Below are positions 1 through 64,000 of a stretch of 64,000 bases of DNA, in pieces; within the stretch, counting starts at the first letter, position 1; every line of letters begins with the position of its first letter. The stretch lies in contig RSEE01000040.1 of NCBI GenBank assembly GCA_003971905.1, positions 62,001 through 126,000 on the forward strand, written 5' to 3'. A model generated the notes under the pieces. It was not told the DNA's origin and ran no database searches. It saw nothing but the letters and a program-made list of their open reading frames with translations. The stretch comes from Moniliella sp. 'wahieum' (lineage: Eukaryota). A program made the position numbers and the translations under genes.

Positions 1-499
1 TTTCTAAGAAGCCCCAGAGGCTACGACAGTGAAGAAAAGGAGATTGTCCACCAAGCTGATCTCAAGTACGGATAAACTTGTATGGCGGCCAAAGGCGTGG
101 ATACTGACGGTTGGACAGTTTTGTTCTCGTCGCATTGGCCACCGTACGAATATCGGTGTGTTGGCCTTGGTCCGGGCGAAACGATCATTATGGACACTGG
201 AGGGTGAGCGCCAAGCAGGTGGAAGGAAGTGTGGATGAGCACAAGCTCGTTCCCTGATAGGCCACCACTGTGTCTGACATGGAGGGCTTGCCTACTATGC
301 GAGAATTCGGTTTTCTATGAGGATAGCATGCCTTTATTTCTGCCAGCGTGCTGCTGCTTTTTAAGAAGGCAGTGGATCAGTTTTATCAGATGGCATATCG
401 ATAGTATATGATGTCTACAGAATCAACACTGCTCCACTTTTTTCTGTAGAGAAGCACTTCGCATGCCAGGCTCGCTCATTCGGCGCTGCTGCTAATTCG

Positions 500-1010
500 T
501 GCCAACTCAATGAGAAGCCAGTGGAGTCACCGCGGTAGATCGAACCCCCTGTGGTTCCCCCATTCGCATCCAAATTGAATGTAGCGCGAGAGGATACGAA
601 CGCGTGGTAGACGAGAGAATCGATGAATATCCAATGAGACTCCGCAGTAAGGCATTTTGCAATGCCGAAACATCTTGTTGGCCGTCTTTTTGGTGGCACG
701 ATAATACCCGCCGTCGTCATAACCAAGGAAGGACAGCTCCTGAAGTATACTTTTAGCGTTTTGTCACATTCCGCTTGCTCCAAAACAGTCCGAGCAACTC
801 CTTTTCCCGGCGTTCCCCGGAGTTTCGCGGTTCCTCAAAAGTACCCCCTTTCCGTGGGCAATTACTGCATCGGCCCCGAATCCCTAAAGTGTGGTCCCCC
901 CCTCTTCCCAACCCTCGGCAAGTTCCTGTGGCCCTGTCACTATAGTTCACCGGGCAATCCATGTGCCGGCCTTCCTCCCACGCTGCGTCGTGTCTTGTTT
1001 CCATCAGATG
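500..1010 (-). mobile_element. Old degenerate fragment (REL/C-terminal region) of the CRE-like non-LTR retrotransposon
   Basis: ORF 415..783 begins MEQAECDK...LVMTT and ORF 753..1088 contains GGDHTLG. Both match EVDHTLRDTG...LEQAECDKNAKY...LVLTTRGYYG of the copy at 44409-45233. DNA match: ccttggttatgacgacggcgggtattat vs ccctggttttgacgacgcgaggatactac. Ends approximate. Confidence 0.75.
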
Positions 1011-1244
1011 CGTTTTGCACACCCCATGGCTTGAGGGACTGTAGAATCTGTTTGGGGCGGCAACATATCCACCGAAGTCATGTGCCAACGTTCAACGTTT
1101 TCAACACGTTCAACATGTCATCCACCGGCCTATTCGAAGGTCTCCCTCCACGGAGGCCAATCATTAATCATCATTACTTGTCCTCGGCCTCACATGCGGC
1201 TGCATGATAGTGGGCACAAGTGCTGCTGCGCAAACGCGAAGAGG

Positions 1245-1443
1245 TGACCGGTGATCGATGAGAACGGAGATCTGTGAGATCGGGATCGATGAGCAGATGA
1301 GCTAATCAGCGTGAGGCCTGAGTGCCTGAGCGATGGCTCATCGGCTGAGCGAGAACCGGGGGCCTCGGGCCGGTGAAGCGTTCGTTTCCTCTGCTCCTCA
1401 TGTCATGGATGAGGCTGAAGCGGCGCTGAAGCTTGAAGCTTGA
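1245..1443. repeat. Heptamer TNA-palindrome lattice cluster
   Basis: TGA CCGG TGA TCGA TGA (1245-1261), TGA GGCC TGA (1312-1321), TGA AGCT TGA AGCT TGA (1427-1443). Confidence 0.85.
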
Positions 1444-2330
1444 AAAAAATCAGATTATCGAAGATCGATGAGAGAAGCTTTTGCAACCGGAAGGGGGGGA
1501 CAGATGGATTTGGTGGTGCGCAAAAGTTGTAGGTGGCCCTGGCAAGGTAATAAATCAAAGCAGAGGCCTCCCCACCGCGGGCCGGAGGGGGACAGGTAGG
1601 CGGGAATGGTCGGTAGCCTGTAGGGTGGCGGTGTAGGGTGTACGACTGTACTTTCGCAGTCGCAATGCCATGATTGAATGTCATGGCGGGGGCACTGGGG
1701 CACTGCTGGCACGGAGGGGCTGAGCGCTCGGAAGCCCAGAGCGCTCAGCCTGGGCGTTTAGCCGCTTAGCCGCCGTGGCGGCATCCTCCAGCACTGGCGG
1801 TGTGCCCCTATAGACCTCCGTCTGACCGGCTGACTACTGCCCGCAGGCCGCAGCTGGCGCGCCTCGTGCGGGGGTGGCGGACCACGTGGGGGGGGCGTCC
1901 GGGCGAGCCAGTGACGAGCCGGAGCACCTGCGACGGAGCCTGGGGGCAGTGTGCCCGCGTCGCTTCCGCTTGGTGCATGCGGCTGATCGCTACGGATCGG
2001 CAAGGGTCGAGCTGCAGCCTGCAGCGCTGCTGCCCCAGCGCTGCACCCGGGAGAACCGCAGTGGGCCGCAGGGGGCCGCTCCAGCGCTAAGCGCTAAGCG
2101 CTCAAAGCAGGAAGCGTCGACTACGCGTCACGCACATCAACGCTCAACCAGAACTCAGGTCGGCGCAGCGGCGGGGCGCCGAGCTTGCAGATTGCTCCGC
2201 CTTCCCTTGGCGGTCGGCGAGCCAGTTGTCTGTATGTAACCTAACATCACGCCTCGCACATCATCCGCCAGCTCGCTCGGCTGGGTCTGTGTTCGCTGCT
2301 GCCTGGTGCGGTGCAGCGCGCAGGGCATCT

Positions 2331-2340
2331 CTATATATAT
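2331..2340 (+). promoter_or_regulatory. Putative TATA box of GMC oxidoreductase gene
   Basis: CTATATATAT in GC-rich context about 115 bp upstream of ATG 2452, followed by a CT-rich tract. Confidence 0.55.
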
Positions 2341-2451
2341 CGCCGCCATCCACACTCGCCAACCCGTTGACATCCCCCTTTTGTGTCCACCCGCGCCACC
2401 CCCACCTTCGCTTCCGCTTCTCTCATCCATCTCCCCCTCCCTCTCCCTGCC

Positions 2452-4566
2452 ATGCGCACCTTCTGTGCTGTGCCGCTCATCGCTGCGGCAGTGGCGGCCA
2501 CCGCTGGAGGCGCCTGGCTGCCCCTTCCCCCCAAGCCGCATCCTCCAACGGCACCATCACCACCCAGGGCGCCACTTTGTTCGCGAGGTCGACTATGTCG
2601 TTGTTGGCGGTGGCCTGGCCGGGCTGGTGGTTGCCTCCCCCGCCTGTCCGAAGATGCCGACGTCCAGGTCGCGGTCATTGAGGCCGGCCCTTCGGGCGAA
2701 AACGATGCCAACTTGACTACGCCTGCTGCCAACCTGTACGGTTCGTCTGTGGCACTGATCTCGATTGGCAGTACAAGACCACCTCCCAGCCCGGGCTCAA
2801 TGGACGTCAAGCCTCCTGGCCGCGCGGCAAAGTGCTCGGTGGTTCCTCTGCCATCAATGGGCTGTATATGATCCGGCCCAATGCGGTCGAGGTCAACACT
2901 TGGGCCGACTTGGTCAACACCACCACCACTGCCCAGAGCAAGTGGGGGTGGACACCTTTTTGCTGCGATGCAGAAGAGCGAGTCGTTCATCCCGCCAAAG
3001 TCCAACGTCACCACTCTCCTCAATTCGCAAGCGGGTCAGGCCCAACGTAATGCAGTTTAACGCTAGCGCCCGTGGCACGAACGGGCCCATCCATGTGACT
3101 TGGCCTGGCAGGAATACGCAGATGTTGGTGCTTACGTCCAGCGTGAACAACATGGGGATCCCTCTCAACGCGGATGCGTATTCGGGAAACAACACTGGGC
3201 CATTTATCTCTACATCAGAGATCAACCCGTCCAACTGGACCCGCTCATTCTCTCGTACAGGTACCTCTCATCCTGTGCTGGGTGCTCGCCCCAATCTCCA
3301 TGTCCTAGTAGGTACCAGGTGACGAACATCAACTTTGACCTTTCCAACGCCTCATCGCCGTGGCAACGGGCGTTACCCCTACGCTTCTGGGATGGGCAGA
3401 CGAGCTACACGACCAATGCGACAAGGAGGTGATTTTGTCGCCGGATCGATCGGCAGCCCACAGCTGCTTCAGCTTAGCGGTGTGGGCAACAAGACCGTTC
3501 TTATTAGTGCCGCCGGCGTAGACCAAAAAATTAACCTCCCCGGTGTAGGCTACAACCTCCAAGACCATATCTCCACCGACATTGCCTACAGCCCCGCAGT
3601 GGAGTGAATGTGCCCCCCCTCAGCCTTGACGGGCAATGCTTTGGTCGATTCGTACGTCAATAGCGCCACTGCATACTTGCCCTTGGCTACTTTGCTCGGT
3701 CAGGCGCCAGCAACTTCACCTCCACCCTCAGCAAGGAGATTAATCGTGCTGTGGCGGGATATGACGCGCCTGGCAACGGTTCAACAAGGATACAAAGCAG
3801 TCCTGAACAACTAGTAGACCTTTTTTCCCTACGGTGGGGCCCATCGAAGTGCTGCTGGCCAATTCTTTTGGTGCCATCCAGCTGCAAGTTGCGCTCCACA
3901 TCCCGTTTCTCGGGCAGTGTACTCATTGGGTCAAACAATCCGTTTGACTCACCCAACATTGATGCTGGCTACCTTTCGGCCACCCTCGGGCCTGGACCAG
4001 CTCATCCTTCGCTCTGGCTTCAAGTGGGCGCGGCCATTGGCAACACGCCCCCCTCAAGGCGATGCTGTGGTTCAGAGACCACACCCGGAAACTCGGTCCA
4101 GTCGGACGATGAATGGGACACGTACATTGCCCAAATGGAGGCACGGAATTCCACCATCTTCGACCTGCTCGATGTTGCCTCAAGAGCTGGCGGGTAGTGG
4201 ATGAAGACCTTATCGTCTACGGTACCTCTAACCTTCGTGTGCCGATGCCTCTGTGCTGCCGCTGGCATGTCGATGCACCTTATGACTCTTGCCTATGGGC
4301 TGGGGGAAGTCGCGTCGGACATCTCAAGTACAAGCGCAAGGGTTGAGCTATCCTTCGGGCACGCCTCTTAATGCTTCCTCCACTTCCACCTCCGCCTCGC
4401 CATCTGCATCGGCCTCAGGCGCAGGAGGAATCACTTCTGCCAGCAGCCGTCCCTCGGGCGGAGGAAGCAGTCACGCTTCCTCTTCCTCTTCCGTTTGGGG
4501 GCTGCTTCCCGGATGGTCGGCCGGGCTGGGGGCCTTGATGGCCATGGCTGTTTGGGTCTGTGGTGA
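2452..4566 (+). CDS. Secreted GMC oxidoreductase (AA3 family), probable GPI-anchored (frameshifted assembly)
   Basis: Signal-like N-terminus [35 protein letters not shown] (GxGxxG FAD motif); [45 protein letters not shown]-terminal [27 protein letters not shown], then a Ser/Thr-rich linker and hydrophobic tail. Stop position approximate. Confidence 0.9.
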
Positions 4567-5965
4567 CCTTGGTGACCTGTTGAAATATGAGCTCTTCTTC
4601 TTTTCCCATCTCCTCCCTCCATTCTTTTTTTACCTTTGGCGTCCGTATTTCCTTACCTCTTCTCCTTCTCTTTCTCTCCCTCTTCCCCCAATTAGGTATC
4701 GTCCAAGGTTATCTTTGATGGCCGTGTTTCCTTTCTCTGCTTTTCTCTCCATCCTTCCTTTACACATACTGCTTTCAGCCTCTCTTCTTTCGTCTCTTCC
4801 CCCTTATCTCGTAATAGAGATGAGCGGTATAGCAATACAGGCTTTTTGCATTTTCCTTGCCAGAAAACATTTGCATCTGAAAGACCTTTTCGTTGCTGGA
4901 GTAGATTTTGTCGGGATCAGATGTCGCACAGTCACCAGATTGGTTTGACCCTGATTTGTTCTTCATCCTGTTTCCCCTTTGTCTACTATGCTCCCCTTCT
5001 CCGTATCACTTAGCTCGCATGTTCTCTTCTTCTCCGAGGTGCATACACCTCCCCTTCTTTCCCCCGATGAATATTATGATCCTCATCCTTTCTTCCACCT
5101 CCATCTCCTGTCAGTTCTGTTGGACATTTGATCTCTGGTTCCTTCTTGGCCACATATGTTGGGGGGGAGGGCACGATAGGGTTTGATGTATACCCCCTTT
5201 TTTGTGGTGCATGCTTCCATTCATAGTCATTTCCTTTTCCTTCCCTCTTCTGGCCTGTGGATGTGTTTGGTTGGGAGAATGCATGGACACGTTTGACATC
5301 CGGATGAAGCAATGATACAAAAAAGTCATGCATACTATGGAGATTCGCCACATCAGTCTGTCTCAACCAGTGTGCTGCGTGCTGTGGTGGACGCATTGAA
5401 GGGCACACTGCGCGCGCAAGGGAGAGGGTGTGGGGCAGTCCCAGTACTATTGCTGAAATCGCGCCAAGTGAAAAAGTTGATCTGTTTTCCAACCAGGAGT
5501 TTCCATCCAGGGGAAGAGAAGAGCAAAAGAGCCAAAAAATAAGTCGGGGAGGTGGGCCGGGCAAAAAGGCACACACTAATAGTCACAGCATGTGATGAGA
5601 CGGGCAGGATTATATTCTTGTTGTGGTGTAGCGCCTGCGTTGGCTGGGAACTGTGAGGTCATGTGACCTGGACCGTCGATGCGCTGCGTGTGTGCACAAG
5701 TAGCCTACGGCTGACGCACTTCCGTGCGGCCACCAGCGAGCGGGGGCGACCGGTGAGGCTCACCGCTCGCTGCTTGCTGCTGGTTCGGTGCATGTTCTGT
5801 CGCCCGCCTGGGTGTGAACTTTGGCTGACATAAGCCGTGCCCGCCCCCGCCGCGCTGCCCACCCCGGCCAGGAGCGCCGAGCGGCGACGCCCAAGAGCGT
5901 AGCAGGCCAGTCGGACGCTTGCGCTGGCTCCACCACGTTTGCTGCCCCCCCACACACTCGGCACC

Positions 5966-7010
5966 ATGTCGGGCGCGCGCGAGTCTGTTTTCCCCACGCG
6001 CATGAGTCTCAACACGACCAAGGGGCGTCTGAAGGCGCGCAACGGGCCACAGCTTGCTGAAGCGCAAGGCGGATGCACTCAGCAAGCGTTTCCGCACCAT
6101 CACCGGCAAGATTGACGAGGCGAAGCGTCGCATGGGGCGGGTCATGCAGGCCGCCGCATTTAGTCTGGCCGAGTGCAATACAGCACAGGCGATATTGGGT
6201 ATGGCGTGCAGCAGTCGGGCGCGCTGCGTCGTTCCGGGTGCAGGCAAAGCAGGAAATGTGTCGGGCGTGCTGTTGCCGGCGTTTGAGGCGGTGCCTCCGC
6301 CGCAGGGCGCTGGACAAGAGTTTGCCCTGACGGGTCTCGCACGTGGAGGACAGCAGGTACAGAAGGCACGGGAAGTGTATGCAAAGGCCCTCACGGCTCT
6401 GGTCGAACTTGCCTCGCTTCAAACTGCCTTTGTTATCTTGGACGAGGTGATCCGGATGACCAACCGGCGTGTGAACGCGATTGAACATGTCATCATCCCC
6501 CGGTTGGAAACACAATCCAGGTCCGTCCCCCCCCTCCTCTCTTGCCTCCTTCTTGCCAGGCCGAAAACTGATTGTGGTATGTGTGGCTGTGCGTGCAGTA
6601 TATTATCTCTGAGTTGGACGAGATGGACCGTGAGGACTTTTTCCGTTTAAGAAGGTCCAGGGCAAGAAGAAGCGTGATGCCGAAGCGGAGGAGGAGGAAA
6701 TGAAGAAGCTCAAGGCAGTGCAGAGGCGAAGGAAGCAGCCATGTTTGCCGCGATCGAATCGGGGGCGATCCCATCGAGCGGCGGCGGCAGCCACTAGCGA
6801 GGTTCAGGAGGCCGAGGGGGACGATGAGGATGAGGACGAGGTATCGGGCGATGCGGACGCCGGAGCCGAGGCTGAGAAGGAACCTGAGGCGGAGGCGAAG
6901 CAGGGGGGCAAGAAAAGAAGAACAAGAAGAAGAACAAGAAGGCTGCCAAGCCGGCTGTCGAGGAAGGCGGAAAGGACTTGCTGGGCAAGGACGAGGATGT
7001 GATTTTCTGA
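5966..7010 (+). CDS. VMA8: V-type ATPase subunit D
   Basis: MSGARESVFPTRM...LLKRKADAL...LVELASLQTAFVILDEVIRMTNRRVNAIEHVIIPRLE; intron about 6521-6598 (GT..AG); YIISELDEMDREDFFRL; ends DEDVIF*. Confidence 0.95.
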
Positions 7011-7280
7011 TCACCGTCTTTGTTCCTTCCTTCCTTCGCTCCCCTTACCTCATTTCCCCCATTGGGTTCATTCCTTCTCTCCCATTGGTTCCAGCACTCG
7101 CCGTCAGGCACTTTGCTGCAATTAACGTTTCCCTTATATCTCTGTGCGTTTTGCGCTCTGGGTACATGGGTCATGCGTGAGCTTAAACTAGACGAGACAG
7201 AAGCCTAACTAACTAACTCTACGCCATACAAAGAAGGGAAGGTCTCGGAAAACTGCAATTAACCGATGAGCGTGCCTTTT

Positions 7281-7520
7281 TGTTGAGCCATCAGGTGCAT
7301 CAGGTGCTGGTGCTTTGGCCAATGTCCCTTCAGTTTCTCCTCAGGCCTGGGAGTTCCGTTGTTTTCTCTCCTGTTTTTTCCTTGTTCCGCAGCTTAGCTC
7401 CTGGTGGCGACTCGCTGCTTGATGTTCCTCTGTAGGCGTTGCTGGTTGGCTTAGACCACCACCACCACCAGTGCGATTGCATCACCCTCGAGGACCATCT
7501 GGACTCCAGGTCTCTCATCA
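7281..7520. mobile_element. Solo LTR, family A (240 bp)
   Basis: TG...CA termini (TGTTGAG...CTCATCA); perfect 5-bp TSD CTTTT at 7276-7280 and 7521-7525; close copy at 36992-37226. Confidence 0.9.
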
Positions 7521-8342
7521 CTTTTGGCATCATCCCCTTACCGGTTACCAATCTTGATGTTATCGATGGACAGAATCAGAAAAAAGGGTGGTTATCCATT
7601 GACCGGGTGACGGCAGGTGCACTGGAAGGTTGCGATGGCGGAGCCAGTTCGCTGGGCACAGGTGTTTGCGCCACATCGTGCTATGGGGTGGGGTGGATGT
7701 GGGATGCTTAATGCTTGATGGAGGGAGGCCTGTGTGATGATGTGGATACTCATGCTCATCCCATGGCCTACTGAAATATCACATTCGTACTGAAGATTGC
7801 ATTATGGGGCCGCACGACAGATGGCGTGCTAGTAAATAAAGGGGGATGATAAAAATCCATCGGAGAAAAGCAGCGCGAGTGGTGGAGCCGGCGTTGGGCG
7901 CGCTGGATGGGCGACGGTAGCAAAGGAGGGTCGGCAAAGGGTGCTTGGCTGCTTTGCCCGAGGAGGATTTCGTTTGAGTTGGATTGCGATCATCGATCAT
8001 TAGTTTTGCATCATGATAGCGTTTATCCGACTCGTACTCAGAGCCCCAGCACTCACTCAGTACTCACACTGTGTTGAACGAGGCTCGATGATCGATGAGT
8101 ACGACGAGCACGCCGTGTACTACGGCGTCCCAGGCGTCATGCCATCCCCCCATCGCGTCTTTTCGCCCTCACCCGCTTCACCCACCCGCCTGCTCTTCTT
8201 CCTCTTTTTCTTTCCCTTCCTCCTCTTCCTTTCGCCCCTCCAAGCAGGCACACATTCGCTGGCCACTGCCTTCCCATCTCTCGCCCCACTTAATCCCAGC
8301 CCTAATTGGGAGTTGGGTGAATCGTCATCGCCAGCAGCCAGC

Positions 8343-11300
8343 ATGGACCACCCTCCCAGCCACCCTCCCATTGACAACGTCGACGCTTTCTCCCCTTTGC
8401 CCCTCCTCCGTTCACCCTACCGCGCCAGCACCCCCTGCGTCCGATTGCTCGCCCCTTCATGTCAACGTCAAGCGCAAGCGCCTCGAACACGACGTAACCT
8501 CCTCCTTTCCCCTCCTCTTCCCTGCCCCCGTTTCCCTCGCTTGTGCGCCCGCTATGACGCCCGCCCCGACAGCCATCTCGCCACCCGCCATCCGTCCCCT
8601 GCCCAGCCGCTCCTCCCTCCTGGCCTCCTGACGACCCCCCCCATGTCTCTGCCATGTCGGCCGCCACATCTCCTGCCCCTTCCCCCTCCGCTGCCACCAC
8701 CGGCATCGACGCCCCCACCCGCAGGCACTTCATCATCTCCTGCCTCGCCTTTGTCTCCCGGTGCTGACCTTGGCCACGGGCTGACGCCCACGGCTGATGG
8801 CCTGGTCATCTCCAGCACTCCGCTCGTCCCTCCACCGTCGCGGAAACTGTGTGTTCGCCACCAGCGCATGGCGGATGAAGGCACCACGGCCAAGCTCCAG
8901 AAAGTATGTGTGCTCCATTCGGGTTCGTGTGTCTGCACTGCAATGTACTTACCGTACCTTTTCTTGCTCTCCAGTCGATCGAGTCACTGCCGCTGACTGA
9001 CCAGCGGGCGGTCAATACAGTGTGGTCCATCTTTAGTGCCTCGTCTCACCACCGCCGTGCTCTCATTCTCCAAGGCATCTTAACCATGTGTTGCTTCTCG
9101 CAACTCTCGTCTCAGCACCGAGCTGACCAAATCTACCCGTTTCGACCCGTTTAGCCTGTTTCCCCGGGAAATCAGCCTTAAGGTCTTGGGCTATATACCG
9201 ACGCCATGACCCTCGGCCGCGCCGCTCAAGTCAGTCGACGTTGGCGCGATTTGGCTGACGACGATCTTCTGGCGCGGTCCATGTGTGCAGCATATTGAGC
9301 GCAAATGTGAAAAGTGCGGGTGGGGTCTGCCTTTGTTAAGCGACAAAAGCGGCGCCGAGCCCCCTATGTGGCTCAGTCTGCTCCTTCGCCTGCGGCCGCT
9401 CCACGAGCATTCTCACCACGACAGGTACGAATACCCCTGTCCCTACCCAGTCTCACCTCGTTCCAGCTACCAGTTCGTCATCTCCTGCTCAATCGCCCGT
9501 CCCGGGGACTGAACACACGACAGGCTTGGACGGACCACCCTACCAGACCCCTCATCCGTCTGTATCTGAGCCTTTGCATACTTCAAGTCTCTCCTCTACT
9601 CCCTCTTCGGAGGGGCCCGGAGGTTGAAGCGTTCGATCACCGCCAAGGCCAATGCGGCCGCACTGGAGAAGCGTGCTCGACCGTCGAGTGGTAGCTTGGA
9701 CGACAGACGACAGCAAGATCGTGTCGGGCGACCAAACGTGCGCGGCAAAATTGGCCAGTGACTCTCAGGCGGGCCAACAGGTGTGCCGACGACGCGCGTG
9801 CCACTGTCATCGAGCGCACCGCGGGCTTCGTCTCCGTCCCAAGGGAGTTCCGTGCCTGGCGGTACCATCCCCGTTCCTGGGTCCAATGGTCTGGCCCCCG
9901 CCCCCGTTTTGACCCGGCCGTGGAGAGTGTATTGCGAACGCCTGGTGATCGAGCGCAACTGGCGTCGTGGTCGCTATGGTGTCAAGGAACTTCGGGGCCA
10001 CACTGACGGCATCATGTGCCTCAAGTTTAGTGAAACGCTCAACCACTTCCCCTCGTCGGTGGTCATCACGGGCAGCTATGATCGTACCGCCGCGTCTGGG
10101 ACATGGAGACGGGGAAGGAGTTGCGTGTGCTGCGTGGCCACACCCGTGGGGTACGATGTCTTCAGTTTGACGATTTTAAGCTGATTACGGGCTCGATGGA
10201 TCGGACGCTCAAGATCTGGAACTGGCGCACGGGCGCGCTGTACCGTACTTTGGAAGGCCACACGGCAGGCATTGTGTGCTTGCACTTTAATGATGATATC
10301 TTGGCTTCGGGCTCGGCCGACTCGGAGATCAAAGTGTGGAACTTTCGTTCGGGAGAATGCTTTACTCTTCGGGGCCACCAAGATTGGATTAATGCGGTCC
10401 ACCTCTGGACCCCACCCAAGCCCCACCCCTCGTCATCCGAGGCCAGAGACGGAGAAGCCAAGGAGCGTCCCGCCTTTTTGTTCTCCGCCTCGGACGATAC
10501 GACAATCAAGTTGTGGGACTTGCGGACGCGCGAGTGTCTGATGACGTACGAGGACACGTTACCCAGGTCCAGAGCATCAAATTTACCATGATGGACCCTG
10601 CCACCCTGCTTCGTCTGGGACAGCGGCACCTGCCCACCGCCTCGTCGCGCTCCAAGGCAAGTACCAATGCTACCACGGAGAGGTCCGGGACGTCGGCCTC
10701 GGTTGGATGCCGATGTTGGCAGTGGGTCCGCCCTGACGACGGGACACGGTGCGGGTACAACCCTTCCAATGTCCCTGGCGGCCGCCAAGCCAATACCAAC
10801 CAGCCTGACCTCCCTCCGCCGTTCTTTGCCCACGCCGCTCTGCCGCCTACCGAGCCTCCCCCCGCGCCTGCGCTCGGCGACACCGAGCCCGGTACGGGCG
10901 CGTACGGGCCCGGCACAGTTTGAGCCTCTCCATCCGCTCCGACGGGACGATGCGCCCGAGTTTGCCTGGCAAGAAGAAGGACGGGACGAGGATGATCGGA
11001 TGCACCCTCTTGGGTTGGCACCCCCCCGCAAGCGTCCAAGCTCCCCAAGCACCTTGATCGCTTGCACCACATCTTGTCCGACGCGGGTCTGGCGCCGGGC
11101 TTGCCGGCGGATGGGGAACTGCCCGATTTTTATTATGCACTGTTTGGCCAGGGAGCCGATTCGGATCTGGGTACGGCGAGTAAGTTTAGTGTGGTACCGC
11201 CGGTGGATGCAAGTGACGAGGCGGGCTGTGCGGCACAACGCCCCGTGTTGATCAGTGGCAGTCTGGACAACACGCTCAAAGTGTTTGATGTTTGACGGGC

Positions 11301-11576
11301 TTGTGTGTGCGGACGATCTTTGGCCACGTCGAAGGCGTCTGGGCGGTGGACGCGGACAATCTGCGCATCGTCTCGGCCTCGCACGATCGGACGGTCAAGG
11401 TGTGGGACCGGGACACGGGCGCGTGCGAGTCCACCTTGGTGGGCCACACGGCGCCCGTGACATCCGTCGCGTTGGGCGACGATAAGATCGTGTCGGGCTC
11501 AGACGATCATACGGTTCGCATCTGGTCCTTCTCTTCCCCGACGACACCGTTGCCTTCCGAGGCAGGGAACGCTTGA
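8343..11576 (+). CDS. sconB: F-box/WD40 sulfur regulator SconB/Met30/Pof1-like
   Basis: KLCVRHQRMADEG; ILQGILTMCCFSQLS; F-box DPFSLFPREISLKVLGY; QHIERKCEKCGWGLPLL; WD40 repeats (GHTDGIMCL, GHTRGVRCLQFD, GHVEGVWAV). Intron 8904-8974. Start uncertain. Confidence 0.9.
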
Positions 11577-12339
11577 ACCCGTGCCGTTTCGCGGTACGTG
11601 CCAAGTGCCAGTCGCGGTTGCTGGCACTCTCGCCCACCCTGGCCGTTGGCCCTGGCGTCTGTCTTGAGGCTGTTTGCCTTTGCTTCCTGTCCTTCTAGTT
11701 GGCTCTCTTTTATTCTGCTCCGCTTTCTCAATCTCAACCTCTCACCATCCATCTTGACTTGTTTTTTATTTTGTTATTTCCATGATGTACACGCATTCAG
11801 AACCCCCTCTTGTGATAGCTGCCTGCGACGAGGAAGGAAATCCTTGGCATTACGATATCATCGGCAGTGTTGTGCCCCTCGTAAGCCAACCTTTCTGACA
11901 CGGGAGGTACGGCCTATGGCCGACCGGTGGCTAGGATTTTCACGCCCCTAAACCTCTACCCTCGATCTCAACAACCCACAAGCAATCTTCCCTGTATCGC
12001 GCGCGTCGGGGTGATGTCCGCAACAAAGGTGCTCAAATGTGATTTGTGATCCATGGTCGATGGTCGATCTGATTGATCCTCTGCGATCTGACCATCGATC
12101 CGCCGCCGATCGAGGGAGGAGAGGGAGTGAAGAGGCGCGAAAGGCTGTGCGAACTCGCAGGGCTTCAATCAACATCATTATTCAATCGTCCCCCTCACCG
12201 TCACCATAACGCGGGCGCGTCTGCCTCAGTTTGTTGATGCGGAAAGGCCAGAGAGCAGGAGGCAGTTAGTTGATGGTGATTAATGATTGTCCGTTGCACA
12301 ACTGTTGATCCCAGGGCGACCGAGAGGCCAGAGGGTATA

Positions 12340-12625
12340 CAGATGCTCCGGCACTGGAAGGATTTGACTACTGGGTACTGACTCTCAATGGAAATGGTTC
12401 CTCGCTCGGATGTCTATCATGTTCGTCCGTGTCTATTACACGCGCTACCTCGGGTATTATGGGAACGGATGGCGGGCACCAAAAGAGGGTCCTGATCTCC
12501 TGGCGATTCCCCTGGTCCCCTAAGCGGGGTTGGTGCTACTAGCAGCACACGCAAGATGAACGGGTCGATTTCGGCGCAGCGTTTCTTTGTCCCAGCCTTA
12601 AGCTCTGTGTCAATGACATGGATGC
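12340..12625 (+). mobile_element. 3' fragment of CRE-like retrotransposon
   Basis: Aligns to 45065-45330: ggaaatggttcctcgctcggatgtc...gagggtcctgat...tgtcccagccttaagctctgt. Confidence 0.85.
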
Positions 12626-13287
12626 AGCGTTCATACGTTCATGTTCAACGTACGTTCAACGTACGTTCAATGCATTCTCCTGTACCCTCCAAGAAAGAAT
12701 ATGGCAAGCAATGCACTGAAAACTGAGAATTAAAGTGTGAACGTGTGAACGGGGCTTGCACTAACGGTGCCACGGCCCCTGTGTGGCACCACAGTTGGGG
12801 TCTCACCTTGGGGAGCGCTTAAGGGAAGAAAGATGGGCGGAAGAAAAGAAACCAAGAGGAAAGGGAAAGAAGGAGAGTCAGACATGTGAGCCTCACACTG
12901 ATGCGAGGCCAGGGGCAGGCAGGGCTGGGCAGACATCTAGTAGTAGACGAGACCCCCCGTTTTTGGAAAGGGGGCATTAACCGCATTGTTAACGTCGTGT
13001 GACATGTAACAACGCTTAGCGTGCAATAAAATTGGCGACTTGGACAGTGTTCAAATTTCCAAGTGGCCGGGCGCCAGTCAACTAGCCAAATCTCGGCCTT
13101 CAAGCTTCAAGCTTCTGATCTTCTGATCTTTCACGGAGACTTGGTTCCGACCTCCATCTCATTGACTCCTGGCGAGATCCGAGGCGATTCGAGGGGTGCA
13201 CATCCTGCATCACGGTGATGCCGATGATGTGTCACTCGTTACGTATAATAGGGGCCTTCAAACTTCAATCCCAAGTATAACTATAGT

Positions 13288-13347
13288 AAGTTTTGTAACT
13301 GCAAAAACCACGGTATAAAGTTTTGTAACTGCAAAAACCACGGTATA
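13288..13347. repeat. Exact 30-bp tandem duplication
   Basis: aagttttgtaactgcaaaaaccacggtata x2. Confidence 0.9.
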
Positions 13348-14814
13348 TAGCGCAAAAAGGCGTGTATAAGCGCGTGTAACAAACATGTAAAGCCTCAAAA
13401 CGGTTAAACGTTAAACGTTAAACTTCAAGACGGAAGGGCGGGCAGGAGGCAAAAGAGAGATCCCAAAGAAGCTAGAAAGAGCTGGAAAAACAAGAGATGA
13501 AACAAGAGATTAAGGTTCTGAGATCTATATGGGCACTAGCCGGGTACTCCAAATGAGGGCTCAGTTACTCAGTCTGGTGCAAGTCAATGAAACCAGGGTG
13601 TCTGGGGTGACGTAAGGTGTACTGGGTGCCGCACATATCGGTGGGCACAACCCCCTTCGCCGCCTTTTGTCGCCGGGTGGCCGCAATGTGGAGTCTGAAA
13701 TCTGGATAGGCCCGCGACCGCTCGGTGGTGTTCACCCTTTTTTTGCGGGGAGGGAGGCGGGGGAAGGCTAGAGGGTTTTTCGGGGCAGGTTTGCTTGGCA
13801 AGGGGCTAGTGGCCAATTCAGTTAATGATTAATGACCATCGACCTGGCATCCTCTTCCATCCTCCATCCCCCCTCGCACTGGTGTGTCGGCAGGTATACA
13901 AGGGCCAGCGCCAAGTGGAGAGGCCCCACGGTTAGGAACCCCAAGTATCAAGCTTGTCAAAAGCAGTGCCTTAAAGACCGCTTGTGCCACGCGAGCCCAG
14001 CGCGCATGGCGTGCGTATATGGAGCAGCCCATCACGGGCTAGGGGCAAGCACATGTCTACGCACCACCGACAGGCGAATCAGGAGCGGCCAAAAGCTGCC
14101 GCCGGCATGCCACCAGTCTCGTGCTGCATCCTTGGCAAGGCAAAAGCAGCAGCAGCAGGGGCGGATGGTTGTAGGGGAGTATGTTGAGCGCAGAGAGGCG
14201 AGACAAGCCGGTGCTGCGATGGCGTTCGATAGGGAAAATGGGAGCCACCCGGCATCTTCCAGTACAAAGACGCGCAGCATTGGTGACTACCGTGGGCTTG
14301 GAGTATCGGTCGCTTATTATCGCGTCACGCATGCCACTGTGTCACGGATCAGTGGCCCACGCCGGGGAAGCGTGGCTTGGTTGAATGATTAGGCCGTGGG
14401 TCGGTTAGGCCGTCGGCCCTTTGGTCCTCCATGAACGTTTCAAATGCCTAACCGGCCACCGCTGCCCGGATACAGCGCGTCGCACACCAGATCGAAGGGC
14501 CAAGCACGCAGGAGCAGTTGAGGTGCCGATGGGAGTTCGCTGACGCACTACTCTGTAACTCAGTACTCACTGAGGCTGGCTAGGGTAGGAGGAGGTAGCA
14601 CTGATGCATCATGCGCTGATGCGCAAGGCAGCTGGCGCAGTGCGGGTGGCTGCTCGGGCGCACTCTGTGTTGCGGGCCAGTGCCTCAGTCCCTAGTCCCC
14701 AGTCACAAGTCGTCACGGGTCACCACCAGTCAGCGCTCAGCACCTGAAACGAGCGCTGGCGGCTCTGCGCCTGAGTCCGTGAATGGGTAGGAGGGGGTGC
14801 TGAGAGGGTGAGTA

Positions 14815-15371
14815 TGACGCGTGACGCGTGACGGAGGACCGGGTACTCTGAGAAGGGCAAGCGGCGGCTGGTGGGGTGGGCATGTGTGCTCAGGTGCATG
14901 TGACCGCGGTGGATGAAATATGAAATTGAACGAAGGATCTGGCAGCTGGCCGCATAAGGCAGCAGGGGCCGGGGATGGTTGATGCATGATACATGATGCA
15001 TGATGCACCGGAACCTGGCGCCCAGGGGCAGTGGGCGACAGTGGATGGCAGCGCCGGCAGCGCTGACTAAGCTAGCGGGGAGCTTGGAGCTTCGCGTTTG
15101 GAGCTTGGAGCTTGGAGCTTGGAGCGTCAGCGTCACGCCTGACCTGAAGCTTGATGCTTCCGGGGCATGCCAATGCCTGTGCTGGCCGTGGGAGGCGCTG
15201 GATGTGGGTGTGTGGACGGGACGCAGACCGAGTCGAGACGTATCTGACGCAGACGCTGGACCGAGACGGGGGTTGGGGGCAGGCGGCTGCTGACTAGCAT
15301 CCGTCCAGCGCTTGGCACGGGGCACTTGCCCCTGGCATAGTCACCGGTCACCAGTCACTAGTCACCGCTCA
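14815..15371. repeat. Heptamer TNA-palindrome lattice cluster upstream of CDC24
   Basis: TGA CGCG TGA CGCG TGA (14815-14831); TGA TGCA TGA TACA TGA TGCA TGA (14980-15003); (TGG AGCT)3 (15099-15122); TCA CCGG TCA CCAG TCA CTAG TCA CCGC TCA (15341-15371). Confidence 0.85.
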
Positions 15372-15524
15372 GCAGCTTGGCCGGGGGCCAGCCCGCCTGC
15401 CCACTCGCCGGTGTCGGTCGTCGGCGGCGTCTCGTGCTGCCTTTCTGTTTCTGACCGCGCTGCTACCACGCCAGCCCACCGCCCCCCACACGGACTGGGC
15501 GCGCATTCGCCGCCGTTCTCTGCC

Positions 15525-18500
15525 ATGGCCACCTCTTTTCTTCCCCGCCGCAAGGGCACCCTCCCGCCCGCCATCGACCCTGCCCCGCCGCCACCCCGGC
15601 CCACGCGCAACCTCGCCCCCTTCGCTGCCCCCCCCCCCCTCCGCCTCCGCCATCGCTTTCGCCACCATGCCCCCCCTCGCCGCTGTGTCCAGCCCCTCCC
15701 CCGCCCCCAGCACCCCCGCGTCCTCCTTCGCCACCGCCGCCACCAGCAGCACCATCTCCCTCGCCCTCACCGCCACCGGCTCCATCTCCACCCCCGCCCC
15801 CACCCATGGCCCTCTCCCTCCTCCACCCCATCCAGCGATGCCGACGGTGGCATTGGCGCATGTCTCATCTCTGGCATGCCCACCGGAGCCCTTGCAACCA
15901 AGCAAGGCGGCGCCACCTCTCTCTACCAGTCCTGTCTCCGCACCGCGACCGTCTCTGGCACGTCGACGGCTTTGGCCCTGCCTTTTCGCCCACACCCTCC
16001 CCTCCCACGCCTCCGACCCTTCCGACCCCTCCCACTCTCTCCATCCCTCCGACCCCTCGGACCCAGACTCAGCCGAGGCCCCCCGTGACCCCGTCTCTCA
16101 GCTATGGCAAGTCTTCCGCTTAGGTCTGCCGCTCTGTGTGCTGTTCAACCACCTGGACCCAGCCAAGCCCGTGCCGACCGACATGCTCACCCCCGAACAG
16201 GGCATTCCCTCTCCCAGTGGCTACGTCATGCCGCGCACCCACCAGCAAGCCAAAAAATACGTTGCTCGCTTCGTCATTGGGGTCCAACAGGAACTCAAGA
16301 TCAGCGGCGACGACACCTTTTTCGTCTCCCATCTCTTTTCCGACAGCACCCATGCCCTCGTCACGGCCGTCAAGATGGTAAGCAGCGTGCTGGATGCTCT
16401 CGAGGCCAAGGGCAAGCTCCTTCCCGAAAGCCAGAACCCGCGCGGGAGCGAGACCGCCGAGGTGGATGCGCAAGACGCCCTACCCGCCACCGACGAGCGT
16501 GCAGCGGTGGTCAAAGAGTTGCTGGAAACAGAGCGACAGTATGTGCAACATCTTGAGAGGCTTCAGGCGTTTGCCAAACTCCTCTACCAAAAATCCACTC
16601 TTTCCGCCGACACGCTCCACCACATCTTTTGCAACTTGGACCACGTGGTGGATGTGCAGCGCCGCCTCCTCATCTGCTTTGAAGAGAACGCGCGTCGGCC
16701 GATCGATGACCAGCACTTTGGCGCCGTTTTCACCACCCAGCTCGAAAAGGACTTGTGTGTCTATGAGCCCTTCTGCGCCAACTATCGCATGCGATTGACA
16801 TTTGCCGTTTTGAGGCGGCCAACATTATGGTACGTGGTCCCTGCCTCGTGTGTTTTCTGACGTATTCTCTGGTTGACACTTTTGGTGTGCAGGCTATGAA
16901 GTCGATGCCCGAGGCGGCCGAATGCTACATTGATCCCATGTACGAGGCTCAATCGTTCCTGATCAAGCCAGTCCAGCGGATTTGCAAGTACCCACTGATT
17001 CTCGAGCAACTGATCCAGCGTTCGCCCCTAGAGGCACCCAATCTGAACGAGCTTCGTCTTGGCTGGTCGAGCATCAAGAATGTGGTGGAACGAGTGAACG
17101 AGTTGCAACGAATCCAGGACAACAAGCCAGCGATCAAAGATCTGGATATGCGGGTGGAGGACTGGAAAGGGCACAATGTCGCTACTTTTGGTCACTTACT
17201 CTTGTATGACACATTTACTGTCCACAAGGGCGAGATAGGACGAGAGTACATCGTCTACCTCTTCAGCAAGATCCTCCTCTGCTGCAAAGAACTACCAGCG
17301 AACGCATCTAAAAAGAAGCCCAACCCGCTCCTGACCAAAGCCCAAAAGGCCTCAGCCGCGGCCCAGCTGTCACATAAGGGCCCCCTGCAACTCAAGGGTC
17401 GCATTTTCCTCAACAATGTCACTGCTGCCATGCCTTTTGTGGTCGGCCCTTCCCGTCTGACAGTTACAATCTGCAAGTGTTTTGGCGCGGCGACACGGAA
17501 CAAGAGTCGTTTGTGCTCGAGTGCAAGTCCGAAGAGGAGATGCGGCTGTGGATGACAAGCATCAACCGTTTGATGGACGATGCCTCTTTGTCACGGCGGC
17601 AAAAGCCCTACGCGCCTCACTTGACTGATGCGACCCATGCGCGCCCGCCCAATTCGGCTCCTCCCGTGCTCCGCCCAATTCGGCTCCTTCCGTGCTCCCG
17701 CCCGCATCGTTTACTCCGGGCGGAACAGGACGCTCCATGTTTCCTACCCATGTTCCTCTCCCTGCGCCCTCTACCACCACAGGGACCACCCACTTCCCAC
17801 CCACGGCCGTGTCGGACCACCCAGGCTACTTTGCCTTGGCCAGGACCGATTCTCGGCCGAGTCCGAGCCCCTTGCCTCCTTCCACGCCAGGCGGTGGGAT
17901 GAGACTAGATGATCGGGTGGAAGGACTGCGTCAAGACTCGGTCTCTTCGCCTACGTTTCAGTCGCGCTCGACGCCGTTGGGGTACTCGTCCATACCAGGC
18001 ATGGGCCCTGGGGACCTACGCCTACCCGATGCGCGGGTCTGGCAGCGGTCCGAAACATCGGAAGATGCACGGCTCGCGTTAGCCCGCGCGCAGGGGGTTA
18101 GTACGCTGCCCCTTCTTGCGCCTCGTTCCACTCGCGCCGACCGACCCAGTGACCGTCGTCCCAGTGCGCCCGCCCGGCCTAGCCTCGAGACTGCCGTGTC
18201 GTTCCCCCCTCTCGACCTACGGGCTACCGGGCCAATCGGAAGACGCGCTGGCGCTGCGTACGCGCAGTGCGTCCAACCCACAACATGCCTACCACCTTCC
18301 TGCGCCCATGCAGTTCTCTGCCGTGCGGGCCACCTTACCCACCGTCTCGCCCTCACCCTCGCCCTCACCGCACCACACGTCGCATCACATGCGTGGCCAA
18401 TCGCAAGGGCACCCGCCCCGGCCCAGTCGGCTGTCCAGCTCGGCACAACCGGTCCCGGTAATTGCAGCCCAAGTGGTGGCCTCGCCGCCGCCCTTGGTCC

Positions 18501-18950
18501 TGGATTCTCGTCCGCTCAGTACGGGCTCGACCGCCGAGTCGTCTCCGTCGTTGGCGCATTCGCCTCGTACCCCCGTCCGGCTGGACTCGGGCTCGGATGG
18601 GCCGGGGCCCGGGCCGGGATCTGGGTCGGGATCCGTGTCGGGCTCCGTGTCGGGATCGCCTTCGAAGCGTTCGTATGTGGTCACTGTTGGCATCCGATTC
18701 GAATCCGAGGGCGAGGCTGCGTTGACCCAAGTGGTGATGGCGTCGATTGGGTACCAAGGCTTGCTTGCCAAGTTGACAGAGAAGGTACGCGTGTGTGGGT
18801 CCACAGGCGGTGCCGCCGTCGGGGCTTCGGCTCAAGTACGTCGACGAGGATGGCGACAAGGTGGTGATGCAAAACGATGAGGATGTATCGTTAGCCTTCG
18901 AAGGCGCCAAAACCAACTCTGGCAAGGTGGAGATTGTCATTTGCAGTTAA
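15525..18950 (+). CDS. CDC24: Rho guanine nucleotide exchange factor Cdc24/Scd1 (CH-DH-PH-PB1)
   Basis: SLYQSCL; DPVSQLWQVFRLGLPLCVLFN (CH); VVKELLETERQYV...FLIKPVQRICKYPL (DH); RVEDWKGH...LQLKGRIFLNNV (PH); KYVDEDGDKVVMQNDEDVSLAFE (PB1). Intron 16830-16892. Confidence 0.93.
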
Positions 18951-20313
18951 CCTCGGTCCCTCGGTCGCGCGCGGGGGCCAGTGAGCATTGTCGTTTGTCA
19001 GCCGTCACGATGCGCGCTTCGGGGCAACGGCGAGACTGCCCGATTGGCGTACGTTGGCACAGGGTAAGGACACGGGAACCTGCTAGCACCTGCCTGCCTG
19101 CCTGCGTCGCCGTCTCAGATTCTGCCCTTCTTGTGTCTTATCCACTTTCCCTCCTAACCTCCCTCCCTCCTTTTTACTGTGCTAGGCCCCGCTGAACTCC
19201 TCTCTCTTGTGTTCTTCCTCCCACTCCCTCCTTTTGCCCCGTTTGCCCCCCCTCTCTCGCTTCATGCGCTTCTTGAGGTTGTGCGCGTCTTTTTCTCGGC
19301 CCTAACTTGGCATCCTCTTCCTGGCATTGTCCCCACGGTCTTTTCTTTACTGTATTCTTTGCCTCAGCCCTGTAAACCCATCTCCCCCCGAGTAGCCGGC
19401 TGTTGTTGTTATTATGGCCCCTACGGTGTTGTTTGTCGAGAGGAAAGAGCGAGCGCGGGTTGTCCCATGTCGGGCGACGATCGACATGGGACGCGTGTGA
19501 CGCGTGTGACGCGCGTGCCGATCCCAGTTCGGGTTCCCTACGGAGGAGCCGCTAGCCCACTCCGTACTCGGTACACTCATCAGCACTCAGCACACACCCT
19601 GCCTGGACCCGGATCCAACAGCTAATTTGTTCCATATGCCCATCCTCACAAACATCAACTAACAAACACTGCGACGAGGGGCCTGGTCAGAGGTTTTCGA
19701 TAGGCGAGCCAAGCAAACGATGGAAGCCAGGGGGATCACATGTCACAAGACGCGCCGTAGCGGCTATTACACGCGACCACTGCAAGACAAAGCCTCACTA
19801 CTAGTAGTATTACATTCATACTAGTATAGTCGCCCCGCTTTGGCTGCGTCGAGCTGACGGTCGGAGGCATGATCGAGCACCTTGCAACGAGCAACAGGAA
19901 GAGGATGGCACTGGTGGCAGCATCGCGGGCGCCGACGAGAGGAGAAAAAGGCAAGGTTGAAGACGCCTGCCCGTTCGAGGGGGCACACATCGCCCCAGAC
20001 GGGTGGGTGTGGGTGGTAAAATGGATTGCGTCGCACCTTCCCTCCTCTTCGGCCTACTGTCGTTCGACTCTGATTCTTGGCGACGCTGTAAATACCGACA
20101 TAAACTCTCAGCACTTGGGCGCAGGGTGTCGGGCGCGGCAGTGGACTTACAGTGTTTTCACGTCAAAAGCTTCCTCGTTGGGCGCTAGCGGATCGAAGAG
20201 ATGAGTGAAGATCGACGTGGATGTATACGGGTTGGCCGATGGGAGTGGCGCACAGACGGTTGTCTCTCACTCCTGTGGGAAGAGATGTCCTGAGAGGCGG
20301 GGGGGGCAAAAAG

Positions 20314-20412
20314 GGGGCTCAGCGGGAATTGAACCCACGACCACCTCTATTCGAACTGCATCCAGCTCGGGATTGACCCGAAAGAGGCATGATACCACTA
20401 CACCATGAGCCC
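20314..20412 (-). tRNA. tRNA-Pro(CGG) with 27-nt intron
   Basis: Reverse strand GGGCTCA TGGTGTAGTGGTATCATG CCTCT TT CGG G [TCAATCCCGAGCTGGATGCAGTTCGAA] T AGAGG TGGTC GTGGG TTCAATT CCCGC TGAGCCC C. Acceptor, anticodon and T stems pair; a T5 terminator follows (20308-20312). Confidence 0.93.
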
Positions 20413-20996
20413 AGGTTGAGGCTGCGGACCGAGATTTGCAACAAACACCATCCTGTAACGAACGCTGTGGACTCCTACCTTGGAAGCAAGAACGAGGGCT
20501 ATGCGGGGCGTCTGCCACTTCGAGGCTGGCATGTTTCCCCTGCTTTGCGTCAATGGGGCGGTTGGATGTGTGCTGTCCATTATACTCTCTCTCTGGCACA
20601 CAGCTCAAGCCACCACGTGTCTCCATACGGATTCAGCATGGCGTGCATTGAAGCTGGACCAAAAAGGCGACGAGTCTGCCGTGGACGCAAGGCAAAGAGG
20701 GGGCACCCGTGTGAGGAGAGGTGTGGGTAATGTAGGTGGCAAAGAACATGTCGGAAAATAGATTGGAGAGATGTGGGCCCAGGGGGCGTGCTCAGTGCAG
20801 TGCGGCAGATACACCTACTACCTGTGTCTGCCACTTGCAAACGATGAGCGTATGTGCCTCTTTTTTTTGCTGCCTGCCTGTAGTTGTTGTCTTCCACCAG
20901 GACGAGAGAAGGTGAAAGCTGCTCGATTGGAAGAGCTCCTGCAGGAGCCCAAATCCCGACGGCATGCCACATGCCAGGTCTCAGGCAGAGGGCGCC

Positions 20997-21176
20997 ACCT
21001 GTGCTCCTACCTGTGCTCCTACCTGTGCTCCTACCTGTACTCCTACCTGTGCTCCTGTGCTCCTGTGCTCCTGTGCTCCTGTGCTCCTGTGCTCCTGTGC
21101 TCCTGTGCTCCTGTGCTCCTGTGCTCCTGTGCTCCTGTGCTCCTGTGCTCCTGTGCTCCTGTGCTCCTGTGCTCCT
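20997..21176. repeat. Minisatellite: about 4 x ACCTGTGCTCCT followed by about 16 x GTGCTCCT
   Basis: Read directly from sequence. Confidence 0.95.
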
Positions 21177-21999
21177 GAGCCCCTGTGCCACATCACCGGC
21201 ATCACCCCTGCCGTCTGAGGAAGAGATGATCGATGATCCAAGTCGATCTCGATCAGGCTGCAGGCCTCTCAGGACGCGTGCAATCTGCGACTGGTTCAAC
21301 GTTCAACTGAAAGCCCAGAGAAACGTTCGGATTTCAATCCACAATCCAATCCAGTCGGAGAAAGCGCGGAGCCATTATTAGAAGGGGCGACCGGGGCGCG
21401 AGATGTGGGACAAAAAGGGCTGCGTCGGCGCGAGGGGGTCAGAGACCGGTCTGAGACTCAGATCTCAGATGCTGATGAAGAAGGCAATGGAGATCGACTA
21501 GGGCGTGACGCGTGACTGCTGCTGGCGATGGGGGGGTGGCCACGGCTGGCGTGGAGGGGTGCCAGCTGCGGCGCGAGATGGCGCGGATCGATGACGTAGA
21601 TGCTCGTGGCAGCCGCGGCAGGGCGAAGTGGGAAACGGGGCGCTCGGGTGCCTGTGTGCCGCGATGGCCGGGGTACACCGACGGCGGGAGCATTACGGAA
21701 GCAAGTTCAGCCGCCTGCTTGGCTTGGGTCGTGCTGGGCATGTGGGGTAAACGGTGTGGTGCCTCTGCGGCAGGCTTTGCTCTACTTGGTGCGCGTGGGA
21801 GTGCTTTGCTGTGCGCCGCGCGCTCCTGGGCGCTCAAGTTCAGCGGTCAGCGTCAGCGTCAGCGTCAACCACCACTGACTAGTCGTGACTGGATTTTTCC
21901 TCCAGGGGCGCTTCCCGCAACGCTCGGCGCAAGTGCGGCCATCCAACCACCACACCACCTCCGCTCGCCGCTCTTCTCCGCCCATTCGTCTCGGCTCCC

Positions 22000-23958
22000 A
22001 TGGCCGCCCCGCTCTACAGTCCGTCCGCTGCCCCTCCCCCTGCCCCCTTTGCGCCCTCCCATGCTCACCCCCGCCTCTCTCTCGCCACAGCGACCGCCTC
22101 GGCCAGCTCTTCCATGCCGGTCAGATCTTGATTGCCACTGTCGGTCTGCCCGCGCGTGGCAAGACGCACCTGAGCCATGCCCTGGAGCGCTATCTGCTCT
22201 GGCTCGGCGTCAAGGCCAAGGTGTTTTCCCTGGGCGACTACCGCCGCACGCGGCTGGGCAAGCCGGATGATCTTCCCAGCGACTACTTTGCCGTCGGAGG
22301 CGGGGCAGCGTCGACGGAACAACTCCGCGGCCGCATCTTGTCTGAATTTGACGATCAAGTCGCTGCCTACTTCAAAGCGGGCAACCAGGTGGTGATTTAT
22401 GACGCCAACAATGGCCAACAACACACGCGCGAAGCACTGCTGGCCAAGTTTGCCCCCCTCCACGTCTCGGTGATGTTTCTTGAAACAGTGTGTGACGACC
22501 CCGCCATCATTGAGAACAACATTCGTGCCGTCAAGCTCGGCAGCCCCGACTACCAAGGCTGGAAGAAAGGCGAGGCGCTCAAGGACTTTCACAGGCGCAT
22601 TCGCATGCGCGAGACCGAGTATGAAACGATCACCAACCCGCAGCTGTCGTACATCAAGATCATCAACGTAGGCCAACGGGTCATTGTCAACAACATTCGC
22701 GGCTACCTCCAGTCTCGTATCTGTTTCTTCCTCATGAACGTGCATAATCGCGATCGCACCATCTACCTTGCTCGTGCTGGCGAGGCCTTGGTCGAGCATC
22801 TGTACAAGGCCGACGCTGACCTCTCCTCCTTGGGATGGCAGTACGCCGAAGAACTGACAGAGTTTATGGACAAATTGCGCCGTGAGCGCGAACGTTCCGC
22901 TGCTTCGTCCCCCACTGCTGCTTCCCCAGGCCTGTTGGCAGTCGGTGCCGGGTTCACCGGGCTCAGCTCCGCGTCGCAGAGTGCTAACGCTGCAAAGCGG
23001 GACAAGGCGGAACTGCCGTCCTCGGCGCTTCCGGGCCTACCCTCGCGGCCCGTCAGTTCGGCCGGGTCCGATGTGCCATCTCGGCGCCTCGAAGTCTGGA
23101 CGTCGAACCGGCGTCGGGCCGCCCACACCTGCTCCTTTTTCCCCGAGTTGGGGGACAAGGTGGTGGAAAAGTCGCAGTTGTGCGAGCTCAACCCGGGCAT
23201 GGTCGACGGCATGCCCGAAGAAGAGATCAAAGCGATGTACCCGGTCGAGTATCAGCGGTTGCAAACCGAGCCCTATGGCGCGCGGTACCCGCGTGCCGAG
23301 TCGTACCACGACTTGTGTGTGCGAATTGAACCGGTGATTATGGAGTTAGAACGGAACGCTTCGGATCTGTTGATTGTGGCACAGTCGAGCGTGCTTCGGG
23401 TCCTGCTTGGCTACCTCCAAGGTCGCTCTCCTCATGAGATCCCCCACATTGACGTACCCGAAGGCGATGTGATTGAGATTACGCCCCAAGCGTATGGGAT
23501 GCAAACTAAGGCACATCACTTTTGGGACCCGCTTCAGCGTCGGCGCCAACGAGACCAAGCTTGGGTGCGTGAACAACGCGCTGCCACGGCGTCCCGTGCC
23601 CATTCTCGCACCACCTCCCGCTTCGCCGTACTTAGCACCACGCAGTGCACGCAGCAGCCGCGGCACTTTACCCAGCCCCCACTTTGGCGCCACCCTGCAC
23701 CCTCTCACGCCTGCTTATGGTCCCGTCTCGCCTCGTCCGCATCTGTCTCATGTGCATGTGCCAGGGCATGCCATACCGCCGCTCACATTGCCCCAGCAGG
23801 ACGATGCAGTGTTCTTGTCGGAGGATGAGGAGGAGGAGCAGCGGAGAGAGCGGAGAGAGCGGCGGGAACGGCAACGAGCTGCTGCGTTGGAACAACTTGC
23901 GGACGAATTAGGGGACACGGGCATCGTTGACGATACTCCCCAAGTGACTGTGCTGTGA
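22000..23958 (+). CDS. 6-phosphofructo-2-kinase/fructose-2,6-bisphosphatase-like protein (YLR345W-type)
   Basis: MAAPLY + intron 22019-22090; LFHAGQILIATVGLPARGKTH (P-loop); RGYLQSRICFFLMNVH; RYPRAESYHDL..RIEPVIMELER. Confidence 0.9.
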
Positions 23959-24725
23959 CGAGGGGGAGGACCAAAAACATGGCCGAATTGGTGTGGGGTT
24001 TGCGCTTTGGACCTGGTTGGTTTTGTCCTCCTCCATTGCTCGGCTCGCATTATGTTCTTGTATCTTTTTCCACCTTTCATCAAGCCGCGGTCTCACAACC
24101 ACATTATGCACGCCTCCCTTTCACCTCAGTTTTGGGCCAAGCCTTCTTCGAATGTAACCATGTGTTCTAGCAGAGACCCACCCCTCCTGAGCTCATACCT
24201 GTTGAAACGCATCGCCTAAGGGAATCGGAAAAAGGACCCGTTTGCCATCGATAATAGAAGTAATACTAGATGAAACCACCGATGGCCTACCGTTCTACGG
24301 GCAATCGTTCTATCTACACGGAGGGTGTGGGAAGAGGCGGATATGTCGACTGGCCTGAATGGACCTAGAGAACTTGCAGAAATGCTGGTATCCCCGTGCC
24401 GCAAGTCATGAGCTACCCTGTATGCAATTGCTTCCGGGAATCGTAACATCAACGTGTTCCTCAGTCAAACATCAGCGGACCATGATCTGGGAGGCTGTGG
24501 CCGCTTTGTAAAACAGACAATAAAGGAAGAAAAGCGGGTTGTGGCGTCGAAGGCATCGCCACAGCGCATGATTCAAGTTTCGATCCGCTAGCTTTGGGCA
24601 GCTCGAGGCTTCGACCCTCCGAACAGTTAGAACCTTGGGTCGTGACAAAAGGGGCAAGACAGGAACTATAACCAAAAGGTGATAATCGATAGCAAAGGGG
24701 AACGAACGTCGAGGCCCACGTCTTC

Positions 24726-25904
24726 TCAGGTCGCCTTTTTGCTCTCGTCAATCGAGTAGGAACCAGGGCCCATGTTGACCAAAAGCAGTAGGCCACCTAC
24801 AATGGAGAGAGTTTGGAAAAAGTCGTACCGCAAAAAGTCGTGGCTGGGGTGTTTCCTGTTGACCGACCAAAAGTTGTTGACTGCCAGGTTGAAAACGGAG
24901 AGGAGCAAGACGAGAAAAGAGGCTGACCAGCGCGCCTTGAAGCCGACGGCAACCATAGCGCAAGCACCCAGGCCAAGCACGATGGTGATGGCACGCAAAA
25001 AGCTCCACTCGCCATGAAACGCAAACCCAATGAAGAGGAAGATAAGCAGAACACGGCCAGCGAGTTGAAGGTAGAGGTTTTTGTCGCTTTCACTCACTCC
25101 GAGCGAGGGCAGGCCAGCGAACAGCCGCTGGCTTTTCTTTTGCACAGCAAGTGAGTCGGACAGGCACATGAGCAAGCCACCCGTGATGGAAAGAGTGCGT
25201 AGGACGAAGTGCCAGTCCCAAAGCATACCGTAAGCGACGCCTTGGATCAACTGGATTCCCAACAGGGCCCCTACCGACGCCTCGGGGTAGCGCCGGGCAA
25301 TGACAGCAAGCGAAGCGGCAACCATGATGATCATGTTGAGGATGAGAAAGATGTGAGTAATTCCCCAAGGGATGTGGCGGTGCCTTTGGAGAAAGTAGAC
25401 TTGGTCGCTCCAATGGGTCACGAGCCGGAACGCATCTTCCAGAAACGTAGCGACAATCAGGAAGCGTCCAAAGCCGGGCAGGTAAGGTTTGAGCGGGTGA
25501 GTGTAGGTGTCGATGAAATCTTCGGCTGTCGACGACACTTCCTCCAGACGGGCAACCCAGGGATGAGACTGGAGTTGAGCCAGAAATCCTTCCGAAGGAG
25601 CGGAAGACGCAGTGGAGCGGGAGGCATAAGGGGAAGGTGCGTATCCCCCGCCACCAAAGCCGCCAGTGGGGCCAAACCCGTTGGAGAAGGCAGAACCTCC
25701 CCCATAGGAGGGAGCCTGGGCATATGGTGCTGCGCCGCCATAGGCAGGCTGTTGCTGGGCAAACCCTGGGGCAGGAGCGGCCCCATAGGCGTGCACGCCG
25801 CTCGAGGGGGCAGCAGCAGCACTGTGTGGGGCGGCATAGGCTCCACCGGCCGCAGCTGTGCCCCGTGCGTTGAGATGAGAAGCGTAGGGCTGTTGGTACG
25901 CCAT
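24726..25904 (-). CDS. ERV29: ER cargo receptor Erv29/SURF4
   Basis: LKPYLPGFGRFLIVATFLED; YLQLAGRVLLIFLF; DFLRYDFFQTLSIVGGLLLLVNMGPG; C-terminal KKAT (KKxx). Intact ORF. Confidence 0.95.
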   Translation of the reverse strand: MAYQQPYASHLNARGTAAAGGAYAAPHSAAAAPSSGVHAYGAAPAPGFAQQQPAYGGAAPYAQAPSYGGGSAFSNGFGPTGGFGGGGYAPSPYASRSTASSAPSEGFLAQLQSHPWVARLEEVSSTAEDFIDTYTHPLKPYLPGFGRFLIVATFLEDAFRLVTHWSDQVYFLQRHRHIPWGITHIFLILNMIIMVAASLAVIARRYPEASVGALLGIQLIQGVAYGMLWDWHFVLRTLSITGGLLMCLSDSLAVQKKSQRLFAGLPSLGVSESDKNLYLQLAGRVLLIFLFIGFAFHGEWSFLRAITIVLGLGACAMVAVGFKARWSASFLVLLLSVFNLAVNNFWSVNRKHPSHDFLRYDFFQTLSIVGGLLLLVNMGPGSYSIDESKKAT

Positions 25905-26230
25905 GGATGGGGGAGGGGAGGAGGTGGTGGTGGAAGGGGTGGTAGAGAGACGGATGAATTGGCGATGCCCACAAGGTTTGCGATGTCCAGTTGCGGCTGG
26001 CACGCCCGTGATCGTGGGACGTGTGATCACGCCTCCTAGCTTGGGTAGGATCTAGAATGCAATGATTAATGATCGATGATGTTGACTTGGCACGCACACG
26101 GGCAGTCTTCAGCCCTCGGTCACCGATGGGTCACTAGTCCCGGATAACCGGTGATTGTCGCCTGCCCCCTCCCCTGGCGTGTGGTAGCCGGTAGAAGAGG
26201 CCGCAAGCTGCAAGACCGAAACGCTGGCTT

Positions 26231-26254
26231 CCACGTGGTACGTTGCCACGTGGC
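26231..26254. promoter_or_regulatory. Two CCACGTGG (UPRE/G-box-like) sites upstream of ERV29
   Basis: CCACGTGG at 26231-26238 and TGCCACGTGGC at 26244-26254, about 330 bp upstream of the ATG. Confidence 0.45.
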
Positions 26255-28423
26255 GACGGAGGTGGGCGTGCGAACAGGCTGCCGGCGGCGCATGTTTATC
26301 TCGTGTGCACCTCATGTGCGTTCCATGCGCTTCTCCCTCCTGCCCCAGGCTGGGATCCGAGGCCGATCCCTCGCCAGTTGCGGCTTACAGCACCTTGGCA
26401 CTCCCCGCCACGGCGTTCGGCGTGGCTGGGTTGGAAGGTGACATGGTGTCAACACCCAGAGAAGAAAATGAACAATGGCTAGTGCAGTGGGCCGGCGAGC
26501 AAAAGTGGGAGGGGGGCACATGCCGCATTTCACACGTCCCAGGTGATATGGCCACCCAAATGCATAGTAAGTACGTGTTAGTGAGGTAAAAAGCCTAGAG
26601 GAAACCCCACAGCAAAAGCCACACACACCATGCCTTGTGCTCCTGAGGCTCAGCGCGCTCAGGCTTGACGAGCTTGACGCGCTCTGAGATCTGACGCCTG
26701 ACGTCGAGCTGAAATACAACAGAAGTTAGTTGATATAATAGCACACCGATATCATAGTGGCGCTCGTCTCACGGACGAGAAAACAACCTTCTGCCCTCAC
26801 TTCCAGGGTGCTCTCCCGAGATTCCTGGTTGTGGGTGGAAAGAAGACTATGCCGATGATGAGGCCCATAATCCTGATGAACTTCATCACTCTGCCCCAAG
26901 CAGCCAGTGGGCACGGCTATTCATTGTGTGATGGGTTAAGCTATGGACAGCTTCCACCTCTCCATCATCTTCCCTCTTCTGCCCCCAACCCTGTGTCTTT
27001 TGGCCACGATGGACTCTGCACTTCGGACGCTGTCCATGGTGCAATCACATTTGTCCCACGATTCACATGCCGCAGCAGCACTGCTGTCGCCTCCAAGCCC
27101 ACACCTCCCCGCGTCATCACTTTTGTACCATCATGAAAATCCTACCTGTATAATTGAGAAGTGTCCTTTTGTCCAAAGAGCCCCGCAAAGCAACTTGCGA
27201 AAACCCGATTCTCCGCCGCATAAGTCTGCACGATTATCGCCCGTCTTTTCTCAAAGACGTCAAATAGTGTACAGAAGACAGGTTCGACACCCCACAGCAT
27301 CTAGAATTCCGTCCAGATCTTCCCATTCCTGGGACGAACGGCTGCAGAGCCTACGCCTAGCACCCCTGTTTCCTTCTACCAATCTGGTGTACCATAGTTG
27401 CCAATGACTTTTCCTGATCCTCAAGTATAGGTGCGTCAGATGTTGTCGTAAGTGCAGAATGCCGCCTCATCTTCCCCACTTGCTCATCTACAGTCAACAA
27501 GTGGGCTCTGCATCTTCCTATGCCTCCACCCCCCCACCCCCCTCTGTAGTGCCAGTGACAATGTCACCACCTTTCGCATCTCCAATCTTAGCCCCTATCC
27601 CTGTAGTCCGCACCCACATCCAACACCTATTTATACCGAACCGACTACTATATTGTCACCCCAGCAACCTCTCGGTTGTGATCAAGTCGAACCCTCCGAC
27701 GATGCGGGCCCTCAAGGCCCGCGACATGCTGGAATGAAAAGCATTCAAACGATTCAGTACCTAATATATATGGGCAATATTCAAGCCAAGTCAGTGCTGT
27801 GTGGCACGCAGCAACAGGCTCGGTTGCTTCCCGCCCACATGTCGAGAGGTGGTCCGGCTGGCAGGCTCAGCGTCCAAGTCCAGCCCCCGGCCCCTCTGCC
27901 CCCTCCCCCCTTTCTCTCATCTTGCCAAGATAATAGTATTGGACCTGAATCCCCCAACGGGCTGGATACAAGAACGGAGGGAATGTGAAGAAGGGACAGC
28001 GGATGCATGTACCACAGCCTTATCTCCCCACAACCGTTGCGCCGTCGCTCTGCCTCTCGGTCCTCGTGTTTGGGCAGCCATTAAAGGAGGCAGATGCCGA
28101 GCCACGCATTGATGACGTAGAGGGGACCGGCCTGCTTGTTCGGCCGGGTACCTCATGTCGTTCTCCACATGTGCAGGAGATACCAGGGTTACCTCTTGAA
28201 CTGGTTGTGGAACGAGCAAGCAGAGCACACGCCGGATAATGGGCCAGCCTCTTCATAGGTTCAGCGGATTTTTGTCCATGTGCTCCAATATAACAGCGGG
28301 TATAATGGCCACTAATTGTTAGGACATACGACACAGGGATAAGTTCTGGCATGGAGGTAACTCATTGAAGCGCCTATAATATAGCTTGTAGGGGTAATAG
28401 TGCAACGGAGAGCGAGACAGCAA

Positions 28424-28635
28424 ATATTCAGTACGAGGAGACCACCGGGCCTATGGCCCGGTCTGCTGCGTCTCGCCACCGTAGCCACCGTTCCACCGTT
28501 CCCCCGGTCCACCATTGCCACCTTAGCCACCGTTCCCCCCTTCGCCACCGTAGTTATAATATCACCGATACGCGCTAGCTGCGGGTGGCTGGGAACGTGG
28601 CACCGGTCGGCACGTGCCTATGACGTAAAAGATGC
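28424..28635 (+). mobile_element. Isolated copy of the putative 5' leader of the CRE-like element
   Basis: accgggcctatggcccggt hairpin, GCCACCGT-type subrepeats and gctgcgggtggctgggaacgtggcaccggtcggcacgtgcctatgacgtaaaagatgc, all shared with 43362-43581. Confidence 0.75.
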
Positions 28636-28887
28636 ACGGCGGACACTTTTTGCGTATGACATCGAGATAAAATCAGCCAGTGGCTACGCTCTCGAGCGAT
28701 GGTCAGCAATTGAGGGAGGAGTCGTCTAGCCCTCACACCTGCTCTGGCGAGTGTGCCGAGAGAAAGAGGATGAAGAGAGGAGACAGGCAGCCTTCCTCTT
28801 ATGGATTGTAGCACTCATCGTCTCACGGCCCGCCTCGCCTGCCCTTACTACACAAATACTTGTCATACCATCGACGTCATCCGACTA

Positions 28888-28948
28888 TCACCGATCATCG
28901 AGATCATCGATCATCGATCATCTGTCACATGTCACCGATCACCGGTCA
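28888..28948. repeat. Heptamer lattice (7 in-phase TCA)
   Basis: 28904-28948: TCA TCGA TCA TCGA TCA TCTG TCA CATG TCA CCGA TCA CCGG TCA. Confidence 0.9.
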
Positions 28949-29794
28949 CTCCGGTCACCGGCCTCATCTGCGGCTGGCATCGATATAGTCACTAGTCATC
29001 TGCAGTAGCTAATGGTAGTGCCACAGCAGGGTGTTTCGTGGTGGGCGAACTCCTGCGGGGGAATATAAGATTCAAGTAACAACACTCAGTTTGAGTACAC
29101 TCAGACGTGGTTGGTTGGTCACAGCAGACTTGTGGACGTGGGGCGACTGCAAGCAACTGCGGGCGGAGCGGCAGAGAGACGAGGGGGGCTATCGACAGTC
29201 CCTGTGCCGGGACGGGGGACAGTCTGGGAGGGGCGGGAAGGGACGACGTGTGACATGTGATGTATGATGTGGCGAATGAGCATAGTGGCTATATGTGTGG
29301 GTCGACTGAGGTTGAGTGGTTGAGTACTCAGATCAACGAGTAACTCAGATCTTAGACCGGGGGTATACGGAGAGGTTCTGCATTCATTTTCTCGTAGACG
29401 CCATACTTTAAAGTGCAACGCTCTAAGTACTCAGCGCGCTCAGCGCTAATAAAACACGCCTCAGCTGAGGCTGAGTATTATACTGCCCGAGTCCGCCTCG
29501 TTGAGTCGCTCGCTGAGTCGGAGCCTGTCGAACGTCGAAAAGGCTCTAGAAGAGGCGCTGGGCCAGGCGGCTGGTTATGACTGCATCCGATGGCATCAGC
29601 AGGGGCGGTGCGAGACGGGGCAGTATCAGTGGTGCACCAGCATCTCTTCGCGCACTTTTCCTCTCGCCCTCTCCCCTTCTTGCTCACCCTCGCGCCACCA
29701 GCATCCCCGTCGCCATCTCCAGCCGCTGAGCGTCTCTCTTGTTGCTGTTGTCCACCTTGCCTTTCTACTTGCCTTCCAAAAGCCGGTCCCCACC

Positions 29795-32700
29795 ATGCCC
29801 ACTGCCATCGTCCGCATACCCGGCGCGGGGCTAACCGGCCTCGTCCCCCAGCTGCCTGAGCCTCCCGTCCTCGAGCGCACTCGCAGCCTCAGTCCCACCG
29901 CTCAGCCCCGTCCCCTCACCATACCCATGCAACGCAGCCTGTCCTCCCCCGGCGACCCTTTTCCTCGCGCCCCACTTCCCCACACTATCCACCTCGAGCG
30001 CAACCCGACGCATACCATTGCGAAAGCCATTGCCACCACTTCCGCTCTTGGCACAGTGCGACACCTGCGGATCCCGGGCACGTGGGGCGGGGACGTTGGC
30101 GGCCTGCTCGACGACGTCCTCCCTGAGGTTGGGCCTCACTTGCTCTCCCTCGATCTCAGCCAATGTTCACTGTCCCACTTACCGCCAGCACTCCGGCTGT
30201 GCACGTCATTGGAAGAATTGACCTGTCGGGCAACCCTCTGCGTGATCCCCCCCCTTGGCTCGGTAACTTTACCAAGCTGCGCAGCCTCACTCTCGATCAT
30301 ACTGGCTTGTCCTCCATACCAGATGAATGGGTAGGGCTGGTGCAGTTGACCTCGCTAAGCTTGGCGCGCAACGAGTTGACGCATCTTCCATCCTGGCTCC
30401 ACCGTCTTCGGCACTTAAGCGAATTGAGCCTAGAGGGCAATCCGTTTGAAGCTCCTTGGGACGAAATGACGAATCTTTTGGCTCCTGCCACACCTCGCCA
30501 TTCTTCTTCCTTAAGCACGGACGGGTCCCTGGTCGATTCACCTGTGGACCTGTCGCCCCGACTCTCCCCCTTTCCAACCCTTTCCTCACCTCGGCTTCAA
30601 CGATTTCGACATCCAGTTCCTATATCCCTCCCTCTCCGCCCCAACTACCCAGGAAGTCGGCCGATAGCCATCTGCACCCTAAGACCCCTACCAAGGCATC
30701 TCATATCAGTTTGAAGTCGCCAAGCAAGATGCTCTCATCCCTCAACATCTCCCCCACCCCCCAGGGCTGGACTGCCATGCTGAAGCACAAGCCGAAACCC
30801 CCATCACGCACCGTCTCCAACCCATCCCGACCTCTGTCCTTCTCGCCAGATGCGGTCGCTCCCCGCGCGGTAGGAGGAACCGAACTGTTCCCCAGTGGCG
30901 TCCGCGCCCGCGCAGTCTCGGGCCCAGGAGCCGTCTTAACGCCTGTGTCTTCCTCACCAGGCACTCCCACTGGCTCAGCCAAGACGATCTGCCAGGCCAG
31001 CCAAGCCGACACAAACTCTGCTCAGCCAAGCCCGCTACGGCTTCCTTCCCGTTCGTTCTCGGATAAGAGGAGTCACGAGGCAGAGGAAGAGCAGAAGGAT
31101 GCCCATGGGTACGGGTCAAGGCGTTGCTGCAGTACCTGCAAGACTTGGAAGCCCTCCATCCTTCTGCCTGCTCCCCTGTTTCAGCCGACATGCAGAAAGT
31201 AGCGCCCTTGCCCGCTGTCACCCCCACCCCCCACTCCACTCGGATGGGAAATGAGGTGAACTCCCCTACTTCGCCCAGCAGTTCGGTCGCCACGCCTTCG
31301 GTCTTCTCCTTTGAATCAGTTTCCCGGCACGTATCCGCATCGTCCCAGTCCACGGCCCGGCTCCCCAGCCTTGCCCCTGGGGTGGCCAGGGAGACCGACA
31401 ATGAGGTTGCCAACCATGTGGAGCATCTCCAATCCCCGCGCACGATGATCCGGGGGAGGCGCAAGGTGCTGGAAGAGTTGGTGGGATCGGAAGAAACGTA
31501 TGTTCAAGGGCTTCAGGCGCTTGTTGACGTGTATGTGGCACCTTGCCGCACTTTCAAGGACAAGCCACCCGTTCCTCTTCAGCAACAGAAGGTAGTGTTT
31601 GGCAATGTGGAGGCACTGCTGTTCTTTCACAAGTATACCTTCCTTCCGGCACTTCGGCGGGCATGCAGCCTGTTGTCCCGGATTTCCTCGCATGAGACGT
31701 GGAAGAGCAAAGATGCCCAGGATCGGTGCCTCCTTGCTACGCAGCAGGTTGCTCAGGTCTTCCTTCAGCATACCGCGTTTCTCCGTACATACACCACGTA
31801 CACCAACAACTGTGACCTAGCCCAGCAAATCGTGATTAGTTGGGGCGAGGCGATCCATCCCAATTCCCCAGGGGACGTGGTAAAGCGTAGGCGGTCGGCG
31901 ATCTTGGATCCCTCCCAATGGAACCGAGGAAATGCACTTCCTGCTTTGAGCCGCAGCAACAAGACAATACCTTGTCGGTAAACAAGCAGAAGCGGGTGCA
32001 CAAGTATCTCAAGAAGGCCGCTGCCGACCCGCGAACGTCGGCACTAGGATTGGAGAGTTACCTTACTTCCAGTTCAGCGCATCCCACGCTACCGTCTGAT
32101 GCTGGAGGACCTGGTGCGGTGCACTGAGATGACACCCGCCTCGGCCGATGGAGCAGAGGGCTGCGTTGGTCAAACCCTCTCCTCGGCCTTGGTTTCTGTG
32201 TTGACGGTGGCCAAGGAGATGAACGAGGCCAACGGCAGGCAGAACACGAACAACGGTTGGGGGATTGGCACACTTACTTTCTCCAGCATGGGCTGTATCA
32301 ATCCATGCGTTTGTCCACCTTGGTTCAGCCTCGCCGACGGCTGCTGAAGGAAGGCACGCTGGTTCTGAAGCGGATTGTGAAACCTAGTTTTACTATCGGT
32401 CACTTCCCTGATGTTGAAGTTGGTGCGCCCAAGACATCGGCTGGGATCCAATCCGCAGTGGCTCGCTCTAGTACGACAGGTACCGGGAAGCTGCCTACGT
32501 TGCAACAGGAGTGGGTGCCTAACCAGAAGGCCACGTTGCTGTTGTGCAATGATCTCATTCTCTTGCTTCTGGAGGAGGAGGTAACGCGGTATCAGAAAGT
32601 CACAACTTTCGCCAAGACTATCATCGCCGACTCGGCCGTCGTTCCTCTACCCTTTTCACCATTCCCTCGCATTCCTCCCCAGGGGCACTGGGCTAACGTC

Positions 32701-32925
32701 GCCCTCGATGGGAGAACGTGAGGGGGAACAGACTTGGGCACTCAAGACCTGTATCGACCTCGCTCCTCGTACAGGCTCGAACCCGAGCAGATCTCCGTTG
32801 ATGGGAAAATGGTGCGCCTACATGACGCACGTACGATTTACTACCTTACCGCTCCTTCGGCGACGGTAGCAGCTGAGTGGGGCAAAGCGTTTTACTCGGC
32901 TCAATCGGAGCGACGCGAGCAGTGA
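29795..32925 (+). CDS. Leucine-rich-repeat + RhoGEF (DH) + PH-like protein
   Basis: LRRs LLSLDLSQCSLSHLP / DLSGNPL / LRSLTLDHTGLSSIP / LTSLSLARNELTHLP / LSELSLEGNPF; DH RRKVLEELVGSEETYVQGL..VFGNVEALL..VQRIPRYRLMLEDLVRCT; PH-like RRLLKEGTL..LLLCNDLILL. Confidence 0.85.
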
Positions 32926-33509
32926 ACTAACTTCAACGTCAAAAGTGATGGCGTATAGCGAAGCAAACTGCGCCTTGTTTCCGCCTCTTCTGGACACTCT
33001 TCCACCACGCCTCCCCTCCTCCCCTACTTCTATACCATCACCATCTTTTTTCGCTTTCTCCTTTCTGTTGTTCTGTCTTTATGTGTTTAAATATGGTTTG
33101 TCTTCTTGTTCATTCAATGTACCATCGTTCATGTTCCCCCCTCCCCGTATGCCGGGCTTTGTGATCTGGATGATACCGCCTATGCTTGCCTCTGTTATAC
33201 CGGGCTATACTGCCAACGGCGATAGACCCTCTCCCTCCCTCCTCTTCTGCTCTCATTGATGGGTTTTATGGACTATAGAAAACTGTGAAAGAAGGAACAA
33301 TGTTTGCTTTTGATACTACTTAGTACCTCCCTCTTATAGTCATCTTCCTCTTTATACCGCTACTGCCGATGCAAGTTAAAAATTGCCTCTCTTCGCCTGA
33401 TGTTACGGGACCGACCGGATGGACGAAGAGACTTAGTAGGGAAGAGGGGGCAAAGGTAGTATGTGGGCTCTCGCCTCTAGGACGAGTGACGTCTCCAGTG
33501 CTGCTCGAA

Positions 33510-35417
33510 CTACTCTGTCATGAGAAGACTGATTGTTGCATGATTGTTTGATGCGTTGAACGTGTGGAATTGAAGGGAAGACATATGAGAAAATACAAAT
33601 ACATCATGCGACATACTTAGGCACCAAGCAACACCATCGCAGCCGACACAATAGTGGTGGCCCAGAGGGCACTGGCACCGGGAGTTGGGGGCAGACTGCC
33701 CCCCATGCGCGTCCAGCCATCGGGGTATAACTCTAGTGCGATCCGCTTCCCGCGCTCGCCCACCCCCAGCACCACGGGAAAGGCCATTTTCTTCCTCGCG
33801 CGCAGTAATGCGGAACGCGACTTTGTCGCTGTCCTCCTCCAACGACCCAAATAGACTAAAGCAGATGTGCACCGACCGACCGTCTCCCAGCAGCGAGGGG
33901 AGGATCATGCGGAACGGGGCATCGTCCAGGTTCGAGTTGGCGTTGGGAGTATGGGTACGCTTGCGTTTAGGTCTGCGTTTGTGCCTTGGTCCTCGCTGGT
34001 GCTGACACAGGGGGAGAGTAGTGTCAGGTCAGAGGGAGAGGCTTTATAGTTCAGGAGCGGCTCAGCAGTTCTTGGTTCGGTCTCTGCCTCCGTCTCCACG
34101 TCATGGTTCAGGGCCCCGCTGCTTTCTGACGAGTGCAAGAAAAGGGGGGGAGGAGCATCGCTAGTGTTGCAGCTGGAGAAGATGCTGGTTTCCCTGATGG
34201 ATTTGGCCTTGTTGTCCGTATCTACCCATAGGGAGGAAGAACTGTCGCAACTGCACTGTCCTGTCTTGCCTTCCCTTTCATCTCCGGCCTGGATTGGGAG
34301 AGGCAGCCGGATCGGGCATGCAGTCGTAAAGGAGGAGTCCACCGCATTCACACTCTTCGGTCCATCTTCGAGGGACTCCGGGCATGTAAGGCACGTGGGT
34401 TGGGTCCAGGGGGCAGAACAGGCGTGCACCATGGGCGGACTGGTCGGGGTCATTGGTGAGCAGCGTCGATCGAACCGCCCTCCCGCAGCCTCTCTGTACG
34501 AAGCATGGCAGAGTTCGGAAGCCATGCTTGATTCAGTGTGGGTCTGCGCAGGCTAAAGCGTGACTTGAATTTGTCTCGGCGCGGTTTCTGTTCGTGAGGG
34601 GTAGTGGAGGGTGCCGCCGTGGTGGTGGAAGAAGACGCAAACGGGAAGAGCCACGCGACGGATGAGCTGTCAAAGGTAGAAGTGGATGAGGTATGATGGT
34701 TGCGAGCATTGTGAGTGCTGACGCTGAAGCTGGAGCTGCGGCTGGAGCGGGAACTGAGGCTGATGGGGAGACTGGCGGTAGGGGTAAGGGCGCAGGAAGA
34801 GAGGGTGCTGCTGACGGATGTCAAAAAACGCAATGCGCGCTTGGTCCCTGATAGTCCACCCGCTCCTCCAGCTGGGGGCAGAGACACGCGGCGCGGAGAG
34901 GCGGCGGTATTGGTCAAACACACAGATTGATCAGGTTGCTGCGCCCCCAGCCACCGCAAGATGGCCATGTGAGGCTGACAGAAAGGGTGCAATGTCCGTG
35001 GCCATGGAGCGTGGACAAGGACCACCGGGGCAGCGGCCACGTCTGGGTCGCAGAGCGGAAACAAAGGGTCCAGTCCTGGTTTTCCGACGCATGGGCCACC
35101 ATCCAGGCAGCCAAGCCCGACTCCAGCACCAAGGAACTGATGCACCATCCATCTGGATCGAGAGGGAGACCGAGGCTTGACAACGTGTCGACATGGGAGG
35201 TGAGGGCGGAGGTGAGGGCGGTGGTAGCGTGCACGGAGAGTGTGGTGGGAATGAAGGAGAGGCAAACACTTCCCTGTTCAGCTACCCAAGGACTGACATC
35301 TTCTTCCTCGCGGTTGGGCGGTGACGGAGGGCACGTGAAGAGGCTAGCTGGGGGAGGGGAGGCAGACTGATGGGTTATCCGGTGTAATGCGTCGTCCATG
35401 ATGTTCACGTCGAGCAT
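33510..35417 (-). CDS. Hypothetical protein (frameshifted)
   Basis: Chain of minus-strand ORFs (34914..35924, 34450..35265, 33905..34525, 33510..33908) behind a CT-rich leader, starting MLDVNIMDDALH. No family recognised. Confidence 0.5.
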
Positions 35418-36594
35418 CGCAATGTCGCGGTCCGGAGCGAGGCACAGACTTGCAAAACCGCCCAGCAGAGCGGGGGGATCAGTGTGTGGGTGGGAATGGG
35501 AAGGGCGGCGGGCAGGACAGCAGGATCGGAGATGGGTGGCAAAACTGTCCTCCTCTTCCTTGCCGTTGCTAGCCGTGGGCCCGGGCGGGGTGAGAGGCGG
35601 GGCAGAAGCGGGCCATGGTCCGACGGCTGCCTGACGAGCGCATGTGTCTGTTGGGGGAGGTGGCGAGGGGTTGGCGGGGGCGGGTGTGAGGGAGGAGAGC
35701 AGGCCAATAGTGATGGAGGAGCGGTGTGGGAAGCGCGGATGGGCCGAGGGCGGGGCGGAGGAGGGGGCGGAGCGGCAACACTGGTGGAGGACGGCGACAT
35801 GAAGAGAAAGGTAGGCGGAGCGCTCAGGCTGCGCAATGAGATGGAAGGCCCGGGCGGTAGCGGGGAAGGGCAGGCGAGGGGAAGAGGAAGAGAAGAGGGA
35901 TGCTGGACTGGTGGGGAAGAACAACCGATATCAGTGTCGCACAAGCACATATCGCCGTCACACGTGGAAGGGATGATCGATGACAATGGATGAGGCCGGC
36001 CTGAGGCCCTGAGGTTGGCTTGGGTACGTACGAGGGGCAGATGTGTGATCGATGACCACCGATCAGCCAGGCTGGCTCTGGCTTGGTATTTGGCGTTGAT
36101 ATGATATTGACTGGCGTGTTGTGGCTGGTGACGGTGACGGGTGGTATATGATAGCGACGAGCTAGTAACAGAGAGCGGCCAGTGACCAGTGGCAAGTGAC
36201 TAGCTACTAGTTGAACCAGCTATTGGTACTGGTTCCTAGCTCCAGGGACTAGCCAGTGACTAGTGCTAGTGACCTAGTGACCAGGCGCTAGCGACTCGAC
36301 GGGTGAGCACTGGCTACTCTGTTGTTCGGGCCGCAATAGGCCGCAATCGGCCGCCACATCGTTGTTAAACGTGTTAAACGTTAAGCTCGTGAGCTTATTA
36401 GATCTTAGACGGATGGTGCCGTGGGCTGCCGTGCCCCATTTAGCCGACAGGCGCTGTGGCGTTTCTCAATTACGTACAGTGGAGCCCTGCGCTGCGTCCG
36501 CCGTACGAACAGTGCCCCCATTGCGCCACTCTCATTTGGGCCTGAGACCATTGAGGCGTTGGTGCCTCGACCATCTATCGTTACTAGTTACTAG

Positions 36595-37430
36595 AAGACC
36601 ACCTACGGCCGGTCAGCTGGGCTTCGCCCCAGCTTGGTGCTTGCTCGCCCCTTAGCCACCGTTCCGCGCGGTCCACCGTTCCATCCCCATCATAGCCATT
36701 CCACGCTGGAGGAATTTTATCACCCATGTGCATGGCTGAGCGCGCCGGGGTGGGGTGCGCATTCCGCCGACCAACGTGCCAGGGGCAAGATGTGTCAGAA
36801 TCTTTGCGCTTACGCAAGTAAAAAGGGGTCTGCGTTATGTACCAGGACGCACTCGAGAGCCATTTTCCCCTGGTTTTGACGATGCGAGGATACTACGGCA
36901 CCAAGACAGCGGGCAAGTTGTTTGCGCATTGGAAGGAGTTGGCTACTAAGTCTCAGTGGGAATGGTTCCTCGCTCGGATGTCAACCCCGTTTGTTGAGCC
37001 ATCAGGTGGCTCGTGCTTGGGCCAATGTCCCTTCAGTTCTTCCTCCTCAGGCCTAGGAGTTCCGTTGTTTTCTCTCCTGTTTTTCCTTGTTCCGCAGCTT
37101 AGCCCCTGGTGGCGAACTCGCTGCTTGATGTTCCTCTGTAGGCGGTGCTGGTTGGCTTAGACCACCACCACCACCACTAGTGCGATTGCATCACCCTCGA
37201 GGACCACTGGACTCCAGGTCTCATCAACGTTCATCCGTGTCCACACGCGCTTCCTAGGGTACGGGACCGGATGGCGAGAACCGGAGGGTCCTGATATCCT
37301 GGCGACCCCCCTGGTTCCTTGACCTTAGTGGCGCTTCCAAGTAACCCCCGCAAGATGAATGGTTCGGTTTAGACGTAGCGTTCCCCTGTCCAGCCTTTAT
37401 GGGTGCTGTGGCACAGATACATAGACGCTG
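36595..37430 (+). mobile_element. Internally deleted CRE-like copy (leader + 3' end) carrying a nested solo LTR
   Basis: Diverged leader 36595-36795, then sequence matching 44987-45137, the LTR insert, then sequence matching 45138-45310. Confidence 0.8.
36992..37226. mobile_element. Solo LTR, family A (235 bp), nested
   Basis: TGTTGAG...CTCATCA; TSD CCGTT/ACGTT; the empty site tcaaccACGTTcc is visible at 45132-45144. Confidence 0.9.
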
Positions 37431-37782
37431 TCTTGGCATGGATCACCAGCTAACGAAAACAACGTTTGCCAGTGTCTAGGCCCCCGACACTTGAGCTGGT
37501 CGGGTGGAGGGACCATTTGTGGGATTCGTGACTTTGCCGTCGATGGCCAGTATAGTCATCGTCGTGTAATATATGGTGGGGATGGCTGCGGCGCCTATAT
37601 TTTTTTCAATTAAAAATGCCACATCATATGGCAGTCGACGACCTCTCGTCGCCAAGCCACACCGGCCGTGCTCGGGGCCAACGTCGGGCGGAAGTGGCGG
37701 CATCGTGCCCACAGCCGTGCTGCCTCCAGCAGTGGGCCTTGGGGCGAGCGCGACTTGGGGGGAGAAGGCAGCCGAAGACGAG

Positions 37783-40700
37783 ATGGATGCGATGGGGACG
37801 GGCCGCACCGGGCACAGCGGCAGCAGTGAGACAGACCAGCGGCATGGACAGAGGCGTGCGGGATGCTTACGTCAGCTGCGCCACGACATGATCTGGACGC
37901 GCGAGGACGGAGCGGCGGCAGTGTACTGGCCGACGCGGGAGCACGGCAGGCGCTCGAGGGCGGGAAGAGCCTCGAAGATCGCCGGATGCGCCGCTTCCCC
38001 CGCCGTCCTCCGCCGCCGTCCTCTCGCCTCCTCCGCCTCCACCAGACCACCAGACCCCCCTCGCCCCTCCTCACGCCCCCCTCACGGCCGGTGGGCGGCT
38101 CCCTAACCAGGCCTGGTCATGCAGCCATGGCGCCCCCCAGCAACCCGCCCGCTCCTCCGCCATCGACCTCGGCAACCTGAACTGGTCCATGACACCCCTG
38201 ACGAGTGGGACGCCGACTTGAGTTCGATGCTCGGCCCCTCGTCCTCGCCACCCCTTCCCACGATGCCATTCCTGCCGCCACCACCGCACCTCGTCCGACT
38301 CTTCCTGGCTCTCGGCCTCGAGCGCTGCGGCGGCGGCGGCGGCAGCGGCAGGGCTGCCCCCTACAACCGACCTCGGTCGCACGGCCACCCCCATCCTTAC
38401 TGGTGTTGGCCTGATACGGATTCCACTCTGCCTCGGCCGCGTGCCGGTGCCAGCTCTCCGCCTTTACAGGCGCATCGTCATCGCCATATCCTCTACCCTT
38501 CTTGCTTTGCCATTGCCATCTACCCTACCCTCTCCCTCGTTGCCGTCGCCATCATTCCTTCCCCATACCCACCAAATACCTCCCAACATCGTCCGTCCCT
38601 TCCAGGCCCGCCATCTCGATCCCACCCGCGTCATCCAGGTGTGTGCCTCATACCTCGCCTCCACAACAAACAACTCCCAGAGGCCGCCACACTTTGCTCC
38701 CAGTCACGCTCGTCGGGTCCATCTTCCCGCCCATTATATGCTTCGACATCTTCTTCCTCGTCATCGTCCTCCTCCACACCAGCTCGGACTTGCACATACC
38801 CGCTCACATTCGCGCCGCCCAGGTTGGATTGCGCACTGACAATATGTCGTCAAGCAATTTGCTGCTGGCATCGTGGTGCGTTCTCCTTCATATACCTGCT
38901 CGCCTTAGGACGCTATCTCCTAACACTTTTTTCTGCCTGCTCTCCAGAAACTTAGGAAGCTCCATGACAACACGTACGGCTGGCTGCATTGTACCCGAAG
39001 GTGGGTTCGTCCTGTGCATCCTGATGACGAAGGTTGGTGGGAGTGTGCCGCTGTCTTATTGCTTGGCGATGGAGCCCCCGAACCCCAGGGAAGCAGCAAC
39101 AGAAGCCACAGTGCTGTAGTTGGGCACCCACATCAGTCCCCTTACCCGTACCAGGTCATGTGAGCCAACCCTCGCCCTTACTGCTCCGGCGCCCATCATA
39201 TCGTCCAGAACAGCCCCGGCAGGACTCTGTGCATTAGAACCCACCCCGTTCCGCACATCTTCGTCCGGCTCCATCTATGGACTGGGAAAGGGCAGGGCTC
39301 ACGTGGAACGACATCCCATACCCTGGGTTCAGGCAATGTGAAGTTGCGCATGTTTAATGAGAGTCCTGGGACCCGGGTAGAAGGATTGACGCCTAGACGA
39401 GACTCGTTACGGCCTAGAGCCGCGAATGGCTCGGCTGAGCTCCATTTCGATCGGGATCCACAACATCCTGCTTCACCGGGGAGCACAGTTTCTTCTACGC
39501 ATCTTGCTGGCTTATTCGACGTTGTCCAGCGCCAGGACCCGAGCAATCCTCAGTGCGCTCTTGTGGGTGTCCACCCGACCCGAATGCTCCCCCACCAATT
39601 CAGGCCCAGCGTCGCGCACCGCCTCAGGACGCCGATCCCGTGCCATCTCCACAGCCTCGTCGCGTGTTGCCGCTACACAAGGCACGGATCAGCCCCCCCA
39701 CTTACCACCTCACCCGCTCTCGTCTCCCCCCCCTCACCCGGAGACGTGACAGCACGCCGCCTCCTCAACCACTGTTGCCAGCGTGGAACCAGGGACAAGA
39801 ACCTGTAGACCCTTCGTTCGGGTCTAGTACGCCGCCCCCGTTACTCCAGCCTGCCCCCGCACGCCATGGGCCTGCCTCACCCCATCCTTCCCCCGGGGCG
39901 ATGGCAGAGCCTACAACACCTAGTCGGCGCCGTTCGAGCGTCTCCACCCGTTCGTCAATGCTTGGAGAGCATTCAAGACGCTTTCCCTTTCGCCCAGGAC
40001 CACGTCGTGTTATGCCTAACACGGCCAGTACGGTCCGCAACGCCTGCTCTCTCATAATACCCCTCCCTCTCTTCATGCCCAACGCCTCTCCCACTCTTTC
40101 ACGTCCCAGGTCCAGTGGAAGCAAGTCTCAGTCCCACCGGTACACCTCTCACCCCTGGCGCGGGAATGAAAAAGATTGGACGGCCGCGTGCGCCCAGTGA
40201 ACCACCAAGTTGGAAGCCGTGGATCCCCAACACCGCCACCGACGCCCCCCCTATCCCGAGTTTGCCGCCCCTCGAGGGCATGGAAGTAGGAGAAGGGGAA
40301 AGGAGGGGAGAGCGGGATTCAGCCCAGGTGGAGCCTTCTCCTTCTAAGGGATCCGCCATTACTACTAGAGCCGGTGGACGGAAGCACACTGGCTTGCAAT
40401 TCTGGACGCCAGAGTGGTACTCGCCCGCTCATCGGACCGGTGACAATGCGAGCAAATTGCCGGTTGTGCCAGCAACGGAAGAAAAGGCATCCGCCCCAAC
40501 GCCTACTTCCAGCCTGACCCGCGGCTCAACCGCCTCAGCCGCCTCGGCCACCGACCTTCGTCTGTCCAATACCGATACCAACGGTCCATGGCACCAATCT
40601 AGCCCGCTCCACCACACGTCCCCTCGTCTTCGCACTCTTGGCACAGGACGAGGTGGATCACGACGCTCCCTCTTCCATCCTGCAAGCGGGAGTGGCAGCG

Positions 40701-42522
40701 GGAGTGCTAGCGGTAGCGGTCATGGAACCGGTCCGCGTCGTGGGTCGAGTGGTACGGGTCCCCACCGTGGGTCGCTGGCGGGCCTGGGCCTGGGAATGGC
40801 GATGGCCTCAGGAGGCGGAGAGCGAGTTGAACCGCAGACGCGGACGCGTCGCCGCTCACGTGTCCAGACTAGGCACGCGGTCGCCTCCCCTTCTGTCTCC
40901 TCCGTTCTCACTTCGGACGACCACAAGGATTACTTTACCCCGCTGCTAGCACACCCGGGGACCCGCTTTTTACCCCTTGGGTCGGCCCCGCCCTCCCCCT
41001 CCAACAGCCAGTAGCGGATCCAGCTCCGCCCTGCCCCCCCACTCCGTCACCCCGGCGCCCCATGGCACCGCTACCCCTACCTCCACCAGCCTCGCCGACG
41101 AGGACGACGACGCAACCCTGGGCGCCTGCCCCTGTACCTGCTGAGCCCCGTTTCCTGCACCTCCGGAACTGGAATCGGAACCGTCGTCTGTGACCCGCCG
41201 TCGGCCCCGCCCTTCCTCGTGGGCATCACTGCGGCAACGGGTGCTCTCAACCTCGTCTACCCGCAGTGGAAATGGGGGGGAGAGCGGGAGCTCGGTACGG
41301 TCGCATTGGTTGCGGAAGAACTGACTCCGACTAAGCCGCGACGGAGGAGGCCGCACATGCGTGCTCAGTCGGCCGATTTGGCCCGGGAATCTATTTCAAT
41401 GGGTGGGGTCCGGCCCTCGAGCACGCGGACGGGCACGAGCACAAGCAATGACTGGGGCCCGAAGCATGAGGAGGAGCAGGAGGAAGGGGAAGCGCGGGAC
41501 AAGGAGATGGAGTTGGATATGGCCACCGCGCGCCAAGGGATTGGACAAACGTCGTGCCCAAGCTCGTCTTTCCCTCTCCTTTACCCACACGTCGACCTCA
41601 ACCCCAGCCAATCCACTATCCCGACTGCGCCGACCTAACCCTCGCGAAGGGGAGAAAGAGCAAGAATCCACGTGGATTGGTAAAGTCAAGGGAGGGAAAA
41701 GTAAGGGCAAGGCCCGTCTGTCCATGCCGGCCGTACAACCGTCCCTCTACTACCGTAATCGGTGATGGGGCCAGTGGGATGCTCGCCTCGCCGTCCACCA
41801 ACATACCCTCACCCCAGACCTTACGCCGGCCTGCCACCGTACGCCGCCGATTGCTTGCTTCATGCATGCAATGTCTCCTTCGCACCATCCCGACCGTCTT
41901 CTTCTCATCCCGGACTGGCTCGGACCCATTCGCGTCAGTCCCGCTCCCCCTCAGCTTCGGCATCTCGCCCGCACCACACTTCTCTCCTCCTTTCCCTCTC
42001 CCGCACGCCCACCACTGATCTGTTCGCGCCACGGGCGCACCCCCCCGAGAGCCGGACCTCGACCCCGCATGGACCGGCTCGGTCCGCACTACCGCCAGCA
42101 CCTTGAGCGTCACCTCCACCTCCACCTCAAACCTGCCCTTAGCCCTATCCCGGCCTGTCGGCCCAGAGGCCCTCGCTGTCCCGCCCACCCATGGTACCGT
42201 GGTAATGCAGCGTTCAGTCTCCACGCCAGCGGGGGGAGCGGGCCCGCCCTCTGCGCTGCCCAAGAGGAAGGAAGAGCGACGGAACATCCCGCTCAGCCCA
42301 GCGGCGGCCATGTATCGTCGTGTGGTGTCTCCCCGCTGGTGCCGGGGCCGGGGCGGCGGGCATGCAGGAAGTCAAAGCGGCCTCGGCGCTGGAAGCAAGC
42401 TTGGACCTGGAATTGGATCTGAGCCTGGGCGCGTGTTGAACCCAGCACCGACCTGGCCCTTCGGCCTGAAGCTTTGCCTGCATTGCTGGATTACCTCAGG
42501 CCACACGGGCCCGGTGTGGTGA
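37783..42522 (+). CDS. Large hypothetical Ser/Pro-rich protein with a hydrophobic segment near 38450-39050 (frameshifted)
   Basis: Overlapping + strand ORFs with low-complexity S/P/T content over about 4.7 kb. Boundaries uncertain; no family recognised. Confidence 0.45.
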
Positions 42523-43361
42523 GAGCGTGCGGGCACAGGAAACATATGCGGCCAGCATCGGACTGGACCTATGAAGCTGGACTGCGTTTCTGCCTCGCTA
42601 CTACCACCCACATCAATTGTACCATTGATGTCTGATCAGGGACAAAACAAAGCACCCATTTCTGCTCGTTTGGGCCATCTCGCCCTCCGTGGCTGTTTAT
42701 CTCAACTCTCACTCGTTGCTCATGTTGTAGCTTGTCTCTGCGACGCGTGGACGCTTTGCCCCCCCCCACAATCCCCCTTTCGGCCAGGCCTACTAGCGTG
42801 CAGGATTCAGGTACATAATACGGAAAGCGCTCGGCCGGAACACATTGGTTTGATTTCGAATGCGGAGGCAGACAGAAGGGAGGCGAATTGTGTGGGAACA
42901 CTCTTTCTCGCCACCCTATAGCAGAGCTGGGCCAGATATTCTTTCCTGCTCACCAGACATGTTGCTCAAGCGGCTCCAGCGGACGGCCCCGATTTGAGGG
43001 AAGGGCCGAGATGGACAGCAATGTGATAGGTTCTTTTTGTAACATCGATCGATGTAAAGGCCTCTTGGCGCAGCGGTAGCGCGTGAGATTCCAGCTCTTG
43101 GCATCCTCAAGGTCATCCGTTCAAATCGGGTAGGGGTCTTTTTTAATTCTTTTGTTTCTTCTCCACAGTTGCTCTGATATGTTGTTGCAGTTCAGTAGCA
43201 TTGCTGCCATTTGGCTGATCTCTGAAATCGAATGGTCTATCAACGTATCAACAGCCTGGCACAAGACGGGAGAAGGCATAGTAGGGCTCTCCTGAGGTCG
43301 ACCCATCGAGAAAACACACACAACAGTTTTTAACATGACAATCAAAACTAGCGGTGCATTA

Positions 43362-43659
43362 TATTCACAAGGAGGACCACCGGGCCTACGGCCCGGTCAG
43401 CTGCTGCGTCGCCACCTTAGCCACCGTTCCCCTTCGCCACCGTAGCCACCGTTCCCCCGGTCCACCGTTCCACGCTGGAACCCTTCCACGCTGGAGAGGG
43501 CAAATAATATCACCGATTCTCTGGCTGCGGGTGGCTGGGAACGTGGCACCGGTCGGCACGTGCCTATGACGTAAAAGATGCCACGGCGTTTCGTCCCTTA
43601 ATATAATTTCCCCTGTCCCAGCCTTAAGCTCTGTCAATGAAATGGACGTGATCTAGGGA
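43362..43659 (+). mobile_element. Mini-element: putative CRE leader joined to the element's 3'-terminal ~50 bp
   Basis: Leader matches 28424-28635; 43611-43659 is identical to 45294-45342. Confidence 0.7.
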
Positions 43660-45342
43660 AGCATCCTGTCGGCAGAGGGCGTACGACAGGGCGACCCCCT
43701 CGCCCCCTTTTCTTCTCCATCGCAGTGCGGCCCACGCTAGAGAAGTTGAGAGATGCTCTGCCGCCGGGCACCTGGTGATGGCATACCTGGACGACATTAC
43801 GATTTCGGTCCAGGGCCAGGCATTACCGGCCAAGCCGCGGAGTTTGGGAAGACGACGCGTCAGGCCTCAAGCTCAACCTGCGCAAGTGTGTCGAGCGGGA
43901 CCGGGACCAGATTCGGGAGGATGGTCTGCAGGTTCTGGGCACTTGTGTGGGAGGGGTAGACTGTCGTCGATCGTGGCTCCGGGCCCAACTGGCCAGTCTG
44001 AGGGAGAAACATGCCTAAGTTTGATGGCATCACCCGCCAGGGACGCCTCTTACTATGGCGGCTCAGCACTCAGACCAAGCTGCGCCACCTGCTCCGCACC
44101 ATCCAGATGGAAGGAGAGCTAGACGACGTGCTGGCCGAGATTGATGCCTTCATCTGTACGGAGTTCAGACGGATCCGGGGCGACGAGGATCCCCAAGGTG
44201 CCAAGGACGACCACTTCGACATGCTCATGAGCCTGCCCCTCCGGCTGGGAGGATGTGGCAGCCCGCTTTACTCGTATATTGCGCCCCACGCCCGTGCCGC
44301 GGCCAACGAGGTCAACGACTATCTTATTACCACTTATGTTGACCCAGCGGGACCGCAAACGCTATTACGGCCAACGCATTTACGAAGCAACGCCAGCGCT
44401 GCCGCGAGATGTGGGAGCAAAGTCGACAGGAGCTGCTCCAGAAGCTGGACGCTGCCGATGGTCGCCATGTGGTTGATCACAGCAACCCGCTGAGCCACAA
44501 CTGGCTCTCCGCCATTCCGTCCGTCCCGTACCTCAAGCTCTCGACCAGCAGGTCCAGGTCGGTCTCCAGCTCCGCACGCTGTGCCGCACCACGCGCAGCA
44601 TGCGCAAGTGCGGTGTCGTCCTCGCTGGAGCACATCATGTCTTGCACCCGCTCCCAGGCCAAGTTGATGCGTTGCATGACGCAGTGCGGGAGCCCATTCT
44701 CCAGCTCCTACGCTCCACCCGACACCCATGTCCGCAACGAACCTATGGTGGAGGACGAGGATGGGAGAAGACAGAGGACGCAGCGCACCGACTACCGCGT
44801 GATGGGGCCCGGAGCACTCGGAGGATCAGGAATGGAGGTAGACCACACGCTGCGCGACACGGGATCACTGGCGGCGCAGAGCGCGTTCCGGAGGGTGGTG
44901 CATGAGAGCACCGCAACCCCCTTGGAATGCCGGGAGAAGGAGCTGCTTCGGATGCTTGAACAAGCAGAATGCGACAAGAACGCCAAGTACCAGGGACGCA
45001 CTCAAGAGCCGTTTTTCCCCCTGGTTTTGACGACGCGAGGATACTACGGCACCAAGACGGCGGGCAAGTTGTTCGCGCATTGGAAGGAGTTGGCTACTAA
45101 GTCTCAGTGGAAATGGTTCCTCGCTCGGATGTCAACCACGTTCCTCCGTGTCCACACGCGCTTCCTAGGGTACGGGACCGGATGGCGTGAGCCGGAGGGT
45201 CCTGATATCCTGGCGATCCCCCTGGTCCCTTGACCCTGGTGGCTCCCCCAAGTAACCCCCGCAGATGAACGGTTAGGTTTAGACGCAGCGTTTCCCTGTC
45301 CCAGCCTTAAGCTCTGTCAATGAAATGGACGTGATCTAGGGA
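43660..45342 (+). mobile_element. 5'-truncated non-LTR retrotransposon, CRE clade-like (RT - CCHC - restriction-like endonuclease)
   Basis: RT motifs GVRQGDPLAP and MAYLDDIT; thumb LPLRLGGCG; CCHC-like C..C...EHIMSC; REL-like RTDYRV..EVDHT..K..KY..FFPLVLT; stop 45233; about 110-nt 3' region. Starts abruptly mid-RT. Confidence 0.88.
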
Positions 45343-45388
45343 TACGCAGTATATTAACCGTACTTGTGTTCAACCGTCGTGGTTACAC

Positions 45389-46975
45389 TTACTCCTGATA
45401 TCTCTCTCTTGAAGAAGAAGCTGAAGAATGAGAGGGTGGGTACTTTAAAACCACAAGTGGGTTGAGGGCCGGAGGATGGGAGGACTCTCCATCGGAAGAT
45501 GACAGAACGGGTTGGATTTTGAGATCCTCCAACAAAGATTCGGCCCCTCGGAAAACAGGCCCGTGGATAGACCAACAAAGGGTGAGTGCGCTTCTTTCCC
45601 AGTAGCTGATACCTCCAAAACCGCTGGACTCGAAGGGATGGAACGTTCTTTCCGAGAGTTTGTTGAGCATAAGCGGCATGCATCATCCTCGGGGGTTGCA
45701 GAGAAGGACGATCATCAGCCCCTCCCTCTATATAATGTACTGTTGATGGCATTGAGGGTGTTGCTGCGGCAGGTGTTGCCCGTTTCTCAGTTGTGCTCAC
45801 GGTCTCCTTGGCACCTTCTGAGCTTACACCGAAGGAATAATTCGCGGGGGCCGCCATGGGTACCAATCCGGCGCCGGGACGACAGCTCGCCCGTTTAAGT
45901 GAGGTGACACACGTGGGCTGTCACGCAGCGGTGAGGTTAGTTCCATGGTTGTAAAAGAGCATGCCAGAGTAAAACGTACCGATAACAAACCCAAGGAAGG
46001 AATGGACACATAGAATGAGAGTTGCCCTCAAAGCGTTGTAGTTTTCATGGCTACCTGCAAGATATATGTGGCCCAGATATGGCAAAAAGCTCAATTGCAG
46101 CCGCCACAGTCGCGTACTTGACCACGTCTGTGAGGAAACGACGAGTAATGGAGCTCAAGTGACCGAGGCTTCGAAGCGTGCTTTCTGGTGCAATCCGTTC
46201 GAGACATCCTTGCCCCCGGTGTGGTCCGCTTTATCTCCATAGTTCCGATGAAAGCGAGAGAGCACCGTATGCTGCCGCTGGTGAGCTCGATTCCTAGGAG
46301 GAGCAACAGCTCGGAACATGATGGTCACGAGTGACAAGTCGAGGAGTAAACACAATGAATAAATCGCCACCGGTAATTGCCTTTGCACCTGGGGTTGTCC
46401 GCAAACAAACCCAATCTTGAGGTTAGGTACGGGTTGGGACAAGGTCTCCACATGCGTCGATCCGATATAAACCACATCCACAGTCCGCAGACAAGCGCAT
46501 TGCCGCCCCACAAGACATAAATAATCTTTTCCTGCTGTCACCAGAGACGGCCGCAGCTCTCAAGTAAGGAGGCACTGACAATCACGTTGCCCAGTGCAAC
46601 GCAGCGACATAGGCCCTGGCAGTGGCGGTGCAGTTGTTTGTCCGCCGACAAAATGCAAGAGTGACAGCACAGCAGGGAATTGTGAGCAGGCGTGCTATTA
46701 GCAGCCCCACTGCAGGAACTGGGGCCAAGCCCGCCTCTCTCTCGCCCTTTGCCACCAATATTGTGCTCGCCGGTTGGTAGTACCAAGCGTTACAAGGGGA
46801 TGGGGCAGCACACTTCTCCGGAATTCCGGGTAGAGCACGTACTTGATGTCAGCAGGAAGCTGCATCAAGAATTCCCACAGCCGAACACCTGTCATGCCAG
46901 GGACACCCACAGCAGGACTGCTGCGTCGTACGTCAGGTGATCCACCTCGGCGAGCGTTGGGGCTGAGGTGGCCAT
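45389..46975 (-). CDS. Hypothetical multi-pass membrane protein (frameshifted)
   Basis: MATSAPTLAEVDHL... after a TATA-like site (47088-47096) and CT-rich leader; hydrophobic segments across frames (RLWEFLMQLP, YVLWGGNALVCGLWMWF, IYSLCLLLDLSLVTIMF). Boundaries uncertain. Confidence 0.4.
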
Positions 46976-48329
46976 GATGAAGTTGTAAAGAAAAGTTGGG
47001 CGAGCCGACAGACGAAAATGAAGACGAGACGTGATGGTGGACGGATCGCAAACGAGACAGAGAAACAACAGTACTACTATAAAGTATCTATATAACAGGG
47101 CATCAAAAGGCTCAAGGCGTCAGGGGTTCTCCGGGCTCAACCGCTCACCGGTACCGGGGGCTCGTATGCTCACGCGCTCACGGAAGCGGGGACGCTCTAT
47201 CGGTTCGCGCAAAGGGGGGGTCAATGCCAAGTGGTGTGCGGGGGAGAAGAAATGAACGGCTTCTGAATGTGACTCGGGAGGGCCCCGCATGGACCTGATG
47301 GAGACTCATCTCATTAACCTACTCATTAAATAATTAGTACTTAGTTATGAACCTTTGTGCCAATATCCCCACATGCCACAGTATTTGTCCTTTTTAACCT
47401 GTTTCTTCAATCTTCACATGCACAGGCCTCATGGGCCTGAGGCCTCTTCATCTTGACTTACCGGTTACCGGTTACCGCCACACGCCGCGTTTTACCATCA
47501 CAATTGTGCTTCAGCTTCAAGCTTCATGAAGCTTCAGACCAGCTTCCTCTTCCCAGAAGCTTTATTTCCGTATACGGGGGTAATATGCTCCAAAAACCTG
47601 TTTTATATGTTGGTTCCCCACATTGCGTTTTGGTCTCACAGTTCAATATCCCTTTTTTGCCACATGTGTCGGATCCCGTCTGCACTTTTTTATTCTGCTG
47701 GCACGGGTCATAGTCCAACAGGTCCGTTAATCCAGGCCAAAAGGATATGTCTATAAAATGTTGTACTGTCTGCGCTGGCTGTGGAAGTCAAAGACTCCAA
47801 CTTCTCACAAACCCAGCAAAAGCCCTCGTGTTACATTTTACTTGCTGGTAATTATTCAATAGTAAACTAGCTTTGCATCAGAACAAAAGTGAGTAAGACA
47901 CAGGAGGGGGAAACAATCTAAACGTCCATTCAGTTTTTGTCGCACTGACTTCTCGCCCACCCTGCCAGCCTTTTGGCCTCCGCTTAGGTACGCGTACCGA
48001 ATTGGGATCCACAATAACAGTGCACTGCAGTGGTATAACATTATTGCCACAACGCAATATCTATTTTGCATCCATTTTGACAGAGAGTATACTAAGGCTA
48101 AGACAGGGAAGCGCTCTACGCCTAAGCCGACCCGTTCATATGTGTTGTTGCTGCTGAAGGAGTGGAGTGGAATGGAGGATGGTACCTCGAGGGAGAGGTA
48201 CAGGAGGCTATGAGAAGGGTAGGGCCTTATATAGACGAGGGTACGCGGGAGCTGAGGAAGCTTCCGGGCGATAAGAGGGGTGATGACTATCACGCAGGAT
48301 GGCCTGATTATTGGGCATCGCGCCCCAAC

Positions 48330-48855
48330 AGTTGCTTGGTAGCTCCACCCGTTAAGGAACCAGGGGGATCGCCAGGATATCAGGTCCCTCTGGTGCCCGC
48401 ATCCGGTCCCATACCGAGGTTGCGCGTGTGTTGGACACGGATGAAGTGGTAGACATCGAGGGAGGAACCATGCTAAGGGTAGTGAGAGAAGGGGAAGATG
48501 GAGGTGTGTCATTCAGAGGAGTCCTAGGCGGATGGTAGATATAAAAGGGGAGAGCCGGAGTCATAACAGAGTGGGTACGTAAACCACATGCGGACCATGT
48601 GGTTTAGTCTACGTGATCAGGCTGACAAACCATTCCAATTGAGAATCAGTAGTAAATCCTTCCATGCCCAAGCACCTTGCCCGCTGTCTTGGTGCCGTAG
48701 TATCCTCGCGTCGTCAAAACCAGGGGGAAAAATGCTATTGAGTAGCGTCCCTGGTACTTGGTGTTCTTGTCGCATTCTGTTTGTTCCAGCAGCCGAAGCA
48801 GCTCCTTCTCCCGGCGTTCCAAAGGCGTCGCGGTGCTCGCATGCACCACCCTCTA
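48330..48855 (-). mobile_element. 3' fragment of CRE-like retrotransposon, interrupted by solo LTR B
   Basis: Translations VHASTATPLERREKELLRLLEQTECDKNTKYQGR...TAGK and EGPDILAIPLVP* match the C-terminus of ORF 44409..45233. Confidence 0.88.
48471..48627. mobile_element. Solo LTR-like insertion, family B (157 bp)
   Basis: TG...CA termini; perfect 5-bp TSD AACCA (48466-48470, 48628-48632); internal TATAAAA (48540-48546) and 11-bp hairpin (48580-48606). Confidence 0.8.
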
Positions 48856-49921
48856 AAACATATAATTGACAGACCTTAAGGCTGGACAAAGAAGCTATTT
48901 TTTGCTTCCTAAACTTCTGGATTCGTAGTAGCGCGAGGCGTTTTGGATTAATAAGCCAACTATGAGGGTGGTACACATATGAGCTACTATATAACATGAA
49001 ACATCTTCAATGATGTTCGATGACTAGTATAGACTTTAGTAAGATTTTCTCCCCGTACTCAATAACCACAAGTATCTTATTGTTCGCCGCTTGGTGGCAT
49101 ACAACTCTGGCGTGTCGTCATGAATAGGGGGAAGACGGTCGTGAGAGCGTCGCGCCAGGCGTTTTCTTGCAGAAATCTTCCGCTTCCTTCAACTTACCCC
49201 CTTCCACACCCCATATACGTGTAATATAGCTCTCACTTAGCCTCCAATCGTCAAGGATCCTAGCTCCCCTGTAAGGTGAATATGACTCCTTCCCCGACGG
49301 GGTAAGAGATGCGATGCGGCGCGTCGGATGCCTTAAAGGATCTAGAAGGGACATGAAACAGACGGAACGCCCGTTATCGGATCAGGATGTTGGACGATGG
49401 ATTCAGCCGCAGGCCCTCACAGGCCTCAACCGAGTCCCGGAGTATAGCGCTCAGCACACACAGGCGATGGCATGCTCCGGGCCTGTGCAGTGAATGAGAG
49501 AAGACTTGAGGTGAGTCAGTTTGAAACGCATGTGGTTTGGGTGCAGAAGGCTCTCTGAAAGCGGGGTGCCCTATGAGAGGCCTGATGGCCTTATGAGGGA
49601 AGTCCTCACGATCAGGAAGTAGAAAGCTGGAGAAATCCGTTGTAGGACAGGGCTTTCTGAAGTCTACTGTGTTGCGCGGGGGGGAAGGGTAATGATATTA
49701 AGTGGCCATTCCGTGGTTACTATCTCCGGACATAGAGCCTCGCTGCAGTTTTTTGGCATAGAACTCTCGCCTAAGCACACACGTCAGTGCCGTTAGACTA
49801 AAGTGAGATCTGAGAGAGAAGAATCAACGGGACAACGCATCCATGATGTGAGATATCCTCTCCGCGGCTGGCCCTGGTCACATGGGATCATCGAGACGAA
49901 AACGTTTAGTACCCTTTTCGC

Positions 49922-50009
49922 TTAACCCGCTTTTTGGTATAGAATCCTTCACCTGCTGTGCCCGACTGGGAAGCGTGTGCCCTTGAAAGACAACCGGATT
50001 GCGGGTTAA
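49922..50009. mobile_element. Possible piggyBac-like miniature relic (80 bp between TTAA sites)
   Basis: TTAA-CCCGC...GCGGG-TTAA; 9 of 13 terminal positions are complementary. Confidence 0.3.
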
Positions 50010-50274
50010 CCTTTTTAATTCTCTCTGCGAAACCCATCTCTCCGCCCTTACGCTTACGATTTGACTGCTCTCATCTCTCTTCCCTCGCCTCTAGAAGCCT
50101 ACTCGGTTCGACCAGGATCCGATGACGGGAAAACCAACGTTGTATAGCACTGATTGGCTTTCCAAGATACATTATACCGCTGGACTACAGAAGCAAGTTC
50201 CGCGTTGCCAGGGCCTCCCCCATGCGCTAGATCTGATGTCTCGACACGAGAGAAAGAATAACCGTAACAGCCTT

Positions 50275-50526
50275 TGTCGAGCCACCGCGGGTGGCGCATG
50301 TGTTTGGCGCCAAAGCGTCCGCTCTGTCTTTCTCAGGCCTAATCGGAGTTCCGATGCGTTCTCGTTTCTGTTTCCTTGTTCGACAACCTGATAGTCGCTG
50401 GCGGGTCTGGCTGCTTACTGTCCCTCTTGAGGCGTTGCTGGCTGACTTAGTCTCCACCACCACTAGTGCCATTATTGCATCACCCTCGAGGCCACCCTCA
50501 GGCCGCAGGACGCAAAGATCTCGTCA
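50275..50526. mobile_element. Older diverged solo LTR, family A
   Basis: TGTCGAGCC...CTCGTCA; shares ccaccactagtg..attgcatcaccctcgagg with the 7281 and 36992 copies; TSD degraded (GCCTT/GTCAT). Confidence 0.7.
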
Positions 50527-50850
50527 GTCATCATGCATCACAGCAGGAGCAGGGAAGGGAAATTAGCGACTGGCTAAGGAGACCTGGGTCAAATATAAGC
50601 AAAGGCTTGGCGAGACTTCATTTACCATGGGAAGTGGTTCGTTTCAAATTGGAAGGGCGGTTTGGCCTTGAACTTGATGGAGCTTTTGGGCGCTTGGGTG
50701 TACGTTGCGAGCGGTGCGAGCATCTCGGCAGTGCATATACTCGCAGATGACACTGGCGCGATGGCAAGCCACGCTCTGCCGCACTCTGCCACGTTCCTCC
50801 GGAGGCTAAGCGCTATGGCGGTGGCAAGCAGCAGTAGCCATGCATGCGAA

Positions 50851-51030
50851 TCACTAGTCATTAGTAACTAGTAACTAGCCACTAGCTCACTAGCACTCGA
50901 GACGAGCATCCGACATGGAGAGGGCGATGATTTAACTTGAAGCTTGAAGCTTGAAGCTTGAAGGTTGATTAATGATTACTGCAATGATCAGATGGTTGAT
51001 GCATGATGCATGTCGATCGATGACCGATGA
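50851..51030. repeat. Heptamer lattice cluster upstream of ROT1
   Basis: TCA CTAG TCA TTAG TAA CTAG TAA CTAG (50851-50878); TGA AGCT TGA AGCT TGA AGCT TGA AGGT TGA TTAA TGA (50938-50975); TGA TGCA TGA TGCA (50997-51010). Confidence 0.9.
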
Positions 51031-51935
51031 TCATTTCGATGATTGTCGATCATCGAGCAGACAACGCCTTTGCAAGAGCTGGACGGGGGTATATATATCC
51101 TGGCTTTGATGTGGCTTCCCTCAGGCACTGTGAGCATGTGAGCGGGTGAGTGGTGAGCCTGAGGCCTGAGCGCCTGAGCCCCCAACCCCCTCTGAGCTCA
51201 ACGCTGCTCAACCGCTGAGGGCTGAGGCGCTGAGGCGCTCTCGGCGGATAAACTAATCGCAAGTACGAAATACTCATGTGTGCCAGTGCGTTGTGGCTCC
51301 CACGGTTAGCTCCTGGCACTCCCTCGCACCCCTTATCGATCCTACCCTAGACGAAGGAGCGAATCGCACAGCGCCCGTTGTTTTATCAGCTGCAGGATGC
51401 TGCGGGGCAGGCAAGGTGGGCCCTGGCGTTAGCCCTAATTGCGCTTATAGCAGGCGTTGGTGCGTTTGCCCACGCCAACAGGCACTGGGACAGTATTCAA
51501 TATTCAGCCAGCGCTCGCTAGCAACTAGTCACCCATCCTACATCACGCATCATTACCATTGCGGCCGGGGCCCCAGCGAGCGCCCTCAGGTGACCGGTGA
51601 CGTGCCGGTGAGGCCTCAGGCTTTGGGTCCCCATTTACGTACTTACGCCTCAATGCATCCGTGTGCAGGGGGTTCTACACAGGCAGCATGCGGAGCGAAG
51701 CTCGTACAGGCGTTTGGGCCGAGTGGACGTACAACGCCGATCAGCTTCAAGGAGGCGTGCCAGCCAGGGCGTGCCCTGGTCGACGCGGGCGCAATGCCGC
51801 ATATGGTTGGCTGGCTCGGCTACCACAAGGCACAAAAGCACCGCCGATCCGACCGACTATGGCTACGCGAGTGTTCGCCGCAATCGCATCAGACATCAGA
51901 TCTTTCCTCGTCTCTCCACCATCACCTCCACCCCA

Positions 51936-52990
51936 ATGCGCCCTGCTCGCGTCGTTGCCAGCAGCACCGCTGCTGTGGGCACCGTATTACTTACTATTGC
52001 CACCCTTGCTTCCGCCCAGACCCTCAATAACGTCACCTCCCTCGAGGGAACTTGGTCCAGCGGCTCAGGAAATGTCACCACCGGTCTTGCCTTTTTCAAC
52101 CCAGCCACTGCCGCCTTCACGATTCCCGCAACGGCTGGAGTCTTACTCCTTCACTGAGGACGGCTTCTTTGAGCAGTCCAAATACATTTACTCTTCCAAC
52201 GGTACGCCACTCCCCATTCTCCTCCTCGGGTATAAGCATGCTATATAACAGCTAACCTCATCACCAACCCCCCTCTGTCCATCCTTCAGCCACGGTGAAC
52301 CGATGCGTCAAAGCAACACTACTCTGGCAACACGGGATGTATTTGATCAACCCCAATGGAAGTATTTCGCTCCAGCCATGGAAAACGGACGGCAAGGTGC
52401 TCGTGATTGACCCCTGCAGCGCACAAACCTTGACGCAGTACTACTACTACCAGCCAGAGCTGATCCCACAGTGGTATAACTACGTTGAATCCGACACAGG
52501 TTTCGGACCGGATGTGATCACGAGCCAGAATGCCAACCCTGCTTTTGCCCTTCAACTCTTTCAGGATGGTGGTAATGGCCAGGCCGGCCAAAAACAGGTA
52601 CGTTTCATTGTTGGTGATCATGGGAGGATTACGTCTTCTTATATCTGCGGTTTACAAAGGTATACTGATCTAAGAAACCTCCTCCAGTCACTTATGTACC
52701 TCCAAATGCGGCCGCCCACCATGCTCCCCACTCAGGTGCTCAACGAGAATGTTCTCAATCCTAGCGCTGTCAGTGGTCAGGCAGCCAGGAGAGCGACGAT
52801 GAGGACGAAGATGTGCACCGTCGCCGTCGGTCCATCTACCGCCCATGAAAAAGGAGAAAAAGGAACACGGGGTGTGAAGCAAATCTCTGATAAGCCAGCT
52901 GGCTCGAGATGGCTCCTACCCATACCCACAGCCTTCATCGGCTTAACGTTCATCAGCTCGACTGACATAGAGACCCTCTTTGTCAAGTAG
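51936..52990 (+). CDS. ROT1: ER chaperone Rot1
   Basis: Signal peptide; LEGTWSSGSGNVTTG..FFNP; SYSFTEDGFFEQ; WQHGMY; MYLQMRPPTMLPTQVL. Introns 52202-52289 and 52598-52687. C-terminus approximate. Confidence 0.9.
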
Positions 52991-53141
52991 GAAGGACGCC
53001 CAACCATTCTTTCGTCAAGCAACAACACCACCTGAGGCGTGTCATCGTTAATGGGCTATACATTCATTCTTTTGGCAACTGTGCCAAAAGAGAACACCGA
53101 TCCGTTTTATACAATTGCTCTCCCTTTGTTTCATTCGCTTA

Positions 53142-53223
53142 GTTTCCTCTCGTCACTAGTCACTTGGACCTACGACCGTTTCCTCTCGTCACTAGTCACT
53201 TGGACCTACGACCGTTTCCTCTC
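53142..53223. repeat. Exact 36-bp tandem duplication (2.3 copies)
   Basis: gtttcctctcgtcactagtcacttggacctacgacc x2 plus partial. Confidence 0.9.
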
Positions 53224-54048
53224 ATCTGTTCGCCCACCTTCACATGGTTCTCTCGCAGCAGCAGTGGCTTTTCATTTTGCTGTTGTGGTCTGATGTTAAT
53301 GGATTTTCTTCAGCCAATCGTAGCGCAGTAGTACTAGCGTCTTCCTCTTATTTCACTTCAAGATTGCTTCCTTTGGACTTATCCGAATTTGCCTTGGCCA
53401 CTCAGTCCAGTTGCATAACGGACCAGCTTTTCCTTCATTGGGCTTTGACCAAACCATCCATTTGATCCCCAGTCGTGTGTAAAGACGATTCCATTCTAAC
53501 GGTAGACAGATAGTAGCGCCATTCGTATGCATGATGGCCCACATGTTATACTTAGTACTGCTGCAACTTAACCTGGGTCCCTCACTGGAGACCATAGTGT
53601 CTTTTGACTTGGGTTCATATCATTTTTGCACCACTTCGACACTAACGCTGTCTCTCTACCAGGCCCACTCATCCAGCGAAGAACAAAAGTAACCCTCTGA
53701 CCTCGATCCCAGGTCATAACCACGCTTCATCGGCCTCGCCAGCTTGTAAATTTCGTTTGGCCGATGATTGCGGTCGAACTCAGAGGCCTGATATGCCGCT
53801 GCCAAGCAAAAAGGGAGGATGCCAAAAACTCTGCGCATCTATCTTGCGCCTGCCACCCTGCACGTTAGGTCCGTAGCGCCCCCGCAGTATCGTCCATGAC
53901 AGTAGATAACGATTAATAAGGAAGCAGCAAAAGTGAAAGTGCGATAACACGATGGCAGTAAAAACAAAAGGTCAAGATCAGGATCCGCGTATGTGCACGG
54001 AGAGAATACTAAAGAGAAGGTGATTAAGGAGGGCATTAGCTCCGCTTG

Positions 54049-56600
54049 TCAAAAGGTTTGCACGAGTTCAAGTCGGGAGAGGAATGGGCATGCAGCAACG
54101 CACTGAGCGAAGGCTTGTTGATGTTGGAGGGCCAAGGACGGGAATCGCCGGGAGAAGGGGGCACCCAGCGTGCTCCCACCCCGCCTCGGCGAAGGGAGTC
54201 TGGCTTGCGGGATTGGGGGAGCTGGTCTGGCGGAGCCGAGGCGCTGAGGGATGAGGTGCAACACCATCTTTGAGGCGGGGGCGTATGCGGGTGCGAAAGT
54301 GTTCCGGTTTGAATGTCTCGGAGGAAAAGGTGGCGGTCGACTGGAGCGAGGCAAGGATCGACGGATCCGACTCAGGCGAAAAGCTCCCTTGATTGATTTC
54401 GCTGCGTCGCGAAGCAAGGGACGGTGACACGGGAAGAGAATTAGCGGGCGGAGGTGGTGGTCGAATTTGACCGTGACTAGGCTGTGACAAGTGCGAACCG
54501 GTCGCAGGGGAATCAATGTTACGAGAAATCAACAGTATCTTGAGCTGGGGCACCGGGCGGGGGTACAGGCGCAGACGTGGTGACCCCCCAGGTGCTTGCT
54601 AAAAAGTGCGAAGCAGCGAGGGCGGTGGTCATCCCTGGATCATCGGGGGGGGGAGGGTATTGACAAGTGCAGTGTGATCAGCAACACGGCTGGATGATGG
54701 TGAGGTTGGAATGGCGTTCCCAGCAGAGACGGCGGGTTGACTAAATGCCTTGTTGGCGTCCAGCAAATTGGGGGATGGAGTGAGCGCGGCACGCTGTGAA
54801 CCCATGTGCACGCTCTCCTCCCCACCCCCCGGATTGGGTGTGTGGCAACTGGGGGGATCAGGGATAGGGGACAATCCAGCTTCGGGAAGAGGAATATGCT
54901 CTCGAAGACTTTGGTGAAGCGGCGGAGAGGAGTGACCCGATTCAGGAGAGCGCCCATCTTCCTGCATGCATCCACCTCCTAGGGACGTAGAGTAGGGCAG
55001 AGACAAATTGGAGACGCCCCCTATGCTGGGACTGAAAGTACGCGGAACACTGGGGGAGTATTCCCTGAAGGTCCCATGGAGATTAGGGTCTGACTGGAAG
55101 GGTTGAAGAGGAGAGATACGGTTGGATTGAGACCTGTTGCGATCCCACGGAGGATGTTTCAAGAGGCATGGGGTCACCCATATGGGCAGATTCGCCAGTA
55201 GGACTAGGGAACGCGTCGATGACGGACCAACCCGAGACAGGGATACCGTCATCGTCGTCGTATTCTCCAGTAGAGACGATAACTGGCGGTGGAAGCGGGC
55301 GCGCAGTCGGAGGGCTTGGGCCAATGTAGAATCCGGCTCCTGAAGTGGGTGATCAACGGAAGAACGCGGGGGCACATTTTCAACATCGGATGCCATAATG
55401 ATAGCAGCCGAGCTGCGCGTCTGAACAGAGGTACTCGGCTGGGCTTGGGTATGGCTTGCCGTTTCCTCCTCACCAGTTGGCGCTTGCGAGTCCCCGAAAT
55501 GGGACAGCGATGAAGTGTCCTGCCAGGAAGCAAACTGTGTGAACGGTCGTACTGGGAATGAGTTTGCCAGACACTCGGCGAAGCGGTATTGTGGCTGCGG
55601 GAGGAATTGCGGTTCCAGAGATCAGATATGCTAGAATTGGATCTCGCATCCACGTTTTCGTAAACGGGAGGCTCCGGAGAGTGCATAGGATGCGCATACG
55701 AAGGCACATGATCCGAAGCAGGCAGAGGCCGGGAACTCTGTGAACCTTCCTTAGGGTCATCGGTGCGAAGAGCATTGGCCACAGTTAGGGCGGGCGAATG
55801 GGGCTAGCGGTGCGACACGGGAGGCGGCATGGACAGCTGCTGGCAAGGGTGATGAGGGCGACTCGGCCGGCTCAGAAAAAGATAAGTTGGATGGGTCCAG
55901 GGATGCGCGAGAAAAACGTTGCTCTACCAACTCTGCCGCCGGGCCACCCTGAGATCGGAATGCGTTTTCGTCGCTGATGCGCGCCAGCCACCGCTCCGCA
56001 TACTCGATATGGCCCTTGTAGTTAAAGGTACCCTCGGCGGTGCCTCTAACGATACCCTGTGAATCAATGATGAAAGTGGTTCGCTCTGCCAAGAGACCAA
56101 CGCGAATCAGAAACACAAGTAGTCAAGTTTACTGATGCACAAAACGTACGGTTCATGAGGCCCATAAGGACAGTGCCTACGCCATATTTATTGTGAACGG
56201 CGCGGTCGGGGTCGGAGAGGACAGGGTAGGAAAGGTTGTGCTGTTCAACAAATTGGGCGATGCGTGCGGGCGAGTCCTGCGAAATACCAATAATGGTAAC
56301 CGCGGCGCTGGAAAAAGACGGTACAGAGAGCTGCATAGACCGGAGTGAGCAGAGCTGTTTGGTGCAGAAGGGGGAGCCGGCAAGTGGGTAGAAAAAGAGA
56401 ACGATGGGCTTCCCAGCGGAGATGTAGGAATGCAGGTGTGAACATGTTTCCGGTGGTCGACCAGCTGGAAGTCGGGGCGGGCTGGCGTAGAACGGGATTA
56501 GAGGAAGGGGTGGCCACCGGGAGCGAGACCAGGGTCGAGAGCTGGGCGGTGAGACCGTGCTCCTTGATCACGGGAAGCGCTTGATGCGGCGCGACGACAT
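54049..56600 (-). CDS. Peroxiredoxin Q/BCP-type (AhpC/TSA) domain with long low-complexity C-terminal extension
   Basis: APDFQLVD..GKPIVLFFYPLAGSPFCTKQLC..IIGISQDS..HNLSYPVLSDPDR..KYGV..[intron about 56088-56150]..RTTFIIDSQGIVR; followed by S/P-rich ORFs 55249..55782, 54629..55396 and 54049..54516. Confidence 0.75.
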
Positions 56601-57298
56601 GCTGACGATGGATGCTGTGGACTAGTATAGGTTAGGCAGGGGCGATGCTAGCGATGGCGACAACGACGCCCCAACGTTGGGGATGTCGACGCAAGATTGT
56701 AGCCGGTCGGGCCGCAGCAGCGCCACAGCTGCATGGCGGCCACGTTGGGTTTCCTGGGACACCATGCGGTTCAATTGCTTACGTCATCCCATTGTGTCTA
56801 CCAGGGTTTAACGTTTAACGTTCCACTGAACTGAACGTTCAACCATTTAACGTTCAACAGTTCAACACCATCGACGTTCAACACGTCCAAGGTCCAAGGT
56901 CTGACCTCAGTCTGATGGGTCTTGAGGATTACGGCTCAGCAGGTTCAGCGCGCTCATCGATCATGGATCATCGCGTCCCATCTTTACATTGTGTTTGCTA
57001 GGCCGTTCATGTCATGGCATTTGCATAGGTTAACAACGCACATGCCTGTGGCAGCTCCAGCTGCCGTTGGCGAGCACCGAAAATAGCATGGACGCTTCGA
57101 GCACAAACAGCAAACAGAACCTTGGCCATGATCCTGCGCTGAGACTGCTCATTTTGGGAGGGAGGGAAGTATGTATATGGGTAGCCCTGATGAAGAGGGA
57201 CACAGCGCTGAGGCTTCAGTATTGAGGGCCGAGGCGCTCAGGGAGGGAAAATTGTGCAAGAGACAACAACAACAACAACAAGAGGGTGCGTCATTCTT

Positions 57299-57935
57299 TT
57301 AGGCCTTCATCTCAACGTCACCTTCAGCATCGGCGACAGGCTTGCCCGACTTGCGGGAGATGATCACCTTGCGGCTCTTGTCGAGCTTGAGCTTAGTGAT
57401 AACAACATTGGAGGAGGCAGCAACGGGGATAGGAACTGTCTGTTCCTTGGCCTTCTCGCGCTCCACACGGTCAACGTGGATGACCCACTTCTTGCGGTAC
57501 ACCTGGGTCACACGGCCCTCAGCGCCCTTTTGGAGCCACGGACAATCTGAACCTCGTCTCCTTTCACAATGGGCATCGAGCGGATCTGAAAATGTGGACT
57601 GGGGTCAGCCGATGATGTCTTTAAAAATTGAAGCGGTGGGGGATCCCGGGATTAGGGGCTCGGAAGGGGCATGAGCTTCGCAGGCACAATGATGCCAATG
57701 AGAGGGGGGGAAACCATCAGGCTGTGCGTGTCATAAGTTGCTATCCCACCCGCAAGCTGGGTGTGTGCGAGGTTGTCCCGTAACCGATCCCGAGTCCCAC
57801 CCAGGAGGAAATGTGACTTACGCCGTACTCAGCGCGGAGCTCCTTGCTCAGGGGCGAGCTCATGAGCTTGCGGCGCAGGTGCGCTGGCGCGCTTAGCTGG
57901 ATCTTGCGGTTAGTGCGACGGCTAACAGAGACCAT
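57299..57935 (-). CDS. RPL26: 60S ribosomal protein L26 (uL24)
   Basis: [34 protein letters not shown]; intron 57586-57821 (GTAAGT..GCTGAC..CAG); [43 protein letters not shown]. Confidence 0.95.
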
Positions 57936-58782
57936 GTCGAATAATGAGTCGGTGGGCTGGCTAGAGACCTTCTGGACGGCACACTCAAAGCCCAGAGCAA
58001 GCGGATTGGATATCGGGCATAGCCACGGCAGGGTTGCTGCGGCAAGTAGCTAGAAGACAACAGGCACCGGGCTACATTCCTACAATAGGGTTACTGGCCC
58101 GGAGTGGGGCCACTCATCACGTGATTGATCTTCTTAGATCTCATCGATCTCATGCATGACAATATGTGTCAGCGCTTGCTCTCGTGCTACAGTGAGGGGC
58201 TCCCGGTGAAGGCCACCCCCTTGGCCTCAGGCTCAGGCGTCCAGCTCGTCCAGGTCTGGTTTGCCCCGCACCAAAAACGGGTTGGCGGGGTCTCAGACGG
58301 TGACTTTTAATACCAGGCCTCAGATGTGGCGGCACTATCATGTACGACAGGCTGATGGCCGATGTATGTTGCCGGGCCCGTTCCAGAACAGTTTAGGTTT
58401 TGTTGAAGAGCGTAGAACACAGGCGATCAATTATGGCCCCTCTCGTGGCCGGACCACGCTGCCAGGGGTTAACATCCACGGCAAGTAAGTGTTAACACGT
58501 CCATGGACGAAGCTCGTACGCTTGATTGGAGAGAGAGGCTAACTGGACTATTATGCCGGCACGGGAATTGAAACTGGACTGTGGGGGATAGCTGTGGAGC
58601 TGAAGCAAGGAACTGGATTAGAGTGGGACATATAGGGAAGGTGAGGGGGTGGGACAGGTGGGACAGGGCAGTGGGACTGCATTATCGGATGATCATAAAA
58701 ATCGATTAGGATCCAAGCGACTAGGGGAATGAATGTTGGAGAGGTGAAATACTGGAAACTGGAGAGCTGGAGGGTTAAAGAC

Positions 58783-58848
58783 AGGAAAATCAACTAGGCG
58801 ACTAGAAGAAGAATTAGGAAAATCAACTAGGCGACTAGAAGAAGAATT
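58783..58848. repeat. Exact 33-bp tandem duplication
   Basis: aggaaaatcaactaggcgactagaagaagaatt x2. Confidence 0.9.
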
Positions 58849-59281
58849 TCCTTGATCTCATCGATTGATTGAGAGAAGGCGAGAATTCGGGTAACTTTCG
58901 CCGAAAGGGGACTATGCGTCCAAACAGGGACAAGGAACCGAAAACGGACAAGCTATGCAGGCAGTGCGATTTTGATACACACAGAAAATGCACGATAGTA
59001 CCAAGTGGGTTGTGTCACGGAAACAAGCCTAGGAGAACTATTACAATTCCACTAGTTGGCCCGTCCCTGTCTGACTCTCCCTTAGGTAGACTCAATGCGC
59101 GAGCACCACGGAGAAAGCCTTAGGGCGATGCCGGACCACTACCCAATGGATCTGATGAGCTCTGCCAGTACCCACATTGAATGTACTATTACAACTCGTC
59201 CAGCTAACCAGAGCCACTCTTCATTCTCAGACCGAAGTATTTTTGATTGTACCAATTGTAATATGGCGCCTACCGCCTCTC

Positions 59282-60273
59282 TCACAGGAACAGACGGAAG
59301 GATACATCCCGTTCTTCATCCGGAATATGGCGATCAACACCGAGAAGCCCGCCAAGAGAATAGCGGACCAAACATAAACCCCAGCACGCTGCCGTGTCTT
59401 GGATGGCTGGTTGGGCACCGCCTTGACGAGTGCCCAACCGAAAAGGCCAATAGCGTGTAAAGACCTGCAATGATGCCTGTCTCAGCGCTGTACTGGTTCT
59501 GAAAGCCAGATGCAAGTAGGTCACTGCCCCCTGGTCCATATCCGGCAAAAGGAGCTCCACGGATCTGGTTCCACATGTATCCTGCTGTCTGCGTCACGAT
59601 GATGCCCAGTACGAGGATGGCCCAGATAAGCTTAGAGCTCGCGCCGATAGAAACATGTTGCCGTAAGAAAAACACGGTTGCCGTTCCTATGACAGGGACG
59701 TGACGGCCGTAAAGCCTTGAACCAAGGGAAAGAGCTGAGTAAGGCACTGCCTTGCCGCGCTGGGTCTCGAGCCACTCAGCAATGTCCTCCGCTCGTACGA
59801 GCCCGTAGCAAAGTCGTATTTGGAAGGACTGCCCGATCCGGGGGGAAATAGAAGCACTGGGGCGTGGGTTACACGAAGCTGTTGTATCTCCGACATCTGA
59901 TGCCCAGATAGTTTACAAAGGGGAGACGACGTACGCGGGTGAAGACCTCGCGCGACTTGAAGAAGTCGAGCGTGGCAAAGACCAAGGACGAGTCACGGCG
60001 TTTGGACCATTGCTTGGAGAGCGAGTCCCAACGAGGCTGCACTGTTTGCACGCTTCGCACTGTGCACCACCGGCCATAGTGGTGAAGAGCACGGCAGCGC
60101 CGTGCACGCGGGGCATCAGCCAACTCACTGAACAAACTGGACGTGAGCTCGACTGCCCCGCCTTGCCTGTAGGACAGGGCGGCAAATTTGTCACCAGTAG
60201 TACCGGCTGACACAAGACTCAGCGCACCAAGTGCAGCGAGTACTGGCCCGAGGACGAAGTTGCCGAAGCGCAT
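59282..60273 (-). CDS. OST3: Oligosaccharyltransferase subunit Ost3/Ost6 (thioredoxin-like)
   Basis: Signal peptide; QCEACK (CxxC); VFATLDF; GYMWNQIRGAPF; SGFQNQYSAET; IFRMKNGMYP-FRLFL*. Short intron near 59897-59934. Confidence 0.9.
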
Positions 60274-60996
60274 CGTGCAGACAGAGGGTGTAGGCAAAGG
60301 TGATGGGGCAGTTCCAGATGGAGGACAGCGACTCCCCGGACCTGACAACGTGGCGGTTGCGAAGCTGACGTGAAGGCTGGGTTATGTAATCTGCGGTCCC
60401 AGCCAGCCCCCAAATCACCACAGCTTCTGCGGCTTGAGCTTGGCTGCGTCCCGCTTTGACAGCTGCCACAGTCATGCATCATGCCATCTATGCCCACCGC
60501 ACCAGCTCCTGGATCCGACGTCCAACGTCGGTTGTTGGTGGGAGCAAGCTGAGCGCTGATTGGTTGAAGGCGATGCCACTGGTGTGATGCATGATGCACG
60601 ATGCGTGTGATGGTGAGAAGCAGTAAGGTCTAAGAGTGCGCGCAACGCTTTGGTTGAGGCTTCAAGATTAGAATGGTGGTGGTGGTGGTGTGTAGCAGCA
60701 GGCGTCGTCCATGCGACCGTCCTCGCAGAGCAGGAGATGCGTGTGAGGCGCTCAAGCGCACAAGCTGGTCGGCAGACTCTCAGTGAGGCGACGTGAAGCT
60801 TGAAGCTGCAAGCCATGGAGGCTCAGCGCCTCAGGCCTGTTCAGGCTGTGACATTTCAAAAAGTGCAGTTCCGCCACCGGAAAAGCCGTCAACCCTGTGG
60901 CACCCACAGCGACAGCCAGGAGCCGTTGGCGAGCTGGACGAGCGGCCGCTTCACCACCCCATCGACCCTACGACCACCCTCACAGCTGCGGATGCA

Positions 60997-63900
60997 ATGG
61001 CTGCGTCTGTTTCTCGCGACGAGCGCGTAGCCCATCGCGCAGAATTGCGTCAGGCCAACGGCCATGTATGGCTTGCCGGTCCTTCCCGGCCGAGCGCTAA
61101 CCTGGATGCATCGCTCAAGAAGAACTCGGCGTATGTGAAGCGCATCCGCACTGGCCTCGTTGCTGATGCGCGCGATGTGTTGGTACGCGAGGCAGCAACT
61201 CTCAGCCTTGATCGCTACGTTGATGAACTGGTGGCGGCCGTCCCTGACGGCATCGCCCGTTCTGCGTGATAAAGATGTCGTTGCCGCCGCCGATGTTTTA
61301 TCTGCTTTTTGCCCGCTTTGGACCTGACTTCATTACGCCCATCGCTAGCGCTATTGAAAAGGAACTGCACCCGCCTCCTCCTCGTGGTACCGCTGCAGCG
61401 AATCAGGACGCCAAGCAGCGTGAGCTGCTCAAAGCTGCTGAAAATGCCCGCGTCACCAAGCTCAAGACGCTGGTCCGGGTCGCTACAGAGGGCGCGCTGG
61501 TGGACCTGTTCCGCTCAGGCACGGCAGCCGAACCTGCGGATGAGTCTCTCACATATTTGTTCAATATAACCCGCAACTTGGTGGCTACTGATCGTGAGCA
61601 CGCCAATGTTCCGGTCCTGGTCTCCCTCTTGCGCGCTGCCGGGACCATCCTCCTTGGCCCCCCAGCCAATGGCAAGGCGGAGGCGGATACGAAGGTACCT
61701 GCCGGAGAAGACCCCTCTCTTCCTGTAAATCATGTTTCGCCGGAGTGGAGGCCAAATTCCGTCAATTGCTTGATCCCTACTTTGCCGCCTTGTCCAAGAA
61801 GATCACCAAGGCGCATTCCAAGTTGGGCCCAGGATGTGCGCAATCAGGAGGCATACATCGCAGCGGCATCATTTTTGAGGACAGGGCTCAGGCATATGAG
61901 GCGCAAACTAAACAGTTTGACGCCATCCTTGATCAGGCGACAGCCCTGGCCGAGCTTTTGGACGCACCCCCCGAAACTGGAAACAGTGCAGGAGAGCAAG
62001 GCTGGGGTGGTTAACTTGGATGCCACTTCCTCTTTGGTTGATCTCAAGTCGGGGGATGCCGGGGTATGGGAGGACGAAGAGACCCGAGCCTTTTATGAAA
62101 ATTTGCTTGATGTGGGCTCCTCTGTCCCCCCTTCTTCGTTGCGCCTGAGGCAGGGGCCAAACCAAACGACCCGAGCAACGAGGATGGGTAAGACTCCCGA
62201 TGAAGCGAATGCGAAGGATGATGTGACTGCTTCAGAAAATGTGGAAGAGGTGCATGAAGAAGGCATGCCTGAACTTCCGGAAGAGGTTGCCGAGGATGAG
62301 CCAAGCACCGGAGACAAGGAACTGGATGATGCGGCGGATCGAGCTGAAGTTGGAGCTCGCCGGGTGGCCCAGCTTAACCTACTCCTTGCTCGTCTTCCTG
62401 AGCTGACGAACAGGACTATGATCGACAGCGCGGCGGTTGAGTTTGCCTATCTCAACTCCAAGCCGCCCGTGGTAAGTTGGAGCGCACGTTACTCAATATT
62501 CCTCGCAATCGTGGCGATCTTGCCCCATACTATGCCCGCTTGATCGCTACTTTGGCTCGGTATTGGCCTGATATTGGTGAGGTGACCGTATCATCTCTGA
62601 GTGGGCAACTGTTTGGAGCACTCAAGCGGCGTGGTGCTGCTGCCAATGACGTGGGCGCGACAGACTCGCGAGGTAAAGCGGCACGGTTCCTGGGGGAGTT
62701 GACGAAGTTCCAAGTGACCCCGGTGCACGTCATTCTTCATGTTATTAAGATGGCGATGGATGATATGGGCGCGGCGGCAGTTGATGTCCTGGCTACATTA
62801 CTCGAGACGTGTGGACGGTTTTTACTGTCACAGCCTGCTACGGCCCCTAAAGCGAAAGCGCTGTTAGAGCGAATGAAGCGCTTGCGCTCCACGAGCACCG
62901 TGTTGACCGCAGGTCAGCAATTAGCGGGACAATGCCTACTATGCATGTGTCCCGCCTCCCCGCGGCGTTCGTCAAGTCAAAGAGCGTTCTCCGATGGAGC
63001 TGTTTATCCGACATCTCATCTATGACGTACTCACCAAGAAGCACTTGGATAAGGTTGTTCGTCTCCTCCGTCAACTGCACTGGTCCCAACCCGAGACGCA
63101 GCGGACGCTGATGAGTGTGTTCGCCAAGCCGCATAAGCTCAAGTGGCCGGATATTCCGCTTCTGGCGCTCGTGCTCAGGGACCTACAGCCCTTTCATCCC
63201 GAGTTTGTCACAGCAGTCGTTGACACAGTGGTGGAGAAGATCAGGTTGGGGATGGAGATGAATTGGTTCCCCAGGCCCAGATCCGGGTGGCTCAGGTGGC
63301 GTTTTTGGGCGAGTTGTACAACGCAAACTTGATCACGTCAGGCTCTTGTTCTACCATCTTTGGTCTTTGTCACCTTTGCCCACCCTATCCCCCCAGTTCT
63401 ACCCCCATGGCCGGGGGAAGTCATCTTTCTTTGACGGCAGGCACGCCAGCAGCCGCTCCCGCGCCCGGGTACAACTATCAGTACTACCACGCCACCCCAA
63501 TCGACCGTGGAGATGACTACTTCCGCATTCGTCTTGTCTGCCACCTGATTAATATCACTGCCGTGGAAGGACGGTACGAACGTAATCCTGGGAAGCGGTC
63601 GTTGGCTGCTTTTCTCTCCTTTTTCAATGTGTACGTCCTGACCAAGGCAATGCCCCTGCCTTTGGACATCGACTACATGCTAGCCGACTCCCTGGACCTG
63701 ATGCCTGGCGTGGTCAGCGCCCTGGGTGGTTGGACATGGGACTTTGCTGTGGCGCTTGAGCGATACGAAAAGGGCCGTGCTGAGGCCGACAATGGGTTGG
63801 GGGAGGCCGAGGTGGATGAGGAAGAAGGAAGAGGACATGCCGCTTCCTTCCTCGCTGCAGGAAGACCGCGCTTCGGTCACGGGCGATGGTGATGATCGTT

Positions 63901-64000
63901 TGGGCGGGCTTGAGGAGGATGAGCGGCTGACTGTGGGGAGACCAAGAGGCCGAAGGGTTGGATGATGAAGATGAAGATCTGGATGAAGACGCGGAGGCAC
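60997..64000 (+). CDS. UPF2: Nonsense-mediated decay factor Upf2/Nmd2 (MIF4G domains), 3' end outside window
   Basis: NLDASLKKNSAYVKRIR; GVWEDEETRAFYENL; NRTMIDSAAVEFAYLNSK; FLGELTKF; LLETCGRFLL; DDYFRIRLVC; acidic tail. Confidence 0.93.

Follow-up and report, generated by a model that had tools for sequence, protein, structure and literature searches.

The stretch analysed here (the window) covers 64 kb of contig RSEE01000040.1 of Moniliella sp. 'wahieum', and all our window counts come from this one stretch. It carries numerous runs in which the trinucleotide TNA recurs every 7 bp, its copies separated by a 4-nt palindrome. Four such footprint runs (1159..1322), with TCA-TTAA-TCA, the chain TGA-CCGG-TGA-TCGA-TGA and TGA-GGCC-TGA, stand upstream of a GMC-oxidoreductase-like gene, followed by (TGAAGCT)x2.6 with three in-phase TNA (1427..1444), the array TAA-GCGC-TAA-GCGC-TCA (2083..2104) and the runs TCA-TCGA-TCA, TCA-GTAC-TCA and TGA-TCGA-TGA (7987..8098). 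In one case paralogues differ by an indel at a TCA site (+9, 7289-7307 vs 37000-37226), which reads equally well as a plain 9-bp tandem duplication. A period-11 array, TCA+ACGTACGT, lies at 12643..12670 on the palindromic site GT-TCA-AC and would be a product with both overhangs kept. TCA-AGCT-TCA (13098), (TAAACGT)x3 (13403) and TGA-TTAA-TGA (13822) occupy 13098..13835, and the promoter of a CDC24-like gene (14558..15365) holds ten TNA-palindrome-TNA 10-mers, including (TGACGCG)x2.7, (TGATGCA)x4 and a chained TCA-CCGG/CCAG/CTAG array, together with a (GGAGCTT)n derivative that has a TGG anchor. A period-9 array at 19490..19517 shows the full 7-bp duplication TG-TGA-CG with a 2-nt reflection, and the 6PF2K gene promoter (21193..21516) combines the exact period-9 product CATCACC GG CATCACC with four period-7 runs.

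Further along, the upstream region of SURF4 (minus strand; 26061..26694) carries the chain TGA-TTAA-TGA-TCGA-TGA, TAA-CCGG-TGA, TGA-GATC-TGA and a period-9 product at 26666. The longest chained lattice (28887..28998) opens with a period-9 product and strings TCA together with the spacers TCGA, TCGA, TCTG, CATG, CCGA and CCGG, where the palindromes beside the non-palindromic TCTG are reflections of its two halves; five more 10-mers (29249..29449) lie upstream of an LRR-RhoGEF gene. Between 35972 and 36594 we find TGA-TCGA-TGA (twice), TGA-GGCCGGCC-TGA, TTA-GATC-TTA and TTA-CTAG-TTA, with period-8 products at 36002 and 36270 and a period-9 product at 36366. TTA-GTAC-TTA and (TTACCGG)x2.9 lie at 47334..47536, where TCA-AGCT-TCA also abuts its own mirror image (TCA|TGA). 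Upstream of Rot1 (50851..51012) there are a TCA/TAA-CTAG array, (TGAAGCT)x4 chained to TGA-TTAA-TGA, and (TGATGCA)x2.3; the neighbouring segment 51131..51618 has TGA-GGCC-TGA, TCA-ATAT-TCA, TGA-CCGG-TGA and TGA-GGCC-TCA, with period-8 products at 51131, 51167 and 51223. At 53152..53200, each copy of a 36-bp tandem duplication contains TCA-CTAG-TCA, and this scar is thus older than the duplication. Finally, (TTAACGT)x2.4, TGA-ACGT-TCA, TTA-ACGT-TCA and TCA-TCGA-TCA (56806..56964) lie upstream of an AhpC/TSA gene (minus strand), TTA-GATC-TCA and TCA-TGCA-TGA (58134..58159) about 100 bp upstream of an RPL26 gene (minus strand), and four runs with spacers TGCA, GCGC, TGCA and AGCT (60472..60807) in the divergent promoter of OST3 and MIF4G.

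The lattice is real and far above chance expectation. The original prediction had given 36 coordinates for T.A-[4-nt palindrome]-T.A, all of which hold the motif, and had set a dinucleotide-shuffled control beforehand: the whole window contains 86 TNA-[4-nt palindrome]-TNA 10-mers, grouped into 53 clusters, against 7.8 +/- 2.9 expected from 200 dinucleotide-preserving shuffles (z=27). As it also stated, 14 of the 16 possible palindromes are in use; their frequencies are similar, and only AATT and TATA are missing. The base N is identical in the two TNAs in 70 of the 86 matches (2.4 such 10-mers expected), whereas identity is expected by chance in about one quarter; among the other pairs of N, 6 are complementary and 10 differ in another way. 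The second TNA is therefore a direct copy of the first, as in a target-site duplication (TSD), rather than something that a motif demands, in agreement with the repeated duplication that had been proposed. All four exact anchors exceed expectation: TGA (32 vs 0.93), TCA (26 vs 0.92), TTA (7 vs 0.10) and TAA (5 vs 0.07).

The pattern is also specific. When non-palindromic spacers and other spacer lengths were compared on the window, as had been suggested, neither proved comparably enriched: TNA with a non-palindromic 4-nt spacer occurs 126 times (122 expected), symmetric spacers of 2, 3 and 5 nt give 33/28.7, 42/33.9 and 15/8.4 (observed/expected), those of 6 and 8 nt 7/2.0 and 3/0.4, and same-N TNA with an odd-symmetric 3-nt spacer is, like the symmetric 5-nt spacers, not clearly enriched (15 vs 9.1). 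The lattice pattern is specific to a spacer length of 4. Among the other 15 XNY anchors with palindromic spacers, none is comparably enriched in the window (the top one, TNG, gives 25 vs 14), and this includes the dyad-symmetric anchors ANT (11 vs 8.2), CNG (18 vs 25.8) and GNC (20 vs 24.9). Units of TNA plus palindrome make up 25 of the 43 exact period-7 tandem arrays of at least 14 bp (about 2.7% by chance); this unit symmetry is absent from tandem arrays of periods 5, 6, 8 and 9 in the window, and single units hardly exceed chance after lattices are accounted for. In an external control set of 77 other eukaryotic metagenome loci (587,293 bp), 108 palindromic and 1732 non-palindromic spacers were counted, a ratio of 0.062 that equals chance (0.68 in the window), and N was the same in just 22 of the 108 palindromic matches.

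The association with promoters and the rarity in coding DNA, both of which had been noted by eye, hold when counted. Around ten Pfam-supported genes, 40 10-mers lie within 1 kb upstream, 3 within 1 kb downstream and 3 inside, and only 3 of the 86 fall within the 13.5 kb of Pfam-supported frames; same-N 10-mers number 46 per 24.2 kb of low-ORF DNA and 21 per 39.6 kb of long-ORF DNA. A preference for promoters is shared by hAT, P and Mutator elements.

The palindrome is also related to its surroundings. There are 63 exact lattice runs in the window, 57 with just two TNA and 39 shorter than 14 bp, so that these are not plain tandem duplications. In 51 of the 63 the palindrome mirrors the dinucleotide flanking TNA: in the 2 nt beyond the outer TNAs, the period carries on at one side in 41 runs, at both sides in 10 and at neither side in 12 (most of these 12 having, by eye, a flank one substitution short of a match), with a chance of about 1/16 per side. 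One-sided continuation exceeds independence (chi-square of about 5.6, calculated by hand from the 41/10/12 counts), and the two flank positions match in 60-68%, positions farther out in 25-47%. The predicted reflection of the flanking dinucleotide thus exists, mostly on one side. Rarer variants, in which 6- or 7-bp direct duplications are split by a 2-nt reflection, bear out the 7-bp duplication proposed at nnTNAnn. Of the period-9 form, abTNAcd + d'c' (or b'a') + abTNAcd, there are 4+2 (0.01+0.03 expected), with an exact 7-bp duplication at 21193; of the period-8 form, which has lost one base (bTNAcd d'c' bTNAcd, or its mirror), there are 5+5 (0.04+0.03 expected). Like the statistics and the flank rule, these variants are seen directly in the window. 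Each part of the original inference that lent itself to testing was borne out. Period-11 products that keep both overhangs occur 3 times (0.1 expected); TNATNA with the same N is weak as a side product (48 vs 38.4), and two of the four plain abTNAcd x2 duplications (0.19 expected) are phase aliases of other arrays.

We think that the lattices are probably scars that a cut-and-paste DNA transposon, since gone from these sites, left on excision. What we infer here, namely which element it was, that it was inserted and excised, and that hairpins formed and were opened at an offset, would fit together as follows. An element would enter open promoter DNA at nnTNAnn and create a 7-bp duplication (abTNAcd); on its excision both flanks would be sealed as perfect hairpins, and the host would open each of them 2 nt past the tip, leaving on the left ..abTNA with the 4-nt palindromic 3' overhang cdd'c' and on the right TNAcd.., whose overhang b'a'ab lies on the opposite strand. 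End joining would then ligate one overhang to the opposite recessed 5' end, the other overhang being lost, and the product would be abTNA-cdd'c'-TNAcd or abTNA-b'a'ab-TNAcd, in every case +7 bp, with identical N, a 4-nt palindrome between the TNAs and the period carried on into one flank. If either TNA were visited again, one more unit would be added, with the same spacer if the reflected flank already lay in the lattice and with a different palindrome otherwise, so that repeated visits would account for homogeneous arrays as well as for one-phase chains of differing spacers. The minor period-8 and period-9 products are predicted from other opening offsets. The scars would be young, since few decayed copies (26 one-off spacers vs 14 expected) stand beside the 70 perfect same-N ones; a rough estimate of their age is 4-7% neutral divergence.

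Several considerations weigh against excision scars. The product spectrum is much narrower than that of published hairpin footprints, the side products to be expected are weak, no pair of empty and filled sites proves an insertion, all the evidence comes from a single 64-kb stretch, and the density of about one scar per kb across the window requires very heavy, sustained transposition; the lineage of this fungus is transposon-poor. In the window we found no candidate element with a 7-bp nnTNAnn duplication and terminal inverted repeats matching at 10/12, no TNA-flanked MITE-like insert with inverted ends of at least 10 nt, and no transposase domain among the 300 open frames of at least 92 aa; since neither element nor transposase was found within the window, the agent is one that we infer. 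The same absence, together with the unusual uniformity of the products, their strong promoter restriction and the high scar density, given how little repeat DNA this genome has in the window, could be taken to favour a host-encoded process without any mobile element, in which a domesticated transposase or other TNA-directed nuclease would make 7-nt staggered, hairpin-sealed breaks in open promoter chromatin, the same repair giving the same +7 products. We consider this unlikely: a direct duplication of 5-7 bp is the hallmark of integration and gap filling, 64 kb without an element says little of a whole genome, and we know of no nuclease that fills a 7-nt stagger and also seals hairpins on the same ends.

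Expansion of the lattices as heptanucleotide microsatellites, by replication slippage of dyad-symmetric 7-mers through slipped hairpins (a 4-5-bp stem with a TNA triloop), seems to us quite improbable. Any lattice of at least two units is indeed self-complementary on both strands, as is visible directly in the sequence, arrays reach four units, and the (GGAGCTT)6.7 derivative has plainly expanded; however, 39 of the 63 runs are under two full units and 57 of the 63 have just two TNA, run ends sit at TNA or TNA+2 instead of falling in random phase, neither the other dyad-symmetric anchors nor symmetric units of periods 5, 6, 8 and 9 are enriched, single units are hardly above chance, and one grammar is common to 25 of the 43 exact period-7 arrays. 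One-sided flank loss by end erosion would moreover leave decayed cores in large numbers, which were not seen. Very little credence is due to the view that the lattices are cis-regulatory arrays under selection, for instance sites of a dimeric factor reading A-xyy'x'-T or TGA repeats. The strong upstream placement and the excess of perfect over decayed copies would suit it, and some lattice hexamers, such as ACGCGT, resemble known motifs; yet 14 unrelated palindromes occur at similar frequencies, the spacer is predictable from the adjacent dinucleotide, orientation is mixed inside single promoters, and bZIP-type inverted half-sites (TGA..TCA) are a minority (complementary N in 6/86). Any base may stand as N, but the two members of a pair share the same one, which argues for copying rather than binding. 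That the lattices, seen here in one assembly, are an artefact of assembly or polishing is barely credible, as errors of this kind would not be expected to spare coding DNA and 3' regions or to follow a flank-reflection rule; point-mutated copies exist (the CCGG/CCAG/CTAG chain at 15340-15365), and one lattice was copied within the 36-bp duplication described above.

Returning to excision scars, several known systems come close. In the hAT target consensus, nTnnnnAn, T and A are four apart, whereas in the putative lattice target they are one base apart. Ac/Ds elements (hAT; plants, S. cerevisiae, Candida albicans) resemble the lattices in retaining both duplication copies, in short palindromic insertions copied from the flank via hairpins (PMC4561436) and in host-specific predominant products: in Candida albicans, short P-nucleotide insertions with two predominant products are described, and ligase IV is able to join ends without microhomology (PMC5873905). 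Zero-loop palindromes from flanking DNA are the published signature of the hairpin intermediates originally proposed (PMC4561436, PMC5873905). The published Ac/Ds footprints are nevertheless heterogeneous (28 different ones among 128 Candida albicans revertants, PMC5873905), whereas the lattices have one dominant product, and the original prediction was right to leave hAT unassigned: hAT palindromes centre on the complement of the element-adjacent base (PMC5873905), while lattice spacers are even 4-mers with no centre base. The hAT target duplication is usually 8 bp, with variants of 5, 6 and 7 bp described, and the putative 7 bp of the lattices fits only hAT7. Two cut-and-paste families with 7-bp duplications are described in Basidiomycota, hAT7 and Kyakuja, from Pucciniales and Agaricomycotina, whereas the lattice host belongs to Ustilaginomycotina (PMC12730594). 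Kyakuja (KDZ) has CA..TG termini and is without terminal inverted repeats; the comparison with the lattices covered its duplication length, which agrees. No hAT7 or Kyakuja copies were found in the window. A hAT transposase would carry a BED finger, a DDE domain and a hAT dimerisation domain, and none of the 300 window frames matches a transposase family.

Artemis opens hairpins with an offset of 2 nt, and the duplications are 5 bp for Transib and RAG and 8-10 bp for MULEs. The P nucleotides of V(D)J coding joints, Transib/RAG and Muta1 share with the proposed origin of the lattices perfect flank hairpins, off-centre opening by host nucleases and short even palindromes at the joint (PMC5499845), the zero-loop 4-nt spacers made from flank dinucleotides being a feature of this type. 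Flank hairpins are formed by hAT, Transib, RAG1 and Muta1, and host enzymes such as Artemis may open them; Muta1 excision in yeast was, unlike the lattices, more than 90% precise (PMC5499845). We rejected a 5-bp Transib/RAG duplication, as period-5 duplications of nnTNA/TNAnn number 8 vs 4.5 expected, and it needs one-sided P nucleotides, for which TNA-side reflection gives only 5-6 matches, read as coincidences; RSS-like or TIR sequence is absent at the lattices.

PIF/Harbinger elements (Tourist, mPing) favour regions near genes, and their 3-bp duplications are of the TNA/TWA type. They excise precisely via complementary 5' TSD overhangs, and are not known to leave both TSDs behind when these match (PMC4561436); the lattices keep both copies and the filler, with a duplication of 5-7 bp, so that this superfamily was set aside, as it had rightly been left unassigned. 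Tc1/mariner and Stowaway footprints have the same outward shape, TSD plus a few bases plus TSD (PMC4561436). Their filler, however, consists of element termini and is constant per family, whereas lattice filler follows the local flank and takes 14 of 16 palindromic forms, and this type was rejected too. To our knowledge, no superfamily pairs a TNA-centred 7-bp TSD with even-centred palindromes. The 'transposon remnants' model of Bendich & Rogers for rDNA spacers (bioRxiv 10.1101/2023.02.20.529178) likewise proposes that non-coding DNA becomes filled by transposon visits with short direct repeats, but it generalises from unspecific repeats, without a defined grammar, target or palindrome rule.

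Our literature search found no published description of TNA-palindrome-TNA scars, and nothing on the heptamer arrays mentioned for Ustilago maydis. It is possible, if doubtful, that the lattices are no debris of an ordinary transposon but belong to a system that is undescribed and confined to this lineage. This could be a new cut-and-paste superfamily, which may have a 7-bp TNA-centred target, perfect hairpins and near-obligatory excision, or a domesticated transposase that repeatedly breaks and reseals promoters. If this is true, such a system would be a built-in source of regulatory variants of 7 bp, and each promoter would carry a readable 'visit counter'. If the lattices are scars, the promoters of this smut-related fungus would naturally document both intense transposon traffic and cellular break repair.

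The sequence TNA-[4-nt palindrome]-TNA occurs 86 times in the window, against 7.8 ± 2.9 expected from 200 dinucleotide shuffles (z = 27), whereas the same TNA anchors around a non-palindromic 4-nt spacer stay at chance level (126 against 122 expected). This is the shuffle comparison that the original prediction had suggested for these units, which can be chained at a 7-bp period into what we call lattices, and it came out as anticipated; each of the 36 positions at which such a unit had been claimed (36/36) does carry a palindrome between two T.A trinucleotides. The exact anchors TGA (32 observed, 0.93 expected), TCA (26, 0.92), TTA (7, 0.10) and TAA (5, 0.07) are in 28- to 71-fold excess; all four being enriched, the middle base of TNA is therefore free. 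No other anchor of the form XNY was enriched around a palindromic spacer in the window. Across the symmetric spacer lengths tested there, the signal is specific to 4 nt, and 14 of the 16 possible palindromes are used, as had first been noted; their frequencies are similar. TNA plus palindrome units are present in 25 of the 43 exact period-7 arrays of at least 14 bp (2.7% expected), and arrays of period 5, 6, 8 or 9 in the window have no dyad-symmetric excess.

All our results on the lattices are based on this 64-kb window and on unrelated control contigs. The window (57% G+C) carries fungal, intron-bearing genes, including those for a CDC24-type RhoGEF, Rot1, SURF4, 6-phosphofructo-2-kinase (6PF2K), V-ATPase D, an AhpC/TSA peroxiredoxin, OST3, RPL26, a MIF4G protein and a GMC oxidoreductase. 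For the 6PF2K protein, the best-ranking named relatives come from Ustilaginomycotina, with Tilletiaria anomala first at 60% and Pseudozyma, Exobasidium, Ustilago and Tilletia after it. Alignment of 6PF2K also gave us 77 eukaryotic metagenome loci (587,293 bp), mostly fungal-looking and mostly at no more than 48% identity, with no close relative among them, which we used as negative controls only. The ratio of palindromic to non-palindromic spacers is 0.062 in these controls (108/1732), with the same N on both sides in only 22 of the 108 palindromic matches, against 0.68 in the window. The lattice grammar is thus a lineage-specific feature and not a general property of fungal DNA.

For the position relative to genes we took Pfam-supported frames as gene models and dropped the calls of a codon model as too weak (30% of the window coding). 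Around ten such genes, 40 hits fall in the upstream 1 kb and 3 in the downstream 1 kb, and the 13.5 kb of supported frames contain 3 hits, so that the promoter bias and the rarity in coding DNA, first noticed by eye, are both borne out. No hits at all lie between the convergent 6PF2K and SURF4 genes. When shuffling is confined to low-ORF DNA, 46 hits with the same N are observed there for 1.08 expected. TGA and TCA orientations occur mixed in single promoters.

The fine structure of the units narrows down their origin. The two N are identical in 70 of the 86 hits and complementary in only 6 (2.45 expected), therefore the second TNA is a direct copy of the first, which rules out a snap-back palindrome for the 10-mer. 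From the 70 same-N 10-mers one obtains 63 exact period-7 runs, 57 of them with just two TNA, whose lengths peak at 12-14 nt (6 runs of 10 nt, 4 of 11, 17 of 12, 12 of 13, 11 of 14 and 13 above 14); 39 of the 63, being below 14 nt, are too short for tandem duplications of a 7-mer. Runs stop at one of two places: immediately at the outer TNA, or precisely 2 nt past it, at the centre of the next would-be palindrome. As the original prediction held in speaking of a reflected flank dinucleotide, the 4-nt spacer consists of a flank dinucleotide with its reverse complement after or before it: the period is continued by one flank in 41 of the 63 runs (22 left, 19 right), by both in 10 and by neither in 12, most of the latter being, by eye, one substitution off or within a chain. 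Matching is 60-68% at flank positions 1-2 and 25-47% further out. In the chain at 28887-28998, the spacers TCGA and CATG stand beside a non-palindromic TCTG and are the reflections of its two halves. Same-N spacers are perfect palindromes in 70 cases (2.1 expected), one-off in 26 (14) and two-off in 33 (21); with perfect copies dominant, erosion of longer arrays cannot explain the missing flank. We estimate that the lattice events are young, at about 4-7% neutral divergence.

We think that the lattices are somewhat more probably transposon excision scars than not. An element would insert at abTNAcd (lower-case letters being flank bases and primed ones their complements), duplicating these 7 bp, and on excision both flanks would be sealed as perfect hairpins. 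A nick 2 nt past each hairpin tip would leave two ends with 3' overhangs: ..abTNA on the left, carrying cdd'c', and TNAcd.. on the right, carrying b'a'ab on the opposite strand. One overhang would then be joined to the recessed 5' end opposite and the other clipped. The result, abTNA-cdd'c'-TNAcd or abTNA-b'a'ab-TNAcd, would be longer by 7 bp, would have the same N on both sides of an even 4-nt palindrome and would have just one of its flanks in register; such products are the dominant class. Opening of the discarded side nearer the tip would produce minor classes of period 8 (predicted as bTNAcd d'c' bTNAcd and its mirror) and of period 9 (abTNAcd twice around a 2-nt reflection). With all flank conditions imposed, the window holds 5+5 period-8 products (0.04+0.03 expected) and 4+2 period-9 products (0.01+0.03 expected); in one of the latter, CATCACC-GG-CATCACC at 21193, the repeat is exactly 7 bp, which agrees with the 7-bp duplication at nnTNAnn originally proposed. 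If both overhangs were kept, two 4-nt palindromes in a row would separate the TNA, an arrangement found 3 times (0.1 expected). Plain abTNAcd repeated twice is seen in 4 cases (0.19 expected), 2 of them phase aliases, and products with a 1-nt reflection in 2 (0.13 expected). Of the four outcomes of a revisit to a TNA inside a scar, three would repeat the existing spacer and one would bring in a new palindrome, and such repeat visits would account both for homogeneous arrays and for different spacers chained in one phase. Every test in the window agrees with, and thus supports, the original proposal that either a cut-and-paste element with hairpin intermediates or a site-directed break is at work; the agent itself is what we infer.

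Several other origins can be set aside. Snap-back formation of perfect 10-bp palindromes conflicts with the identity of N, and such palindromes overall number 75 against 65. Filler from element termini, as with Tc1/mariner-like elements, would need 14 families for the 14 palindromes and ignores the flank rule. A 3-bp TNA duplication of the PIF/Harbinger kind does not suit a repeat that reaches 6-7 bp, and these elements are described as excising precisely (PMC4561436). A 5-bp duplication with 2 P nucleotides needs a strictly one-sided reflection, and its period-5 and period-9 (both-P) products are absent; odd-centred hairpins of the hAT type find odd-symmetric 3- and 5-nt spacers without clear enrichment in the window. 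Fill-in of Top2-type 4-bp or Spo11-type 2-bp breaks would, on reasoning only, yield direct repeats and not palindromes. Plain tandem duplication of pre-existing palindromic 7-mers is contradicted by the shortness of the runs, as is slippage of hairpin-prone heptamers, against which also stand the fixed ends, the unenriched anchors ANT, CNG and GNC and the lack of excess at other periods. In arrays of transcription-factor sites, one would not expect spacers that are arbitrary and yet predictable from the neighbour, nor an N that is copied rather than specified. Finally, an assembly artefact would take no account of gene structure, nor would it occur in point-mutated copies (CCGG/CCAG/CTAG at 15340-15365) or be found twice in a 36-bp tandem repeat.

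One alternative remains live, namely that a host-encoded activity with the same geometry makes the scars and no mobile element is involved. No candidate element in the 64-kb window combines inverted ends with an nnTNAnn duplication of 7 bp, no MITE flanked by TNA occurs there, and 300 window frames gave no transposase domain. The scar density is about 1 per kb, with several per promoter, which demands long-lasting and efficient insertion and excision; by rough arithmetic each genome would have to fix about 10^-5 to 10^-4 events per generation, which is not absurd but unproven. Published hairpin footprints are, in the account of PMC5873905, more varied than the window lattices. It is this combination of no element or transposase, narrower footprints and high density that keeps the host-encoded activity in play. 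The sole paralogue indel at a TCA site is real and ambiguous: a +9 difference (7289-7307 compared with 37000-37226), where a duplication of the unit CATCAGGTG is present in one copy of a 229-bp insert and lacking in the other, fits a period-9 footprint or a plain tandem duplication alike.

As for known systems, hAT elements have the target consensus nTnnnnAn and, like P and Mu elements, prefer promoters; Transib duplicates 5 bp of target, and Artemis opens hairpins at an offset of 2 nt. Palindromic, flank-derived footprints with retained duplications are described as the classical signature of hAT (Ac/Ds), in fungi too (PMC4561436, PMC5873905), but hAT palindromes are there said to be centred on a base (PMC5873905), whereas those of the lattices are even 4-nt ones. 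Transib/RAG and Muta1 are reported to have in common perfect flank hairpins that host enzymes open (PMC5499845), and 7-bp duplications are reported for hAT7 of Pucciniales and Kyakuja of Laccaria, in the same phylum (PMC12730594). By these descriptions, even 4-nt palindromes do not go together with a TNA-centred target of 7 bp in any of these systems, and lattices are reported for none; the combination fits no superfamily among those checked. A preprint by Bendich & Rogers presents, as a general argument, the filling of spacers with transposon scars (bioRxiv 10.1101/2023.02.20.529178). A full-text literature search found no published description of the lattice, or of heptamer arrays in Ustilago.

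The window has other repeats. A dispersed family with copies 74-98% identical (36839-37397, 44891-45342, 48331-48853 inverted, 12372-12622, 43367-43659 and 28433-28641) probably represents either an unclassified transposable element or part of a gene that such an element has spread; there are no lattices inside its copies. Two of the copies are inverted relative to each other at a distance of about 3.1-3.7 kb; the left member of this pair overlaps an ORF of 296 aa (44343-45230), for which the database gave one homologue, unnamed, at 63% identity. The 229-bp insert, which starts with TG and ends with CA (37000-37226, 7298-7517 at 93% identity and a weaker copy at 50332-50495), has an apparent 5-bp duplication, (A/C)CGTT, by comparison with an empty paralogous site near 45132, and looks like a solo LTR; the TCA-ACGT-TCA at 37224 is a chance product of its right junction and not a lattice. 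Upstream of the 6PF2K gene, a minisatellite unrelated to the TNA grammar (20997-21188) passes from (ACCTGTGCTCCT)x5 into (CCTGTGCT)x18. At 15079-15125, (GGAGCTT)x6.7 has AGCT spaced by TGG instead of TGA, and looks like a lattice with a mutated anchor, then expanded, presumably via slippage. Perfect intergenic tandem duplications of 30 bp (13288-13347), 36 bp (53142-53223, with a TCA-CTAG-TCA scar in each copy) and 33 bp (58783-58848) are also present. The palindromic 7-mer GTT(C/G)AAC has 19 sites, at periods 7, 8, 9 and 11 (among them 1090, 1108, 12643, 12654, 21294, 21301, 56837, 56852, 56860 and 56876), with 27 GTTNAAC for 10.2 expected; it could be a preferred target site or else a motif of its own. 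At 47513-47536, TCA-AGCT-TCA lies directly next to its mirror image (TCA|TGA-AGCT-TCA), so that a 14-nt perfect palindrome stands between two TCA; this could be a hairpin reflection of greater length at a scar.

If the excision reading is true, transposon visits have scarred about one position per kb of this compact genome, of which 64 kb contain no copy of the element; among all fixed mutations in the window, such scars would make up a few percent on a rough estimate. Cut-and-paste traffic would then be a major source of promoter indels, unseen by ordinary repeat annotation, and abundant promoter "motifs" of this type, as a caution for motif finders, are probably mutational and not regulatory. 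Reporter assays, of dozens to hundreds of events each, are to our knowledge the only source so far of such data on hairpin opening and end joining; the lattices would be a large natural data set on both processes in a basidiomycete, in which hairpins would nearly always be opened 2 nt from the tip and one of the two overhangs retained. The TNA-palindrome-TNA grammar could also help to find the responsible element, and could date and map transposon activity and open chromatin from sequence alone.
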